Source: Sphyrna mokarran
Lineage: Eukaryota
DNA length: 64,000 nucleotides
Assembly: GCA_024679065.1 (NCBI GenBank)
Contig: JAGIQG010000023.1
Location: 10,044,001-10,108,000, forward strand
Direction: 5' to 3'
Part shown: positions 1 to 64,000 of the stretch, one piece after another
How positions within the stretch are numbered: the first letter of the stretch is position 1
How the letters are laid out: each line of letters begins with the position of its first letter
Notes under the pieces: model-generated
Told to the model about the DNA's origin: nothing
The model's database searches: none
The model's input: only the letters and a program-made list of their open reading frames with translations
Translations under genes and position numbers: made by a program

Positions 1-252
1 CTCTGGGGACTGCAGTGCAGGGACTTTCTGGGGACTGCACTGCTAGGACCCTCTGGGGGCTGCACTGCTGGGACCCTCTGGGGACTGCACTGCTGGAACC
101 CTCTGGGGACTGCACTGCTGGGACCCACTGGGGACTGCACTGCTGGGACCCTCTGGGGAGTGCACTGCAGACACCCTCTGGGGACTGCACTGCTGGGACT
201 TTCTGGGAACTGCACTGCAGGGACCCACTGAGGACAGTGTTGCAGGGACCCA
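1..252. repeat. GC-rich minisatellite, 25-bp unit (ctctggggactgcactgctgggacc), ~10 copies, probably continues 5' of the window
   Basis: 25-nt periodicity directly visible; explains the repetitive ORFs 15..371 and 43..228. Confidence 0.95.
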
Positions 253-1042
253 TTGGACTTGTCAAGGCTGCAGAAAGACATCTTAACCATCCTGATGCAA
301 TATCTGATCATAGACATATAGGCACTGCGAGCCTTGTTGTCGCGGTCCTGGTTCCTTCTTTGAAAAATTAGTAGCAATTCGTGCCCATGTGACAACATAC
401 TGGTGGGTGGGAAGATTCAATGAGGTTTGAAGATTTGACTTTACCCTCGCCAATGAAGTTATAATGCATTCAAATTGATGCAAACCTAGTTCTCACCCTC
501 CCTGAGTATGGACCAAATCACAGCATCAGGGAGGGATCAGAAATCTAACAGGGGCAAATGCAATTTTTGTCCTTTTGTAATATTTTGCGGACATGACAGG
601 ATTTGAGCCTGGAGCTAACACCGTCGCTAAATTGTACCTGTTATGTTATTGGTAGGCTGGGAATGTGGGGGTGATGGATATTGAGTGGGATGGAAAACTG
701 CATATTGAGACCACTGCTATTTCTCATTTATATCAATAACTCGGAAGCTCATTGTTCACTGATTAAATATGACAATGATACCAAATAGGAAACGGCAGTC
801 AATCTGGAGGGAATAACTTAGAGTACAGACAAGTTGACAAAGTAAGTTCATGGACAGTTCATTGCAGATGAAATTTAATTGCAAAGTAAGAAGGAATAAT
901 ATTCATCACGTGCTCTTCATAAATATTTTTCCTAATGAGTTATGTTATTATATATTGCCATTTCAGATTCATCAAAGTTTGTGTGTTGTCCTTTATGAGC
1001 TGTCATTGAATATTGACACATCCTCATTGTTAACTGAGTGTC

Positions 1043-1206
1043 TCAACCTCTTAACTCTTTAGGCTTTTGAATCTGCAGTGCTGCATATGTGACTCTTTCC
1101 TCATTGTTAGTGAAGCGGACAGTTTGCTTGCCATGTGTTTCTGCTGAGTTCCCTCGATTGCACTTTACATTGGCATACTCATTTTCTCTTCCAGAACTGC
1201 CAATTG
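1043..1206 (-). CDS. Cytoplasmic-tail exon with ITIM (VTYAAL) and NEYANV tyrosine motif; putative last exon of gene A
   Basis: Pyrimidine tract + cag acceptor (AG at 1208-1207); phase-1 frame [15 protein letters not shown]...[18 protein letters not shown]; phase matches the end of gene B's TM exon. Confidence 0.75.
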
Positions 1207-4200
1207 CTGCAAGATAGAAAATAAAGATCCAATTTATTTCCATTTAACTTGAATGGAGATTAATGGAGACATTAATTTCTAGATTATTGCAAATCAATTC
1301 ACAAGTGATCGCAGCATTTGGTAATATATCTCCAGCAGTGAAACACATCATTTGTCCCAACTCCATATAAACCTGTCCAAATAATCTCATCAAAATAACA
1401 TTCAAATCCTTTCTTCTCATTGCTTATCCAGCTTCTGTTTGAATGCATTTCAGCCATTTGCCTCAACTGTTCCCTGTGGTGGAAAAATCCACATCTGAAC
1501 ACTCTGGATAAAGATGTTTCTCTTGAATTCGCTGCTGGATGAATCTTTTTTATTCACACATTGAATGTGGGCATCACTGGCTGGGCCAACAACTGTTACC
1601 CATCCATAATTGGATTGAGAGGGGGAATTTTTGAATTGTATGTAGGCCAGACCAGGCACAAGCAGCAGATTTCCTCAGGGAAATATCTCTAAATGACATT
1701 AATGAAATGGAGTTTTTACTGGAATCAGCAATAGTTTTATGATCATCATTAGATCTTTAATTCCAGACTTTTATTGAGTTCTGCCTTGGTGGGATTTGAA
1801 CTCAAGTCCCCAGAGGATGATTCTGCATTTCTAGATTACTAATACAATATCACTTCATCAGTACCTGTTATCAATGACTATCCACTATTTATGGTCACTG
1901 TTTTTGGTCTTGCCTGCAATTGGAAACATCTTTGTTATCTCTTCCTGAATCTTGAAGATCTCAATCAGATCATTAATCAGAGAAATCCAGCTTGCTGAAT
2001 CTAGCCTTAAATTTTTAATTTTCCAAGGCAGATTGTGAAAAGGAATTTTGCTGCCATTCAGCGAAATTGTACCTCGCTTCCTCAGCAGACCAGATGAAAC
2101 TCTCGGGATTTTAAATCAACCTTTGTTTACACTTTAGTGAGGAAATCTGTCCCCCACAAGATGGCGCACTGGTACAGGGCACGCACCATTATAACTTTCC
2201 ATATTTTACATATAATTCTCATGCACCAATCACAAGTATACATTTGTTTAGAAATCATTAATATTCAATTACAGCAAATAGTTCTGACTACTTCATTTAT
2301 GTCAGGTGAATATAGTTAACCAGGTATATCCTCCGTATTTAAAGTTATAAGTTTATTTATTTGTTTGTCACAAGTAAGTTACTGTGAAATTCCCACAGTT
2401 GCAACAATTCAGTTCAATGTACAGGACCAGCATATCCTTCATAATGTGAACGGAAACTGGACCACCCAGAGGAAACCCACATAGATACAGGGAGAATGTG
2501 CAAATTCCATACAGACAGTGACCCAAGCCGGGAATTGAACCCAGGTCTCTGGTACTATGAAGAAACAGTGCTAACCATTTTCCTACTGTGCCGCCCCGTA
2601 TATGCTTGTCTAATTATAATGATTCATTACGAATGAAGTTTGCTCACATGATTCTACCATCTAAACATCCACACCTGTTATGGCTTGTGCTGGCTATCTG
2701 TAATTATGGCAACTGCACCGAAACATCTTCACAGCAGCTTCCCAATGAACTGTGCTGTAATTAATTCATAGGGGAACAGGACTGCGTTCAATGATGCAAA
2801 CCCCTTCAGAATGACAGCATCTTTCATATTACCATCTCACAGTAGAACAAGCATAGAATGTCCATATTTAATGGAAAGAAATACATTTATTTGAAGCCTT
2901 CAAAATAGTAAAATGCCCCTAAAACCATGGCAGCAACTTCAGGTACAAACTCAAATTAAACCAAGGAAGGAGATATTAGTGAAGGTAACCAAAATCTTTC
3001 AAAGGTTTAAGGCAAAGACATTTCAAAGAATGCCTTAAAGGAATAATGAAGTGATGAATTAGACAGAGAGGATTCCAGAGCTTCAGGACTAGATGGGTGA
3101 AGTTACAGCAAGGTCAATCTCTCATCACAGAACAGGTGGAATCATTAGCTTTTGATATCATTCTCTTATTCTCAATTTTTGTTTTGTTTTGGCAGTAATA
3201 CTTTAGATTTTACAGGAATTTCTGAGAACTTAAACTGACAAATGTCATTAAATCCAAAGTTGGGATGAAATAAGTAACAAGGTCTCATTTCTGAAGATAA
3301 AGCCAAGGTCTGTCTCCCTTTGTGCCCATCCAATGAGATTAAAGATTGGAGCCAATCTAAGGTGTAGTCCAGTCAAACAGCATTAATACATTTAAGGCAA
3401 ATCCACAGAAGCAAATGTGAGTGAAAGGAACTGTTCAGGTTGGATAAAAGAGGATGGGAAGAGGTTTGTGCTGAACATCAAACAGCCTACACCTGGTCCT
3501 ATTTCTTATTGTCTTATGGTTTCTATCATTCTAAACTCATGTTGAGTTTCATTTGCTCCCGAGTTCACAAGGTTATTTGTTGTTTCCAAACAACAGTAAC
3601 AACTTCAATATTCTTCTATGTTGAATACATTTATATTAGAAGGTGCAGGATATGAAAATCAGAGATGTACGTTGACTGCAGCAAATTAGGTTCTCTTTAT
3701 ATTCTTCAGAAATTGATTGGAACATAAAATGATTCCGGAGAATTTGCCTCTGATATAAAAGTAGAGAAATGGCAAACACCACAAGAATGGTCCCCAGCAC
3801 CCCGAGCACAAACCAGAGTGTGACACAGAGAGTAGGAAATGAGCAGTGTTGGACTTTATAATCATAGAAAGTTTGGTCCATCATGTCTGTTGTGTCTAAA
3901 AACCAGACCCCGCCCCCATAGTCCCATTCTCCAGCATTTTGTCCATTGGTCTGCAGATTATACAGACATCTTTGAAATGAGTTGAGTATCTTTGACTCTA
4001 TCACATTTTCAGAAATCTACAGCCGTCTGGGTGAAAACACTTTTCCTCATCTTTCCTCAAATCTTTCTACCAGTTTCTTTAAATTTATGCACCTCAGTCA
4101 CTGATTTTGCTGCTAAAACAAACTGGTCCTTCCCATCCACTCTATCTGGGCCCTTTACAATGCTGTGCATCTCAATCAATTCTCCCCTAAACCAAGCTGA

Positions 4201-7200
4201 ACAACCCTAGCTGATCAAACTTTTCTTCTTGGGTGTAATTTTCCAGTCCTGGCAATTTCCTCTCTGATAAATCATTTTTGTCATGAGGTAACCGGAACTG
4301 CACACAATACTCAAGCTGTGGCCTGGCTAATATCTTATATATAGTTCTAGCATTATCTTTCTGACCTTATATTACATCTCTTGGCTAATAAATGAAAGGA
4401 TTCCATGTGCCTTCTTAACCGCCTTATTGATCTATCCTGCTACCTTCAAAGACTTATGGACATTCATTCCAAGGATTTTCATTTCCTCTATACCCCCCAG
4501 CATCCTCCCATTTATTGTCTAACCATTTGCTTTGTTTGACCTGTTCAAATGTATCACCTCACACTTTTCTAGGTGGAATTCCATTTGACACTTTTCTGCC
4601 CATCCATTGATATCTACTTGCGGTCAATAGCAATCCGCCTTGCTATCTACAGCATTAGTAATTTTTATTGTATTACATATAAATCATTAATATATGCCAG
4701 AGAAAGCAGGAGACCTAGCACTGAGTATTGGAACCAGCCTTCCAGTCACAAAGACAGCCATCAACAATCATCCTTTGTTTCCTGCCATAATTGATTCTTG
4801 GCCATTTGTTCACAGAAGTGGGTTTTGAAATTATATAGCACTTTTCTCATCCTTTGGGTGGTCTAAAGAACTATACACTCTAGGAAATACTTTTAAAAAA
4901 TCACCAATGTTGTGATATAAAAGATGTGGCAACCAATCTGAACACAGCAAAACCTCAGAAACAGCAGTGAATTTTGACCAGATCAATAGTAGCCATTTCG
5001 TCAGTGCTTTCCTTGTCTGCTTTCTCTGTAAATAAGAAGTGACCTGCTGCGTATTTCCAGCAGCTTTTTCATCATGTTGATGTTTAACTGGTATTTTCTC
5101 ATCGTCATCATTGTAACCTCAGTATTTACGTTGGACAACAATTTCTACTCTTTCTATATGCCCCAATTATATTAGGGATTGTGAGTTTAACAGAAAAAGA
5201 AAAGACTTGGTTCCCACATGTAGATTCAAGCAAACACAAAACAGGTTTTAATGAAATGCTGCTTCTGCACTGTATCAAGTTGAAAACTAACAGTAACACA
5301 GCAGCCTGAGCACACACCCTAATGGTGTCACATCAAATCAACCCTTTTTAAAATTTGCATCTTTATTATGAAGTGAACACAACAACATCTCGCCAACATT
5401 CCTGATATGAGACGTATTGAAAAATGATGCCCAGTCTCCTGGATCGTCAGAGCCTGAACATATGACCCAAGATGTGTGTCAGGACCCTGCAGATGACTCA
5501 ACATGATGACCTCCATGAATTTCCTGGGATATTGGAACTTCCTGGGTCCCTCTGTGAAAATCTTCAGCTCTGGGTAAGAGCTTCAAACAATTCATTGGGG
5601 CTTACCTGGATAATTACCCAGGAAATATTAGACTGAAAGAATCAAGTTTTATTTCTGAGTAGACACAGAACTAACCCCTGAATAATCACACTGACTGCTG
5701 AACTCCCCCAATCTGCTGATGAATTCCCTGACATATCAACTATCACCCCACACTTCCGATTATCCTATCTGATCTTGTGACTAAGTCACAACCTGAGCCA
5801 ATCCGATTATTCTCTGTGAATATCCCTTGCACCCATCACTTCATAACCCAATGTCCAAATCTGATTAACCTCCAAACCAGCTACCCCTGCCAACCTGACA
5901 CAATTATTCATCTACTACTTCATCAACTTACACCTCACCCAACTGCCACCCTCTCAATCTACCACTTCACCTATCTGCAACCCCACCCATCTCACATACT
6001 TACGACACACCCATCTGTCTTCTCATCCACCTATCATTCTTGCCTCCAATTACCAACACATTTATACACCTCTCTCCCTATCCAGCTTACACCCTACCTA
6101 CCTGTGGTCCTATAGAGTTCCAATGGAGTTCTCCGAGGGATGCTGCACTTCACAGATCTGGAGAATCAGGACTCGGGAGATCAGACAAGAAATGTGGAGC
6201 TGAGTCGAGGGTGGAAAGCATTGAGTGGAATGGCAATCCAATTGCTGCTCTGTGACTGACCCAGGACAATAAATGACATCCATCCTTGTGCCAAACTTAT
6301 TAAAGAGGATTTAATCACTCACACAGAAGCCATATCACTTCAGCACTAACAATAAAAACAACATACCTTTCAGCAGGTTTGGAGTTTGGAATTAAGGAAT
6401 GTGTTGGTGATACTTCACAAGAATTTTCAGGTCCGACTGAAACGAGAAAAACAGCATTCAGATCAGCCTCATTTTCATTGTCGTTAAATGAGAGAGTCAC
6501 ATTGTCAAGTGGCACCTTGACCTGAGGGAGAATCTCTTTGAGGAAGCACCTCATCTTGGGATGTGGGCGTCTCTGTTGAGGTCAGCAATTATTGCCCATC
6601 CTTAATTGCCCTCAAGACAATGGTCATGAGATGCCTCTTAAATCATTTGTGGTGTAGGTACATCCACAGTGCTGTGAGGGAGAAAGCACCCATTGCATCT
6701 ATGCCACTCAAAGCCAAACCACCTTACTATTCTAACCCCATTTTCCAACATGTGGCCCATAGCTTTGTGTGCCTTGGCATCATGAGCGCACATCTAAATA
6801 ATTCTTAAATGTTAATGAGGGCCTGTAAGGCACCAAGGAAATTTGCCTATTCCTCCTGGAAGAGTTCCAGGCAAACATTTACATTTAGCTCAAAGGACAT
6901 GTGGGTCAGCAGTTCAACCAGACAATAGCACTGTCAACAGCAGAGCACAATCTCCGTGCTGTACAGGGATATTAACACCTTTATCGGAAAGAGAATTTGA
7001 ACTCACAACCCATTGGTTTCAGAAATCAGACTGCTACCAACTGAGCCCCTTCTAACACTGACATCCTTGAATATTAAACATTCAAACAGGTTAAAGTGCT
7101 CATTGATTCACAATTATAATTAGTGTTTATGTTAACACCGGATAATTCATGGAATTCTGAGAGTTTGAGCATCATTTTGTGATGCAAAGAATGAAATTTG

Positions 7201-9274
7201 GTCCATTGCCCTCCATCGCTATGAAATAATTTGCCATTCAGAATCATAGAATCCATGCAGTGTACAAGGAGGCCATTTGGCCTATCAAGTTTACAGCGAC
7301 ACTCCCATTGCCATGTATTTTTCCCAAATCCTCATAAAAGTCTGCTCCTTTTTTGCTTCCCTTGTAAAAGCTATTATTGATCCTGTTTCTAATGCAATCC
7401 ATACATTTATAATCACTTGCATCAATAAAATTCTCCCAATTTCCCTCGCTGTTCCTGTTGTGATGATCTTAATGTATTCTCTCAAGCATTCACTCACTTA
7501 CTAGTGGAAATAATTAGTCTCAATTTAACTAATCAAAGCCTCTAATAATTTTGGGTAGACATAGCAGATCATTTCGTTCTATTGTAATGGTTTTCTAGTA
7601 GTGTTAGCTGTTGGTAGCACTCTTGTGTCTGCATCCAGAATGTTCTATATTCAAGCCCTACTCTAGGACTCAAAAATCAAAGCTGATACTCCAGTACCGT
7701 ACTGAGGAAGTGCTGCGCTGTTGGAGGTGCTGTCTTTTGGATGGGATGTTGCACTGAGTCCCCAATCTCCTGCTCTATGGGTCTCATGGTGGCACTGCTG
7801 CCTCACTATGCCAGAGACCCGGGTTCAATTCTGGCCTCAGGTGTCTGTCTGTGTGGACTTTGCATGTTCTCCCCATGTCTGCGTGAGTTTCCTCCAGCTG
7901 CTCCAGTTTCCCCCATAATCCACAGTGTGTGGGTTAGATGGATTAGCCAAGTTAAATTGCCCCTTAGTGTTAGAGAGAACAAGAGTAAATGCATGGGATT
8001 ATGGGAATAAGGCCTGGGTGGAATGATTATTGGTGGAACTCAAATGGTTACCTTCTGCACTGTAGAATTCTATGGATTCTATGAATGTATGGATGTATAA
8101 GATCTGTGGCACTCGATCTCCTGAAGAAATGCAGGAGCGTTATCCCAAATCACCTGGCAATATTTATCCCTCAATCAAAAACAGGTTCTTAGTTCATTCT
8201 TTTGAGTTTGCTGTATGCAAATTGGCTGCTGTGTTTCCTGCCTCACAAGAGCGACAACGCTTCAAAAAGCATTTCATTGGTTGTAAAGTGCTTTGAGAAG
8301 TCAGGTGACAATGAAAATAAACGTGAGACATTCTTTCGTTTTGTAAGTGAGACCTTTTAAAATGCCGTAATTTCACATCAACTCTTTAACTTTCTATCTT
8401 CATCATTCATCCTAAAGCAAGTGACACCAACTAAAGATTGTTTTTCATGATTTGATTTCCAAGAAATGGGAACAGGAATGATTACTGAGATTTTATCAAT
8501 CAAATTCTGTTAAATTTTAATGGGATTACTGCAACGTTTACACATGTTTGGGAAATATCTTATGATCCTGATATTTTCAATCAATAGTTTTATCAGTAAC
8601 TTTGTTCTGATTGGTTGATGGATAAAGAAAAATAAATTTTGTCAGTTGCAAATCATTCAGAGAGGCAGTAGGAAGCTAACCAGCAACCAGAATAGACAAA
8701 CGACAATAAATATTTTAGTGACCACATTGTACATTTACACCATCACTTACCAACACTGTTGATCTGTGTCACATAACTGCAATTCTCCCCTGATATATTG
8801 ATCACTGACACATTAACCATTTCACTGGATTTATTTCCCTGGTTATTTAAGGCTGTGCAGTAATATTGATGATGTCGCTGTGTGAAGGATTGACAATGTA
8901 GATCCAGTTTATTGGTGTCAGAGATCTTTGAATCTTCATTCGGGGTCTTTTCATACCATGTGTACTGAATGGGAAGAGATCCCTGGACAGACTCACAGGA
9001 GACGGACACTGAGCCCCCAGAACATGAGGCATTTGGTCGTGATAAAAATCTAAGTCCAGGAACAGACACAGGTTCTGTGGGCAAAAGGCAATTATGAATG
9101 GATTTTCACAGTAATTTCATTGTCGTCTTAATGTACACCTACGTGTGACACTGAGTTCGAAAAGCTTTAACTTTAAACTTTAAATGATTAAGTTTTAGAA
9201 TGACGAAAAAACTAAATGCTTATTGCCAATATTTCTACACCTCATCCAGGATGTGAGGAGGAAGGGAAAGTGTT

Positions 9275-9308
<34 letters not shown>

Positions 9309-12300
9309 GAGGGAACTTGGCCAAATGCAGATAGTATCTATTGATTGCTCTCACAGATAGTCATGATAGCAGATTAGTTAGTGACAAGCATTGGAGTGTG
9401 AACTGAGATGTTTGCTGAGATAATGGAGACATAAATATTTTTCCTAAAATCTAATCTTGACATGAATTCTCTGATACCGAAGGATCTGCCCTAGTTGCCA
9501 GTTGGAGCAGGGAATTTGACGCTCAGCCAAATCTTCATTCACAGCAGCAGGACTGGAGGATTCCAGCGATGGAAGGCTTTGCTGAACTCTGGCTATTGTC
9601 TGTATTTGTATTCAATATTCATTAGGAAGAACCATTAACATTAAGCTGTGAGTACTGTTTGAAGTCTAGGGTGGAATTTTATCACCTGGATTGAGCGAGA
9701 CTGAAAAACCTGCCCACGGTCAACAGACATTTCCATTGATTGCCCCACACCCACTCTGATACCACGGCGGGCAAGGCAGTAAAATTCCGAGGTAAATATC
9801 ATCCAAAGGTCATGAGCTGGGAGATAGAAGCTATCAGCTTCTCATTAACTGGGGAAACTGGCTTGAAGTGCTCTTTTTGTACTGAGTCCCTTTGTTTTTG
9901 AACTCAGCACTGGAGTCTGACTTCAAACGACAGTGGAGATTTAATAAGCAGAAGGAACTTACTACAGGAGAAGAAATGAGCTGTTGGTGAGTATCTGGTG
10001 AGTATTCGGGAAGTGGTGAAGGCCCAATGTCCAGGCATAGGGAGCATGGATGGTGTCCTTGCCAAATTGTTAACAAGGAGAGATTGGTCTAAGGTGAAAT
10101 AAATCTGACCCCATCTCTCTGGATCATTACTCTGAGCCTCTGAATTACAATTCTTCCAACATAATCATTGTTCTAACTGCCCTCTAGCTGCCAGACACTG
10201 CACTGCTGTGGAACCTCCAGACATCGGAGCTTATCCTCCCAGATAAAGTACCGATCAGTCAGTTCAGTTGAGAGTAATAAAGATAATCACAGAGAACAAT
10301 TTACCATCAGATATTTGTAGTCTTACAGGAAATATTGAAAGTAGCCCGGACTTAGCAATACCACAGCTGTACCATCCTGCATCTCCTGGGCGAAGATCCT
10401 CCATAGTAACGACAAATAATCCTTGTGTCTTCTTATCTGTGATTGAAATTCTCCCTCGCCATCCATCTGGATCGTCTGATTTTACCAAAACAGTGCACTG
10501 ACGACTCCAATATTTCACATGTGACTGGAACAATTTGTCATAGTGACAATCGATAGTGATCGCTCTTCCCAAAACTCCTGTTACATTATTTTTTGCCCAC
10601 AATGCACTTGGAGCTGAAAAGACAACAGGTCAAAAATTGAACTGAAAAAATTGTTTAATACAAACAGATATATTTTAAATAAGATTTAGCACTGTGTTCA
10701 GAGAAATATCTCCAATACATCTTCTAATGTATTTGAATACTTCCTTGATTGAGATCATTGGGCTCATTGAACATGTGCGCTCTGTGGATTGATAATTAAC
10801 AATCATATTGAGATTGCACACTAAGTCCTTTATAAAGCAAGACCTTAAGAGGTATCATTAATCTTTTAGTCCTGGTTGGGATTTGTTCTGTCCACCACAG
10901 GTTTATTTCCATTTTGTACAATAAAAGCACCATTTCTTCACATCCGCTTCCAGGAGTTACTGCATTCTCAAACAGCAATTGTTAGACAGCAAATTGTCTT
11001 CTCATGATCACTTTGCTCTTTGAGGGAGCTTATTGCTTATAAATTGGCGCTAAACTTCCTACATAACAACAAAGGCTCTGAATCAGCATTGATCAGAACA
11101 GACTTCAAAACTGTCTTGAAGTTGTGAAAAATTGAAAAATAAATGCAATTCTATTTTTATTAAAAATTGTTTTGGACGATCATTAGAACTAAGCCCGTGA
11201 GCAATTCAGTTAGACGTTAATTTAAAACTTAACTGAATTTCAGAAGCTTAAAGAGATATTTACCACTGTTGCTGAAATGTGTCACATAAGTGCAATCATT
11301 CTCTGATCTGTTGATCACTGACACAGTAACCATTTCACTGGATTTTTCTCCCTGGTTATTTGAGGCTGTGCAGTAGTATTGATGACGTTGCTGTGTGAAG
11401 GATTGACAACGTAGATCCAGTTTATTGGTGTCAGAAATCTTTGAATCTTCAGACGTGGTCTTTTCATACCATGTGTACTGTATGGGAAGTGATCCCTGGA
11501 CAGACTCACAGGAGATGGACACTGAGCCGCTTGAAAGTGAGGCATTTGGTGATGATAGAAATCTAAGCACAGGAACAGACACAGGTTCTGTGGAAATAAA
11601 AATTATTAACGGATTTTCACAATAATTTCATTGCAGTGTTAATTTAAAACTAGTTGTGACACTAATAAAAAGTTTTAAGTTTAAACTTTAAAAGTTTGAA
11701 TGTGAAAATGACCAAAAAATTACATAGTTTCATATTACCCCCAATATTTCTCCACCTCACTCACAATGTGAGGAGGAAGGGAAAGTGTTAGAGAGAGAGA
11801 GAAGCGTGGCCAAATGTAGGTTGTATCTATTTATTTCTCTCACAAACAGCAGATATTCATGACAGCAGATTAGTTAGTTGCAAGCACTGGAGTGTCACCT
11901 GAGATAGACTGCAGGAGATTGCTGAGATAATGGACACTTAAAAACCTATTCTTGCCCTGAATTCTCCGATATCGAGTGATCTGCTCCCGCTGCCAGTTGG
12001 AATAGGGAATTTGGCACTCTGCAAATCTCCATTCACAGCAATGGGACTGGATAATTCCAGCTACGGACAAGTTTGGTGAATTCCAGCCATTGTTTGTATT
12101 TAACATTCAACAGTATGCACAATTCAACATTTAAGTATGAGTATTGTCTCAAGTCTAAGGCAGGGTTTAATGGCCTCAAATCAAGGAGACTGGAAAATCC
12201 CACCCAAGGTCAACAGACATTTCCATTCTCTGCCCCACACCTGCTTCAATACCATGGCGGGCAAGGCAGTAAAATTCTGACATAAGCATCATCCAAAGGA

Positions 12301-15300
12301 CATGAGTTGGGAGATTGAAGGTCTCAACTGGCAGTAATTGAAATAGTTTAGGGGAAACTGAATTGAACTGCTCTTTTTATACTGAGTCCCTTTGTTTTGG
12401 AACTCAGCAAAGGAGTCTGACATCAACCAAGTGTGGAGGTTTAATGAGCTGAAGGAATTTACTACAGAGTTGTTGGTATCTGATCAGTATTCGGTAAATG
12501 GTCAAGGTCTATTACCCAGGCATAGGGGTATGGGTGGCATCCTTGCCAATTTTTTAACCAGAAGAGCATGGTCCAAGGTGCAATAAATCTGCCCCCATCT
12601 CTCTGGATCATTACTCTGAGCCTCTGAATTCCAATTCCTCCAACATAATCATTGTTCTAACTGCCCTCTAGCTGCCAGACACTGCACTGCAGCAGGGCCT
12701 TGGTATATCATAGAACATAGAACATTACAGCGCAGAACAGGCCCTTTGGCCCTCGATGTTGCACCGACCAATTAAGAAAAAACAATGACCCTCTAACCTA
12801 GACCATTCCCTTTTCATCTATAAACCTATCCACTGACCTCTTAAACGCCTCCAAACTTGGTGCATCTACAACAGCAGCAGGCAGGGCATTCCATACCCTT
12901 ACCACCCTCTGGGTAAAGAAACTACCTCTGACATCCGTCCTATAACTACCAGCCCTTAATTTAAAGCTATGTCCCCTCGTGCTAGCTTTCTCCATCTGAG
13001 GAAAAAGGCTATCACTGTCCACCCTATCTAAACCTCTAATCATCTTATATGTTTCGATAAGGTCCCCTCTTAGCCGCCTCTTTCTAACGAAAACAACCTC
13101 AAATCCCTCAGCCTCTCTTCATAAGACCTGCCCTCCATACCAGGCAACATCCTGGTAAACCTCCTCTGTACCCTCTCCAATGCCTCCACATCTTTCTTAC
13201 AATGTGGGGACCAGAACTGTACACAATACTCCAAGTGCGGCCGCACTAGAGTTTTGTACAGTTGCAACATGATGTTGCGGCTCCGAAATTCAATCCCCCT
13301 ACCAATAAAAGCCAAGACTCTGTATGCCTTCTTAACAACCTTATCGACTTGATTGCCAACTTTCAGGGATCTATGCATATATACACCAAGAACCCTCTAT
13401 TCATCAACACTATTAAGAGATCTACCATTAGCCCTATACTCTACACATTTGTTATTCCTGCCAAAGTGAATTACCTCACACTTTTCCACATTGAACTCCA
13501 TTTGCCACCTCTCGCCCAGCTCTGCAACTTGTCCAAGTCTCTCTGCAAACTGTAACACCCCTCTTCACTATCTACCACTGCTCCAACTTTGGTGTCATCC
13601 GCAAATTTACTAATCCATCCTTCTATACCCTCATCCAGATCATTTATAAAAATTACAAGATCGGAGCTGTCAATGTCTCCTCCCAGATAAAGCAGCAATC
13701 AGACATACTGAGCTTAATAAAGATAATCACTGAGAACAATTTACCTTCAGATATTTGTAGATTTACAGGAAATATTGAAAGGAGGCCGAGCTTATCAATA
13801 CCACAGCTGTACCATCCTGCATCTCCTAAGCGAAGATCCTCCATCGTAACAACAAATAATCCTTGTGTCTTGTTATCTGTGATTGACATTCTCCCTCGCC
13901 GTCCATCTGGATCATCTGATTTTACCAAAACAGAGCACTGACGACTCCAATATTTCATATGTGACTGGGACAATTTGTCATAGTGACATTCGATAGTGAT
14001 CGCTCTTCCCAAAACTCCTGTTACATTATTTTTTGCCTGCAATGTACTTGGAGCTGAAAAGACAACAGGTCAAAATTGAACTCAAAATATTTGTTTAATA
14101 CAAACAGATATATTTCAAAGGGATTTACCACAGTGTTCAGAGAAATGTCTGCAAAACATCTCCGAATGCAATTGAATACTTCCTTGTTTGAGATCGCAGG
14201 TCTCATTGAATATGTGCTATCGTGGATTGATAATTAAAGAACTATTTTGATGTAGTATACTCATCACTTCATGAAGCAAGACCTTGAGAGGTTCCAATAA
14301 TCTTTTAGTCTGATTGTGACCTGTTGTATTCACCGCAGGCATGTGGTTATTGTTTATTTTCATTTTGTACAATAAAAGAACAGCTCCTTCACATCCTGCT
14401 CCTGGAGTTATTATGTTCTCAAACAGCAATTGTCAGATAACAGATTGTCTGCTCATGATCACATTGGTCTATGCGGGAGCTCATTGCTTATAAATTGTGC
14501 TGAGCTTTCCACATCATAACAAAGGATCGGAATCAGTTCCAGCACTGACCAGAACAGACGTTAAAACTGTCCTGAAGTTGTGAAAAGTGAAAAATAAATG
14601 TAATTCAGTTCTATTAAAATTAATTTGAATGACCAATAGAACTAAACCAGTAAGCATTTCAGACAGACATTAATTTAAAAATTAGTTGAAATTTTTGAGG
14701 CTTAAATGGATATTTACCAATGTTGCTGATTTGTGTTAAATAACTGCAATCATTCTCTGAAATGTGGATCACTGACACAGTAACCATTTCACTGGATTTG
14801 TTTCCCTGGTTATTTACGGCTGTGCAGTAATATTGATGATGTCGCTGTGTGAAGGATTGACAATCTAGATCCAGTTTATTGGTGTCAGAGATCTTTGAAT
14901 CTTCAGACGGAGTTTTTTCATACCATGTGTATCGAATGGGAAGTGATCCCTGGACAGACTCACAGGAGATGGACACTGAGCGCCCAGAACATGAAGCATT
15001 TGGTGGTGATAAAAATTCAAGTTCAGGGACAGACACAGGTTCTGTGGGAAAAAAAACAATTATTAACGGATTTTTACAGTAATTTCATTGCAGCGTTAAT
15101 GTAGTTTGCTTGTGACTCAAATAAAGATTTAACTATCAACCTTAAAATTTTACACTTTAGAATGACCAAAAAATTAAATAGTTTTATATTACCAGTATTT
15201 GTCTACCTCACCCAGGATTTGAGGGGAGAAGGAGAGAGAGAGAGAGATTGAAGTAGGAACTTGGCCAAATATAGGTAGTACCTATTGCTTGCTCTCATGG

Positions 15301-18300
15301 AAAGCAGATATTCATAATAGCAGATTAGTTAGTGACAAGCATTGGAGTGTGACCTGAGATAAACTGTGGATGTTTGCTGAGAGAAAGGAGACTCAAATAT
15401 CTTTCTTAAAATCGAATCTTGACCTGAATTCTCCGATATCAAGCGATCTGCCCTCGCTGCCAGTCGGAATAGGGAATTTGGTGCTCAGCCAAATCTCCAT
15501 TCACAGAAGCAGAACTGGAATATGATAGCTTCAGATGAGTTTTGGGAATTCCAGCCATTGTTTATATTTGTATTAACATTCAAAATTAAGTAACATTAAA
15601 CATTTAGATGCGAGTACTATTTCAAGTCTCGGACCGGGTTTCATGGCCTCAAACAGCCAGACTGGAAATTCCCAACCAAGGTCAACAGACATTCCCGTTG
15701 TCTGCCCCACATCTGCTCCAATACCACGACGGGCAAGGCAGTAAAATTCCAATGGAAGAGTCATCCAAGTGACATGATTTGGGAGGTAGAAGCTTTCTGC
15801 TGTCAGCAATTGAATAATTGTGGAAACTAGCTTGAATAGCTCTTTTTCTATTGAGTCTCTTTGTTTTTGGACTCAGCACGGGAGTCTGACTTCAAGCGTG
15901 GAGGTTTAATGAGTTGAAGAATTTACTACAGGAGAAGAAGTGAGCTGTTGGCGATTATTTGGTGATTGTTCGGGAAGTAGTGAAGATCTATTGTCCAGGC
16001 AACAGAAGCATAGATGGGGTCCTTGCCAACTTGTTAACCAGGACAGCATGGTCCAAGGTGCAATAAATCTGCCCCCATCTCTCTCTGGATCATTACTCTA
16101 TACTTCTGAATTACAATTCCTCCAACATAATTATTGTTCTAACTCCTCTCTAGCTCCCAGACACTGCACTGCTGCAGAGCCTCGGGATATCGGAGCTGTC
16201 AATGTCTCCTCCCAGATAAAGCAGCAATCACACATATTGAACGTAATAGAGAAAATCACTGAGAACAATTTACCGTCAGATATTTGTAGATTTACAGGAA
16301 ATATTGAAAGTAGCCCTGGCTTATCAATACCACAAGTGTACCATCCTGCATCTCCTGGGCGAAGATCCTCCATTGTAACAACAAATAATCCTTGTGTCTT
16401 GTTATCTGTGATCGACATTCTCCCTCGCCGTCCATCTGGATCATCTGATTTTACCAAAACAGAGCACTGACGACTCCAATATTTCACATGTGACTGGGAC
16501 AATTTATCAAAGTGACAAGCGATAGCAATCGCTCTTCCCAAAACTCCTGTTACATTATTTTTTGCCCGCAATGCACTCGGAGCTGAAAAGACAAGAGATC
16601 GAAAATTGATCTCAAAATATTTGTTTCATACAAACAGATACACTTCAATGGGATTCACCATAGTGTTCAGAGAAATGTCTGCAATACATCTCCTAATGCA
16701 ATTGAATACTTCCTTGTTAGAGATCGCTGGGCTTATTGAATGTGTGCTCCCTGTCGATTGATAATGAAACAACTATTTTGATGTAGTATACTAAACCCTT
16801 TATAAAGCACGACCTTGAGAGGTTCCAATAATCTATTAGACCTCGTTGGGATCTGTTGTATTCACTACTGGCACGTGGTTATTGTTTATTTTCATTTTGT
16901 ACAATAAAAGATTAGTTCCTTCACATTGTGCTCCTGGAGTTATTATATTCTCAAAGAGCAATTGTCAGACAACAGATTGTCTGCTCATGATCACATTGCT
17001 CTTCCCATGAGCTCATTGCTTATAAATTGTGCTGAGCTTCCCACATCATAACAAAGGATCGGAATCAGTTCCAGTACTGACCAGAACGGACATTAAAGCT
17101 GTCCTGAAGTTGTGAAAAGTGAAAAATAAATGCAATTCAGTTCTATTAAAATTAATTTGAATGACTAATAGAACTGAACCAGTAAGCATTTCAGACAGAC
17201 ATTAATTTAAAAATTAGTTGAAAATTTGAGGCTTTAATTGATATTTACCAATGTTGCTGATTTGTGTTAAATAACTGCAATCATTCTCTGAAATGTGGAT
17301 CACTGACACAGTAACTATTTTACTGGATTTGTTTCCCTGGTTATTTGAGGCTGTGCAGTAATATTGATGATGTTGCTGTGTGAAGGATTGACAATCTAGA
17401 TCCAGTTTATTGGTGTCAGAGATCTTTGAATCTTCAGACGGAGTTTTTTCATACCATGTGTATCGAATGGGAAGTGATCCCTGGACAGACTCACAGGAGA
17501 TGGACACTGAGCCCCCAGAACATGAGGCATTTGGTGGTGATAAAAATTCAAGTTCAGGGACAGACACGGGTTCTGTGGGAACAAAAACAATTATTAACGG
17601 ATCTTTACAGTAATTTCATTGCAGTGTTAATGTACGTTTGCTTGTGACTCAAATAAAGATTTAACTATCAACTTTAAAACTTTAAACTTTAGAATGACCA
17701 AAATATTAAATAGTTCAATATTAACAGTATTTTTCTAACTCACCCAGGATTTGAGAAGAGAAGAAGAGAGAGAGAGATTGCAGTAGGAATTGGCCAAATA
17801 TAGGTAGTACCTATTGATTGCTCTCATGGAAAGCAGATGCTCATGATAGCAGATTAGTTAGTGACAAGCATTGGAGTGTGACCTGAGATAAACTGTGGAT
17901 GTTTGCTGAGAGAAAGGAGACTCAAATATCTTTGTTAAAATCGAATCTTAACCTGAATTCTCCGATATCGAGCGATCCGTCCTTGCTGCCAGTTCGAATA
18001 GGGAATTTGGTGCTCAGCCAAATCTCCATTGACAGCAGCAGGACTGGATAATTCCAGCTGTGGATGAGTTTTGGGAATTCCAGTCATTGATTGTATTTGT
18101 ATTAACATTCAAAATTAAGTAACATTGAACATTTAGATGTGAGTACTATTTCAAGTCTAGGGCAGAGTTTTATGGCTCAAACAGACAGACTGGAAATTCC
18201 CAACCAAAGTCAACAGACATTTCCGTTGTCTGCCCCACATCTGCTCCAATACCACGATGGGCAAGGCAGTAAAATTCCAATGGAAATATCATCCAAAGGA

Positions 18301-21300
18301 CATGATTTGGGAAATAGAAGCTATCTGCTGTCAGCAACTGAATAATTGGGGAAACTGGTTTGAACTGCTCATTTTGTGTTGAGTCTCTTTGTTTTTGGAC
18401 TCAGCACTGGAGTCTGACTTCAACCAATGTGGAGGTTTAATGAGTTGAAGAATTTACTACAGGAGAGGAAGTGAGATGTTGGCGATTATCTGGTGATTAT
18501 TCGGGAAGTAGTGAAGATCTGTTGTCCAGGCATGGGAAGCATAGATGGGGTCCTTGCCAACTTGTTAACCAGGAGCGCATGGTCCAAGGTGCAATAAATC
18601 TGCCCCCATCTCTCTGGATCATTACTCGGAACCTCTGAATTACAATTCCTCCAAAATAATCATTGTTCTAACTGCCCCCTAACTCCCAGACACTGCACTG
18701 CTGCAGAGCCTCGGGATATCAGAACTGTCAATGTCTCCTCCCAGATAAAGCAGCAATCAGACATATTGAGCCTAATAGATAAAATCACTGAGAACAATTT
18801 ACCATCAGATATTTGTAGCTTTACAGGAAATATTGAAAGTAGCCCTAGCTTATCAATACCACAGGTGTACCATCCTGCATCTGCTGGGCGAAGATCCTCC
18901 ATAGTAACAACAAATAACCCTTGTGTCTTGTTATCTGTCATTGACATTCTCCCTCGCCGTCCATCTGGATCATCTGATTTTACCAAAACAGAGCACTGAT
19001 GACTCCAATATTTTACATGTGACTGGGACAATTTATCATAGTGACAATCGATAGCGATCGCTCTTCCCAAAACTCCTGTTACATTATTTTTTGCCCGCAA
19101 TGCACTCGGAGCTGAAAAGACAAGAGATCAAAAATTGAACTCAAAATATTTGTTTCATACAAACAGGTACACTTCAATGGGATTCACCACAGTGTTCAGA
19201 GAAAAGTCTGCGATACATCTCCTAATGCAATTGAATACTTTCTTGTTAGGGGTCGTTGGGCTTATTGAATATGTGCTCCCCGTGGATTGATAATGAAACA
19301 ACTATTTTGATGTAGTATACTAAACCCTTTATAAAGCAAGATCTTGAGAGGTTCTAATATTCTATTAGACCTTGTTGGGATCAAATATATTCACTGCAGG
19401 CATGTGGTTATTGTTTATTTTCATTTTGTACAATAAAAGATCAGTTCCTTCATATCCTGCTCCTGGAGTTATTGTATTCTCAAACAGCATTTGTTAGATA
19501 ACAGATTGTCTGCTCATGATCACATTGCTCTTCCCATGAGCTCATTGCTTATAAATTGTGCGGAGCTTCCCACATCATAACAAAGGCTCGGAATCAGTTC
19601 CAGCACTGACCAGAATGGACTTTAAAACTGTCCTGAAGTTGTGAAAAGTGAAAAATATATGCAATTCAGTTCTGTTAAAATTAATTTGAATGACTAATAG
19701 AACTGAACCAGTAAGCATTTCAGACAGACATTAATTTAAAAATTAGTTGAAAATTTGAGGCTTTAATTGATATTTACCAAAGTTGTTGATTTGTGTTAAA
19801 TAACTGCAATCATTCTCTGAAATGTGGATCACTGACACAGTAACTGTTTTACTGGATTTGTTTCCCTGGTTATTTGAGGCTGTGCAATAATATTGATGAT
19901 GTTGCTGTGTGAAGGATTGACAATCTAGATCCAGTTTATTGGTGTCAGAGATCTTTGAATCTTCAGACGGGGTTTTTTCATACCATGTGTATCGAATGGG
20001 AAGTGATCCCTGGACAGACTCACAGGAGATGGACACTGAGCCCCCAGAACATGAGGCATTTGGTGGTGATAAAAATTCAAGTTCAGGGACAGACACGGGT
20101 TCTGTGGGAACAAAAACAATTATTAACGGATCTTTACAGTAATTTCATTGCAGTGTTAATGTATGTTTGCTTGTGACTCAAATAAAGATTTAACTATCAA
20201 CTTTAAAACTTTAAACTTTAGAATGACCAAAAAATTATATAGTTCTATATTACCAGTATTTCTCTAACTCACCCAGGATTTGAGGAGAGAAGAAGCGAGA
20301 GAGAGATTGCAGTAGGAATTGGCCAAATATAGGTAGTACCTATTGATTGCTCTCATGGAAAGCAGATGCTCATGATAGCAGATTAGTTAGTGACAAGCAT
20401 TGGAGTGTGACCTGAGATAAACTGTGGATGTTTGCTGAGAGAAAGGAGACTTTAATATCTTTCTTAAAATCCAGTCTTGACCTGAATTCTCTGATGTTGA
20501 GCGATCCACACTCGCTGCCTGTTGGTATAGGGAATTTGGTGCTCAGCCAAATCTCCATTGACAGCAGTGGGACTGGATAATTCCAGCTGTGGATGAGTTT
20601 TGGGAATTCCAGTCATTGTTTGTATTTGTATTAACATTCAAAATTAAGTAACATTGAACATTTAGATGTGAGTACTATTTCAAGTTTAGAGCAGAATTTT
20701 ATGGCCTCAAACAGACAGACTGGAAATTCCAAACCAAAGTCAACAGACATTTCCGTTGTCTGCCCCACACCCGCTCCAAAACCACGATGGGCAAGGCAGT
20801 AAAATTCCAATGGAAATACCATCCATAGGACATGATTTGGGAAATAGAAGCTATCTGCTGTCAGCAACTGAATAATTGGGGAAACTGGTTTGAACTGCTC
20901 ATTTTGTGTTGAGTCTCTTTGTTTTTGAACTCAGCACGGGAGTCTGACTTCAACCAATGTGGAGGTTTAATGAGTTGAAGCATTTACTACAGGAGAGGAA
21001 GTGAGATGTTGGCGATTATCTGGTGATTATTCGGGAAGTAGCGAAGATCTGTTGTCCAGGCATGGGAAGCATAGATGGGGTCCTTGCCAACTTGTTAACC
21101 AGGAGAGCATGGTCCAAGGTGCAATAAATCTGCCCCCATCTCTCTGGATCATTACTCGGAACCTCTGAATTACAATTCCTCCAAAATAATCATTGTTCTA
21201 ACTGCCCCCTAACTCCCAGACACTGCACTGCTGCAGAGCCTCGGGATATCAGAACTGTCAATGTCTCCTCCCAGATAAAGCAGCAATCAGACATATTGAG

Positions 21301-24300
21301 CCTAATAGATAAAGTCACTGAGAACAATTTACCATCAGATATTTGTAGCTTTACAGGAAATATTGAAAGTAGCCCTAGCTTATCAATACCACAGGTGTAC
21401 CATCCTGCATCTGCTGGGCGAAGATCCTCCATAGTAACAACAAATAATCCTTGTGTCTTGTTATCTGTCATTGACATTCTCCCTCGCCGTCCATCTGGAT
21501 CATCTGATTTTACCAAAACAGAGCACTGATGACTCCAATATTTCACATGTGACTGGGACAATTTATCATAGTGACAAGCGATAGCGATCGCTCTTCCCAA
21601 AACTCCTGTTATATGATTTTTTGCCCGCAAAGCACTTGGGGCTGAAAAGACAAGAGATCAAAAATTGAACTCAAAATATTTGTTTCATACAACAGATACA
21701 CTTCAATGGGATTCACCACAGTGTTCAGAGAAATGTCTGCGATACATCTCCTAATGCAATTGAATACTTCCTTGTTAGAGATCGTTGGGCTTATTGAATG
21801 TGTGCTCCCCGTGGATTGATAATGAAACAACTATTTTGATGTAGTATACTAAACCCTTTATAAAGCAAGACCTTGAGAGGTTTCAATAATCTATTAGACC
21901 TTGTTGGGGTCTGTTATATTCACTGCAGGCATGTGATTATTGTTTATTTTCATTTTGTACAATAAAAGATCAGTTCCTTCACATCGTGCTCCCGGAGTTA
22001 TTATATTCTCAAACAGCAATTGTTAGATAACAGATTGTCTGCTCATGATCACATTGGTCTTTGTGGGAGCTCTTTGCATATAAATTGTGCTTAGCTTCCC
22101 ACATCAAAACAAAGACTCGGAATCAGTTCCAGCACTGACCAGCGCGGATTTTAAAACTGTTCTGAAGTTGTGAAAAAAGAAAAATAAATGCAATTCAATT
22201 CTATTAAAATTAATTTGAATGACCAATAGAACTGAACCAGTAAGCATTTCAGACAGACATTAACTTAAAAATTAGTTGAAATCTTTGAGGCTTAAATGGA
22301 TATTTACCAATGTTGCTGATTTGTGTTAAATAACTGCAATCATTTTCTGAAATGTGGATCACTGACACAGTAACCATTTCACTGGATTTGTTTCCGTGGT
22401 TATTTAAGGCTGTGCAGTAATATTGATGATGTTGCTGTGTGAAGGATTGACAATCTAGATCCAGTTTATTGGTGTCAGAGACCTTTGAATCTTCAGACGG
22501 AGTTTTTTCATGCCATGTGTATCGAATGGGAAGTGATCCCTGGACAGATTCACAGGAGATGGACACTGAGCGCCCAGAACATGAGGCATTTGGTGGTGAT
22601 AAAAATTCAAGTTCAGGGACAGACACAGGTTCTGTGGGAAAAAAACAATTATTCACAGATTTTTACAGTAATTCATTGCAGTGTAATGTACGTTTGCTTG
22701 TGACTCAAATAAAGATTTAACTATCAACTTTAAAACTTTACACTTTATAATGACAAAAAAATTAAATAGTTTTATATTAGCAGTATTTCTCTACCTCACC
22801 CAGGATTTGAGCAGAGAAGCAGAGAGAGAGAGATGGCACTAGGAACTTGGCCAAATGGATGAGTTTTGGGAATTCCAGTCATTGTTTGTATTTGTATTAA
22901 CATTCAAAATTAAGTAACATTGAACATTTAGATGTGAGTACTATTTCAAGTCTAGAGCAGAGTTTTATGGCCTCAAACAGCCAGACTGGTAATTCCCAAC
23001 CAAAGTCAACAGACATTCCCGTTGTCTGCCCCACACCTGCTCCAATACCACGACGGGCAAGGCAGTAAAATTCAAATGGAAGCATCATCTAAAGGACATG
23101 ATTTGGGAGATAGAAGCTATCTTCTGTCAGCAACAGAATAATTGCGGAAACTGGCTTGAACTGCTCTTATTGTATTGAGTCGCTTTGTTTTTGGACTCAG
23201 CACTGGAGTCTGACTTCAAACAAGTCTGGAGGTTTAATGAGTTGAAGAATTTACTACAGGAGAAGAAGTGAGCTGTTGGCGATTATCTGGTGATTATTTG
23301 GGAAATAGTGAAAATCTATTGTCCAGGCATCGGAAGCATAGATGGGCTCCTTGCCAACTTGTTAACCAGGAGAGTGTGGTCCAAGGTGCAATAAATCTGA
23401 CCCTATCTCTCTGGATCATTACTCTGAACTTCTGAATTACAATTCCTCCAACAAAATCATTGTTCTAACTCCTCTCTAGCTCCCAGACACTGCACTGCAG
23501 CAGAGCCTCGAGATATCGGAGCTGTCAATGTCTCCTCCCAGATAAAGCAGCAATCAGACATATTGAGCGTAATAGAGATAATCACTGAGAACAATTTACC
23601 TTCAGATATTTGTAGATTTACAGGAAATATTGAAAATAGCCCTGGCTGATCAATACCACAGGTGTACCATCCTGCATCTCCTGGGCGAAGATCCTCCATT
23701 GTAACAACAAATAATCCTTGTGTCTTGTTATCTGTCATTGACATTCTCCCTCGCCGTCCATCTGGATCATCTGATTTTACCAAAACAGAACACTGACGAC
23801 TCCAATATTTCACATGTGACTGGGACAATTTATCATAGTGACAATCGATAGCGATCGCTCTTCCCAAAACTCCTGTTACATTATTTTTTGCCCACAATGC
23901 ACTCGAGGCTGAAAAGACAAGAGGTCAAAAATTGAACTCAAAATATTTGTTTAATACAAACAGATACATTTCAATGGGATTTACCACAATGTTCAGAGAA
24001 ATGCCTGCGATACATCTTCTAATGCAATTGAATACTTCCTTGTTAGAGATCATTGGGCTTATTGAATGTGTGCTCCCTGTCGATTGATAATGAAACAACT
24101 ATTTTGATATAGTATACTAAACCCTTTATAAAGCAAGGCCTTGAGACGTTCCAATAATCTTTTAGCCCTCGTTGGGATCTGTTGTATTCACTGCAGGCAT
24201 GTGGTTATTTTTTATTTTCATTTTGTACAAAAAAAAATCAGTTCCTTCACATCCTGCTCCTGGAGTTATTATATTCTCAAACAGCAATTGTCAGATAACA

Positions 24301-27300
24301 GATTGTCTGCTCTTGACCACATTGCTCTTTGTGGGAGCTCTTTGCATATAAATTGTGCTTAGCTTCCCACATCATAACAAAGGATCGGAATCAGTTCCAG
24401 CACTGACCAGAACGGATTTTAAAACTGTTCTGAAGTTGTGAAAAGTGAAAAATAAATGCAATTCAATTCTATTAAAATTAATTTGAATAACCAATAGAAC
24501 TGAACCAGTAAGCATTTCAGACAGACATTAATTTAAAAATTAGTTGAAATCTTTGAGGCTTAAATTGATATTTACCAATGTTGCTGATTTGTGTTAAATA
24601 ACTGCAATCATTCTCTGAAATGTGGATCACTGACACAGTAACCGTTTCACTGGATTTGTTTCCGTGGTTATTTAAGGCTGTGCAGTAATATTGATGATGT
24701 TGCTGTGTGAAGGATTGACAATCTAGATCCAGTTTATTGGTGTCAGAGATCTTTGAATCTTCAGACGGAGTTTTTTCATACCATGTGTACTGAATGGGAA
24801 GTGATCCCTGGACAGACTCACAGGAGATGGACACTGAGCCCCCAGAACATGAGGCATTTGGTGGTGATAAAAATTCAAGGTCAGGAACAGACACGGGTTC
24901 TGTGGGAAAAAGACTATCATGAATGGATTTTCACAGTATTTTCATTGCAGTGTTAATATACATTTGCTTGTGACTCAAATTAAATAAATATTGAACTTTC
25001 AACTTTAAAACTTTAAACTTTAGAATGACCAAAACATTAAATAGTTTCATATTTCTCCACCTCACCCAGGATATGACGAGGAAGAGAAAGTGTTAGAGAG
25101 AGAGACAGACAGAGAGAGAGAGACAGAAAGAGAGAAAGAAGGCAGTAGGAGCTTGGCCAAGTGCAAGTAGCGTAGATGAGGTCTTTGACAATTTGTTAAC
25201 CAGGAGACTGTGGTCGAAGGTGCCCATCTCTCTGGATCATTTCTCTGAGCCTCTACATCACAATTCCTCTGTTAAAAAGCCTGAGAGCACCATTTTAAAT
25301 TCCAACCAGTTTATTTGATAGTAAACCCATAAGCTTTCGGAAACACTGTTCCTTCATCAGGAACCTTCCACACACCGGACAAAGGAACAGTGTTTTCAAA
25401 TGCTTGTGGGTTTACTATCAAATAAACTGATTGGACTTTAAACTGGTGTTGCGAGACTTTTTACTGTGTTTACCCCAACCCAACGCTGGTACCTCCACAT
25501 CATTACAATTCCTTCAACCGAATCATTGTTCTAACTGCCCTCTAGCTGCCAGACTCTGCACTGCCACGAAGCCTCCAAACGTTGGAGCTGTCATTGTCTC
25601 CTCCCTGATAAACACTGATCATTCATTTCAGTTGAGAGTAATAAAGTTAAAATCTGAGAAAAATTTACCGTCAAATATTTGTAGCTTTACAGGAAATATT
25701 GAAAGGAGGCCGGGCTTATCAATACCACAGCTGTACCATCCTGCATCTCCTGGGCGAAGATCCTCCATAGTAACAACAAATAATCCTTGTGTCTTGTTAT
25801 CTGTGATTGACATTCTCCCTCGCCGTCCATCTGGATCATCTGATTTTACCAAAACAGAGCACTGACGACTCCAATATTTCACATGTGACTGGGACAATTT
25901 GCCATAGTGACAATCGATAGTGATCGCTCTTCCCAAAACCCCTGTTACATTATTTTTTGCCCACAATGCACTCGGAGCTGAAAAGACCGAAGGTCAAAAA
26001 TTAAACTGACAATAATTGCTCAATATAAACAGGTATATTTCAATGGTATTGACCATTGTATCAGAGAAATGTCTGCAATACATCTTCTAATGCAATTGAA
26101 TTCTTCCTTGTTTGAGATTGTTGCATTCATTCAAAATGTGCTCCCCGCGGATTGGTAATTGAACAACTATTTTGATGTTGTATACTAAACCCTTTATAAA
26201 GCAAGACCTTGAGAGGTTCCATTAATCTTTTATTCCTGGCTGGGATCTGTTGTATTCATCGTAGGTATGTGGTTATTTTTTATTTTCATTTTGTACAATA
26301 AAAACATGGCATCTTCACCCACCCAAGCTCCCGAGTTATTATATTCTCAAACAGCATTTGTCAAATAGCAGATTGTCAGCTCATGATCACATTGCTCTTT
26401 GAGGGAGCTTATTGCTTATAAATTGATGTTGAGCTTCCTACATTACAACAAAGGCTCTGAATCAGTTCCAGCATTGATCAGAATGGACTTTAAAATGTCC
26501 TGAAGTTATGAACAGTGAAAAATAAATGCAATTCAATTCTACTAAAATTAATTTGAATGACCAATAGAACTAAACCAGTGAGCAATTCAGATAGGCGTTA
26601 ATTTAAAAATTAGTTGAAACTTTTGAAGCTTAAAGTGATATTTACCAATTTGTGCTAAATAACTGCAATCATTCTTTGAAATGTGGATCACTAACACTGT
26701 AACCATTTCACTGGATTTTTCTCCCTGGTTATTTGAGGCTGTGCAGTAATATTGATGATGTTGCTGTGTGAAGGATTGACAATGTAGATCCAGTTTATTG
26801 GTGTCAGAGATCTTTGAATCTTCAGACGGAGTTTTTTCATACCATGTGTATCGAATGGGAAGTGATCCCTGGACAGGCTCACAGGAGATGGACACTGAGC
26901 CCCCAGAACATGAGGCATTTGGTGGTGATAAAAATTCAAGTTCAGGAACAGACACGGGTTCTGTGGGGAAAAAGACAATCATTAATGGATTTTCACAGTA
27001 ACTTCATCAACATCGAAGGCCGAAGGGCCTGTTCTGCGCTGTAATGTTCTATGATCTATGTTCATTGCAGTGTTAATGTATACCTACTTGTGACACAAAT
27101 TAAATAAAGATTGAACTTTCAACATTAAAACTTTAAACTTGACCAAAAAATTAAATAGTTTCATATTTCCAGGATTTCTCCACCTCACCCAAGATGTGAG
27201 GAGGAACAGAAAGTGTTAGAGGGAAAGAGAGAGATATATCAGTGCGAACTTGGCTGAATGCAATTGTATCTTTTGATTGCTCTCACGAATAGCAGATATT

Positions 27301-30300
27301 CATGATAGCAGAATAGTTACGAACAAGCATTGGAGAGTGATAGACTGTGGATATTTGCTGAGAAAACGGAGACTTAAATATCTTTCTGAAAATCCAATCT
27401 TGACCTGAATTCTCTAATATCGAGCGATCTACCACCTGTTAGAATAGGAAATTTGGCACTCAGCCAAATCTCCATTCACAGCAATGGGACTGGATAATTC
27501 CAGCTGTGAACGAGTTTGGTGAACTCCAGCCATTATTTGTAATTGCATTAACATTCAACAGTAAGGACCATTCAACATTTAAGTGTGAATACTATTTCAA
27601 ATCGAGGATGAAGTTTTTTGGCCCCAAATGAGCGAGCCTGGAAAATTCCGCCTAAGGTCAACAGACATTTTCTCTTTTAGCCCCACACCCATTCCAATAC
27701 TGCGGCGGGCAAGGCAGCAAGTATCCTCTCGAGGACATCAGCCAGAGATAGAAGCTATCAGTTGGCAACAACTGAAATAGTTAAATGGGGAAACTGGCTT
27801 GAAATGTTCTTTCTATACTGAATCCGTTTGTTTCTGAACTCAGCACCAAAGCACTTCAACCGAGTATGGAGGCTTAATGAGCCGAAGGAATATACTACAG
27901 GAGGAGAGGTGGTCAAGGTTTATTATCGAAGCATCGGGAGCATTGGTGGGGTCTTTGCCAACTTGTTATCCAGGAGTGTGGTCCAAGATGCAATAAGTCT
28001 GAGCCCATCTCTCTGGATCATTACTCTGAGCTTCTGAATCACAATTCCTCCAACTTAATCATTGTTCTAACTGCCCTCTTGCTGCCAGGCTCTGCACTGC
28101 TGCGGAGTCTCCAGACATCGGAGCTGTCAATGTCTCCTCCCAGATAAAGCACTGATCAGACATTTCACTTGAGAGTAATAAAGATAATCACAGAGAATAA
28201 TTTACCATCAGATATTTGTAGTCTTACAGGAAATATTGAAAGTAGCCCGGACTTAGCAATACCACAGCTGTACCATCCTGCATCTCCTAGGCGAAGATCC
28301 TCCATAGTAACAACAAATAATCCTTGTGTCTTGTTATCTGTGATTGACATTCTCCCTCGCCGTCCATCTGGATCATCTGATTTTACCAAAACAGAGCACT
28401 GACGACTCCAATATTTCACATGTGACTGGGACAATTTGTCATAGTGACAATCGATAGTGATCGCTCTTCCCAAAACTCCTGTTACATTATTTTTTGCCCA
28501 CAATGCACTCGGAGCTGAAAAGACAACAGGTCAAAAATAGAACTGAAAATAATTGTTTAATACAAACGGGTAGACTTCAATAGGATTTACCGCTGTATTC
28601 AGAGAAATCTCTGCAATACATCTTCTAATGCAATTGAATATTTCCTTGTTTGAGATCATTGGAATTATTGAACATTTTTCCTCACAGATTGATAATTAGA
28701 CAACCATATTGAGATTGTACTCATGGATTGATAATTAGACAACCATATTGAGATTGTTTACTAAGCCAATTATAAAGCAAGACCTTGAGAGGTTCCATTA
28801 ATCTGCTGGTCCTAGTTGGGATCTGTTGTGTTCAACTCAGGCATGTGGTTATTGTTTACTTTCATTTTGTACAATAAAAGAACAGTTCCTTCACATCCAG
28901 CTCCTGGATGCGAAGTGTGTCCTCAAGCAGTAATTGTCAGACAGCAGATTGTCTGCTCATGATCACATTGCTCTTGCAGGGAGCTTATTGCTTACAAATT
29001 AGTTGCAGGGTAGAACAGTGGTTAGCACTGTTGCTTCACACCTCCAGAGCCCTGGGTTTGATTCCAGCTTGAGTCACTGTCTGTGTGGAGTTTGCACATT
29101 CTCCGTGTGTCTGCGTGGGTTTCCTTCAGTGGGTGAATCTTCCTTCAGTCCAAATATGTGTGGGTTAGGTTGATTGGTCATGCTAAAAATTGCCCCTTAG
29201 TGTCCTGAGATGTGTAGGTTAGAGGGATTAGTGGGTAAAATATGTAGAGATATGAGGGTGGGATTGTGGTCAGTGCAGATCAATGGGCCAAAGGGCCTCT
29301 TTTTGCACTGCAGGGTTCTATGGTCTATGGCGCTGAGCTTCCTACTTCACAACAACGGCCCTGAATCAGTTCCAGTATTGACCAAAACAGACTTTAAAAC
29401 TGTCCTGAAGTTGTGAAAAGTGATAAATAAATGCAATTCTATTTTTATTAAAATTGCTTTGAACAACCAATAGAACTAAAGCCGCGAGCAATTCAGACAG
29501 ACATTAATTTAAAAAATAGTTGAAATTTTTGAAGCTTAAAGTGACCATTACCAATGTTGCTGATTTGTGTTAAATAACTACAATCATTCTCTGAAATGTG
29601 GATCACTGACACAGTAATCATTTCACTGGATTTGTTTCCCTGGTTATTTGAGGCTGTGCAGTAATATTGATGATGTCGCTGTGTGAAGGATTGACAATGT
29701 AGATCCAGTTTATTGGAGTCAGAGATCTTTGAATCCTCAGATGGAGTCTTTTCATACCATGTGTACTGAATGGGAAGTGATCCCTGGACAGACTCACAGG
29801 AGACGGACACTGAGCCCCCAGAACATGAGGCATTTGGTGCTGGTAGAAATTTAAGTTCAGGAGCAGACACGGGTTCTGTAGGAAAAAGTCAATCATTAAT
29901 GGATTTTCACAGCCACTTCATTGCAGTGTTAATGTAAGCTTGCTTGTGACACTGAGTAAAAAAAAGCTTTAACATTAAACTTTAAATAATTAAACTTCAG
30001 AATGACCACAAAAATTACATAGTTTCATATTACCAGTATCTCTCCACCTCACTCAGGATGTGAAGAGGAAGGGAAAATGTTAGAGAGAGAGAGAGAGAGA
30101 TGGCAGTGGGAAGTTGGCCAAATGCAGGTAGTATCTGTTGATTGCTCTCACAGGCAACAGATATTCATGTTAGCAGATTAGTTAGTAACAAGCATTGGAG
30201 TGTGACCTGAGATAAACTGTGGATGTTTACTGAGAGAACAGAGGCTTAAATATCTTTTCTAAAATCTAATCTTAACCTGAATTCTCCGATATCGAGCGAT

Positions 30301-33300
30301 CCGCCCTCACTGCCAGTTGGAATAGGGAATTTGGCACTCAGTCAAATCTTCATTGACAGCAGCGGGACTGGATAATCCCAGCTGCAGATAAGCTTTGTGA
30401 ATTCCAGCCATTGTTTGTATTTGCATTTAACATTCAACAGTCAGTATCATTCGACATTTAAGCATCAGTACTGTTTCAAGTCCACAGAGAGGTTTTATGG
30501 CCCCGAACAAGTGAGACTGGAAAATCCCACTCAACGTCAACAGACATTTCCGTTGCCTGCCCCACACCTGCTCCAATACCACGGTGGGCAAGGCAATAAA
30601 TTTCCAACATAAGTATCCTCCAAAGGACATCAACTAGGAGATAGAAGATATCAACTGGTTGCCGCTGAAATAGTTAATTGGGAAAATTGGCTTGAACTCA
30701 TCGTTTTGTTCTGATTTCCTTTGTTTTTGAACTCAGTACTAGAGTCTGACATCAACCGTATGTACAGGTTTAATGAACTGAAGGAATTTATTACAGGAGA
30801 AGAAGCGAGCTGTTGCTGAGTATCTGATGAGTATTCAGGAAATGGTCAAAGTCTATGGTCCAGACAACGGGCGCATGGGTGGGGTCCTTGCCAACATGTT
30901 ATCCAGGACAGTGGGGTCCAAAGTGCAATAAATCTGCCCTCATCTCTCTGGATCATTACTCTGAGCCTCTGAATTTACAATTCCTCCAACATAATCATTG
31001 TTCTAACTGCCCTCTAGCTGCCAGACTCTGCACTGCTGTGGAGCCTCCAGACATCGGATCTATCAATGTCCCCTCCCAGACAGAACAAAGAACAAAGAAC
31101 AAAGAACAAAACAGCACGGAAACAGGCCCTTCGGCCCAACAAGCCTGCGCTGCCACCCCGATGTTCCACCTCTACCCATGATCCCTGTCTACGTTTATAG
31201 ATCTATGGGTTAAAAACTAAATTTGAGACAATTTAGGGAGAATTTGTTTTGCCAATTAGCCTAAGATAAAGCACTGATCAGACATTTCAACTGAGAGTAA
31301 TAAAGATAATCACTGAGAACAATTTACCTTCAGATATTTGTAGCTTTACAGGAAATATTGAAAGGAGGCCGGGTTTATCAATACCACAGCTGTACCATCC
31401 TGCATCTCCTGAGCGAAGATCCTCCATCGTAACAACAAATAATCCTTGTGTCTTGTTATCTGTGATCGACATTCTCCCTCGCCGTCCATCTGGATCGTTT
31501 GATTTTACTAAAACAGAGCACTGACGGCTCCAATATTTCACATGTGACTGGGACAATTTGCCATAGTGGCAATCGATAGTGATCGTTCTTCCCAAAATTC
31601 CTGTTACGTTAGGTTTTGCCCGCAATGCACTTGGAGCTAAAGACAACAGGTCAAAAATTGAACTGAAAATAATTGTTTACTTCAAACAAATATATTCAGG
31701 AGGATTTACTACTCTGTTCACAGAAATCTCTTCAATACATCTACTAATGAAATTGAATACCACCGTGTTTGATATTTTTGGGCCAATTGAATATGTGCTC
31801 CCTGCAAATTAATCATTAAACCACCATATTGAGATTTTATGCTAAGCACTTAATAAAGTAAAACATTAAGGGGTTGCATTAATCTTTTAGTGCTGTTTAG
31901 GATCTGTTTTGTTCACCACAAGAGTGTGGTTCCTATTTTTTTTTTATTTTGTACAATAAAAGCACGCTTATTTCACATCCAGTTCCTGGAGTTATTATAT
32001 TCTCAAACAGCAATTGTCAGACAGCAGATTGTCTGCTCATGATCACATTGCTCTTTGAGGAAACTTATTGCTCATAAATTGGCACTGAACTTCCTACGTC
32101 ACAGCAATGGCTCTGAATCAGTTCCAGCATTGATCAGAACAGACTTTAAAACTATTCTGAAATTATGAAAATTGACAGATAAATGTAATTTTATTTTTTT
32201 TTTAATTTCCTTGAATGGCTAATAGAACTAAACTCATGAGCAATTCAGACAGACATTAATTTAAAAATTAGTTGCAGTTTTTGAAGCTGGAAATGATATT
32301 TACCAATATCACTGATTTGTGTTAAATAACTGCAATCGTTCTCTGAAATGTAAATCACTGCCACTGTAACCATTTCACTGGATTTTTGTCCCTGGTTATT
32401 TGAGGCTGTGCAGTAATAGTGATGGTGTTGCTCTGTGAAGCGTTGACAATGTAGATCCAGTTTATTGGTGTCAGAGATCTTTGAATCTTCACACTGGGTC
32501 TTTTCATACCATGTGTACTGAATGGGAAGTGATCCCTGGACAGACTCACAGGAGACGGACACTGAGCCCCCAGAACATGAGGCATTTGGTGCTGATAGAA
32601 ATTTCAGTTCAGGAGCAGACACGGGTTCTGTGGGAAAGAAACAAACATTCAGATTCTGTGTGAACATCTAAAAGTAAAACACTCTGTGAATTTCAGCTCA
32701 TCAACCACTCATTCAGGGTCAGTCATGTTGCAATCTCACCAACATATCTCGCTCTCCATATCTCTCCACCCTCCAAGCAGCCTGAACTATAGTGTCTCCT
32801 ATTATGTCAGAACATAGCAGCTCTCCAAGTCAGACCATGAACCAGGAGATAAAGACTTCAATTAATTGGTGAATGGATTAGGGGAGATTTGGGACAATGG
32901 GTTATTTCACTCGGGGGATGCTGAGAGTCCAGAATTCACTGCCTGGAAGAGTGGTGAAGAGTGGGAGATGTGGATACCTGATCACATTAAACAAAATGGA
33001 TTAAACTTGAGATGCTGTAACCGACAGGGCTCTGGATCAAGAACTAAATAGTGGGATCAGATTGGATTGCTTGTCCTGCCATCCCAGTGTGGCACAGTGA
33101 TTAGCACTGCAACCTCACAAAACCAGGGACCTGGATTCAATTTCAGCATTGGCTGTGTGGTCAGTGCACACTCTCCCCGTGCCTGCACGGTTTTTCTCTG
33201 GGTACTTCAGTTTCCCCCCACAACCAAAGATATGCATAGATCCATGAGGAGATGGTGGTCTAGTGGTATTATTGCTAGCCTATTAATCGAGAATCTTAGT

Positions 33301-36300
33301 TAATGTTCTGGGGGCCCAGGTTCGAATCCCTCGACGGCAGGTGATAGAATTTGATTTCAATGAAGAAAATCTGGAATTAAGAATCTACTGATGACCATGA
33401 AACCATTGTCGGTGTTGGAAAAACCCATTTGGTTCACTAATGCCTGTTAGGGAATGAAATCTACCATCCTTTCCTGATCTGGCCTACATACGATGCCAGA
33501 ACCAAAACAATATGATGAATTCTTAACCATCCCCTAAAATGGCCTCGCAAACCTTTCGGGATGGGCAATAGATGCCACTCAGCCAGCAATACACGTGTCC
33601 CCAGATGAATGAAAAACAAATATTTGCACTCCTAACAGGTGCCAGGCACTGCCAATGTGGGTGGTGCTGGCGGGGGGAGGGAAAGGAATGGCATACCAAA
33701 GGGTGGGGCCTATTGAGGGCTCAAAGAGTTACATAGAACATAGAACATTACAGCACAGAAGTTGGGGGACTTTCACTAATACCGTGCACTGGGATTTATG
33801 GGACAGGGAAAGTGGAGGGCAATCAGCATTGGCCATCTGGGTAGGGGGAAATCGGAACTGGCCATCTGGGTAGGGAGAGATTGGGGCTGGCCCAGGAGAC
33901 CTCTGGTAGATCAGTGGTCGGATGGTGGTGAGGGGAGTCGGGACAGTCAGTGATCGGGAGGCCAGCGGTGATGAGGCCAATGCACATGCGCCAATATCTG
34001 CAGTGACAGATCAGAGTATGTGCTGTGGTCCATTCAGAACTATGCTGTGGGCCTCTCCAGTGGGATTTGGACCCGTGGACCACATTTCAGACTCAATCAC
34101 TCTGTATTGGAGAAGCGTTCTAGTTGTTGTCAAATAAGCCTCTTCAGACACTGGAATTCCAACACATCACGGAAGCTGATCAGGAAACGTGTACTCCCTG
34201 TGTTGTGGGATTGCCCATCAGCGAGCTGCTTGTCTCTGTTCATTCCTTTGTCTTGTGGAGCTCAGGTCTATGCGGAGGAGGCAGTTGCTGCTCTTGATGG
34301 TATTGATCTCATCTGAGCCCAAAATAAAACAGCCTGAAAACCACTCATGCTGATCTGGTAGATACAATCGCCAAAATGTCATCCAGAAATACACATTCCC
34401 AACACTGTTGTGAAAGTCAGCACCCTGTAAATACTAATGTTAAACCTTTCACCAATCCGGCTAGAAATAAACAGTGAGGGTCCAATGCTTCTTGGCATCT
34501 TTCCCAGTCACTTCTTCAGCCTCCCCCATTGCCTCTGTCTTCTGCCCTTGCTCAGTAACCCGAGCAGCCGCAGGTAGATTCCACCAATTACACTCACTGA
34601 CTGATTAATAGACTGAGACTGATAACCCATCTCTCAGCGGGAGATTTCATCACACACAGATTGACACATTTAAAAGTTTCCTTGGAACTTTTTATGATCA
34701 TTTGGAATGTTTGGAAAATGGGGTCCAATTCTGTTCACAACACAACCAGAATGACATGGAGGCTTTGGAGAGAGTAGAGAAAAGGTTTACCAGGATGTTG
34801 CCTGGTATGGAGGGTATTAACTATGAGGAGAGATTGAATAAATTGGGATTGTTCTCCCTGGAAAGATGGAGGCTGAGGGCCACCTGATAGAAATTTATAA
34901 AATTATGAAAGTTATAAGAACAACAAAGAATAAAGAACAACACAGCACGGGAAACAGGCCATTCGGCCCAACGAGCCCGCGCTGCCGTCCTAACGTCTTA
35001 ATGACATATAGAGATCAATATAGGCACAATTTGTTACGCAATCAGCCTAAGAGCACATTTTTGGGATGTGGGAGGAAACTGGAGCACCTGGAGAAAACCC
35101 ACGCAACCACGGGGAGAACGCGCAAACTCCCGCAGACACAGGCCCAAATCCATGTGTCTGCACAGCAACAGCGATAGTCTGTGAGCTGTCATGTTGCCCA
35201 TCAGATGGTCCAGTTTAAGCATACACTAACGACGTGAAGCACTAGGCCACTCCTGAAGTAACATCCAAGAGCAGCCCTCGCACGACCTGCCGAATGCATG
35301 CACCTTGTTGGTCAACTAGGTGGACCGATTAGCCTGTGGAAACAAATAAAGTATTTAAACAGTCCTCCTATATCCCTCTATCTGCAGACCGCTCATGTGG
35401 CTGTCCAAGAGACCCTTAAACAACCCTAGCGTGCCTGCTCCCACCACCTTACTTGGTAGTGCATTCCACACCCCCACTACCCTTTGTGTGAAAAAATGCC
35501 CTCTAATATTAGTCTTATACATTGCCCCCCTCACCCTAAGGCCGTGACCCCTCGTTCTATCCGAATCTAATGGTGGAAAAAGCTTACCACCATTTACTCT
35601 ATCTATACCCCTCATAATCTTATATACCTCTAATAGATCCCTTCTCAGCCGACGTCTTTCAAGGGAAAACAACCCCAGTGCGTTCAATCTTTCCTCGTAA
35701 GACAGCCTTTCCATACCAGGCAGCATCCTGGTAAAACTCCTCTGCACTCTCTCCAGGGCCTCCACATCCTTCCGGTAGTACGGCAACCAGAACTGGATGC
35801 AGTACTCCAAGTGAGGCCTAACCAACGTTCTATACACTTGCAACATCAGACTCCTACTCTTGTATTCTATACCCCTTACTATGAAGGCTAACATACCATA
35901 CGCTTTCTTTATCACTTTCTCCACCTGTACTGACACCTTCAGAGACTTGTGAACCTGCACCCCCAGGTCTCTGCGTCTCTATACTCCGGATAGTTTTACC
36001 TTTTATCTTATAACTCCCCTCTACATTATTCCGGCCAAAATGCATCACCTCGCATTTATCTGGATTAATTTCCATTTGCCATCTATCTGCCCAATCTACC
36101 AACCTATCTATGTCCTGTTGTATTGCCTGGCACTGCTCCTCAGTCCCCGCCAATCCAAGCATCTTAGTGTCATCAGCAAATTTGCTGATCACACCACCTA
36201 CCCCTCTTCCAAGTCATTTATATAAATCACAAATAGAAGAGGTCCTAGTACTGAGCCCTGTGGCACACCACTAGTGACTGACCTCCAGTTGGAAAAAGAG

Positions 36301-39300
36301 CCTTCCACTACTACCCGCTGTCTCCTCCTCCCAAGCCAGTTCTCAACCCATCTACATACCTGGCCCTGTATCCCATGCGCCTTCAACTTTTTTATCAGCC
36401 TACCATGGGGAACCTTGTCAAACGCCTTACTGAAATCCATGTAGACGACATCAACGGCTTGTCCTTCATCAATGGTTTTTGTCACCTCTTCAAAAAATTC
36501 CACTAGATTCGTAAGGCACGACCTCCCCTTAACGAAGCCATGCTGCGTATCCCTGATCAGATTGCAGCGCTCCAGATGTTCATACATCCTGTCCCTGAGA
36601 ATCCTCTCCATTAGCTTACCTATAACTGAAGTCAAGCTCACCGGCCTATAGTTCCCTGGGTTATCCTTCTGACCCTTTTTAAACAACGGTTTATAGATAG
36701 AATGAACAGTTGGAAACTTTTCCCAGGGCAAAAATGACAATTACAAAGGGGCAGAATTCAAGATTGGGGGGGAAAGATTCAGTAGAAATGTGCAGATGAA
36801 CTTTTTTACACAGGCTGTGGTGGGGATCTGGAACACACTGCCAAGTGAGGTGTTTGAAGCAGATACATTAGCCACATTTCAGACTTATCGTGACAGACAT
36901 AAGAACAAACAGGGAGGAGAGGGATATAAGCACTTCGTCTAGGTAGGTAAATGCGATTGGTGTAGGCTTGGAGGGCCGAAGGACCTGTTCCTTTGCTGTC
37001 CTGTTCTTTGTTCTTTGATTCTTTTAAGGGGCTTTCACCATATTGGATTATTTAATTGTTAAATTTGCCAATTTGTTTACTTTTAACCTGTTAGCTTCAC
37101 CCTGAATTTTCAGTGGTTTATTTGAAAGAAGCACAAACTGACACATTGCGGATACATATGGATATTGGGAGTTTGACTGGCTTTCCAACATATTGTCATT
37201 TTCTGTATATTTAACCCCTCTGTGCTCCCCCACCCACCCTACAGCCCCACCATTCACTGCTAAACCAACAAGGTACAATTACTACCAACTGACTGCTCAC
37301 TTCACTTTGTTAATGTCTGACTATTAGATTGATGCTGACTGTAAAAAATCTGACAGTGTGATGTTTAATACATTTCAGAGAGAGAAAAAAGTCTGAGTAT
37401 CGCAAGTAATGTCTTTCATAATATTGCATCATTAAAGGATTTGTTAGTCTAATAATGTTTGAAGTTTTTGGTCAGAATGTTGGACAGACCACGAATTGAG
37501 TTTGTGTCACAAGAGTCAGATTTCCAGGTCTCTGCCCTCTAGCAGTCAGACTCTGCATTACTGCAGACCCTCGGGATATCGGAGCTTTCAATGTTTCCTT
37601 ATGAATAAAACATGGATCAGACATTTCAGTAATAAAGAAATTGAGAATAACACACCATGAGATATTTGCAGCTCCACAGTAAATGCTGGATCTTGGCCAA
37701 CTGTATGAATTGCACAGCTGTACCATCCTGCATCTCCGACGTTAAGATCCTCCATTGTAACAACAAATATTCCTTGTGCCTTGTTATCTGTGATTGACAT
37801 TCTCCCTCGCCGTCCATCTGGATCATTTGTTCTCACTAAATATGAGCACAGGTCAGTCCAACCCTGACACCAATATTTCACATTTTCTTTGTATTGTTCA
37901 GTATAATTGCAATTTATTGTGATCGCTCTTCCCACAATTCCTGTGACTCTCTTTTCTGCCCACAATGCACCTGAAACTGAGGAGACAACATTTCAGCTAT
38001 TGACCAAGTAAATAACTGCTTAATGCAGAGAGAAACATTTTAACAAGATTTACCACTGTGCACAGAGGAAACTCTCCAATATCTGTATTCATCATTCTCT
38101 TTCTAGTTTGTGCTGAATGAAAACATGAATATAAAGCCATGCTGTCAGTGCTAAAGTACTTCAGTGCCAATGATTTCTTGTTAATGTGTAGTGGCCATTG
38201 TTATTGTGTCACTTGTCACTCAAGCTTTGCACTGGTGCCTCTGAGTGAATGGATTGAAGGGTCAGGTCCCACTCCAGAGACTGGAGTATAAAATCTACAG
38301 GAACATTCCAGTGTAATACTGAGGGATGAGATGGCTCAGAATTTCCTCATCCAGTCATGTTCACACAGCTCAGTGATGACTTTCAGGTGAAAGGTTAATC
38401 TGATGCCCAGGCCTGGAGGGTCCCTGTCATGGAGAAAATCCCGGGAATGACTTTAATTTCAAAGCCCCGAGATTGGGAATGGAACTAGAATCGGGCTGGC
38501 ATTCATACAAATGTGATTTGTTCAACTCTGGAATGTCTTAAATTCATCATCTGCCTCAAGTGAAGTGGGATTTTGGATGAACAGAAGTGTGTGTGGAATC
38601 TGGAATGCGCAGATTAGAATATTGAAGAAAAGGTCTGAATTTGGTGGATTCTTATTGGACAGCCAGGGTGCACTTTCTGGAGAAGGAAGTTACCCTTTGG
38701 GAGGGGAGAGTTACTCTTTGGGGCAAACTCTGGTGAGTGGTCAAGGCCAGAGTGATTATTTGGTTGTTTAAATTATTTTATTTATGAACCATGGCGCTGG
38801 GGCAGGGACACAGGCCTTGTGTCCAGCTCGCCTCCAGGCTGAACAGCGTGTGGATTGGTTCCTGGGTCGCCTACAAAAGCTCATTTTTATTACTTTTCCC
38901 GACTCAGTAAACACGGCTCAGGGACGGCAATCTGGGCCTCAGTCTGCCCCACAGGTCAATGCACCAGGAATGACACATTACTCAGCATAAAATGCAATGA
39001 GGATTCCCGAGGCTGGTTCCTGGGATAAGGGGATGGAATGGGAACAGGTTGAATCCACAAGGTGCAAGTCGGTTGGAAGAATGAGAGGTGATTGAATTGA
39101 AATGGGTAAAATTCTTAAGGAGCTTGACAGGATACACTTTGAGCATATATATACCATCCTACCAGGGTTGGGCATTCTGCAACACAGGGTCACAATTTCA
39201 AAATAAAGTGACAGACACAAAGGATGTGATGAGGGGATTTTTATTCACTCACAGTGTTGCGGATTTTTGGAATTCATCCCAGGGAGCTTTAGATGTTCAA

Positions 39301-40647
39301 CCTTGAAGGATATTAAACACAGAGATTTATACAATTTTTTGGCTCCAACATAATCGAGGAATATGGGGATATTGCAGGATATAAGAATTGAGAGTGGAGA
39401 TCAGTCAGGATGTTGCTGAATGATGGAGCTGGCTCAAAGGGACAAATGGCCAACTCCTGCTCCTATTTCTAATGTTTATCTTGAGGAGGAGAGGTGGCAG
39501 TATGAATCAAAAATTCCATTGCAGCCAGCATAATAATATCAGTTTAATATGGGGCTGGCATAAAAATTTAGATTTACTTTGTTAAACATCAAAAAATTAG
39601 AAGAAAATGATTATTCTTGTCTACTTTGTAGACAAAGCATGTACAAGTGATTGGGTGGCACGTTAACACAATGGTGAGCACAGCTGCCTCACTGCGCCAG
39701 CGACCTGGGTTCAAATCCAGCCTCGGCTTACTGTCTACATAGAGCTTGCACCTTCTCCCCGTATCTGTGTGGGTTTCATCTGAGTACTCCAGCTTCCTCC
39801 CACACTGCAAAGATGTTCAGGTCAGGCTAAATATGCTAAATTGCCCCTTATTGTCCCAAGATATATAGGTTAAGAAAATTAATGAGGCAAATATGTGGTG
39901 TTACGGGCATGTGTAACAGGCACTTTGGTGCAGACCAAATGGGCCAAATGGCCTCCTTGTGTACTGTAGGGATTCTCTGATTGATAAAGCTTTCATCAGC
40001 TGTAATTTAAAAAATATAAACAATTGCAAACTTGAGGAATATGGTCCTGGAGCCTTTGTTATTTCTGCAGTTTTCAGAGTCACTTCAATGAGCAATAATC
40101 AGCAATGGATCACAGGCATCTCTCAACATTAGGGAGAGACAAACAGTTACATTCACTCCACAGGAACGGGGAAAGGTGAGGAGGCAGATTTCCACAAACT
40201 ACCACAGCCGGTCAGAGGATCGATGGAATTATTCTGCATTGCACTCCAAACCCTCTAGTTTCCAGGATATATTGAGCATGGAACTACGTTACCAAGTTAA
40301 CTTTTACTGGACTGAAATGTGTTGTTTCTGCATTTTAATTATTTCAGTCATAGCTTTTTAACAAAAATGAATAGGTTAGTTTATATTCGTAATCAATAAT
40401 GCCATTTAATATTTGCTGGTAAATATTTCAGTGGTAAAATACTATCAACAAAATAGCTACAAATATCACAAAAATGCCATTAATTTATTTTTGCTGAGTT
40501 TTCATAGCGTTATGTGTCTCCAAGTGTTTAAATATTGTTGCAGGATAAACCATGCACTAGAATTAATCTAACACTCTTCATCTTGATACCCAGTTTTGTC
40601 CCTTACTCACCAGGCAGAGAAAAGATGAAAAGAATCAGAATCCACAT
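1043..40647 (-). CDS. Gene A (spliced model): CD300/pIgR-like IgSF protein; leader + (V-C2)x10 + stalk, degenerate TM exon, downstream ITIM tail exon
   Basis: 22 exons from leader to stalk with GT-AG boundaries, all phase-compatible, 6440 nt open frame; V domains with C-W-C core and D-x-G-W-Y-x-C; C2 domains with SCES..YTWY..YYC. Confidence 0.88.
1545..1860 (-). mobile_element. Degenerate tRNA-derived SINE (family of 33245-33615)
   Basis: Shared motifs gtaggccagaccagg, gggatttgaactc. Confidence 0.6.
2340..2597 (-). mobile_element. tRNA-derived V/HE1-like SINE
   Basis: A/B-box head and the central domain tgtggagtttgcacattctccc in reverse. Confidence 0.8.
3741..3817 (-). pseudogene. Degenerate transmembrane exon of gene A (pseudo-exon; [26 protein letters not shown])
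   Basis: Mirror of B TM exon 62630-62718; acceptor cacag>cacac, 5-nt deletion (atgtt), ~21-nt deletion removing the gtgagt donor. Confidence 0.85.
3865..4795 (-). mobile_element. Old degenerate CR1 LINE (mirror of 61625-62585)
   Basis: Decayed RT C-terminal motifs and 3' tail. Confidence 0.8.
6367..6436 (-). CDS. Gene A stalk exon ([23 protein letters not shown]), phase 1 to 2
   Basis: tttcag acceptor, AAG|gtatgt donor, 70 nt, same size as the mirrored exon 59947-60016. Confidence 0.85.
7600..8335 (+). mobile_element. Deu-domain (SacSINE1-like) SINE interrupted by an HE1-like SINE (7783-8080)
   Basis: Recognisable head, Deu-like core (ggatgtataagatc..tatttatccctcaa) and tail (aaattggctgc..aaagtgctttg). 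Confidence 0.65.
8751..9074 (-). CDS. Gene A Ig C2-type exon C10
   Basis: cacag acceptor, G|gtaagt donor, 324 nt open. Confidence 0.92.
9275..9303. repeat. (AG)n microsatellite, of variable length in each unit
   Basis: Directly visible; also at ~25095-25135 and ~30082-30100. Confidence 0.9.
9669..9790. mobile_element. Second MITE-like element (representative copy; present in most array units)
   Basis: TIRs ggaatttta / gtaaaattcc; relative at ~63050-63187. Confidence 0.55.
10305..10613 (-). CDS. Gene A Ig V-type exon V10
   Basis: ttttcag acceptor, G|gtaaat donor, 309 nt open. Confidence 0.92.
11264..11587 (-). CDS. Gene A exon C9
   Basis: 324 nt, GT-AG, open; first extra Cys lost (NASL). 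Confidence 0.92.
12710..13659 (-). mobile_element. 5'-truncated CR1 LINE (RT C-terminus + 3' tail) in the V9-C9 intron
   Basis: [22 protein letters not shown], frameshifts, (gttctat)n tail; absent from the other array units. Confidence 0.95.
13745..14053 (-). CDS. Gene A exon V9
   Basis: 309 nt, GT-AG, open. Confidence 0.92.
14718..15041 (-). CDS. Gene A exon C8
   Basis: 324 nt, GT-AG, open. Confidence 0.92.
15421..15556. mobile_element. Short MITE-like element (representative copy; present in most array units)
   Basis: Imperfect TIRs ctgaattctcc / gggaattccag; relative at 49672-49778. Confidence 0.55.
16274..16582 (-). CDS. Gene A exon V8
   Basis: 309 nt, GT-AG, open. Confidence 0.92.
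17249..17572 (-). CDS. Gene A exon C7
   Basis: 324 nt, GT-AG, open. Confidence 0.92.
18803..19111 (-). CDS. Gene A exon V7
   Basis: 309 nt, GT-AG, open. Confidence 0.92.
19778..20101 (-). CDS. Gene A exon C6
   Basis: 324 nt, GT-AG, open. Confidence 0.92.
21333..21641 (-). CDS. Gene A exon V6
   Basis: 309 nt, GT-AG, open. Confidence 0.92.
22308..22631 (-). CDS. Gene A exon C5
   Basis: 324 nt, GT-AG, open. Confidence 0.92.
23600..23908 (-). CDS. Gene A exon V5
   Basis: 309 nt, GT-AG, open. Confidence 0.92.
24576..24899 (-). CDS. Gene A exon C4
   Basis: 324 nt, GT-AG, open. Confidence 0.92.
25270..25501. mobile_element. Penelope-like inverted (hairpin) terminal fragment with a hammerhead-core remnant
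   Basis: ~85-bp inverted arms; CTGATGA..GAAAGCTT on the minus strand; ~13-bp flanking duplication. Confidence 0.7.
25669..25977 (-). CDS. Gene A exon V4
   Basis: 309 nt, GT-AG, open. Confidence 0.92.
26646..26960 (-). CDS. Gene A exon C3 (in-frame 9-nt deletion)
   Basis: 315 nt, GT-AG, open. Confidence 0.92.
27008..27060 (+). mobile_element. 53-bp CR1 3'-tail insertion with TTCAT duplication
   Basis: Matches the tail of the 12710 element; ttcat at 27003-27007 and 27061-27065. Confidence 0.8.
28206..28514 (-). CDS. Gene A exon V3
   Basis: 309 nt, GT-AG, open. Confidence 0.92.
29006..29325 (+). mobile_element. HE1-like SINE inserted in one array unit
   Basis: Full head-V domain-tail; absent from the other units. 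Confidence 0.85.
29552..29875 (-). CDS. Gene A exon C2 (second C2-type domain)
   Basis: 324 nt, GT-AG, open. Confidence 0.92.
31080..31263 (-). mobile_element. 3'-end fragment of the same CR1 family as 47676-48510, in the V2-C2 intron
   Basis: Near-identical to ~47680-47855; absent from the other units. Confidence 0.85.
31328..31636 (-). CDS. Gene A exon V2
   Basis: 309 nt, tttag acceptor, gtaaat donor, open. Confidence 0.92.
32304..32627 (-). CDS. Gene A exon C1
   Basis: 324 nt, GT-AG, open; upstream intron mirrors that of gene B's C exon. Confidence 0.92.
33087..33615 (+). mobile_element. Two adjacent tRNA-derived SINEs (mirror at 57240-57760)
   Basis: A/B boxes (ggtggtctagtgg..ggttcgaatccc). 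Confidence 0.7.
34917..36690 (-). mobile_element. Young 5'-truncated CR1 LINE with TTATA target-site duplication, nested in an older CR1
   Basis: [36 protein letters not shown]; ttata at 34912-34916 and 36691-36695; empty site at ~56000-56020. Confidence 0.95.
37656..37976 (-). CDS. Gene A exon V1: N-terminal CD300/pIgR-type V domain with C-C' disulfide motif [11 protein letters not shown]
   Basis: ctcag acceptor (alternative in-frame AG 6 nt further in), G|gtgtgt donor, 321 nt open. Confidence 0.92.
39653..39980 (+). mobile_element. HE1-like SINE (mirror at 52750-53070)
   Basis: Head, V domain, CR1-type tail. Confidence 0.8.
40611..40647 (-). CDS. Gene A leader exon ([12 protein letters not shown])
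   Basis: ATG + hydrophobic 12-mer + G|gtgagt; same peptide in the mirrored copy. Confidence 0.9.
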
Positions 40648-40649
40648 TA

Positions 40650-41100
40650 TTATCTTGGCAATGTTTCGATCAGTATTTATCGTCTGTCACCCAGCTCTTT
40701 GTTGCGATGTTGAAAGTGGATTGAATAAACTCTGATACGGAATTGAAATAAGATTGAAGAAAGCAGTAAGCCAGGCCCCAGGAAATTCCACCTTTCAGAA
40801 AGCTCCAGAACAGAGGTCCCAGCTGGCCATTGCTATCACTGGGTGTGCCAGCTCAGAAGATCCCTTTTAACTGCTGATCTCCTTGTTCTAGCAGGCACGG
40901 CTCTACATCTGCCTCTTTGGTGACCTGTGGACAGTTACTGTCCAACTTTGTCAATGTCGCTCAATATGGTTATTGATATCATGAGAGGTGTGGTTCACCC
41001 TGACCCTTCCTGCACTATTGCTGAAAACAGGAAGGCCCAGAATTTGCTGAAAATACCACAGTGTGTAAACTGACCAATGAACAGAGACAATGAAGTGATG
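40650..41100 (-). promoter_or_regulatory. Putative promoter of gene A: NF-kB-like TGGAATTTCC (40781-40790), ETS (CAGGAAG), RUNX (AACCACA), E-boxes
   Basis: Non-repetitive, immediately 5' of the leader; motifs retained in both arms. Confidence 0.5.
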
Positions 41101-41520
41101 CCAAAATAATTACAAGTTACTGGCTGCTTATTACGCCTCCTCCATTAACTTTGAGAAAATGGTGGATCTTTCTGAAACCCCCCCTGGCTTTGATGAATTT
41201 GTGACATTTGCCAATTAATTGTCTGCTAAATAGGCCACCGCATGTTCAGTCTCATAACATCAGTCTCCCTGGCCCAGAATGTGAACAATTATTAGCTATG
41301 GAGTTTCACTGTCTTCTGAATGGAATTATTAACCAGGATTTTCCAACGAGAAGAATGATGAAAGCTAACAAACATTCACTGTTATTATGGAGGAAATGAG
41401 GTGGTAAAGAGGATGCGTGTGCAATTAAATTCAGAAATGTACAAATTGTGGCCCTAATTCCCCAGTTTCCCCAGAGGTTGTGCTACGTCAATGTCTTACC
41501 AATTGAGGTAGCATGGTTTT

Positions 41521-42435
41521 CAAAGAATAAAGAACAAAGGACAAAGAAAATTACAGCACAGGAACAGGCCCATTGGTCCTCCAAACCTTACTGACCCTGC
41601 TGTCTGACTTAACTAAAATCCCTATCTTTCCAGGGACCATATCCTTCTATTCCCATCCTATTCATTACTTGCCAAGATGCCCCTTAAAAGTAACTACCAT
41701 ATCCCCTTCCACTCCCTCCTCTGGCAACAAGTTCCAGGCACCCACTACTCTCTGTCTAAAAAAATCTGCCTTATACATTTCCTTTAAACATTGCCTCGCA
41801 TACCTTAAACCTATGCCCTCTCATAATTGATACTTCCACACTGGGAAAAAGCTTCTGTCTATTCATTCTATCCATGCCTCTCATAATACTGTAGACTTCT
41901 ATCAGGTATCTGTGTGGAGTTTGCACATTCTCCTCGTGTTTGTGTGAGTTTCCTCCAGGTGCTCCGGTTTCTTCACACTATCCAAAGATGTGCAAGTTAG
42001 AGATTCACCATGGTAAATTCACCGTAGATGCATAGGTTAGAGGGATGGTGGGTAATATATGTATGGATATGGGGTTAGGGTTTGGGGAGGACTGTGGTCA
42101 GTGCTACCTCGATGGGCCGAATGGCCTCTTTCTGCAATGTGTGGTTTCTATGATTTGATTTCTATGGTTTCTATTGGTCACCTCTCAACCTCCATCACTC
42201 CAGTGAGAAGAAACAAGTTTCTTCAAACTCTCCTCATAGCTAATGCTCTCCATACCAGGCAACATTCTGACAAATCTTTTCTGTACCGTCTCCAAAGCCC
42301 CCATATCTTTCTAGTAGTGTGGCGATCAGAATTGAACACTAGATTCCAAGTGCCGACTAACTAAGGCTCTTTAAAGCTGCAACGTGACTTGCCAATTTTT
42401 AAACGCAGTAGCCCGGCCGATGAAGGCAAGCATGT
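41521..42435 (-). mobile_element. CR1 3' remnant with a nested V-type SINE (41907-42165)
   Basis: CR1 tail and decayed ORF2; its 3' end mirrors ~51030-51165. Confidence 0.75.
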
Positions 42436-42964
42436 GACAAATTTTGTATCAATGCTGATCTTCTCACTGTTGCAAACACAGCTCTGCATTTGGCATCTGT
42501 ACTTATTGTACATTCACAGAGTTTCTATCTCACACCACCCTGAGGACAGCAACACATTGTTCTTGCAGTTTCAAATCATGAACATTGCAAGTTGCAGCAA
42601 ACATGAACTTGCATTTATTTCCAATGTTAATCTCTCTCTTTGCCTTTCTCATCAACCATTAAAGAATTTGAGGAGTTAATGGAAAATTGCGTAAATTGGT
42701 GCTTATTTAGGATGGAGCCGTCACTCACAGAATTCTATACACAATAAAAAATAATCAAACGTTGGAACCATTTAGAAAATTCAGAACTCTGAGTACAATC
42801 TGTTACACGTGGGTAAGAACTTCTCTCTGAGTAAATCTAAGGTTAGAACTCTCATTGACCACAACCGTGGGTAGAGAAACATGTTTATTGTTTATTATTA
42901 ACTCATTGGTGGAATCAACAACAACAGCAATAACTTGCTCTTTATGAAGTGCCTTTCATGATAA

Positions 42965-43268
42965 AATCCTGTAGTGCAGATGGAGGCCATTCGGCCCATC
43001 GAGACTGCTCAATGCCACCCAGACCTTATCCCTGTAACTCCTCATATTTACCCCGCTAATCCCTTGATACAATGGGGCAATTTAACATTGGCAATGAATC
43101 TAACCTTCACATCTTTGAATTGTGGGATGAAACCAGAGCTCCTGGAAGAAATTCACACAGACCATGGGGAGGAAATTGTGCAAATTCCACACTGCCAGTC
43201 ACCCAATTTCAGAATTGAACCTCGATACCTGGCACTGTGAGGCAGCGGTGCTAACCACTGTGCCACCA
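42965..43268 (-). mobile_element. HE1-like SINE (mirror at 47573-48722, there interrupted by CR1)
   Basis: Family motifs. Confidence 0.8.
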
Positions 43269-43632
43269 TACTGCCTAGTAAAACCTCCTCAGGCATTTTA
43301 TGACATCAGACAAGTGTTGTTGCTGAAGCAAAGATTAGATCAAAGAGGTCAGTTTCTGGGAGAGGTTGCTGGAGTTTTGAATGCCGACAATTGGAAAAGT
43401 TACTGTTAGCGGTGTAGTGAAGAATTGGAAATACATGAGAAGCCAGAGTTGGGGAAACACAAGATTCACAGAAACATTTGTAAAGATAGGGACTGACAAG
43501 ACCATGGAGAAATTCAAATCAGGGAAATGAGAATTTAATATTGAGCTTATTTGATATTGGGAACCACTCAATGAGTTCATACACATGAATGAAGGGCATT
43601 CATGGTTATCACATCATGTATGATGTAGAGTA

Positions 43633-43966
43633 ATCATAGAATCATAGAAACCCCACTGTGCAAAAGGAGGCCATTTGGCCCATTGAATCTGCACTAACAG
43701 CAATCCCACCTAGACCATATTCCCGTTATCCTACAAATGCCTCTAAACTAGTCATCGTGGAACATCAAGAGGCAATTTAGCATGGCCAAAGCTCCTAACC
43801 TGCACGTCTTTGGACAATGGAAGGAAACAGGAGCACCCAGAGGAAACCCACACAGAAATGGGGAGAACGTGTAAACTCCACACAGACAGTTACCTCAGCC
43901 GGAGCTTGAGTCCAAGTTTCTGGTTCTGTGAGGCAGCAATACTAACCACAATGCAAATTGTGCCAC
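43633..43966 (-). mobile_element. HE1-like SINE (mirror at 46911-47235)
   Basis: Family motifs. Confidence 0.8.
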
Positions 43967-44059
43967 CTATACTCTTTAAATTCATCACCAGGACAGATAT
44001 AAGTTGAAACTCATTAAAGGATCTTTTGCCAAGCAAAGTCACTACATACAAACACACAA

Positions 44060-45210
44060 GTTAGGAACAGGAGTAGGCCATTCTGCCCCTCATGCCTGAT
44101 CTGTCATTCAATAACATCATGGCTGACCTCATTGTGATCTCAACTTTATATCCCACCTACGCTAATAGTCTTTGAATACCTTGTTAGTTTAGAATCTTTC
44201 CATCTCTGCCTTAAAAATATTTATTTTTGGTTCCTCCATTGCTTCCTGAGAAAGTGAGTTTCAACGATTCACAGCCCTCTGAGAGAAAAAAAAATTCTAA
44301 TCTGTCTTTTCAATGGAAGATCCCTTTGTATTTAAACAGTATCCCCAAGTTGTTGAGTCTTTCACATGGAGAATCGTTATTTCAGTATCCACCCACTCGT
44401 GTCCCTTTAGGATGTTTCATGTTTCATGGGAACATGGGCCAGGGAGAGGCCATTCAGCCCATTGAGTCTGATTGGCCAATCTATATAATCATGAATGTGC
44501 ATCCAGTTAGGTGCATTTTTCCAACATTAGCCCATTTCCCTTCCAATCACTGGTATTTAGAAATGTGTCAATTTTCAATTCAAATGCACTCAGTGACTGA
44601 GCTTCCACATTCCTCTGGGGTTAAGAATTCCAAAGGTTCACAGCTCTCTGAGTAAAGAATTATTGATTTCAATAAGGTCACCTGTCATTCTTCTAAACTC
44701 CATGGATACAGGCCCAGCCTGTGTAACATTTCCTCCTAATATAACCATGCCAATCCAGTGAACATTCTCCAAACTGATTCTGACACATTTATATCCTTGC
44801 TGAAAGAAAAAGCTCAAAACTGCACTCACTTCTCTGGATCCAGTCTTAACAACACCCTGCACAACATAACAAAGCATTTTGACTTTTATATTCCATTCCA
44901 CTCATGATAAATGACAACATCCCATTTGTCTCGCTAATCACTTTCTAGACTGGCACTACAACTTCTTTTTATTTATGTACCAGGACACCCAGATCCCTCT
45001 GTAACTCACAGTTCTGCAATCTCGCTTCATTTAAATTATACCCTACTTTTTTATTCTTAGTAGCCAAGTTCTCATTTTCATTCATTGTGCTACATTTGAC
45101 AGTATTTTGCTCATTCACTTAGATCTATTTATGTTCTTTCACACTCCCTATGCTCTTGGCAACTTTCTTTCAGAACTATCTTTATATCATTTCACAAACT
45201 TAGCAACTTT
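44060..45210 (-). mobile_element. Old CR1 remnants at the inner end of the left arm
   Basis: Decayed CR1 motifs (SMEFRRMTGDLIE); mirrored at 45665-46810. Confidence 0.7.
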
Positions 45211-45411
45211 GCATTCAGCTACTTGTTATTTCCTCAAAGAGTCCCAAAACATTAGCCAAGCATGACTTCTCTTTCACAAAACCAGTTGAATGCATAACCT
45301 CTTTAATAATAACAGAACATAGAACATCGAACAGTACAGCACATCACAGGTCCTTCAGCCCTCAGTGTTGTCCAAGCTATGTCCAAACCCAAGATCCACT
45401 CCCTATGTGGA

Positions 45412-45528
45412 GTGGAGATGTGATGTGGAGGTGTGATGCGGTGATGCGATGTGGAGATGCTGGCGTTGGACTTGGGTGGGAACAGTAAGAAGCCTCACAT
45501 CACCAGATTAAAGTCCAACACATTTGTT
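45412..45528. mobile_element. Penelope-like terminal fragment in the palindrome spacer
   Basis: Same end sequence as 49989 (gatgtggagatgctgg..aaagtccaaca), with stuttered gatgtg repeats. Confidence 0.65.
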
Positions 45529-45544
45529 CAGCATTGTAAAGGAT

Positions 45545-46810
45545 ATGAGTAAAATCCCAGAAGTAAGTGCGAATCAAGAGATGAAAATGAGGGAGGAGAT
45601 TAAAACAATTACAATCATCACAATGGAACAGTGAAAACTATTCAAACCAGAAGAAAATTCCAAGGTCCTGAATTTGTGAAGTGATACAAAGGTGCTTTGG
45701 AAAGAAAGTTTTGAAGAGCACAGAGAGTGTGTGAAGGAACATAAATAGACTTAAGCAAGTGGGCAAAATACTGTCAAATGTAGTGCAATGAATGAAAATG
45801 TGAACTTATCTACCAAGAATGAAAAACAGTAGCATCTAATTTAAAGTGAGATTGCAGAACTCTGAGTTACAGAGGGATCTGGGTGCCCTGGTACATAAAT
45901 AAAAAAAAGTTGTAATGCCAGTCCAGCAAATGATTAGCGAGGCAAATGGGATGTTGTCATTTATCATGAGTGGAATGGAATATAAAAGTCGGAATGCTTT
46001 GTTATGTTGTGCAGGGTGTTGTTAAGACTGGATCAAGAGAAGTGAGTGCAGTTTTGGGCTTTTTATTTAAGCAAGGATATAAATGTGTCAGAATCAGTTT
46101 GGAGAATGTTCACTGGACTGGCATGGTTATATTAGGAGGAAAAGTTTCACAGGCTGGGCCTGTATCCATGGAGTTTAGAAGAATGAGGAGAGATCTTATT
46201 CAAATTAATAACTTCTTACTCAGAGAACTGTGAGCCTTTGGAAATCTTGACCCCTAAGGGCTGTGGATACTTAGTCACTGAGTACATTTGAATTGAAAAT
46301 GGGCACATTTCTAAATGCCAATGATTTAAAGGAAATGGGCTAATGTTGGAAAAATGCACCTAACTGTATGCTCATTCATGATTATATAGATTGATGGATC
46401 AGGTCAATGGACCGAATGGCCTCTCCCTTTTCCCTGTTCTCATGAAACATGAAACATCCTAAGGAGACACGAGCGGGTGGATACTGAAATAATGATTCCC
46501 CATGTGTAAGACACAACAACTTGGGAACACCATTTAAATACAAGGAGTCTCCCAATGGAGACACAGATTAGAAGTTATTTTTCTCTCAGAGGGCTGTGAA
46601 TCATTGAAACTCACTTTCCCAGAAAGCGATGGAAAAACCAACAATAAATATCTTTAAGGCAGAGGTGAAAAGATTCTAAACCAACAAGATAGTCAAAGAT
46701 TATCAGGATAGGTGGGATATGAAGTTGAGATCACAATCAGATCAGCCATTCTATTATTGAATGAAGATCAGGCATGAAGGGCCAAAAGACTGACTCCTGT
46801 TCCTATCTTG
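45545..46810 (+). mobile_element. Old CR1 remnants at the inner end of the right arm
   Basis: SMEFRRMRRDLIQ; mirror of the above. Confidence 0.7.
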
Positions 46811-47675
46811 TGTGTTCGTAAGTAGTGACTTTGCTTGGGAAAAGCTCTTTTAATGAGTTTCAACTCATGTCTCTCTTGACGATGAATTTAAAGAATATTT
46901 AAAGAGTGTTGGTGGCATGGTGGCATCACGGTTAGCATTGCTGCCTCACAGGGCCAGAAACCTGGATTACAGTCCTGGCTTGGGTAATTGTCTGTGTGGA
47001 GTTTGCACATTCTCCCCATTTCTGTGTGGGTTTCCTCTGGATGCTCCAATTTCCTTCCATAGTCCAAAGATGTGCAAATTAGGAGTTTTGGCCATGCTAA
47101 ATTGCCTCTTAATGTTCCGGATGTGTAGGGTAGAGGAATTAGTAGGGTAACAGTGATATGATCTAGGTGGGATTGCTGTTGGTGCAGACTCGATGGGCTG
47201 AATGGCTTCCTTTTGCACAGTTTGGATTTTTATGATTATTCCATATCATACATAACAGATTGTTGTGATGCTTGTTGGGTACCCTTCATTCATGTGTATG
47301 AACTCACATGATTTCTCCTTCTCCTATTCAAAGTTCTCCATGATCTCGTCAGCCCCTATCTTTACAAATTTTTCTGTGAATCTAATGTTTCCCCAACTGT
47401 GGCTTCTTGTGTTTCCAATTCTTCACCATACCAATAACAGTAATGTTTCCAATTGCTTACATTCAAACTTCCAGCAGCCTCTCCCTAAAACTGACCAGTC
47501 TCTTTGATCTAATCTTTGCCTCGGCAACAACACTTATCTGATGTCATAAAATGCCTGAGGAGGTTTTACCTGGCAGTATGGTGGCACAGTGATTAGCACT
47601 GCTGTCTCACAGTGCCAGGTACCCAGGTTCAATTCTGAAATTGCGTGACTGGCAGTGTGGAATTTGCACAATTTC

Positions 47676-48510
47676 AACAAACAAAGAACAAAGAACAAAA
47701 CAGCACGGGAAACAGGCCCTTCAGCCCAACAAGCCCGTGCCGCCACCTCGATGTTCCCACTTTTTCCCATGATCCCTGTCTTTGTTTATAGGTCTATGCA
47801 TTGGAATGAAATTTGTGACAATTTAGGGAGAATTTGTTCTGCCAATCAGCCTAAGAACACTAGAGCACATCTTTGGGATGTGGGAGGAATGTGGAGCACC
47901 CAGAGAAAACCCACGCAAGCACGGGAAGAATGCGCAAACTCCCACAGACACAGCCCAAATCCACGTATCTGCACAGCACAGCAAATAGTCACTGAGCTGT
48001 TGTGTTGTCCATCAAATGGTCCAGGTCAAGCGTACACTAACAACGTGAAGCACTAGGATACTCTCAAAAAATCCAAGAGCAGCCCTCTCACGACCTATCG
48101 CATGTATGCCCCTTGTTAGACAACAAGGCGGACTGAAGTATCTGTAGGATAAAACAAATACGTCAATATCATCGACAACTTACACACTTCCCAGGGAACT
48201 CCCAAGGTTCATGATCCCTATTTTAAATCAGTTTTCTATGTCCTTCCATTCCCATTCTGTTCATGTGCCCATCTACGTATCTCCTAAATAACTCCAGAGT
48301 GCCTGCCTCCACCACTTTACTCAGCAGTGCATTCCATACCCCCACCACCCCCTGTGTGAAAAAACTCCCTCTAGCATCCAAATTATATCTTATCCCCCTC
48401 ACCCTAAGCCCGTGACCCCTCTTTGAGTCCATCGTAGGAAAAAGCTTAACCCTGTTTACTCTATCTATATCCCTCATAATCTTGTACACCTCTATTAGAT
48501 CTCCTCTAAG
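47676..48510 (-). mobile_element. CR1 3' fragment with long 3'UTR, inserted into a SINE in the right arm only
   Basis: YKIMRDIDRV...[13 protein letters not shown]; (ctttgtt)n tail; empty site at ~43165-43185. Confidence 0.9.
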
Positions 48511-49988
48511 TCCTCCCGTGGTCTGTGTGAATTTCCTCCAGGAGCTCCAGTTTCATCCCACAATCCAGAGATGTGAAGGTTAGATTCATTCCCCATGTTA
48601 AATTGCCCCATTGTGTCAGGGGATTAGCAGGGTAAATATGTGGAGTTACAGGAATAAGGTCTGGGTGGCATTGTGCAGTTTCGATGGACCAAATGGCTTC
48701 CATCTGCACTGTAGGATTCTATGATGAGAGGCACTTTAAAAAGAGCAAGTTATTGCTGTTGATGCTGATTCTACCAATGAATTAATAATAAAAAATGAAG
48801 ATGTTTCTCCATCCATTTACTCAGAGTGAAGTTCTTACCCACATGCAGCAAATTGTATTCAGAGTTCTAAATTTTCCAAATGGTTCCAATGTTTGATTTT
48901 TTTTCATTGTGTATAGAATTCTGTGAGTGACGACTCCATCCTAAATAAGCACCAATTTGCTCAATATTCCATTAACTCCTCAAATTCTTTAATGGTTGAT
49001 GAGAAAGGCAAAGAGAGAGATTGACATTGGAAATAAATGTGGGTTCATGTTTGCTGCATTTTGCCACGTTCATGGTTTGAAGAGAAATGTGTTGCTATCC
49101 TCAGGGTGGTATGAGATAGAAACCCTGTCAATGTACAATAGGTGTCAGATACCAAAGGCAAAGCTGTGTTTGCAACAGCGAGAAGATCAGCATTAATACG
49201 CAATTCGTTTCAGGCAAACAGCATGGGTGTTGTCACATTTCTTGAATATCAGATGATGCAGGGTGAAGAGGCATGACGAGGGATCATATCAGCTACACCA
49301 TGGTGTGGACAAGTTATCTCAAAGACCTCAGGGAGTGTGTATTAGAAATCTAGAAATGACGGAATAGAAGGAATTAATTCAGCTCATTATTCCAGAGTTA
49401 ATTCACTGAACAATAGTCAAGCCCCATTCCAGATCCTCAATTTTGTCCATAATCCTTCTCTTCATCATCTGGACAAATGTGAGGATGTTGACTGGTGGTT
49501 GCACAATGTTCAGAACCATTCAGCAATTTCCAGATGCTGGAAAAGTCCATATCTATATATGGAGCAAGATCTGGACAGCACTCAGATATGGCCTGATGAA
49601 TGCCAAGTTATATCAGCACCACTAAATTCTCAGATATAAACCATGTGCAAAATCTTTTGTCCTCTTTCACGGCTGGGATTTTCCCCTGCCACTGACAGTG
49701 AATGGAGTTTGGGCTGGAACGCCAAATTTTCCATTCTCGCTCACAATAGGTTGATCCACAAACCTGTCTGGAGAATCTTATCCCATGTCCAAACAGAGAG
49801 AATCTAACCATCTTCCCTGGTCATTCAGTGGCGTTATCATTGCTGCATCCCTCACTATCAATATCTTGATAGTGATACTGTTGACTATAAACTGAACTGG
49901 ATCAGCCATTTAAATACTATTTATAGAAAAGCAGGTCCAAGCTGTGAATACTTCAGAAAGTAACTCACCCCCTGACTCTCTAAGTCCT

Positions 49989-50159
49989 GATGTGGAGATG
50001 CTGGTGTTAGACTGGGGTAAAGCCATAAGCAGTCTCACAACACCAGGTTAAAGTCCAACAGGTTTATTTGGTAGCACAATGTTCAGAGCCATTCAGCAAT
50101 TGCTTGCTAGCAAATAAACCTGTTGGACTTTAACCTGGTGTTGTGAGACTTTTTACTGT
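49989..50159. mobile_element. Penelope-like hairpin fragment
   Basis: agtctcacaacaccaggttaaagtccaacaggtttatttg and its exact reverse complement. Confidence 0.75.
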
Positions 50160-50289
50160 CTCTACCTCCTGTCCAGCATTTGCAAGGCAGAAGTCAGGAG
50201 TGTGATGGAATATTCTCCACTTGACTGGGTGAGTGCAGCTCCAACAGAAGTCAGCGAATTGCCTGGATTTGAAAATCCTTTGATATCAT

Positions 50290-51165
50290 TTCTCTTTGAC
50301 AAGGTCCCTCATGACAGACTGGTGGAAAAGGTGAAGCTGTTGGGAAGGTGCATACAAAATGGGCTCGGTCAAAGAAGACAGAAGGTAGCAGTGGAAGGGT
50401 ATGTTTCTGAATGGAGAGTGGTGACAAGTGGTGTTCCCAGGCATCAGTGCTGGGGCCTTTGCTGTTTGCAATATATATAAATGATTTGGAGAAAAATGTA
50501 GCTCAATTGATTAGTAATTTTGCGAACGACACAAAGGTGGATGATTTGTGGATAGCGATGAGAACCATCAAAGGATACAACAGGATATAGATCAGCTGGA
50601 GATTGGGCGGAGAGAAGGCGGATGGAGTTTAATCGAGACAAATGGGAGGTAATGCATTTTGGAAGGTCTAATACAGATAGGAAATATACAGTAAATGACA
50701 GAACCCTTAAGAGTATTGATAGGCAAAGGGACCTGGTTGTATGGGCACACAGGTCACTGAAAGTGGCAATGCAGATAGAGAAGGTAGTCAAGAAGGCATA
50801 CAGCATGCTTGCCTTCATCGGTCAGGGTATTGAATTTAAAAATTGGTGAGTCAAGTTATAGCTTTATAGAACTTCAGTTAGTGAGGACTTGGAATATAGT
50901 GTCAATTCTGATCGCCACGCTACCTGCAGAATGTGGGGGCTTTGGAGAGGATACAGAAAAGATTTGTTAGAATGTTGCCTGGTATGGAGGGCACTAGCTA
51001 TGAGGAGAGGTTGGAGAAACTCTGGATGGATGAATAGGATGGGAAAAGAAGACTATGGTCTCCGGAAGGATAGGGAGTTTTAGTTAAGCAGGGCAGCATG
51101 TTTGGTACATGCTTGGAAGCCTGAAGGACTTGTTCCTGTGTTTTAATTTTCTTTGATCTTTGAAA
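50290..51165 (+). mobile_element. Degenerate CR1 LINE
   Basis: FDKVPHDRL, VTSGVP, MEFNRDKWEVMHFGR. Confidence 0.85.
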
Positions 51166-51579
51166 CCATGCTACCTCAATTGATGAGATATAAACATAGC
51201 ACAGCCTCTAGGAAAACTGGGGAATTAGGGCCACAACTTGTACATTTCTGAATTTAATTGCACACGCACCCTCTTTACCATCTTATTTACTCCATAATAA
51301 TAGTGAATGTTTATAAACCTTCTCTGTTCCACTCATTGAAAAATCCAGGTCAATAATTCAATTCAGGGGAGAGTGAAACTCCAGAGTTTATGATTGTTCA
51401 CATTCAGGAAGACTGATGTTCTGAGACTGAGCATTCTGTGGCCTGTTTAGCAAATAATTAATTGGCAAATGACAATTTCATCAAAGTCAGGGGGGGTTTA
51501 AGAAAGATCCATCATTTTCTCAAAGCTAATGGAGGAGACAAAACAAGCAGCCAGTAACTTGTAATTAGTTTGACATCTC

Positions 51580-52027
51580 TTCATTGTCTCAGTTCATTGG
51601 CCAGTTTACACACTGTGGTATTTTCAGCAAATTCTGGGCCTTTCTGTTTTCAGCAATAGTACAGGAAGTGTCAGGGTGAACCACACCTCTCATGATATCA
51701 ATAACCACATTGAGCAACACTGTCAAAACTGGACAGTAACTGTCCACAGGTCACCAAAGAGGCAGATGTGGAGGTGTTCCTGCTGGAACAAAGAGATCAG
51801 CAGCTAAAGGGGATCTTTCAAGCTGGCACACCCAGTGATAGCACTGGCCAGCTGGGACCTCTGTTCTGGAGCTTTCTGAAAGGTGGAATTTCCTGAGGCC
51901 TGGCTTGCAGTTTTCTTCAATCTTATTTCAATTCTATATCAGAGTTTATTGAATCCACCTTTCAACATCGCAACAAAGACCTGGATAATAGATGATAAAT
52001 ACTGATCGAAACATTGCCAAGATAACG
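51580..52027 (+). promoter_or_regulatory. Putative promoter of gene B: TGGAATTTCC (51884-51893), ACAGGAAGTG (51661-51670), AACCACA x2, E-boxes
   Basis: Mirror of gene A's upstream region with the motif cluster conserved. Confidence 0.5.
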
Positions 52028-52064
52028 ATGTGGATTCTTATTCTTTTCATCTTTTCTCTGCCTG
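52028..52064 (+). CDS. Gene B leader exon ([12 protein letters not shown])
   Basis: ATG at 52028, G|gtgagt donor. Confidence 0.9.
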
Positions 52065-55000
52065 GTGAGTAAGGGACAAAACTGGATACCGAGATGATGA
52101 GTGTTAGATTAATTCTAGTGCATGGTTTATTCTGCAGAGATATTTAAACACTTGGAGACATGTAAGGGTGTAAAAACTCAGCAAAAATAAACTAATGGCA
52201 TTTTTGTGATATTTGTAGCTTGTTTGTTGATACTTTTTTACCACAGAAATATTTACCAGCAAATAGTAAACAGCATTATTGGTTATGACTATAAACTAAT
52301 CTATACAATTTTCTTATAATTATTAAAATGCAGAAGTAACATATTTCAGACCAGTAAAAGTTAACTTGTTAATGTAGTTTCATGCTCAATATATCCGGAG
52401 ATTGGAGAGTTTGATTCGTTCAATTGGTTGGAGTGCAATGCAGAATGATTCCAATGACAGGGGTTCAATCTTTGGACCAGCTATGGTAGTTTTTGGAAAT
52501 CTGCCTCCTCACCTTTCCCTGTTCCTGTGGAGAGATGCTCCTCACACTCTATGTAACCAATTGTCTCTCCCTAACATTGAGAGATGCCTGTGATCCATTG
52601 CAGAGTATTGCTCAATGAATTGAATCTTAAAACTGCAGAAATAACAAAGGCTCAAGGAAAATATTCCTCAAGTTTGCAATTGCTTCTATTAATAAAATTA
52701 CATCTGATGAAAGTTTTATCAATCTCTGTCAGTGACTCTGTTGCGCTGAAACCATACAGTGCACAAGGAGGCCATTCAGCCCTTTGTGCCTGCACCAAAG
52801 TGCGTGTTATCCATGGCTGAAATGCCATATATTTGCCTCATTAATTTTCTTAACTTATGCATCTTGGGACAATAAGAGGCAATTTAGCATGTTCAGCCTG
52901 ACCTGAATATCTTTGCAGTACGGGAGGAAGCTGGAGTACCCAGAGGAAACCCACACAGATACGGGGAGAAAATGCAAACTCCACACAGACAGACAGCCGA
53001 GGCTGGATTTGAACCCGGATCCATGGCGCAGTGAGGCAGCTGTGCTCCCCACTGTGTTAACGTGCCACCCAATCACTTGTACATGCTTCGTCTACTTTGT
53101 CTATCCATGGTGTAGTCATTTTCTTCTCATTTTTTGGCGTTTAACAAAGTAAATCTAAATTTTCATGCCAGCCCCATGTTAAACTGATATTATTATGCTG
53201 TCTACAATGGAATTTTTGATTCGTACTGCCACCTCTCCTCCTCAAGATGAACATTAGAAATAGGAGCAGGAGTTGGCCATTTGTCTCTTTGAGCTAGCTC
53301 CATCATTCAGCAACATCCTGACCGATCTCCAATCTCAATTTTATTTCCTGCACCATCCCCATATTCCTTGATTATGTTGTTGCCAAAAAATTGTATAAAT
53401 CTCTGTGTTTAATATCCTTCAAGACTGAACACCTAGAACTCTTTGGGGCAAAGAATTCCAAAGATTTGCTACAACTTGAGTGAATAAAAATCTCCTCATC
53501 ACATCCTTCGTATTTGTCATTTTATTGTGAGACTGTGATCCTGTGTTGCAGAATACCAACCCTGGTAGGGTGGTACATATATGCTCAAAATGTACCCTGT
53601 CAAGCTCCTTAAGAATTTGACACATTTCAATTCAATCACCTCTAATTCTTCCAACTGACAGGAAATATGCTTCTTATGGACTCAACCTGTTCCCATCCCA
53701 TCCCATTATCCCAGGAACCAGCCTTGAAAACCTTTGTTGTACTTTTTCCTGAGTAATGTGTCATTCCTGCTGCATTGACCTGTGGGGCAGACTAAGGCCC
53801 AGATTGCCGTCCCTGGGCCATGTTCACTGAGTCGGGGAAGGCAATAAAAAATGAGTTGGGATGGGTGACCCGGGAACAAATCCACAGGCTGCTCAGCCCG
53901 GAGGCGAGCTGGACACAAGGCCTGTTTCTGTGCCCCAGTGCCATGGTTAATAAATAAAATAATTTAAAGAGCCAAATTGTCACTCCGACCACTCACCAGA
54001 GTTGGTCTCAAAGGGTAACTTCCTTTTCCAGAAGGTACACCCTGGCTGTCCGTAAGTATCCACCAAATTCAGACCTTGTCTTCACTATTCTAATCTGCAC
54101 ATTCCAGATTCCACACACACTTCTCTTCAACCAAAATCCCACTTCACTTGAGGTAGATGATGAATTTAAAGCAATCCAGAGTTGAATGAATCATGTCTGT
54201 GTGAATGCCAGCCCGATTCCAGTCCCACTCCTAATCTTGGGGCTTTGGAATTCCAGACATCCCCGGGATTTTCTCCATGACAGGGGCCCTCCAAGCCTGG
54301 GTGTCAGATTAACCTTTTATCTGAAAGTCATCACTGAGCTGTGTGAACATGACTGGATGAGGAAAATCTGAGCCATCTCGTCCCTCAGTATTACACTGGA
54401 ATGTTCCTGTAGATTTTATACTCCAGTCTCTGGAGTGGGACCTGACCCTGCAATCCACCCATTCAGAGGCACCAGTGCAAAGCTTGAGTGACAAGTGACA
54501 CAATAACAATGGCCACCATACATTAACAAGAAATCATTGGCAGTGAAGTACTTTAGCACTGACAGCACGGCTTTATATTCATGTTTTCATTCAGCACAAA
54601 CTAGAAAGAGAATGATGAATACAGATATTGGAGAGTTCCCTCTGTACACAGTGGTAAATCTTATTAAAATGTTTTTCTCTGCATTAAGCAGTTATTTACT
54701 TGGTCAATTGCTGAAATGTTGTCTCCTCAGTTTCAGGTGCATTGTGGGCAGAAAAGAGAGTCACAGGAATTGTGGGAAGAGCGATCACAATAAATTGCTA
54801 TTATACTGAACAATACAAAGAAAATGTGAAATATTGGTGTCAGGGTTGGACTGACCTGTGCTCATATTTAGTGAGAACGGATGATCCAGATGGACGGCAA
54901 GGGAGCATATCAATCACAGATAATAAGACACAAGGAGTATTTGTTGTTAAGATGGAAAATCTTAACGCCGGAGATGCAGGATGGTATCGCTGTGGAATTA

Positions 55001-58000
55001 ATACACCTGGCATCGATCCAAAGTTTACTGTGGAGCTGCAAATATCTCACGGTGTGTTATTCTCAATGATTTTCTTTGTTACTGAAATATCTGATCCATG
55101 TTTTATCGGTGAGGAAACATTGACAGCTCTGATATCCCGAGGCTTTACAGCATTGACAGCTAGGGGGCAGAGATCTGGAAATCTGTGTGAAACAAACTCA
55201 ATTTGTGGCCTGTCCAACATTCTGATCAAAAACTTCAAACATTATCAGACTAACAATTCCTTTAACTATAGGATATTGTGAAAGACATTACCTGCAATAC
55301 TCAGACTATTTTTCTATCTCTGAAATGTATTAAATATCACACTGTCAGATTTTTACAGTCCAGGTCAGTCTAATAGTCAGACATTAACAAAGTGAAGTGA
55401 GCAGCCAGTCGGTAGTTAATTGTACCTTGTTGGTTTAGCAGTGAATGGTGGGGCTGTGGGCGTGGATGGGGGTGCACAGAGGGGTTAAAAACTCAGAAAT
55501 TGACAATATGTTGGGAAGTCAGTCAAACTTCCAACATCCGTATGTATCCGCAATGTGTCAGTTTGTGCTTCTTTCAAAGAAACCAGTGAAAATGTAGGGT
55601 GAAGCTGACAGATTAAAAGTTAACAAATTGGCAAATTTAACAATTAAATAATCCAATATGGCGGAAGCCCCTGAAAGGGATCAAAGAACAAAGAACAGGA
55701 CAGCACAGGAACAGGCCCTTCAGCCCTCCAAGCCTGCACCAATCGCATTTACCTATCTAGACGAAGTGCTTATATCCCTATCTTCCCTGTTTGTTCATAT
55801 GTCTGTCACGATAAGTCTGAAATGTGGCTAATGTATCTGCCTCAAAACTCACTAAGCAGTGTGTTTCAGATCCCCACCCACCATCTGTATAAAAACATTC
55901 CTCTGCACATTTCTACTGAAACTTTCCTCTCTGACCTTGAATGCTGGCCCCTTTGTAATTGTCATTTCTGCCCTGGGGAAAGCTTCCAACCGTTCACTTT
56001 ATCTATAACTTTCATAATTTTATAAATTTCGATCAGATCGCCCCTCAGTCTCCGTCTTTTTAGGGAAGAATAAACCCAGCTCATGCAAACTCTCCTCCTA
56101 TCTAATACTCTCCATACCAGGCAACATCCTGGTAAATCTTTTCTTCAATTTCTCCAATGCCTCCACGTCCTCCTGGTTGGGCGGTGACCAGAATTGAACA
56201 CAATATTCCAAATATTCCAAATGATCATAGAAAACACCATGGAAACTTTAAACACGTCAATCCGTGTGTGATCAAATCCCCCAGTGAGAGATCGGTTATC
56301 AGTTTCAGTCTACTAATCAGTCAGCGAGTGTAATTAGTAGAATCTACCTGCGGCTGATTGGGTTACTGAGCAAGGGCAGAAAACAGAGGCAATGGGGGAG
56401 GCTGAAGAAGTGACTGGGAAAGATGCCACAAAGGATTGGAACCTCACTGCTTATTTCTAAGTGGATTGTGTGAAAGGTTTAATATCAATATTTACAGGGT
56501 GTTGACTTTCACAACAGTGTTGGGAATGTGTATTTCTGGGTGACATTTTGGCGATTGTGTCTATCAGATCAGCATGGGTGGTTTTCAGGCTGTTTATATT
56601 TTGGGCCTCAGATGGGATCAATACCATCAAGAGCAGCAACTGCCTCCTCCACACAGACCCTGAGCTCCACAAGACAAAGGATTGAACAGAGACAAGCAGC
56701 TTGCTGACGGGCAATCCCACAACACAGGGAGTACACGTTTCCTGATCAGCTTCCGTGATGTGTTGGAATTCCAGTGTCTGAACAGGCTCATTTGACAACA
56801 ACCAGAACGCTTCTCCAATACAGAGTGATTGAGTCTGAAATGTGGTCAGCGGGTCCAAATCCCACTGGAGAGGCCCGCAGCGTAGTTCTGAATGGACCAC
56901 AGCACACACTCTGATCTGTCACTGCGGGTATTGGCGCATGCGCATTGACCCCCTCACCACTGGACTCCCGTTCACTGGCTATCCCGATTCCGCCTTCATC
57001 ACCACCATCCGACCACTGGCCTACCAGAGCTCTCCTGGGCCAACCCCAACCTCCTCCCTCCCAGACGGCCAACACTGTTCGCCGTCCCTTTTCCTTCTCC
57101 CGTCGATCCCAGTGCACAGTGAAAACCCCCCAACTCATTGAGCCCCCAATAGGTCCCACCCTCCAGTATGTCACCCCCCCACCCACCCCAGAACCACCCA
57201 CATTGGCACTAATGCCTGGTGGGAGGTTCACATACTTGTTTCTCATTCATATGGGGACACGTGCATCGCTGCCTGGATGGCATTTATTGCCCATCCCGAA
57301 ATGTTTACGAGGCCATTTCAGAGGACAGTTAAGAATTAACTGCATTGCTGTTGCTCTGGCATCTCATGTAGGCCAGACCAGGAAAGGATGGTAGATTGCA
57401 TCCCCTAGTAGGCATTAGTGAACCAGATGGGTTTTTCCAACACCGACAATCATTTCATGGTCATCAGTAAATTCTTCATTGAAATCAAATTCCATCACTT
57501 GCTGTGGAGGGATTCGAATCTGGGTCCCCAGAGCATTAATTGAGATTCTGGATTAATAGGTTAGCAATAACACCTCTGGGCCACCACTTCCCCATTTATA
57601 TATGCATATCTTTGGTTGTGGGAGGAAACATCTAGAGGAAAACCACGGAGACACAGGGAAAACATGCAAACTTCACATTGAACACACAGCCAATGCTGGA
57701 ATTGAATCCGGGTCCCTGGCGCTGTGATGTTGCAGTGCTAATCACTGTGCCACCGTGCCATACTGGATCCAATCTAATCCCACCATCTAGTTCTTATCCA
57801 GAGCCCTGTAAGTTACAGTATCTTAAGTTTAATCCATTTTCTTTAATGTGATCAGATTATCCCATTCTCTCACCCTTTACCACACTTCCAGGCAGTGAGC
57901 TCCGAACCTCAACATTCCCTGAGTGAAATAACACATTGCCCTAAATCTCTTCTAATCCATTTATCAATTAATTTAAATCTTTGTCTCCTGGTTCATGGCC

Positions 58001-61000
58001 TGATCTGGAGAGCTGCTTTATTCTTATGTAATAGTAGAGATTGTAGTTCAGGCTGCTTGGTGGCTGGAGAGATATGGAGAGCAAGATGTGAAATTGCAAC
58101 ATGACTGATGCTGAATGAGAGGTTGATGAGCTGAAATTCACAGTGTGTTTGATTTTTAATTGTTCACACAGTTTCTGAATGTTTGTTCCATTCGCACAGA
58201 ACCCATGTCTGTTCCTGAACTTAAATTTCTATCACTACCAAATGCCTCACGTTCTGGGGGCTCAGTGTCTGTCTCCTGTGAGTCTGTCCAGGGATCACTT
58301 CCCATTCAGTACACATGGTATGAAAGGACCCCGTCTGAAGATTCAAAGATCTCTGACACCAATAAACTGGATCTACGTTGTCAGTCCTTCGCACAGCGAC
58401 ATCATCAATATTACTGCACAGCCTCAAATAACCAGGGAGACAAATCCAGTGAAATGGTTAATGTGTCAGTGATCAATAGCTTAGGTGAAGATTGCAGTTA
58501 TGTGACAGAGTCCAACAGCATTGGTAAGTGATAGTGTCAACAAACAATGTATCATTGAAATATTTATTGGTGTTTGTCAAAAATGATAAAATTTACTCTG
58601 CTTTGTCCATCAGCCACTCGGAAAAAGTTACTGATTAAAATATTAGTTGAAAATAGCAGAATCATAAAATATTCCCCAAACATGTGTAAATATTGCAGTA
58701 ATCCCATTAAAATTAAGTAGAACTTGACTGATAAAATCTCCATTACCATTCCTGTTCCCATTTCTTGGAGATCAAATTGTGAAAAACAACCTTTAGCTAA
58801 TGTCTCTTGCTCTAGAGTGAATGGTAAGGATAGAGAGCTGAATAGTTGATGTGAAATGATCACATCTTAAGAGATCTCACTTACAAAATGAAAGAATGCC
58901 TCGCATTTATTTTCACTGTCACCTGACTTCTCAAAGCACTTTACAACCAATGAAATGCTTTTTGAAACACTGCCACTGTTGTGAGGCAGGAAACACAGCA
59001 GCCAATTTGCACAGAGCAAACTCAAAATAATGAACTGAGAACCTGTTTTTGATTGAGGGATAAATATCACTGGGTGATTTGGGATAATGCTCCTGCATAT
59101 CTTCAGGAGACTGAGTGCCACAGATCTTATACATCCATTGTTTCAAAGAATCCATAGAATCCTTCAGTTCAGAAAGAGGCTTTTTGGCCCATTGAGTCTC
59201 AGAATTCCATGTTCTAAACACAGAATCAAACTCTCAGAATTCCATGTTCTAAACACTGAATATTCAGTGTTAACATAAACACTAACTATAGTTTGGAATT
59301 AATGAGGATTTTAACCTGTTGAATGTTTAATATTCAAATATGTCAGTGTCAGAAGGGGCTCAGTAGGTAGCAGCCTGATTTCTGTAACCAATGGATTGTG
59401 AGTTCAAATTCTCCTTCCGAGAAAGGTATTGATATCACAGTACAGCACGGAGATTGTGTACTATTGTCTGCTGACCCATATATCCTTTGAGCTAAATATA
59501 CATGATTGTATGGTCCTCTTCCAGGCGGAATAGGCTTATTTCCCTGGTGTCTTAGAGACCCTCATATATTTAAGAATTATTTAGATATGCACTCATGATA
59601 CCAAGGCACACAAAGCTATGGACCACGTGCTGGAAAATGGGATTAGAATAGTTAGGTAGTTTGGCTTTGATTGGCACAGATGTGATGGGTGCTCTCTCCC
59701 TCACAGCACTGTGGATGTACCTACACCACAAGGACTGCAGCTGTTCAAGACGCATCTCATTATCATCATCTCAAGGGCAATTAGGGATGGACAATTAGGC
59801 TCCACTAAACAGTGACATCCACATGCCAAGAAGAAGTGCTCCCTCAACAAGGTTCTCTTTCAGGTCGAGTGTCACTCTTCAATGTGACTTTCTTGTTTAA
59901 TGATAATGAAAATGAGGCTGATCTGAATGTTGTTTTCTTGTTTCAGGTGAACATGAAAATTCTTCAACAGGATCGCCAACACATTCCTCAATTCCAAACT
60001 CCAAACTTGCTGAAAGGTACACTGTTTTTATTGTTAGTGTTTAAATGATATGGCTTCTGTGTGAGTAATTAAATCCTCTTTAACTACTTTGGTGCAAGGA
60101 TGGATATCATTGCTACTCTGTCAGTCACAGAGTAGCAATCATCGTTGGATTACTATTCCTTTTCACCCTCAACTCAGCTGCACATGTCTTGTCTGAACTT
60201 CTGAATCCAGATTCTCTAGGACTGTGGAGCGCACCATCCTTCAGCGAACTCCGTTGCAACTCTGTAGGACCACAGATGGATCGGGTGTAAGATGGATAGC
60301 GAGACAGATATATAGATGTATTGTTAGTTGGAGGCAAGTGTGGTAGGTGAGTGAGAAGACAGATGAGTGAGGTCATGAGTGAATTGGGTAGGGTGGCAGT
60401 TGGGCGAGATAGTAGTTTGATGAGGTGACAGGAGGGTAGGGTAGAAGTTGGGTGAGAAAGTAGGTTAATGAAGTGGTAGATGAATAGTGTGGTAATTGGG
60501 TCAGGATGGCAAGGGTAGCCTGCTTTGAAGGCTAATCAGATTCAGACATTGGGTAATCAAGTGGTGGGTGCAAAGGGTAGTTAGAGAGGATAATTGGGTT
60601 GGCTCAGGTTGTGGCATAGTCACAAAATCAGATGGGATATTTCTGGGTGTGGGGTAATAGTTGTGTCAGGGGGTTCATCAGAGAATTGGTGAGAATTCAG
60701 GGGGGTCAGGGTGATTAATCAGGGGTCAGATCTGTGGTTACCCAGGAATTAAACTTGATTCTTTCAGTCCAACATTTCCTGGGTAACAATCCAGTTAAGC
60801 CCCAATGAATTGTTTGAAGTGTTTGACTCTCACCTAGAGCTGAATGTTTTCACAGAGGGACCCAGTGAACAGCAGAATTGTCCAGTGCCCTTGGCAATTC
60901 CCATGGAGGTCATCATGTTGGGTCATGTACAGGGTCCTGACACATATCTTGGATCATATGTCCAGTCTTTGATGATCCAGGAGACTGGGCATCATTTTTC

Positions 61001-62718
61001 AATAGCTGTTAGATCAGGAACCTTGGCAGGGTGTTGTTGTGTTCGCTTCATAATAAAGGTGCGAATTTTAAAAAGGGTTGATTTGACGTGACGTCATTAG
61101 GGTGCGTGCTCAGGCTGCTGTGTTATTGTTAGTTTTCAACTTGATGCAGTGCAGAGAGCAGCTCTTCATTTAAATCAGTTGTGTGTTTGCTTGAATCTAC
61201 ATGTGCAAACCAAGTCTTTTCCTTTTCTGTTAAAACCCACAATCCCTAACATAGTTGGGGCATACAGAAACAGCAGAAATTATTGTCCAATGTAAACATG
61301 GAGGTTACAATAATGACAATGAGAAAATACCAACAAAACATTAACATGATGAAAAAGCTGCTGGAAATACACAGCAGGTCACTCCTTATCTATAGAGAAA
61401 GCAGACAAGGAGAATCCTGAAGAAATGACCAATATTGATCTGGTCAAAGATTGCTATTTCTAAGATTTTACTGTGTGCAAATTAGTTGCCATATCTCCCA
61501 TACAACAATAGTGGTGGCTGTTTAAAAGTACTCCCTAGATTGCAAAGCTCTTTAAACCATTCAAAGGTCATGAAAAGTGCTTTATAATTTCAAAACCTAC
61601 TTCCATAAACAAATGGCCAAGAATCAATTATAGCAGGAAACAAAGGATGATTGTTGATGGCTGTTTTTGTGACTGGAAGGCTGGTTCCAATGCTCAGTGC
61701 CATGTTCTCTGCTTTCTTTGGCACATATTAATGATTATATATAATACAATGAAAATTACCAATGCTGCAGGTAGTGAGGAGGATCGCTATCGACTGCAGA
61801 TAGATATCAATGGATGGTTCAGGTGGGCAGAAAAGTGTGAAATGGAATTCCACCTAGAAAAGTGTGAGGTGATACATTTGAGCAGGTCAAACAAAACAAA
61901 TGGTTAGACAATAAATGGGAGGATACTGCGGGATATAGAGGAAGTTAAAATCTTTGGAGTGAATGTCCACAGATCCTTGAAGGTAGCAGGACAGGTCGAT
62001 AAGGAGATTAAGAAGGCACATGGCAACCTTTCATTTATTAGTCAAGTTATGGAATATAAGGTAGAAAGATAATGCTGGAACTATTATTATTATAAGTTAG
62101 GCCACAACTTGAGTATCATGTTCAGTTCTAGTCACCTCACGACAGAAAGGATTATCAAAGTGGAGATTTATAAGGATGTTGCCAGGACAAAAAAAATTTG
62201 GTTAGCTGAGGTTGTTCTCCTTGGTTTAGGGGAGAATTGATTGAGATGCGTAGCATTGTAAGGGGCCCGGATAGAGTGGACGGGAAGGACTAGTTTTTTT
62301 AGCAGAGAGATCAGTGACTAGGGAGCATAAATTTAAAGAAATTAGTAGAAAGATTTGAGGAGAGATGAGGAAAAGTGTTTTCACCCAGAGGGCTGCAGTT
62401 TTCGAACAGGGTGGTAGAGGCAGAAACACTCAACTCATTTCAAAGATGTTTGGATAATCTGCAGGGCAATGGACAAAATGCTGGAGAATGGGACTACAGT
62501 GGCGGGGGGCAAGGGGGGGTTGATTTTTAGACACAACAGACATGATGGACCAAGTGGTCACGTTCTGCGCTGTAAATTTTCTATGATTGTAAAGTCCAGC
62601 ACTGCTCATTTCTATTTTCTGTGTCACAGTCTGGTTTATGTTGTACTCGGGAGACTGGGGGCCAATCTTGTGGCGTTTGCTATTTCTCTACTTTTGTACC
62701 GGAGGCGAATTGACAAGG
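52028..62718 (+). CDS. Gene B (spliced, 3'-incomplete): CD300/pIgR-like type I receptor, leader-V-C2-stalk-TM(Arg)
   Basis: Five exons, 841 nt open, phases 1,1,1,2,1; no cytoplasmic exon found in the window. Confidence 0.88.
54731..55051 (+). CDS. Gene B Ig V exon
   Basis: ctcag acceptor, G|gtgtgt donor, 321 nt; [11 protein letters not shown] and DAGWYRC motifs. Confidence 0.92.
58200..58523 (+). CDS. Gene B Ig C2 exon
   Basis: cacag acceptor, G|gtaagt donor, 324 nt. Confidence 0.92.
59947..60016 (+). CDS. Gene B Ser/Thr/Pro-rich stalk exon (GEHENSSTGSPTHSSIPNSKLAE)
   Basis: tttcag acceptor, AAG|gtac donor, 70 nt. Confidence 0.82.
61625..62585 (+). mobile_element. Old degenerate CR1 LINE
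   Basis: [25 protein letters not shown] motif. Confidence 0.8.
62630..62718 (+). CDS. Gene B transmembrane exon ([30 protein letters not shown])
   Basis: Pyrimidine tract + cacag, G|gtgagt donor; phase-2 start matches the stalk; hydrophobic run followed by RRR. Confidence 0.88.
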
Positions 62719-64000
62719 GTGAGTTTCTGTTTCTCCAGAATCGTTTTGTTATATTTCAATAATTTTCTGAAGTATATAAAGAGATTCTAATTTGCTGCAA
62801 TCAACAAAATCTCTGATTCTGGTACCCTGCACATTCTAATATAGTTGTGTTAAAGATGGCAGAATGTTGAAGTTGTTATGTTGCTCAGAAATAACAAATA
62901 ACCCTCTGTGAACTCTGGAGGGAGTGAAACTCAACATGGGTTTAAAATGATAGAGACCATAAGACTATCAGAAATAAGAACAGGAATGGGCCATTCAGCC
63001 CATCTGCTCCGCCATTTAATAGGATCACGTCGATCTGTTTATGACTAAGGATGGAAATGTTTTGGCCGTGTATGCCCCAAGATTGGAAATTCCCATCCCA
63101 GGTTAATGACCTTTTAAATGGTCCACCAAATTCTCTGTCTTGCCCACCATAATTCGCAATGTGAACAGGATGGGAAAATTTCGCCCCAAGTCATTTCTTT
63201 GCTTAGCTATGTGAGGGAAATCTTGCAATGATCTTTCAGTATGATAGCCTAGTTCTCAAACTCCCAAAAATCTATTCATGTCTGACATGAATGTACTGAA
63301 TGGTGAAACATTCACAACTCTCTGCAACAGAGAATTCCAAAGATACAGAAACTTCTGTAACTTCATCTCAATAAATGGGTCCATACTGTGCCCTGGGACT
63401 GTGACAGATTTAAGGCAGAGAAAGATAGATTCATAAGTGGTGAAGAGATCATAGGTTTTGGAGAAAAGGTGGGAGAATGGGCTTGAGGAGTTTATCAGGC
63501 ATGATTGAATGATGGAGCAGACTCAATAGGCTGAATGCACTAATTCTGCTCCCATATCATATGCTCTTATGGTCTTATGGATTCATGTTCTAGATTAGAA
63601 CATAGAACATAGAAAAACTAAAGCACAAACAGGCCCTTCAGGCAAAAGTTATGCTGAGCATATCCCTACATTACTAGGACTAGTTTTTACCCTCAATCCT
63701 ATTAAATCCCATGTACTTATCCAGATGTCTTTTAAAAGACCCTAACAAATTTACCCCCACCACCAGTCAGAGGAAATATTTCGTCCACATCTGCCCTGTA
63801 AAGTCAATTTATTTTTTTTTTTAATGAGATCATCTCACATCCGGCTGAACAGCAGAGAATATTGGCTTCCTATGGTCCCATTGGCCCTTTTTTGCACAAT
63901 CCTTCAGAGGCCATGAGACTGGGCCATAACCAATAGAATGCAAGTGCACAAGCCTATTGGGAACCGATTTGGAGCGAAGGCATGCAGTCCCCAGAGCTGG

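Follow-up and report, generated by a model that had tools for sequence, protein, structure and literature searches.

We found two receptor genes arranged head to head in the window (the whole 64,000-nucleotide stretch of Sphyrna mokarran DNA analysed here), gene A on the minus strand and gene B on the plus strand. Judged from sequence comparison, there is about an even chance that A is a soluble decoy or multivalent binder and B a membrane receptor, both descended from one inhibitory MDIR ancestor. The inverted arms, the lesions in A, its 2,144-residue open frame, the intact exons of B and the class of B's transmembrane (TM) segment are all read directly from the DNA. Gene A possesses 20 Ig exons, arranged as (V-C)10, and gene B two, arranged as (V-C)1.

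The arms at 3492-45215 and 62984-45656 align as six collinear inverted blocks, separated by a spacer at 45216..45655 that marks the duplication axis. Introns of the two arms mismatch at 12.7% over 9,541 aligned columns. This arrangement bears out the proposal of an earlier note on this DNA that A and B are a pair produced by a single inverted duplication. The same note had described a common leader and a near-identical N-terminal V half, and both descriptions hold: the two leaders encode the same 12 residues (A, 40647-40611; B, 52028-52064), and 50 of the first 52 residues of the V domain are identical. Over the last 52 residues identity is 38/52, with the FG loop included in the 14 differences, so that recognition of a similar ligand, proposed in that note, is a possibility and no more. 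A homogenised tract between the genes, at 37804..38403 on the minus strand, shows 21 mismatches in 600 columns against a background of 10.7%, and none of 1000 shuffles was as low in mismatches. It covers the 5' half of the gene A V exon together with ~430 nt of intron, and its homogenisation is probably due to gene conversion with B. The first V domain of A and the V domain of B group together in a tree (support 100/98). Dating of the duplication against Mustelus was dropped, as the unconverted V half alone gives an unresolved tree. The upstream intron of the single gene B C exon resembles the C1 side of A and the downstream intron the C10 side, suggesting that copy B shrank when its first C unit recombined with the last.

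By sequence relationship, both genes are MDIRs, members of the CD300/pIgR-like receptor family of sharks and rays. MDIRs are modular mixes of V and C2/I-like domains in varying number. Activating and inhibitory MDIRs of cartilaginous fish are already known, and the idea of an activating/inhibitory pairing is not new for this family. All 28 protein matches carry shark, skate or ray names, and MDIR2, MDIR3 and MDIR5 of the clearnose skate (ABC86796.1, ABC86797.1 and ABC86800.1) score E <= 2.3e-118 with the family profile. The V domain of B is 51% identical to that of skate MDIR2 and its C domain 66% identical to that of MDIR3. Both genes are like these three skate proteins in leader type, V and C modules, stalk and TM/tail classes. 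Gene A differs from the three in its 20 Ig domains and in lacking a usable TM segment; the largest relatives seen, in searches up to 2,000 aa, have 12 Ig domains (P0001, P0002 and P0254). Unlike MDIR5, which has an Arg-Trp anchor, B carries its Arg in a class I anchor. The ancestor that was duplicated in inverted orientation would have been an inhibitory MDIR gene resembling Mustelus asterias LOC144511706 (XP_078098058.1, P0254), which is built as V1-C-(V2-C)5-stalk-TM-ITIM with an intact class I TM segment and ITIM-like motifs. Gene A is like it in its V1-C-(V2-C)n layout, near-identical stalk, TM class and tail exon. P0254 and LOC144511684 (P0001) retain the TM Val/Ile, the linker exon and in-frame ITIM-like motifs, and their stalk is longer: compared with three Mustelus genes, both A and B lack 3 aa of stalk.

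The ectodomain of gene A is open from end to end. Its minus-strand exons begin with a leader exon (40611..40647) with a phase-1 donor, a V1 exon (37656..37970) for a CD300/pIgR-type V domain with four Cys, and a C1 exon (32304..32627) for a C2/I-like second Ig domain. An alternative V1 acceptor 6 nt upstream would yield VSGALW, as in relatives. A tandem array at 8751..31636 follows, holding nine V2-C units (18 Ig exons) with a period of ~2.5 kb, and all of its exons are open, in phase 1 and flanked by canonical AG/GT. The V2 type is 4 aa shorter and misses one Cys of the C-C' pair, V2-10 having three Cys only. With the 70-nt stalk exon (6367..6436), which ends in phase 2, the 22 exons (leader, 10 V-C pairs and stalk) amount to 6,434 nt with no stop, no frameshift and canonical splice sites throughout.

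Among 19 array exons we counted at least 153 substitutions and no stop, where about 9 stops would be expected (~5.7% of random changes). The array exons contain no frameshift; three flanking intron alignments contain 14-17 distinct non-triplet indels each. Within A, pairwise dN/dS averages 0.45 over V2-10 and 0.55 over the C domains, values near 0.5 amounting to modest constraint in the array. For A against B the ratio is 0.77 in V (dN 0.086, dS 0.112) and exceeds 1 in the stalk. V2-type units cluster with Mustelus and lamniform V2 (support 96/93), the C-domain tree being a quick tree only. As the distance between the third V domain of A and a Mustelus V2 is only ~0.02 aa changes, the array substitutions may largely predate TM loss, and with an array history older than that loss the purifying signal may partly reflect the ancestor.

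While this frame is intact, the anchor and the ITIM tail of A are dead. Alignment of A to B places the dead TM exon at 3743..3817 (minus strand) and reveals that its acceptor has changed from cacAG to cacAC at 3819-3818, that a 5-bp deletion near 3811 shifts the frame, and that a 21-bp deletion after 3743 takes out the donor. A further deletion of 22 bp lies in the intron near 3874. With acceptor, frame and donor lost, no spliceable in-frame TM exon is available through the ancestral sites, leaving a weak cryptic route; of the 43 AG sites between 4300 and 3790, a single one leads into the TM frame. A search of 6366-1207 for another TM exon gave five windows of hydrophobic sequence and 17 candidates bounded by AG-GT, the dead copy alone being TM-like. 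Ten of those AG-GT/hydrophobic candidates fall in a dispersed repeat at 2441-2596.

The last exon of A (874..1206, minus strand), with a strong acceptor at 1206, VTYAAL at 1093-1076 and ATTAAA at 879, is an ancestral ITIM tail by family-tail homology. It matches the Mustelus P0001 tail at 73% over 41 aa, which shows that it does not stem from an unrelated gene, a possibility raised in the earlier note. Used as a protein query, the 53-aa tail frame had returned three candidates and no homologue; tblastn from relatives then showed the homology. Relative to the family frame, which opens with QLAV in P0001, P0011, P0084 and P0254, the exon lacks 1 nt within 1191-1172, and in the family phase it reads 13 codons to a stop. 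Joining the phase-2 stalk to 1206 gives SNWQFWKRK and a stop that ends at 1179; VTYAAL is out of frame both from the stalk and in the family's phase. The 1-nt loss lies in an AAAA run and may be no more than an assembly error. We did not count the frameshift after QIQKP, nor the stop that comes later, as A-specific lesions, because Mustelus models end or diverge there too. The 18-aa linker exon was not found in A, where the best match scored 26 and shuffled sequence had a median of 27. Linker loss and the 1-nt loss together restore the TM-ITIM frame, and A may have persisted for a time as an inhibitory receptor. Of the uncharged TM segment and VTYAAL ITIM exon once credited to A, both sequences are present (the ten-residue TM stretch at 3809 and VTYAAL at 1093, both minus strand) and neither is borne out as a working exon. 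Given the TM lesions and the tail frameshift, A cannot build a TM-plus-ITIM protein by its ancestral splice sites.

The combination of an intact ectodomain frame with a dead anchor and tail suggests that copy A, having lost its TM exon and ITIM frame and retained 20 open Ig exons, is likely secreted. Its mRNA would skip the dead TM exon, splice the stalk to the last exon, stop nine residues on and use the old poly(A) site. The predicted product has 2,153 aa and ~237 kDa before glycans. The TM-less Mustelus models P0002 and P0003 were rejected as proof of a secreted form, their ends matching introns at this locus. A 17-residue read-through of the stalk was also judged, by eye, an unlikely anchor or GPI signal: it is short, contains Glu and meets an earlier stop in B.

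A smaller but real share of the probability goes to A being a pseudogene in early decay, with an ectodomain still unhit or cleaned by unequal crossing-over, and B a lone receptor. The several lesions in TM and tail fit such decay, the modest array constraint may be ancestral, and 41 of 103 chicken CHIR loci are called pseudogenes (PMC1458963). Against it stand the 6,434 nt without stop or frameshift, the canonical splice sites of 22 exons, and the clean state of the single-copy leader, V1 and stalk as well, since the A-B comparison of leader, V, C and stalk yields no frameshift where intron rates predict 5.4 (P ~0.005, both copies taken together).

It is improbable that A is still membrane-bound without a motif, through splicing of the stalk to a weak AAG acceptor at 3969 and a 111-residue terminal exon across the old TM. 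The required frame (3636..3969, minus strand) is in phase with the stalk, lacks an ITIM and is open from 3969 through a 19-residue stretch to a stop near 3636, and the pyrimidine fraction at 3969, 0.65, equals the lowest among 22 true acceptors. However, the AAG acceptor did not arise anew, since B's intron has it too, the 5-bp deletion has replaced the first part of the helix, and the first poly(A) signal comes only at 2891.

Gene B retains, on the plus strand, a leader exon (52028..52064), a V exon (54737..55051; Pfam V-set E 5e-12, four Cys in the domain), a single C exon (58200..58523), a stalk exon with a phase-2 end (59947..60016) and an intact TM exon of class I type (62630..62718; donor AGG/GTGAGT). 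All five exons, their splice sites and the YRRRIDK border are intact. VLGRLGANLV is present at 62643 as the earlier note had read it, and its Arg (codon 62652-62654), accompanied by an Asn at i+4 (codon 62664-62666), is an uncommon residue there. At the place of this Arg, 20/20 motif-matched class I relatives carry Val, and 0/20 have Arg or Asn at the two places, indicating that both residues are derived (Val>Arg, Ile>Asn). The Arg codon differs from the gene A Val codon at all three bases. The segment aligns with the GVLG class (ITIM-tailed, class I) and not with the W-x-V-x-R-W short-tail class, whose Arg-Trp anchor occurs by a rough rule in 40 of 128 family proteins. The claim that B is of activating type does not stand in the form given: the charged residue exists, but in an inhibitory-class anchor rather than the family's Arg-Trp class. 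Arg by itself does not make B activating, because in white shark P0011 and skate P0129 such an Arg in a class I TM occurs alongside ITIM-like motifs. An activating B and a bifunctional one (Arg plus ITIM) have about even odds. In either form, the new Arg and Asn would allow recruitment of a signalling adaptor; shark FcR-gamma was not found in the portion of PMC4016189 (early genomes) available. No tail exon of B was found at 62719-64000 (1.3 kb); that of A lies 2.5 kb behind its TM exon.

Fifteen residues separate the Arg from the basic cluster on the cytoplasmic side, and the best 19-residue hydropathy of the segment is 2.03, compared with ~2.4-3.5 in class I. The two polar changes in this segment could be decay. 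We give a low probability to the view that they are decay or neutral change and that B, regardless of the status of A, is either an ordinary inhibitory receptor or a gene in failure. The tails of P0011 and P0129 agree with it, as do ITIM-like tails in 3/3 of the closest Mustelus genes and a TM segment that differs from the closest Mustelus TMs at 6/30 residues; the intactness of B's exons, splice sites and border, the change of all three bases in the Arg codon and the Asn at i+4 argue the other way.

Least probable among these alternatives is the earlier note's pair of an activating B and an ITIM-linked A, which has against it a dead A TM exon, an out-of-frame ITIM and an inhibitory-class B anchor outside the Arg-Trp class: the probable conversion tract across the N-terminal half of V recalls paired opposing receptors (PMC3210942), the TM phase-1 donor would suit the exon at 1206 when this is read in the YANV/VTYAAL frame and B's Arg and Asn share one helix face, but A would need two cryptic sites together, AAG 3969 and a weak phase-1 donor (candidates GCA/GTCAAC 3676, AAC/GTACAT 3670 and AAT/GTATTC 3628), or else several assembly errors including two 21-22 bp deletions.

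If A is soluble and B membrane-bound, gene conversion that keeps the first V half alike would let A compete with or tune B at a common or overlapping ligand. We regard as doubtful the full combination of a giant secreted 20-domain decoy, a newly activating B whose charge was gained independently of the Arg-Trp class, and gene conversion matching half of V. Its parts resemble known cases. According to PMC1458963, inhibitory ancestors gave rise on more than one occasion to chicken CHIRs with a TM Arg, and CHIR-A/B/AB, KIR and Ly49 derived activating or bifunctional forms from such ancestors via TM charge; LILRA3, LAIR2 and carp SITR are described in PMC3031540 as secreted, TM-less members of comparable receptor families. 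All of these belong to Ig domain families other than that of the MDIRs, so that the likeness is one of analogy and not of membership.

The mostly non-subscription literature searched gave no account of this locus or of a similarly large TM-less MDIR, and no known ligand of the family; MDIR terms matched only PMC3031540, the supplement of PMC3964593 did not match six gene names, and PMC6795676 leaves pIgR, CD300 and MDIR unmentioned. The locus adds a readable record of how new forms originate, with anchor and tail lost from a copy with an expanded intact ectodomain and a TM charge newly gained by its partner. If secreted, A would be a 237-kDa soluble MDIR that could readily be sought in mucus or plasma and would serve as bait. 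A bolder form, in which secreted A would bind shark immunoglobulin like free secretory component, is very improbable; transport of shark antibodies across mucosa is described as unclear (PMC4279169). Against solved structures, the best single-domain match of the gene B V domain is CD300f (E 1.7e-18), followed by CD300a, and pIgR chains score above CD300f through several domains. V1 is like the V domains of CD300f/CD300a, pIgR, NKp44 and TREM in its C-C' Cys pair. Unlike CD300s, with one V, and pIgR, with V only, A and B alternate V with a C2/I-like domain.

Self-comparison of the window revealed a large inverted duplication: two arms, extending to 3492 and 62984, mirror each other about an axis at 45216-45655. 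The introns of A and B mismatch at 12.7% of 9,541 aligned columns. On the plus strand, the five exons of gene B (leader, V, C, stalk and TM) are all open and have canonical splice sites. Gene A, on the minus strand, carries the same leader, ten V-C pairs and a stalk, and its 22 exons (6,434 nt, 2,144 residues) contain no stops. Matches to the V exon of B were confined to shark, skate and ray proteins (28/28), and a profile built from eight relatives retrieves skate MDIR2, MDIR3 and MDIR5. Direct comparison gave 51% identity between the V of B and MDIR2, and 66% between its C and MDIR3; matching solved structures are pIgR, CD300f, CD300a, NKp44, TIM4 and TREM domains. According to one report, the MDIRs of skate form multigene families with both activating and inhibitory members (PMC3031540). 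The earlier note had read the locus as an activating B paired with an ITIM-bearing A. Its inverted duplication, shared leader and uncommon Arg in the TM of B are upheld; the TM and ITIM of A as working exons are not, and A and B are probably a soluble/membrane pair derived from one inhibitory MDIR.

The TM copy of A has a destroyed acceptor (cacAG to cacAC), a 5-bp deletion at the coding start and a loss of 21 bp that includes the donor, with a further 22 bp missing upstream. Among 43 AG sites, only a weak AAG at 3969 could enter its frame. The 18-residue linker exon of the family was not found between the TM and tail of A (best score 26 vs a shuffled median of 27). The VTYAAL exon of A (1206 exon) is the family tail exon. 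One base is missing from it ahead of YANV, and its reading in the phase used by the family is therefore [13 protein letters not shown]; the missing base falls in a run of A and could be an error. The TM of A is now dead, and A as it stands is not an ITIM receptor.

The array exons of A have accumulated at least 153 substitutions, no stops, no frameshifts and a single in-frame 9-bp deletion (in C3), with many indels in the adjoining introns. Their dN/dS is about 0.5, and no frameshift separates A from B, compared with 5.4 expected. Judged from sequence, the ectodomain of A looks maintained, and part of the array history may be older than the TM loss. In the simplest product, the stalk would be spliced to the last exon, with a stop at 1179 and ATTAAA at 879, predicting 2,153 residues (about 237 kDa) with 38 N-glycan motifs. 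We favor, with moderate confidence, secretion of A. A pseudogene, to which the TM lesions would point and the open array would not, is unlikely. Anchoring without the motif would have to use the AAG at 3969 and to do without the lost donor, and is improbable. Together, linker loss and the one-base shift would bring the ITIM back into frame with the TM, and A may thus have remained inhibitory for some time; that it still is, given the lost splice sites, is very improbable.

All nine V2 domains of A have 3 Cys and most of its C domains have 5 (8751-31636, minus strand), compared with 4 and 4 in B; such odd numbers could permit disulfides between domains or chains. In both genes the last C exon has an in-frame stop, GK*, directly behind its donor (8750-8743, minus; 58524-58531, plus). 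The skate model P0005 likewise terminates in GK past its last C, and this end is possibly a secreted splice form in the family.

For the anchor of B, 20 class I (inhibitory, ITIM-tailed) anchors were matched by motif among 128 relatives. All 20 have Val at the position of its Arg, and none has Asn at the position of its Asn. The two residues are spaced as i and i+4, which geometrically puts them on one face of the helix, and the Arg codon differs from the Val codon of A at all three bases. White shark P0011 and skate P0129 combine Arg in a class I anchor with retained ITIM-like motifs, resembling chicken CHIRs described as bifunctional, with TM Arg and ITIM together (PMC1458963). The Arg by itself does not make B activating. 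The 1.3 kb past the TM of B yielded no tail exon; this stretch is shorter than the 2.5-kb TM-tail gap of A. An activating B is a tentative reading, and so is a bifunctional or inhibitory one; a failing gene, against which the intact exons speak, is rather unlikely. FcR-gamma was not found in sharks in what an early survey reports (PMC4016189).

Anchor classes over the 128 relatives follow a rough rule that mis-calls some rows owing to fused or partial gene models (P0010, P0033): 46 have a non-Arg-Trp TM with ITIM-like motifs, 38 a W-x-V-x-R-W TM with the motif absent, 2 an Arg-Trp TM with a motif, 11 are other and 31 lack a TM. MDIR5 belongs to the Arg-Trp class, which we infer to be the obvious candidate for the activating type within the family; A and B are alike non-Arg-Trp.

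Mustelus P0254 has the layout of A but an intact TM and an ITIM-like tail, the V2 units of A cluster with V2 domains of Mustelus and lamniforms, and the single C exon of B is flanked by the C1 intron of A on one side and its C10 intron on the other. From these sequence relationships, B is likely the shrunken descendant of a multi-unit gene. A stalk shorter by 3 residues is common to both genes. A 600-column tract of low A/B divergence has 21 mismatches (0/1000 shuffles as low), including 17 in 430 at the end of intron 1. Within the V exon, the first 141 nt, in the tract, have 1 mismatch vs 26 in the last 174 nt. The FG loop, part of the CD300 ligand pocket, falls in the diverged half. The tract fits gene conversion, which is on record for paired receptors (PMC3210942).

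At 34022-34468, in the V1-C1 intron, A and B are again highly alike (about 93-96% identity), which possibly marks another conversion tract. The same intron of A holds a LINE-type reverse transcriptase remnant (35358-36740, minus; Pfam RVT_1, E 1e-28), which lies in an unaligned interval separating two of the inverted blocks and is thus absent from B. V2 repeats are almost unchanged between A and Mustelus (branches 0.01-0.08) and first V domains share 58-79% identity, which would be expected with V2-C units as spacers and a changing ligand for V1. A 25-bp minisatellite occupies 1-251, about 600 bp beyond the poly(A) signal of A. A 14-base piece of its unit recurs in mirror orientation at 63983-63996, at the far end of the arm of B (E 0.04); the similarity goes no further and could be due to chance, and if it marks the paralogous place, the tail region of B would be lost. 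The C-terminal ends of Mustelus models P0001, P0002 and P0003 match intron sequence of this locus, and these public models are therefore probably wrong at the 3' end.

Follow-up and report, generated by a model that had tools for sequence, protein, structure and literature searches.

The window analysed here, a stretch of 64,000 nucleotides from Sphyrna mokarran, holds two receptor genes that lie head to head, gene A on the minus strand and its paralog, gene B, on the plus strand, with 11.4 kb from ATG to ATG. The V1 exons of the two genes share 92% nucleotide identity, and the pair would be the products of an inverted (head-to-head) duplication.

Gene A starts with a leader exon (40611-40647; 12 codons plus one base, donor G|gtgagt), followed by the V1 exon (37656-37976; 321 nt, phase 1-1), which encodes a pIgR/CD300-like V-set domain with its KYWC..C pair. 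From there, C2-type exons (C1 to C10) alternate with further V exons down the minus strand: C1 (32304-32627; 324 nt), V2 (31328-31636; 309 nt), C2-type exon 2 (29552-29875), V3 (28206-28514), C3 (26646-26960; 315 nt, with an in-frame gap of 9 nt), V4 (25669-25977), C4 (24576-24899), V5 (23600-23908), C5 (22308-22631), V6 (21333-21641), C6 (19778-20101), V7 (18803-19111), C7 (17249-17572), V8 (16274-16582), C8 (14718-15041), V9 (13745-14053), C9 (11264-11587; without the extra NASC cysteine), V10 (10305-10613) and C10 (8751-9074). The 3′ end of C10 and the intron that follows it match the sole C2 exon of B. Of these ten V+C2 exon pairs, the five modules 4-8 would have been duplicated after the A/B split. 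The stalk exon (6367-6436; 70 nt, acceptor tcag) ends in the donor AAG|GTATGT (GT 6366-6365), and exits in phase 2 with two bases over, AG.

Gene B is much simpler, with a leader exon (52028-52064), one V exon (V1, 54731-55051), one C2-type exon (58200-58523), a phase-2 stalk exon (59947-60016) and an intact transmembrane (TM) exon (62630-62718; 89 nt, AG 62628-62629, GT 62719-62720) that is open from the stalk and exits in phase 1. The tail exon of B lies beyond the end of the window.

By homology, gene A falls within the MDIR family of elasmobranchs (cartilaginous fish), whose receptors are assembled from V domains of pIgR/CD300 type and C2 domains of FCRL type. The MDIRs are presented as a multigene family that contains both activating and inhibitory receptors, with relatives in CD300, TREM, FCAR and pIgR (PMC3031540). 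Gene A has the CD300/pIgR/TREM-like V-set domain expected of a member: its V domains match the Pfam V-set (E 6.5e-10 to 1.1e-12), and V1 shares 56% of its residues with skate MDIR3 (E 1e-38). It also has V and C2/I-type modules homologous to those of the skate MDIRs, 10 V and 10 C2 exons in alternation, with C10 being 69% identical to the C2 domain of MDIR3 (E 8e-45). MDIR2, MDIR3 and MDIR5 of the clearnose skate are among the sequence-search matches to A, and share its two domain types in modular combinations. In a search of solved structures, V1 best matches pIgR domains (7jg2_E, E 1.5e-41 over 4 stretches), and also CD300f/CLM-1, while the C2 domains match FCRL5. Many relatives of A carry the NCBI name 'pIgR-like'.

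Lesions in the transmembrane exon and the tail

Most members of the MDIR family carry either a charged TM or a tail with ITIMs. Among 144 family models, in which a C-terminal TM was called by a crude hydropathy rule, a TM together with ITIMs was seen in 63, a charged TM in 41 and no TM in 30; these TM-less relatives are automatic gene models, some of them clearly partial.

In gene A, what is left of the TM exon (3741-3819) still shows a readable hydrophobic frame. We read its lesions from a pairwise alignment of A 3600-4010 (minus strand) with B 62400-62830 (plus strand). A preliminary description of this DNA had reported three lesions relative to B, and the alignment recovers each of them. 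The acceptor AG has become AC at 3819-3818 (tgtgtcacAC|TCTGG in A vs. tgtgtcacAG|TCTGG in B); a 5-column gap after TCTGGT, at about 3812/3811, corresponds to the 5-nt deletion; and a 21-column gap at about 3743/3742 takes out the donor seen in B (..GACAAGG|GTGAGT), as claimed for a deletion of about 21 nt. The coordinates given in that description all hold on re-check of A. The 30-nt TM core of A is found at a single place in the window (0 chance matches expected).

The 5-nt and 21-nt gaps of A fall in ..SL(I/V)Y(I/V)V.G.. and ..RRRIDK, which are kept by B and by TM-bearing relatives of other elasmobranchs. The TM-bearing Mustelus asterias model P0151 reads ..SLIYIVLGVLGAILVVFAVSLLLYRRRIDK; P0017, P0021, P0168 and P0169 are similar, and B agrees with them at the gaps of A. 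Judged by this comparison, the disabled TM exon of A is the derived state, because relatives in other species retain the residues missing from A.

The tail has suffered as well. The last exon (874-1206, with ATTAAA at 879-874) begins at 1206 after the acceptor ttctatcttgcag|CAATTG (AG 1208-1207). The tail motif QLAxxE..YAxV lies in a single frame in relatives, and its two halves lie in different frames in A, QLAVLEE at 1206-1186 and EYANV..VTYAAL at 1180-1046, with a 1-nt frameshift ahead of the first ITIM. The ITIM frame stops at TGA 1045-1043, and a family-type end, ESEMAIYNNITH and then TAG, is found at about 970-932. The juxtamembrane segment of the TM+ITIM relatives has 30-34 residues in 43 of 53 instances and is never shorter; no juxtamembrane exon of the family type is detectable for A within the window.

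A does not present a type I membrane protein of the MDIR kind (an uncharged TM with an ITIM tail, or a charged TM with a short tail), because its TM exon is without acceptor, frame and donor.

Constraint on the ectodomain

All 22 ectodomain exons of A (leader, 20 Ig exons and stalk) are open with AG/GT, and none (0/22) is disrupted. Each of the 20 Ig exons has a length that is a multiple of 3 and symmetric 1-1 phases, and 42/42 of their splice dinucleotides are kept. Between modules of A, exon identity is 0.92-0.94 vs. 0.80-0.84 for introns. Small non-3n gap runs between modules number 62 in 3538 intron columns vs. 0 in 633 exon columns (11.1 expected, P about 1.5e-5), and the 1:1 exons of A and B (752 nt) have 0 frame-breaking indels vs. 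4.8 predicted by the intron rate (P about 0.008). The gap runs were counted on MAFFT alignments in which the introns are diverged, and their numbers may be too high. At the amino acid level the constraint is only moderate. The pooled pN/pS reaches 0.45 in V2-10 and 0.56 in C1-10 (0.45-0.77 overall), and the variable sites by codon position (17/14/27 and 26/19/30) have a weak bias. Using Mustelus P0151 as the outgroup, V1 scores 84/106 in A vs. 81/106 in B, and C10 of A scores 94/107 vs. 88/107 for C1 of B; relative to Mustelus, V1 and C10 of A have changed less than their counterparts in B, and hence no faster.

These observations support that the ectodomain of A is not decaying along with the TM exon. 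The disabling mutations found across coding exons in a unitary pseudogene are limited here to the TM and cytoplasmic part.

Could A nevertheless be dead or dying, with a TM loss that made the product useless, a locus that is silent or yields non-functional transcripts, and ectodomain lesions that have yet to accrue? We regard this as unlikely, but as a reading to be taken seriously. The three TM-exon lesions, the undetectable juxtamembrane exon and the frameshifted tail are all what it calls for, and a pN/pS of this size is not very low. Receptor clusters of this kind turn over through birth and death. When proteins were searched with the C10 exon, the 4 hits were 148-183 aa long and none came close to identity with the window, which leaves no transcript-derived fragment that displays the sequence after C10. 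Against this, 2 indels in about 93 nt of TM exon stand next to 0 frame-breaking indels in 6.4 kb of ectodomain exons, and a dead gene does not account for exons clearly better conserved than introns, a full set of Ig-exon splice dinucleotides, or V1 and C10 exons that have changed less than those of B relative to Mustelus. The lesions in A are undatable, and if they are recent, the intact ectodomain carries little weight.

Splice routes and the predicted product

The explanation that we favour, at somewhat better than even confidence, is that gene A combines a maintained ectodomain with a decayed anchor and signalling part, and that its likely product is a TM-less secreted chain of at most 2155 aa. 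The leader, all 20 Ig exons and the stalk exon have stayed open, spliceable and conserved while the anchor and signalling part decayed. A TM-less secreted chain appears the most likely product because the ectodomain exons were kept as that part was lost.

Where would the stalk splice? The interval from the stalk to the last exon yielded no further TM-like exon. Of its 355 AGs, a simple rule based on the pyrimidine tract rates only 2 as strong (3751-3750 and 1208-1207), and each of them leads to a TM-less product. The phase-2 join from the stalk (6436-6367) to 1206 indeed gives the predicted reading of the preliminary description, ending at TGA 1181-1179, and the exon lengths (37 + 321 + 9x309 + 9x324 + 315 + 70 + 25 = 6465 nt) add up to the 2155 aa announced there. 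The same description had this join bypassing the ITIM frame. This needs a correction: the frame reached via a B-type TM exon is not the frame of the family. The other strong site, an acceptor-like CAG inside the TM remnant (3750-3751; 14/17 pyrimidines, CGG in B), would if used (stalk-to-3749) give a TM-less tail and then a stop. The stalk would probably be joined to one of these two acceptors, 1208-1207 or the new CAG at 3751-3750, with short non-hydrophobic ends either way. On either predicted join, A would have an ORF that opens with a signal peptide and closes ahead of any TM segment. The product would be a chain with a signal peptide and no TM, predicted to be secreted and up to 2155 aa long; shorter in-frame isoforms are possible, because every Ig exon is symmetric in phase 1-1. 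We infer the transcription of A, its stalk junction, its secretion and any function from the sequence.

That A is still membrane-bound seems to us quite improbable. Phase-2, open, hydrophobic candidates in 6366-1207 have two acceptors only, the AG upstream of the TM remnant and a weak one at 5318. The candidate AG at 3970-3971 is the sole one from which the open TM frame can be entered in phase 2. An exon starting at 3969 and ending at a weak donor after 3677 or 3671 (293 or 299 nt) would enter in phase 2 and exit in phase 1, and so restore the TM and the ITIM frame in principle. The frame is open from 3969 to 3636 (ORF 3636-4004) and contains the hydrophobic TM stretch, and the core that still aligns has 4/23 residues changed vs. 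Mustelus in the A remnant, the same number as in B. But the context of the acceptor at 3971-3970 is weak (AAG, 11/17 pyrimidines), and neither donor (GCA|GTCAAC or AAC|GTACAT) fits the consensus MAG|GTRAGT well. Moreover, the extra 50 residues before the TM are a retroelement-derived stretch shared with the intron of B. A second route, which would likewise pass through the hydrophobic TM frame and come back into the ITIM frame of the last exon, uses the cryptic AG at 3855-3854. This AG exists with the phase-1 entry that the preliminary description had noted; it has 10/17 pyrimidines and mismatches the phase-2 stalk, such that it fits only if the stalk is skipped and a phase-1 C2 donor is used. 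A TM exon outside the window would be a third route.

We give similarly little credence to the main products being shorter truncated secreted chains, with transcripts that stop within the array or shortly past the stalk, at an alternative terminal exon or an intronic poly(A) site. The C-terminus of Mustelus model P0152 is homologous to a segment present in 8 of the 9 C-to-V introns of A (for example 28919-28809 and 14402-14313), and that of the TM-less Mustelus model P0001 to A 6191-6099 (minus strand), just past the stalk. However, P0152 and P0001 are automatic models, the P0001-type segment of A has an in-frame TGA, one P0152-type copy has a stop near its end, and duplication alone accounts for the conservation among modules.

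Finally, a tandem-repeat misassembly behind the ten-module array or the lesions is very improbable: the array does repeat in tandem every 2-3.4 kb, with identity of up to 97-99% between modules 6 and 7, but no two modules are the same (exon identity 88-99%, intron 64-97%), there are private indels and insertions (the V9-C9 intron, for instance, holds a piece of a retroelement), A has just one copy of the TM region, and the window has no N.

Relatives and soluble counterparts

The skate MDIRs found have 416-701 aa, in comparison with the 20 Ig domains of A, and skate MDIR3 has a TM and ITIMs, whereas A is without a usable TM exon. Judging from sequence annotation, equally large relatives, and TM-less ones, are already annotated in other species. 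Amblyraja radiata LOC116987004 (2193 aa) and Mustelus asterias LOC144511684 (1458 aa) have many V and C2 repeats like A; unlike A, both retain a TM, an ITIM tail and a juxtamembrane segment of 30-34 residues. No relative found is closer than the Mustelus protein, which is 68% identical to A in the stalk and 73% in the tail. The C8 exon served as the query for the representative search, and its identity to the representative of the Mustelus protein's group is 85%. The suggestion that the ectodomain expanded together with the loss of the TM does not survive this comparison, since relatives of 1458 aa and 2193 aa keep their TM and ITIMs.

Secretory component is a soluble chain of several V domains, and pIgR domains are the best structure match of V1. 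In pIgR, however, the ectodomain has only V-type domains and is freed by cleavage of a TM protein with a sorting tail. In A, V and FCRL-like C2 domains alternate (the latter FCRL5-like), there is no usable TM, the tail is of ITIM type, and secretion is predicted to be direct. According to a review, the shark J chain shows poor conservation in the part to which secretory component binds in mammals (PMC4279169). The roles proposed earlier for A, decoy, agglutinin or secretory-component-like molecule, are speculation.

LILRA3 and LAIR2 of mammals are given in PMC3031540 as genome-encoded soluble paralogs of inhibitory Ig receptors of the membrane, with LAIR2 antagonising its membrane receptor. 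Like them, A is a separate TM-less gene beside membrane paralogs (B, with its intact TM exon, is the close one at this locus), its secretion being a prediction. They differ from A in being small and in belonging to another receptor family, and their secretion and function are experimental where those of A are inferred. Carp SITR appears in the same account as a soluble receptor that is encoded in the genome as such, has one domain of V/C2 type and one CD300/MDIR-like V domain, and lacks a TM and any ITIM/ITAM (PMC3031540). In contrast with A, it has two domains only, belongs to the teleost lineage, has demonstrated expression and secretion, and bears no sign of an origin by TM-exon decay.

By analogy with LILRA3, LAIR2 and carp SITR, and together with the TM-less family models, there would be precedent for a TM-less MDIR-like product. 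Gene A is filed in the MDIR family by homology and not by any membrane-protein feature, as a derived TM-less member.

The two paralogs and their family

The window contains two head-to-head paralogs of Ig-superfamily receptor type, in sequence with an N count of 0. Gene A, on the minus strand, starts with a leader exon (ATG at 40647, donor G/gtgagt) and a 321-nt V1 exon (37976-37656), followed by ten C2-type exons of 324 nt (one of 315 nt) alternating with nine V exons of 309 nt, down to 8751. Toward its 3′ end the gene has a stalk exon of 70 nt (6436-6367), what remains of a transmembrane (TM) exon (about 3819-3741), and a last exon beginning at 1206. Gene B, on the plus strand, has a leader exon (52028-52064), a single V exon (54731-55051), a single C2 exon (58200-58523), a stalk exon (59947-60016), and a TM exon of 89 nt that is intact (62630-62718). 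The tail exon of B is past the end of the window, predicted at more than 1.3 kb from it.

Pfam identifies the V exons as V-set, and the C2 exons as weak Ig_2, Ig_3 or Ig_C17orf99. Compared to solved structures, V1 has its best match in pIgR (7jg2_E, E 1.5e-41, four stretches) and then in CD300f/CLM-1, and FCRL5 is the match for the C2 exon (9loc_A, E 1.4e-42, five stretches). With the C8 exon as query, a full HMMER scan yields 778 proteins (E<=0.001); at the top is a 1254-aa protein with six matching stretches at 85% identity. Word-indexed searches using this best match and a 418-aa relative produce 47 and 115 named proteins respectively, almost all from sharks, skates and rays, plus a chimaera, under the NCBI names "polymeric immunoglobulin receptor-like", "Fc receptor-like protein 5", "titin-like" and "uncharacterized". 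Mustelus asterias is the closest species among the proteins found. The named relatives also include the clearnose skate modular domain immune-type receptors (MDIR) 2, 3 and 5, and the identity to MDIR3 is 56% for V1 and 69% for C10. These searches, together with the MDIR3 identities, make A and B genes of the MDIR family.

We have performed a TM census on the 144 collected family proteins with a V-domain motif, using a crude hydropathy rule on their last 260 residues. It reports 63 proteins with a TM plus an inhibitory tail motif (ITIM), 41 with a charged WxVGRW-type TM and a short tail, 10 that are unclear, and 30 that are TM-less, a group that includes some clearly partial models. A TM-less end, ..VTSHGKWGAGC.FSCL, recurs among the skate models, and two multi-module Mustelus models, of 1254 and 1314 aa, are TM-less.

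The Ig exons of A also carry extra cysteines (V2 to V10 and the C2-type exons, 10305-31636). V1 retains the pIgR/CD300-type pair (KYWC..C); in V2 to V10 the motif is KYWS..QC, so that each has a single extra cysteine. The C2 exons have two extra cysteines (NASC.., ..NDCSY), and C9 does not have the first.

Decay of the membrane anchor of gene A, and its divergent tail

The preliminary description proposed that A lost its TM exon by three lesions, and an alignment of the A and B TM regions displays all of them. At 3819-3818 the acceptor reads cacAC/TCTGG in A vs. cacAG/TCTGG in B; a 5-column gap in A follows TCTGGT; and the GACAAGG/GTGAGT of B is absent from A through a 21-column gap. The TM exon of B reads open from the phase-2 stalk and exits in phase 1. 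In the Mustelus model P0151 the TM reads SLIYIVLGVLGAILVVFAVSLLLYRRRIDK, with near variants in the relatives P0017, P0021, P0168 and P0169, all of them TM-bearing, and the hydrophobic TM frame of A runs into unrelated residues at its end. By this comparison, the 5-nt gap has cost A residues that the family keeps and has put the TM out of frame with the stalk; the 21-nt gap has cost it the conserved ..IDK end along with the donor. Judging by protein comparisons only, B, in which the AG, the frame and the GT all work, represents the ancestral state, and it is very unlikely that B gained all three features. Rescue of the AC acceptor by AT-AC (U12-type) splicing is excluded because the intron begins with GTATGT.

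The TM exon of B (62630-62718, plus strand) has a peculiarity of its own. It reads VLGRLGANLV; the corresponding residues are GVLG(A/G) in seven relatives and GVPGA in one more. The Arg and Asn within this otherwise inhibitory-type exon could be a step to an adaptor-pairing (activating) form, or could reflect relaxed constraint in B.

What ends can A produce? Its stalk finishes as ..CCT GCT GAA AG/GTATGT, and joining it to the acceptor ttctatcttgcag/CAATTGG at 1206 gives S-N-W-Q-F-W-K-R-K and then a TGA at 1181-1179, as had been described. The proposed length of 2155 aa is also reproduced, in the sense that the exon lengths total 6465 nt or 2155 codons, for exons that were searched one by one and not as a joined model. 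A stop within the last exon does not usually lead to nonsense-mediated decay, and since the stop at 1181-1179 would fall in the last exon, such decay would not be expected for A. A candidate poly(A) signal, ATTAAA, is found at 879-874.

We also looked at other ways out of the stalk. The cryptic AG at 3855-3854, mentioned in the preliminary description as a phase-1 entry, is present and is incompatible with the stalk unless the stalk is skipped. In the 5.16-kb interval between the stalk and the last exon, open hydrophobic exon candidates in phase 2 begin at just two acceptors. The one at 5318 is marginal. The other one, AG 3971-3970, enters the old TM frame, in a poor context (AAG, 11/17 pyrimidines), and frame-restoring donors for it occur only after 3677 or 3671, both weak. 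If we require an acceptor to have at least 14 of 17 pyrimidines, a Y at -3, and no AG at 12 nt or less upstream, 2 of the 355 AGs in the interval pass: 1208-1207, and the CAG at 3751-3750 (minus strand). The latter is inside the TM remnant, and B has CGG there, so that a substitution in A creates a strong-looking acceptor. Both passing acceptors predict TM-less, non-hydrophobic ends, which for 1208-1207 is ..SNWQFWKRK. We infer that the stalk would join to the acceptor at 1206 or to that at 3751-3750, with TM-less ends. A search for transcript-derived fragments with the C10 exon matched 4 proteins, none of them from the window's species.

The tail requires more discussion. It had been assumed that a B-type TM exon (phase 1) spliced to 1206 reads into the ITIMs. 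The arithmetic of that join is correct, with the ITIM-frame stop at 1045-1043, but it does not agree with the design of the family. In the relatives a single frame carries ..QQLA(A/V)(L/V)E(E/G)SIVYA(N/S)V.., whereas A has QLAVLEE in phase 0 (1206-1186) and EYANV.. in the frame after it, so one base is missing in A, at about 1185 to 1178, and the frame shift puts an N where relatives have I/L/T/M, two residues ahead of the first ITIM tyrosine. The distance from the aromatic residue at the TM end to that tyrosine is 30-34 residues in 43 of 53 instances in the relatives, and 53-58 in the other 10, with none shorter; a direct TM-to-tail join in A would result in a spacing of 16. Thus, an 18-residue juxtamembrane segment (e.g. 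GTNSILSHRRDKTLHDNQ) must be a separate small exon.

No convincing match to a juxtamembrane exon was obtained when peptides of the family were locally aligned to A 3760-1150 and to B 62690-64000, in a splice-aware scan (94 and 53 candidates, with best scores 24 and 21), or with an HMM built from eight juxtamembrane peptides and run over all six frames of the window (a single match of -2.2 bits at 37457-37428). Two candidates were dismissed: an 18-residue peptide at about 1362-1309, which the HMM misses and which has unsuitable splice sites and length, and a lookalike segment (A 3580-3542, B 62911-62931) with stops in every usable frame of its B copy.

Losing an exon of 53 nt (an inferred length, for 18 residues from phase 1 to phase 0) together with the 1-nt deletion is in-frame. 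Either the short tail was re-engineered in the A/B lineage before A lost its anchor, or the juxtamembrane loss and the 1-nt deletion are further decay of A. Past the TGA at 1045-1043, the ITIM frame stays open for 36 codons (932-1045, minus strand), ending in ESEMAIYNNITH-TAG (about 970-932), in agreement with the family C-terminus (..ESEMTIYANFTH in P0169). With this early TGA ahead of a family-type end, the tail of A is also truncated relative to most relatives, a truncation that may predate A, since alignment to the Mustelus model breaks off there too.

Constraint on the ectodomain and history of the array

Is the rest of A also decaying? Each of the 20 Ig exons reads open, has a length divisible by three, and retains its AG and GT. 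Mean identity among modules is 0.92-0.94 for exons vs. 0.80-0.84 for the intervening introns. Small gap runs that are not multiples of three number 62 in 3538 intron columns vs. 0 in 633 exon columns, where the intron density predicts 11.1 (P about 1.5e-5), although counts taken from MAFFT alignments of diverged introns, here and below, may be inflated. Between A and B, the stalk-to-TM intron has an identity of 0.841 and 25 gap runs (16 with lengths not divisible by three) over 2513 aligned bases, and the one-to-one exons (leader, V1, last C2, and stalk; 752 nt) have 0 such runs vs. 4.8 expected (P about 0.008). The TM exon has two gap runs, both in A, vs. about 0.9 expected of any kind.

Pooling gives pN/pS values of 0.45 (V2-10) and 0.56 (C1-10), and A-V1 vs. 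B-V1 gives 0.71; these are just moderately below 1, and the pairwise pooling is not independent. Using Mustelus P0151 as an outgroup, V1 keeps 84 of 106 residues in A and 81 in B, and the last C2 keeps 94 of 107 in A and 88 in B. By these measures the rest of A is not decaying, with the caveat that the lesions carry no date. Comparative evidence supports the proposal that an inhibitory-type receptor lost its anchor with its ectodomain still under constraint.

The expansion of the ectodomain had been tied to the loss of the anchor, and this association does not hold: unlike A, two expanded relatives, Mustelus LOC144511684 (1458 aa, six V plus six C2) and Amblyraja LOC116987004 (2193 aa), retain TM and ITIMs. 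The introns of the old modules (1-3, 9, and 10) have about 76-85% identity, with the V4-to-C4 intron lower at 64-70%, and those of modules 4-8 have 89-97%, a younger group than the A/B split (84%). The first C2 exon of A has its upstream intron in common with the C2 exon of B, and the tenth has its 3′ end and downstream intron in common with it, which indicates that the extra modules were inserted inside an ancestral V-C2 gene.

Fragments of non-LTR retroelement reverse-transcriptase-like ORFs are found at 35355-36740, 12798-13698 and 48223-48489 (minus strand) and at 50202-50849 (plus strand); those in the V1-C1 and V9-C9 introns of A account for two long introns. The sequence immediately upstream of both TM exons has a retroelement-derived look. 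The start of the window (1-300) is a short tandem repeat, with an ORF at 15-371 that encodes a repeating peptide.

Some intron segments resemble the ends of annotated models. The C-terminus of P0152, a TM-less "titin-like" model of Mustelus asterias, has a homologous segment in 8 of the 9 C-to-V introns of A (minus strand: 28919-28809, 26346-26242, 24260-24171, 21992-21903, 19463-19374, 16934-16845, 14402-14313, and 10951-10859), which may be either an alternative terminal exon of the family or an artefact of that model. Another such stretch, 6065-6241 (B: 60142-60278), lies just 3′ of the stalk. Its sense strand has homology to the C-terminus of P0001, a Mustelus model that is TM-less, in a frame that a TGA interrupts in A, and its antisense strand to the final 45 residues of P0151, which is TM-bearing. 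Automatic models of a related species have therefore used one stretch in both orientations.

A predicted soluble member of the family

Soluble paralogs of inhibitory receptors are described in other families, LILRA3 and LAIR2, and the same account describes carp SITR as soluble and related to MDIR and CD300 (PMC3031540). Our literature search found no account of giant or secreted MDIRs. As far as one review covers the matter, the shark J chain is poorly conserved at the region that in mammals binds secretory component, which makes pIgR-type transport in sharks doubtful (PMC4279169). Given that doubt, a secreted pIgR-like chain would attract attention.

The transcript, secretion and function of A are predictions from the genomic sequence. 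A reading that goes further, and that we regard as a long shot, is that A, expressed and secreted with all 20 of its domains (pIgR-like V and FCRL-like C2), binds immunoglobulin polymers or microbes multivalently in shark plasma or mucus. It would then match secretory component in function but be secreted directly, or would be an agglutinin, and its nine V domains with one unpaired cysteine each (KYWS..QC) could form covalent links.

Soluble paralogs of such receptors are well known, and public shark and ray annotations already include large and TM-less models of the family, which limits the claim; what A adds is a "fossil" TM exon beside an intact membrane paralog, and an extreme domain count. 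If expressed, A would clearly exemplify how an inhibitory-type Ig receptor is turned into a germline-encoded soluble protein via the decay of its anchor exon, and comparative immunology would have in it a concrete elasmobranch candidate for a soluble factor with many Ig domains.

Follow-up and report, generated by a model that had tools for sequence, protein, structure and literature searches.

The MDIRs, a receptor family of cartilaginous fishes that has received little study, join V domains of the pIgR/CD300 kind to C2 domains homologous to those of Fc receptors; Cannon et al. are said to have described them in 2006 in the clearnose skate as proteins of one to six Ig domains. In the available part of another account, the MDIR family was likened to CD300, TREM and pIgR, and carp SITR was presented as a soluble relative with two Ig domains and a CD300/MDIR-like V domain (PMC3031540). 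The DICPs of teleost and holostean fishes, as far as the available sections of their description go, have D1-D2 or D1a-D2a-D1b-D2b ectodomains and occur in inhibitory, activating and secreted forms (bioRxiv 10.1101/2021.06.11.448072). In the accessible portion of one survey, neither pIgR nor FcRL homologues were reported from sharks (PMC4016189).

We analyzed a window of 64,000 nt of the Sphyrna mokarran contig JAGIQG010000023.1, the sequence of which contains no N and no gaps, and observed on its minus strand a gene (gene A) that extends from approximately 40.6 kb down to approximately 0.9 kb and carries, behind one leader, a strictly alternating series of twenty Ig exons, ten of the V-set and ten of the C2 type (table 1). 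Each of the 20 Ig exons has a length that is a multiple of 3, is preceded by AG and followed by GT, is in phase 1-1 and contains neither a stop nor a frameshift; together with the leader and the stalk exon, 22 of 22 exons in the series leader-V1-(C2-V)x9-C2-stalk were intact. A preliminary description had claimed this (V-C2)x10 alternation with one leader, phase 1-1 junctions, GT-AG sites and open frames, and had read it as one gene for a 20-Ig ectodomain of roughly 2,150 codons, which the exon structure and the single leader bore out. The leader itself lies outside the span of 8751-37976 given there; the window contains two leader matches, one upstream of the array and one belonging to an inverted paralogue (paralogue B). 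Two in-phase acceptors, at 37976 and 37970 (6 nt apart), were found for V1. A distal donor (G/GTAAAT, GTAATG or GTAAGT) was present in all ten C2-type exons; the proximal donor cag/GTTATT was rejected as the main donor of these exons, as it is not conserved in exons C2 and C9. The exonic indels (12+6 nt between V1 and V2-V10, and 9 nt in C3) were all multiples of 3, again as previously described. Up to the stalk exon, the coding sequence amounts by arithmetic to 6,440 nt, or approximately 2,146 codons; searches were run exon by exon or with database proteins. We counted 38 N-X-S/T sequons.

Table 1. Features of gene A and paralogue B in the window (a slash marks an exon border)
Feature	Position	Strand	Remark
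Leader exon, gene A	40611-40647	-	12 residues plus first base of next codon; donor G/GTGAGT, phase 1
V1 exon	37656-37976	-	CD300/pIgR-type V, 4 Cys including extra C-C' pair
LINE reverse-transcriptase fragment	35355-36740	-	Inside V1-C1 intron; RVT_1, 1.1e-28
Array C1-V2-C2-...-V10-C10	8751-32627	-	Nine units of 2061-3454 bp, then C10
C1 exon	32304-32627	-	C2-type Ig
V2 exon	31328-31636	-	V-type Ig
C2 exon (second C2-type exon)	29552-29875	-	C2-type Ig
V3 exon	28206-28514	-	V-type Ig
C3 exon	26646-26960	-	C2-type Ig
V4 exon	25669-25977	-	V-type Ig
C4 exon	24576-24899	-	C2-type Ig
V5 exon	23600-23908	-	V-type Ig
C5 exon	22308-22631	-	C2-type Ig
V6 exon	21333-21641	-	V-type Ig
C6 exon	19778-20101	-	C2-type Ig
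V7 exon	18803-19111	-	V-type Ig
C7 exon	17249-17572	-	C2-type Ig
V8 exon	16274-16582	-	V-type Ig
C8 exon	14718-15041	-	C2-type Ig
V9 exon	13745-14053	-	V-type Ig
C9 exon	11264-11587	-	C2-type Ig
V10 exon	10305-10613	-	V-type Ig
C10 exon	8751-9074	-	Membrane-proximal-type C2
Stalk exon, 70 nt	6367-6436	-	Phase 1 to phase 2; intact; tttcag/ before, AG/GTATGT after
TM exon remnant	3743-3818	-	Three lesions compared with paralogue B
Cytoplasmic exon remnant	935-1206	-	ITIM-type motifs in relatives' counterpart
Paralogue B, inverted, one V-C2 pair	52028-62718	+	Later exons outside the window
Paralogue B leader	52028-52064	+	
Paralogue B V exon	54731-55051	+	
Paralogue B C2 exon	58200-58523	+	
Paralogue B stalk exon	59947-60016	+	
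Paralogue B TM exon	62630-62718	+	TM kept, contains an Arg

The domain sequences place gene A in the MDIR family of elasmobranchs. The V exons matched Pfam V-set at 6.5e-13 and 2.4e-11, and their PDB matches comprised pIgR (1.7e-41, summed over domains) and CLM-1/CD300f (5e-19), with 1.6e-35 and 8e-16, respectively, for a V2-type exon, as well as NKp44 and TREM; these matches identify the CD300/pIgR/TREM-like V domain of the family. The C2-type exons matched Pfam Ig_C17orf99, Ig_2 and Ig_3 at approximately 1e-6 and the FCRL5 chain 9loc_A at 5e-42 over four stretches, and their alternation with the V exons places an FcR-homologous C2/I-type domain in modules with V, as in MDIRs. A direct relation to the named skate proteins was also observed: the database relative P0027 matched skate MDIR2, MDIR3 and MDIR5; a Mustelus asterias relative (P0001) that is 85% identical to the C4 of the window matched skate MDIR3 at 4.9e-182; HMMs built from the window exons read skate MDIR3 as V-V-C-V-C (five domains); and the predicted C2-to-V junction is that of the skate MDIR3 protein and of the M. 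asterias models. The type I TM region with the usual ITIM or charged TM residue is a family feature that gene A lacks, the exons being broken. In V2-V10, one Cys of the extra C-C' pair was removed by a 4-residue deletion, whereas V1 keeps the pair; the counts are four Cys in V1, three in V2-V10 and mostly five in the C2-type exons (six in C1, four in C9). The idea of an inter-domain disulfide was dropped, because no simple Cys pairing scheme fits all units.

The lesions at the 3' end of gene A are well defined. In the TM exon, the acceptor AG is changed to AC, 5 nt are deleted near the 5' end, and the donor is lost in a deletion of 21 nt; in the cytoplasmic exon, a single frameshift falls at the first motif, and a single premature stop precedes the conserved C-terminal motif. 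The two exons together carry at least five lesions, compared with none in the 6,333 nt of the twenty Ig exons. These results indicated that the ancestral membrane anchor and inhibitory tail of gene A decayed. With both exons broken, any product of gene A is probably secreted, and the functional reading shifts from a receptor to either a secreted protein or a decaying gene; the stalk donor, if it lacks an in-frame partner, could also lead to nonsense-mediated decay. The preliminary description omits the broken TM and ITIM exons. The later exons of paralogue B fall beyond the window.

Within a V-C2 receptor gene, nine tandem copies of a 2.1-3.5-kb unit ("internal C2 + V") gave rise to the array. 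We proposed that this genomic unit, which pairs an internal-type C2 exon with a V2-type V exon, reached nine copies through unequal crossing-over; since both unit exons are in phase 1-1, every copy stays in frame. Tandem Repeats Finder returned no rows for the array, its 2.5-kb period being beyond the reach of the tool. The introns carry unit-specific insertions and deletions of 953, 329, 328, 262, 188, 186 and 112 nt, which, with the RVT_1 fragment in the V1-C1 intron, agrees with the earlier claim that the introns took a LINE insertion and insertions and deletions of hundreds of base pairs. The similarity among units is mosaic (U2 and U9, for example, differ by 0.029 in V exons but by 0.114 in C2-type exons), which shows exchange among units.

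Sequence is preserved far better in the array exons than in the introns. The mean pairwise p-distance among units was 0.071 for the C2-type exons and 0.064 for the V exons, compared with 0.176 for the introns, and the conservation profile showed two peaks, exactly at the two exons. We counted 94 distinct gap events in 1909 core intron columns, 18 of them multiples of 3, compared with a single event (9 nt, in frame) in 633 exon columns, where approximately 31 would be expected at the intron rate. Among unit-specific indels, 69 were intronic and one, in frame, was exonic; singleton substitutions amounted to 0.11-0.15 per exon site and 0.26 per intron site; and no stop-creating substitution was seen in the exons, compared with approximately 9.4 expected under neutrality. 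The earlier proposal that purifying selection maintains the array was upheld only in part: dN/dS among units indicated moderate selection on substitutions in the V exons, where it was significantly below 1 (omega = 0.48, 2dlnL 8.8, 1 df), but not for the C2-type exons (omega = 0.77, 2dlnL 1.4), and the depletion of indels and stops supports it. The singleton N:S counts, 21:13 for V and 32:17 for C2-type exons, suggest only mild amino-acid constraint.

None of the database proteins found in our searches is encoded by the window itself, the best identities being 75-91%, to M. asterias proteins. Giant relatives were observed among Gnomon predictions: two models of Amblyraja radiata, LOC116987004 (2193 aa, 19 Ig) and LOC116986997 (2000 aa, 18 Ig), and a 'titin-like' model of M. 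asterias of 1314 aa with the structure leader-(V-C2)x6 (12 Ig, no TM). The A. radiata giants keep the TM, and one keeps the ITIM tail. The preliminary description knew of no described family member with such an architecture; this claim was not supported, as the MDIR family uses these modules and predictions with 12, 18 and 19 Ig domains are public. Within the limited literature searched, no giant forms were found. The V2-type units of the window cluster apart from all M. asterias units, which suggests that the expansions are lineage-specific; unit-for-unit conservation of the array with M. asterias was unsupported, as units cluster by genome. With the V7 exon as query, no candidates were found among short predicted proteins from possible RNA contigs, and the database entry P0014 was discarded as a spliced product because it is a read-through genomic ORF. 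The search for sequencing runs gave a single candidate, which held 0.06 of the words.

Taken together, we proposed, with moderate confidence, that gene A is an MDIR-family gene in which the C2+V unit was amplified and the anchor and tail decayed, and which, if expressed, would encode a soluble glycoprotein of approximately 2,150 residues and 20 Ig domains. Having lost its anchor and signalling tail to decay, gene A may now encode a soluble binding protein of great length. With ten V domains in succession, a putative basis for high-avidity binding of repetitive ligands, such a product might serve as a binder in the humoral or mucosal compartment, or else as a decoy that stands in for membrane-bound paralogues. 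More tentatively, and with some doubt on our part, gene A may represent a shark humoral poly-Ig protein derived from an inhibitory MDIR, namely, a secreted rod of 20 Ig domains and approximately 2,150 residues that uses ten CD300/pIgR-type V domains as a high-avidity binder, with arrays that grow and shrink via unequal crossing-over and giants that arose independently in sharks and skates; microbial or altered-self surfaces, or polymeric immunoglobulin as for secretory component, could be its targets. A dying receptor gene would likewise be expected to have lost its TM and ITIM exons, a point against a soluble product.

It is somewhat unlikely, yet worth serious consideration, that gene A is a receptor gene that died not long ago and the array of which only looks intact because its units are young and were homogenised by unequal crossing-over or by gene conversion with functional paralogues; conversion from functional paralogues of the cluster could produce clean exons without selection on gene A. 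The three lesions of the TM exon, the frameshift and stop of the cytoplasmic exon, the nonsignificant omega of the C2-type exons, the exchange apparent between U2 and U9 and the clustering of units by genome are all consistent with such a history. However, the introns of the oldest units have diverged by 18-26%, and still no exon shows a frameshift or stop, unit-specific indels are distributed 69 to 1 between introns and exons, and splice sites are intact in all 20 Ig exons, the leader and the stalk. Moreover, conversion tracts are not expected to end at exon borders, but the conservation peaks coincide with the exons. An assembly artefact behind the copy number of ten is highly improbable: three neighbouring units are alike in sequence and in length (2529-2531 bp), but no two units are less than 4.7% apart in their introns, insertions or deletions private to one unit occur in several of them, and the window is without gaps.

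Two further explanations concern the form of the product. The locus might serve as a store of cassettes, mainly for shorter isoforms of one to a few modules, some ending in a candidate terminal exon within the C2-to-V introns. All 20 Ig exons are phase-symmetric, so that any subset would splice in frame; the six C2-to-V introns inspected all hold a copy of the sequence that makes up the C-terminal tail in the (V-C2)x6 model of M. asterias, and five of the six contain a phase-1 cag/GA acceptor and five an internal AATAAA. We consider this organization improbable, as the candidate terminal exon is conserved only at the level of introns (0.81-0.84), for which it was rejected as a conserved feature, and some of its copies are frameshifted or differ in the stop of the reading frame. 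That the protein is still membrane-anchored, via a cryptic acceptor upstream of the TM remnant, is very improbable. The frame through the hydrophobic segment does remain open over a long distance, and splicing to the remnant would be in phase from the stalk exon at an AG at about 3970, or directly from C10 at other AGs; however, such acceptors are weak, the stretch that holds them is derived from a LINE, neither the normal acceptor nor the normal donor survives, and the cytoplasmic exon is broken.

If the soluble 20-Ig product that we favour is expressed, an inhibitory receptor of the cell surface can, in the MDIR family, become a large, soluble and multivalent protein, the amplification of exon pairs would be a fast means of tuning valency, and such proteins would be candidates for the Ig-binding and pattern-binding molecules of elasmobranch mucosal and humoral defence. 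If gene A is unexpressed, it would be a clear case of symmetric-phase exons keeping a tandem array open long after the rest of the gene decayed.

Among known systems, MDIR1-5 of the clearnose skate have in common with gene A the two domain types, their order and the C2-to-V junction; ITIM tails occur in relatives, and the genes are grouped in a multigene cluster, but gene A has 20 Ig domains and lost the TM and ITIM exons. The Gnomon giants of A. radiata and M. asterias resemble gene A in that a single leader precedes a long alternation of V and C2 domains; the 1314-aa M. asterias model also lacks a TM, in contrast to the A. radiata models. In pIgR and its secretory component, the V type is that of gene A, several V domains stand in a row, and the end form is soluble and heavily glycosylated, as the soluble form of gene A is predicted to be; however, pIgR has a V-only ectodomain of 2-5 domains with a TM and a sorting tail, and becomes soluble by cleavage and not by exon loss, whereas gene A has a C2 exon between every pair of V exons. 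CD300/CLM proteins gave the best single-domain match to the V exons, and V1 retains their extra C-C' Cys pair, but they consist of a single V domain with a stalk and a TM and have no C2 domain, compared with ten V and ten C2-type exons here. FCRL5 matches the C2-type exons and likewise has a long multi-Ig ectodomain; it is, however, a membrane receptor with C2/I-type domains only, whereas V-set exons alternate with the C2-type exons in gene A. DICPs resemble gene A in their alternating domains and, with their secreted forms, its predicted soluble product, and SITR does so as a soluble protein with a CD300/MDIR-like V domain, but they have at most four Ig domains.

On the minus strand between 8.7 and 38 kb, a six-frame ORF listing with in-frame extension revealed ten V-like (CD300/pIgR-type V-set) and ten C2-like (FCRL-type) open blocks in strict alternation. 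Splice-site mapping showed that all 20 Ig exons of this gene (gene A) have a length that is a multiple of 3, are flanked by AG upstream and GT downstream, are in phase 1 at both ends, and contain no stop. The twenty alternating phase 1-1, GT-AG exons of the preliminary description were thus borne out; the interval assigned to them, 8751-37976, coincides exactly with the 3' boundary of C10 and the 5' boundary of V1, but the leader exon lies outside it. The V exons are 309 nt long except V1, which is 315 or 321 nt because of two in-phase acceptors 6 nt apart (37970 and 37976), and the C2 exons are 324 nt with the distal donor, which is found in 10 of 10, except C3 (315 nt). A proximal GT was rejected as the main C2 donor, since it is not conserved in the exons numbered C2 and C9. 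The C2-to-V junction is that of the skate MDIR3 protein (MDIR, modular domain immune-type receptor family of elasmobranchs) and of Mustelus asterias gene models. Pfam matched the V exons to V-set (6.5e-13 and 2.4e-11) and the C2 exons to Ig_C17orf99, Ig_2, or Ig_3 (~1e-6). By simple addition of exon lengths, the coding sequence up to the stalk comes to 6,440 nt, or ~2,146 codons; 38 N-X-S/T sequons were counted.

Features mapped in and around the minus-strand Ig array (gene A)
Feature	Position	Strand	Remarks
Leader exon, gene A	40611-40647	-	13 protein letters (not shown), followed by GTGAGT; sole leader upstream of array
Stalk exon, gene A	6367-6436	-	70 nt, intact
Repeated ~30-codon open stretch, C2-to-V introns	14313-14402, 16845-16934, 19374-19463, 21903-21992, 24171-24260, 28809-28919	-	Examples
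LINE fragment 1	12798-13378	-	Inside 953-nt insertion private to unit 8
LINE fragment 2	35355-36740	-	RVT_1, 1.1e-28; RVT_1 in this fragment only

Tandem acceptors 6 nt apart occur in the V1 exon of both gene A (37970-37976, minus strand) and its inverted single V-C2 paralogue, gene B (54731-54737, plus strand); depending on the acceptor used, two residues (Val-Ser) at the signal-peptide junction would be included or skipped, and the M. asterias models take the upstream acceptor. Exon C1 (32304-32627) has a sixth cysteine, in TQCED, and exon C9 (11264-11587) lacks the NASC cysteine and reads NASL; therefore, the odd-cysteine number varies between units, the tandem repeats that each hold an internal C2 exon and a V2-type V exon.

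The mean column difference was 0.071 in the C2 exons and 0.064 in the V exons, compared with 0.176 in the introns, and the sliding conservation profile showed two peaks, both coinciding with exons. Distinct gap events numbered 94 per 1909 core columns in introns (18 of them multiples of 3), whereas the 633 exon columns contained one, a 9-nt in-frame deletion, against ~31 expected at the intron rate, a contrast that is inflated by indel-prone simple sequence in the introns. Recent, unit-specific indels were counted 69 times in introns versus once in exons, and singleton substitutions per site were 0.11-0.15 in exons and 0.26 in introns. No stop-creating change was seen among the ~190 substitutions on the exon trees, although ~9.4 would be expected under neutrality. 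The codon model returned an omega of 0.48 for V2-V10 (2dlnL 8.8 versus omega = 1 at the same kappa) and of 0.77 for C1-C10 (2dlnL 1.4, not significant); pooled Nei-Gojobori ratios were 0.43 and 0.54, and the ratio between genes A and B was 0.70 for V1 and 0.58 for C10. Thus, from the indel, stop, and codon-model results, we concluded that the reading frame is strongly protected and the amino acid sequence only moderately. Moderate amino acid constraint is usual in immune-receptor Ig domains, and in the Ig exons of gene A it falls short of proving present function. A further caveat is that sequence is clearly exchanged between units and with paralogues, as seen from the mosaic unit distances.

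The ~30-codon intronic stretches are homologous to the C-terminal tail of an M. asterias "titin-like" (V-C2)x6 model. Among the six copies inspected, a phase-1 cag|GA acceptor was present in five and an internal AATAAA in five, and their conservation was at the level of the surrounding intron and no better. The 42 C-terminal residues of the M. asterias gene model P0152 match the opposite strand in the stalk-TM intron, at 6116-6241 (plus) and 60142-60264 (minus), which suggests that the P0152 C-terminus is an annotation artifact or repeat-derived. The two LINE fragments belong to one family, with similar C-terminal ORFs, and genes A and B both carry a similar LINE 3' piece directly before the TM exon.

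At the TM-exon junction, gene B and the M. asterias protein are concordant, and compared with gene B, the TM exon of gene A has lost its acceptor (AG to AC), carries a 5-nt deletion near its 5' end, and has lost its donor within a 21-nt deletion. The cytoplasmic exon, which carries ITIM-type motifs in relatives, is frameshifted at the first motif and has a premature stop ahead of the conserved C-terminal motif. Therefore, at least five lesions fall in these two remnants, mapped at 76 and 272 nt, versus none in the 6,333 nt of Ig exons. Read-through past the C10 donor meets a stop after two codons, and past the stalk donor after 17 codons; a cryptic acceptor could bring in a hydrophobic segment, via weak sites in LINE-derived sequence only. 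We proposed, as a reading somewhat favored, that the product of gene A, if expressed, would be a soluble, multivalent protein derived from an inhibitory MDIR, with which the confinement of the lesions to the TM and cytoplasmic exons is consistent. The main rival, which we consider unlikely, is that gene A is decaying and that its symmetric-phase exon array was kept open by youth and exchange.

Gene B (plus strand, 52028-62718) consists of one leader, one V, one C2, a stalk exon, and a TM exon. Its upstream region, leader, and V align to gene A at 41665-36691 with 86% identity, its V-C2 intron matches the V1-C1 intron, and its C2 and downstream sequence match gene A from C10 downwards; thus, gene A corresponds to a gene of the B type enlarged by nine internal units, each of 2061-3454 bp and containing one C2 and one V exon. 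Domain trees separated the N-terminal V1 type, with four cysteines, from the internal V2 type, with three (one lost via a 4-residue deletion), and the internal C2 type (C1-C9) from the membrane-proximal type (C10, the gene B C2, and the last C2 of M. asterias receptors). Intron distances of 4.7-8.6% within units 4-7 and of 18-27% for the outer units fit an array that grew outward from its middle through unequal crossing-over. In the same trees, the window units clustered separately from all M. asterias units, which indicated that the expansions are lineage-specific or homogenized. The two genes lie head to head in an inverted segmental duplication (42437-49208; symmetry axis at ~45-46 kb), in which, for example, 46001-47675 pairs with 44870-43172 (83%) and 48511-49208 with 43173-42437 (84%). 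The TM segment of gene B (62630-62718, plus strand) holds an arginine (VLGRLGAN), a hallmark of activating-type receptors, at a position that is valine in the gene A remnant and in the M. asterias relative; the cytoplasmic exons of gene B are beyond the window.

In the PDB, the V exons matched pIgR, CD300f/CLM-1, and NKp44, with TREM in addition for V1, and the C2 exon matched FCRL5 in four stretches (5e-42). When exon C4 was searched against 1.84 billion representatives, 956 proteins were retrieved at E <= 0.001, of which 40 reached E <= 1e-30, and the source was chondrichthyan in every case where it was looked up; no database protein encoded by the window was found in the databases searched. 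Two of these matches, used as queries, led to skate "Modular domain immune-type receptor" 2, 3, and 5 and to relatives in sharks, rays, skates, and Callorhinchus, with the one exception of a weak rabbit FCRL5 match; therefore, gene A is a member of the MDIR family. Automatic NCBI names in the family include "polymeric immunoglobulin receptor-like," "Fc receptor-like protein 5," "CMRF35-like," and "titin-like." A published survey reported finding no homologue of pIgR or FcRL in sharks (PMC4016189), and another study describes secreted forms of the DICPs as well as ectodomains of the D1-D2 or D1a-D2a-D1b-D2b type (bioRxiv 10.1101/2021.06.11.448072).

Among the 47 relatives of 690-2195 aa examined, the commonest architecture was six Ig domains, (V-C2)x3, with one TM. 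The original MDIR paper reportedly described one to six Ig domains, and no description of giant MDIR-type proteins was found in the literature searched. The earlier view that no described family member is known to have such an architecture is not supported, in view of the MDIR membership and of giant single-leader predictions with 19, 18, and 12 Ig domains: in Amblyraja radiata, one model of 2193 aa with one TM and an ITIM tail and a second of 2000 aa, respectively, and in M. asterias, a leader-(V-C2)x6 model without TM. The structure of gene A is striking, but the gene is an extreme case within a known family, and giant forms of that family can already be seen among unreviewed predictions.
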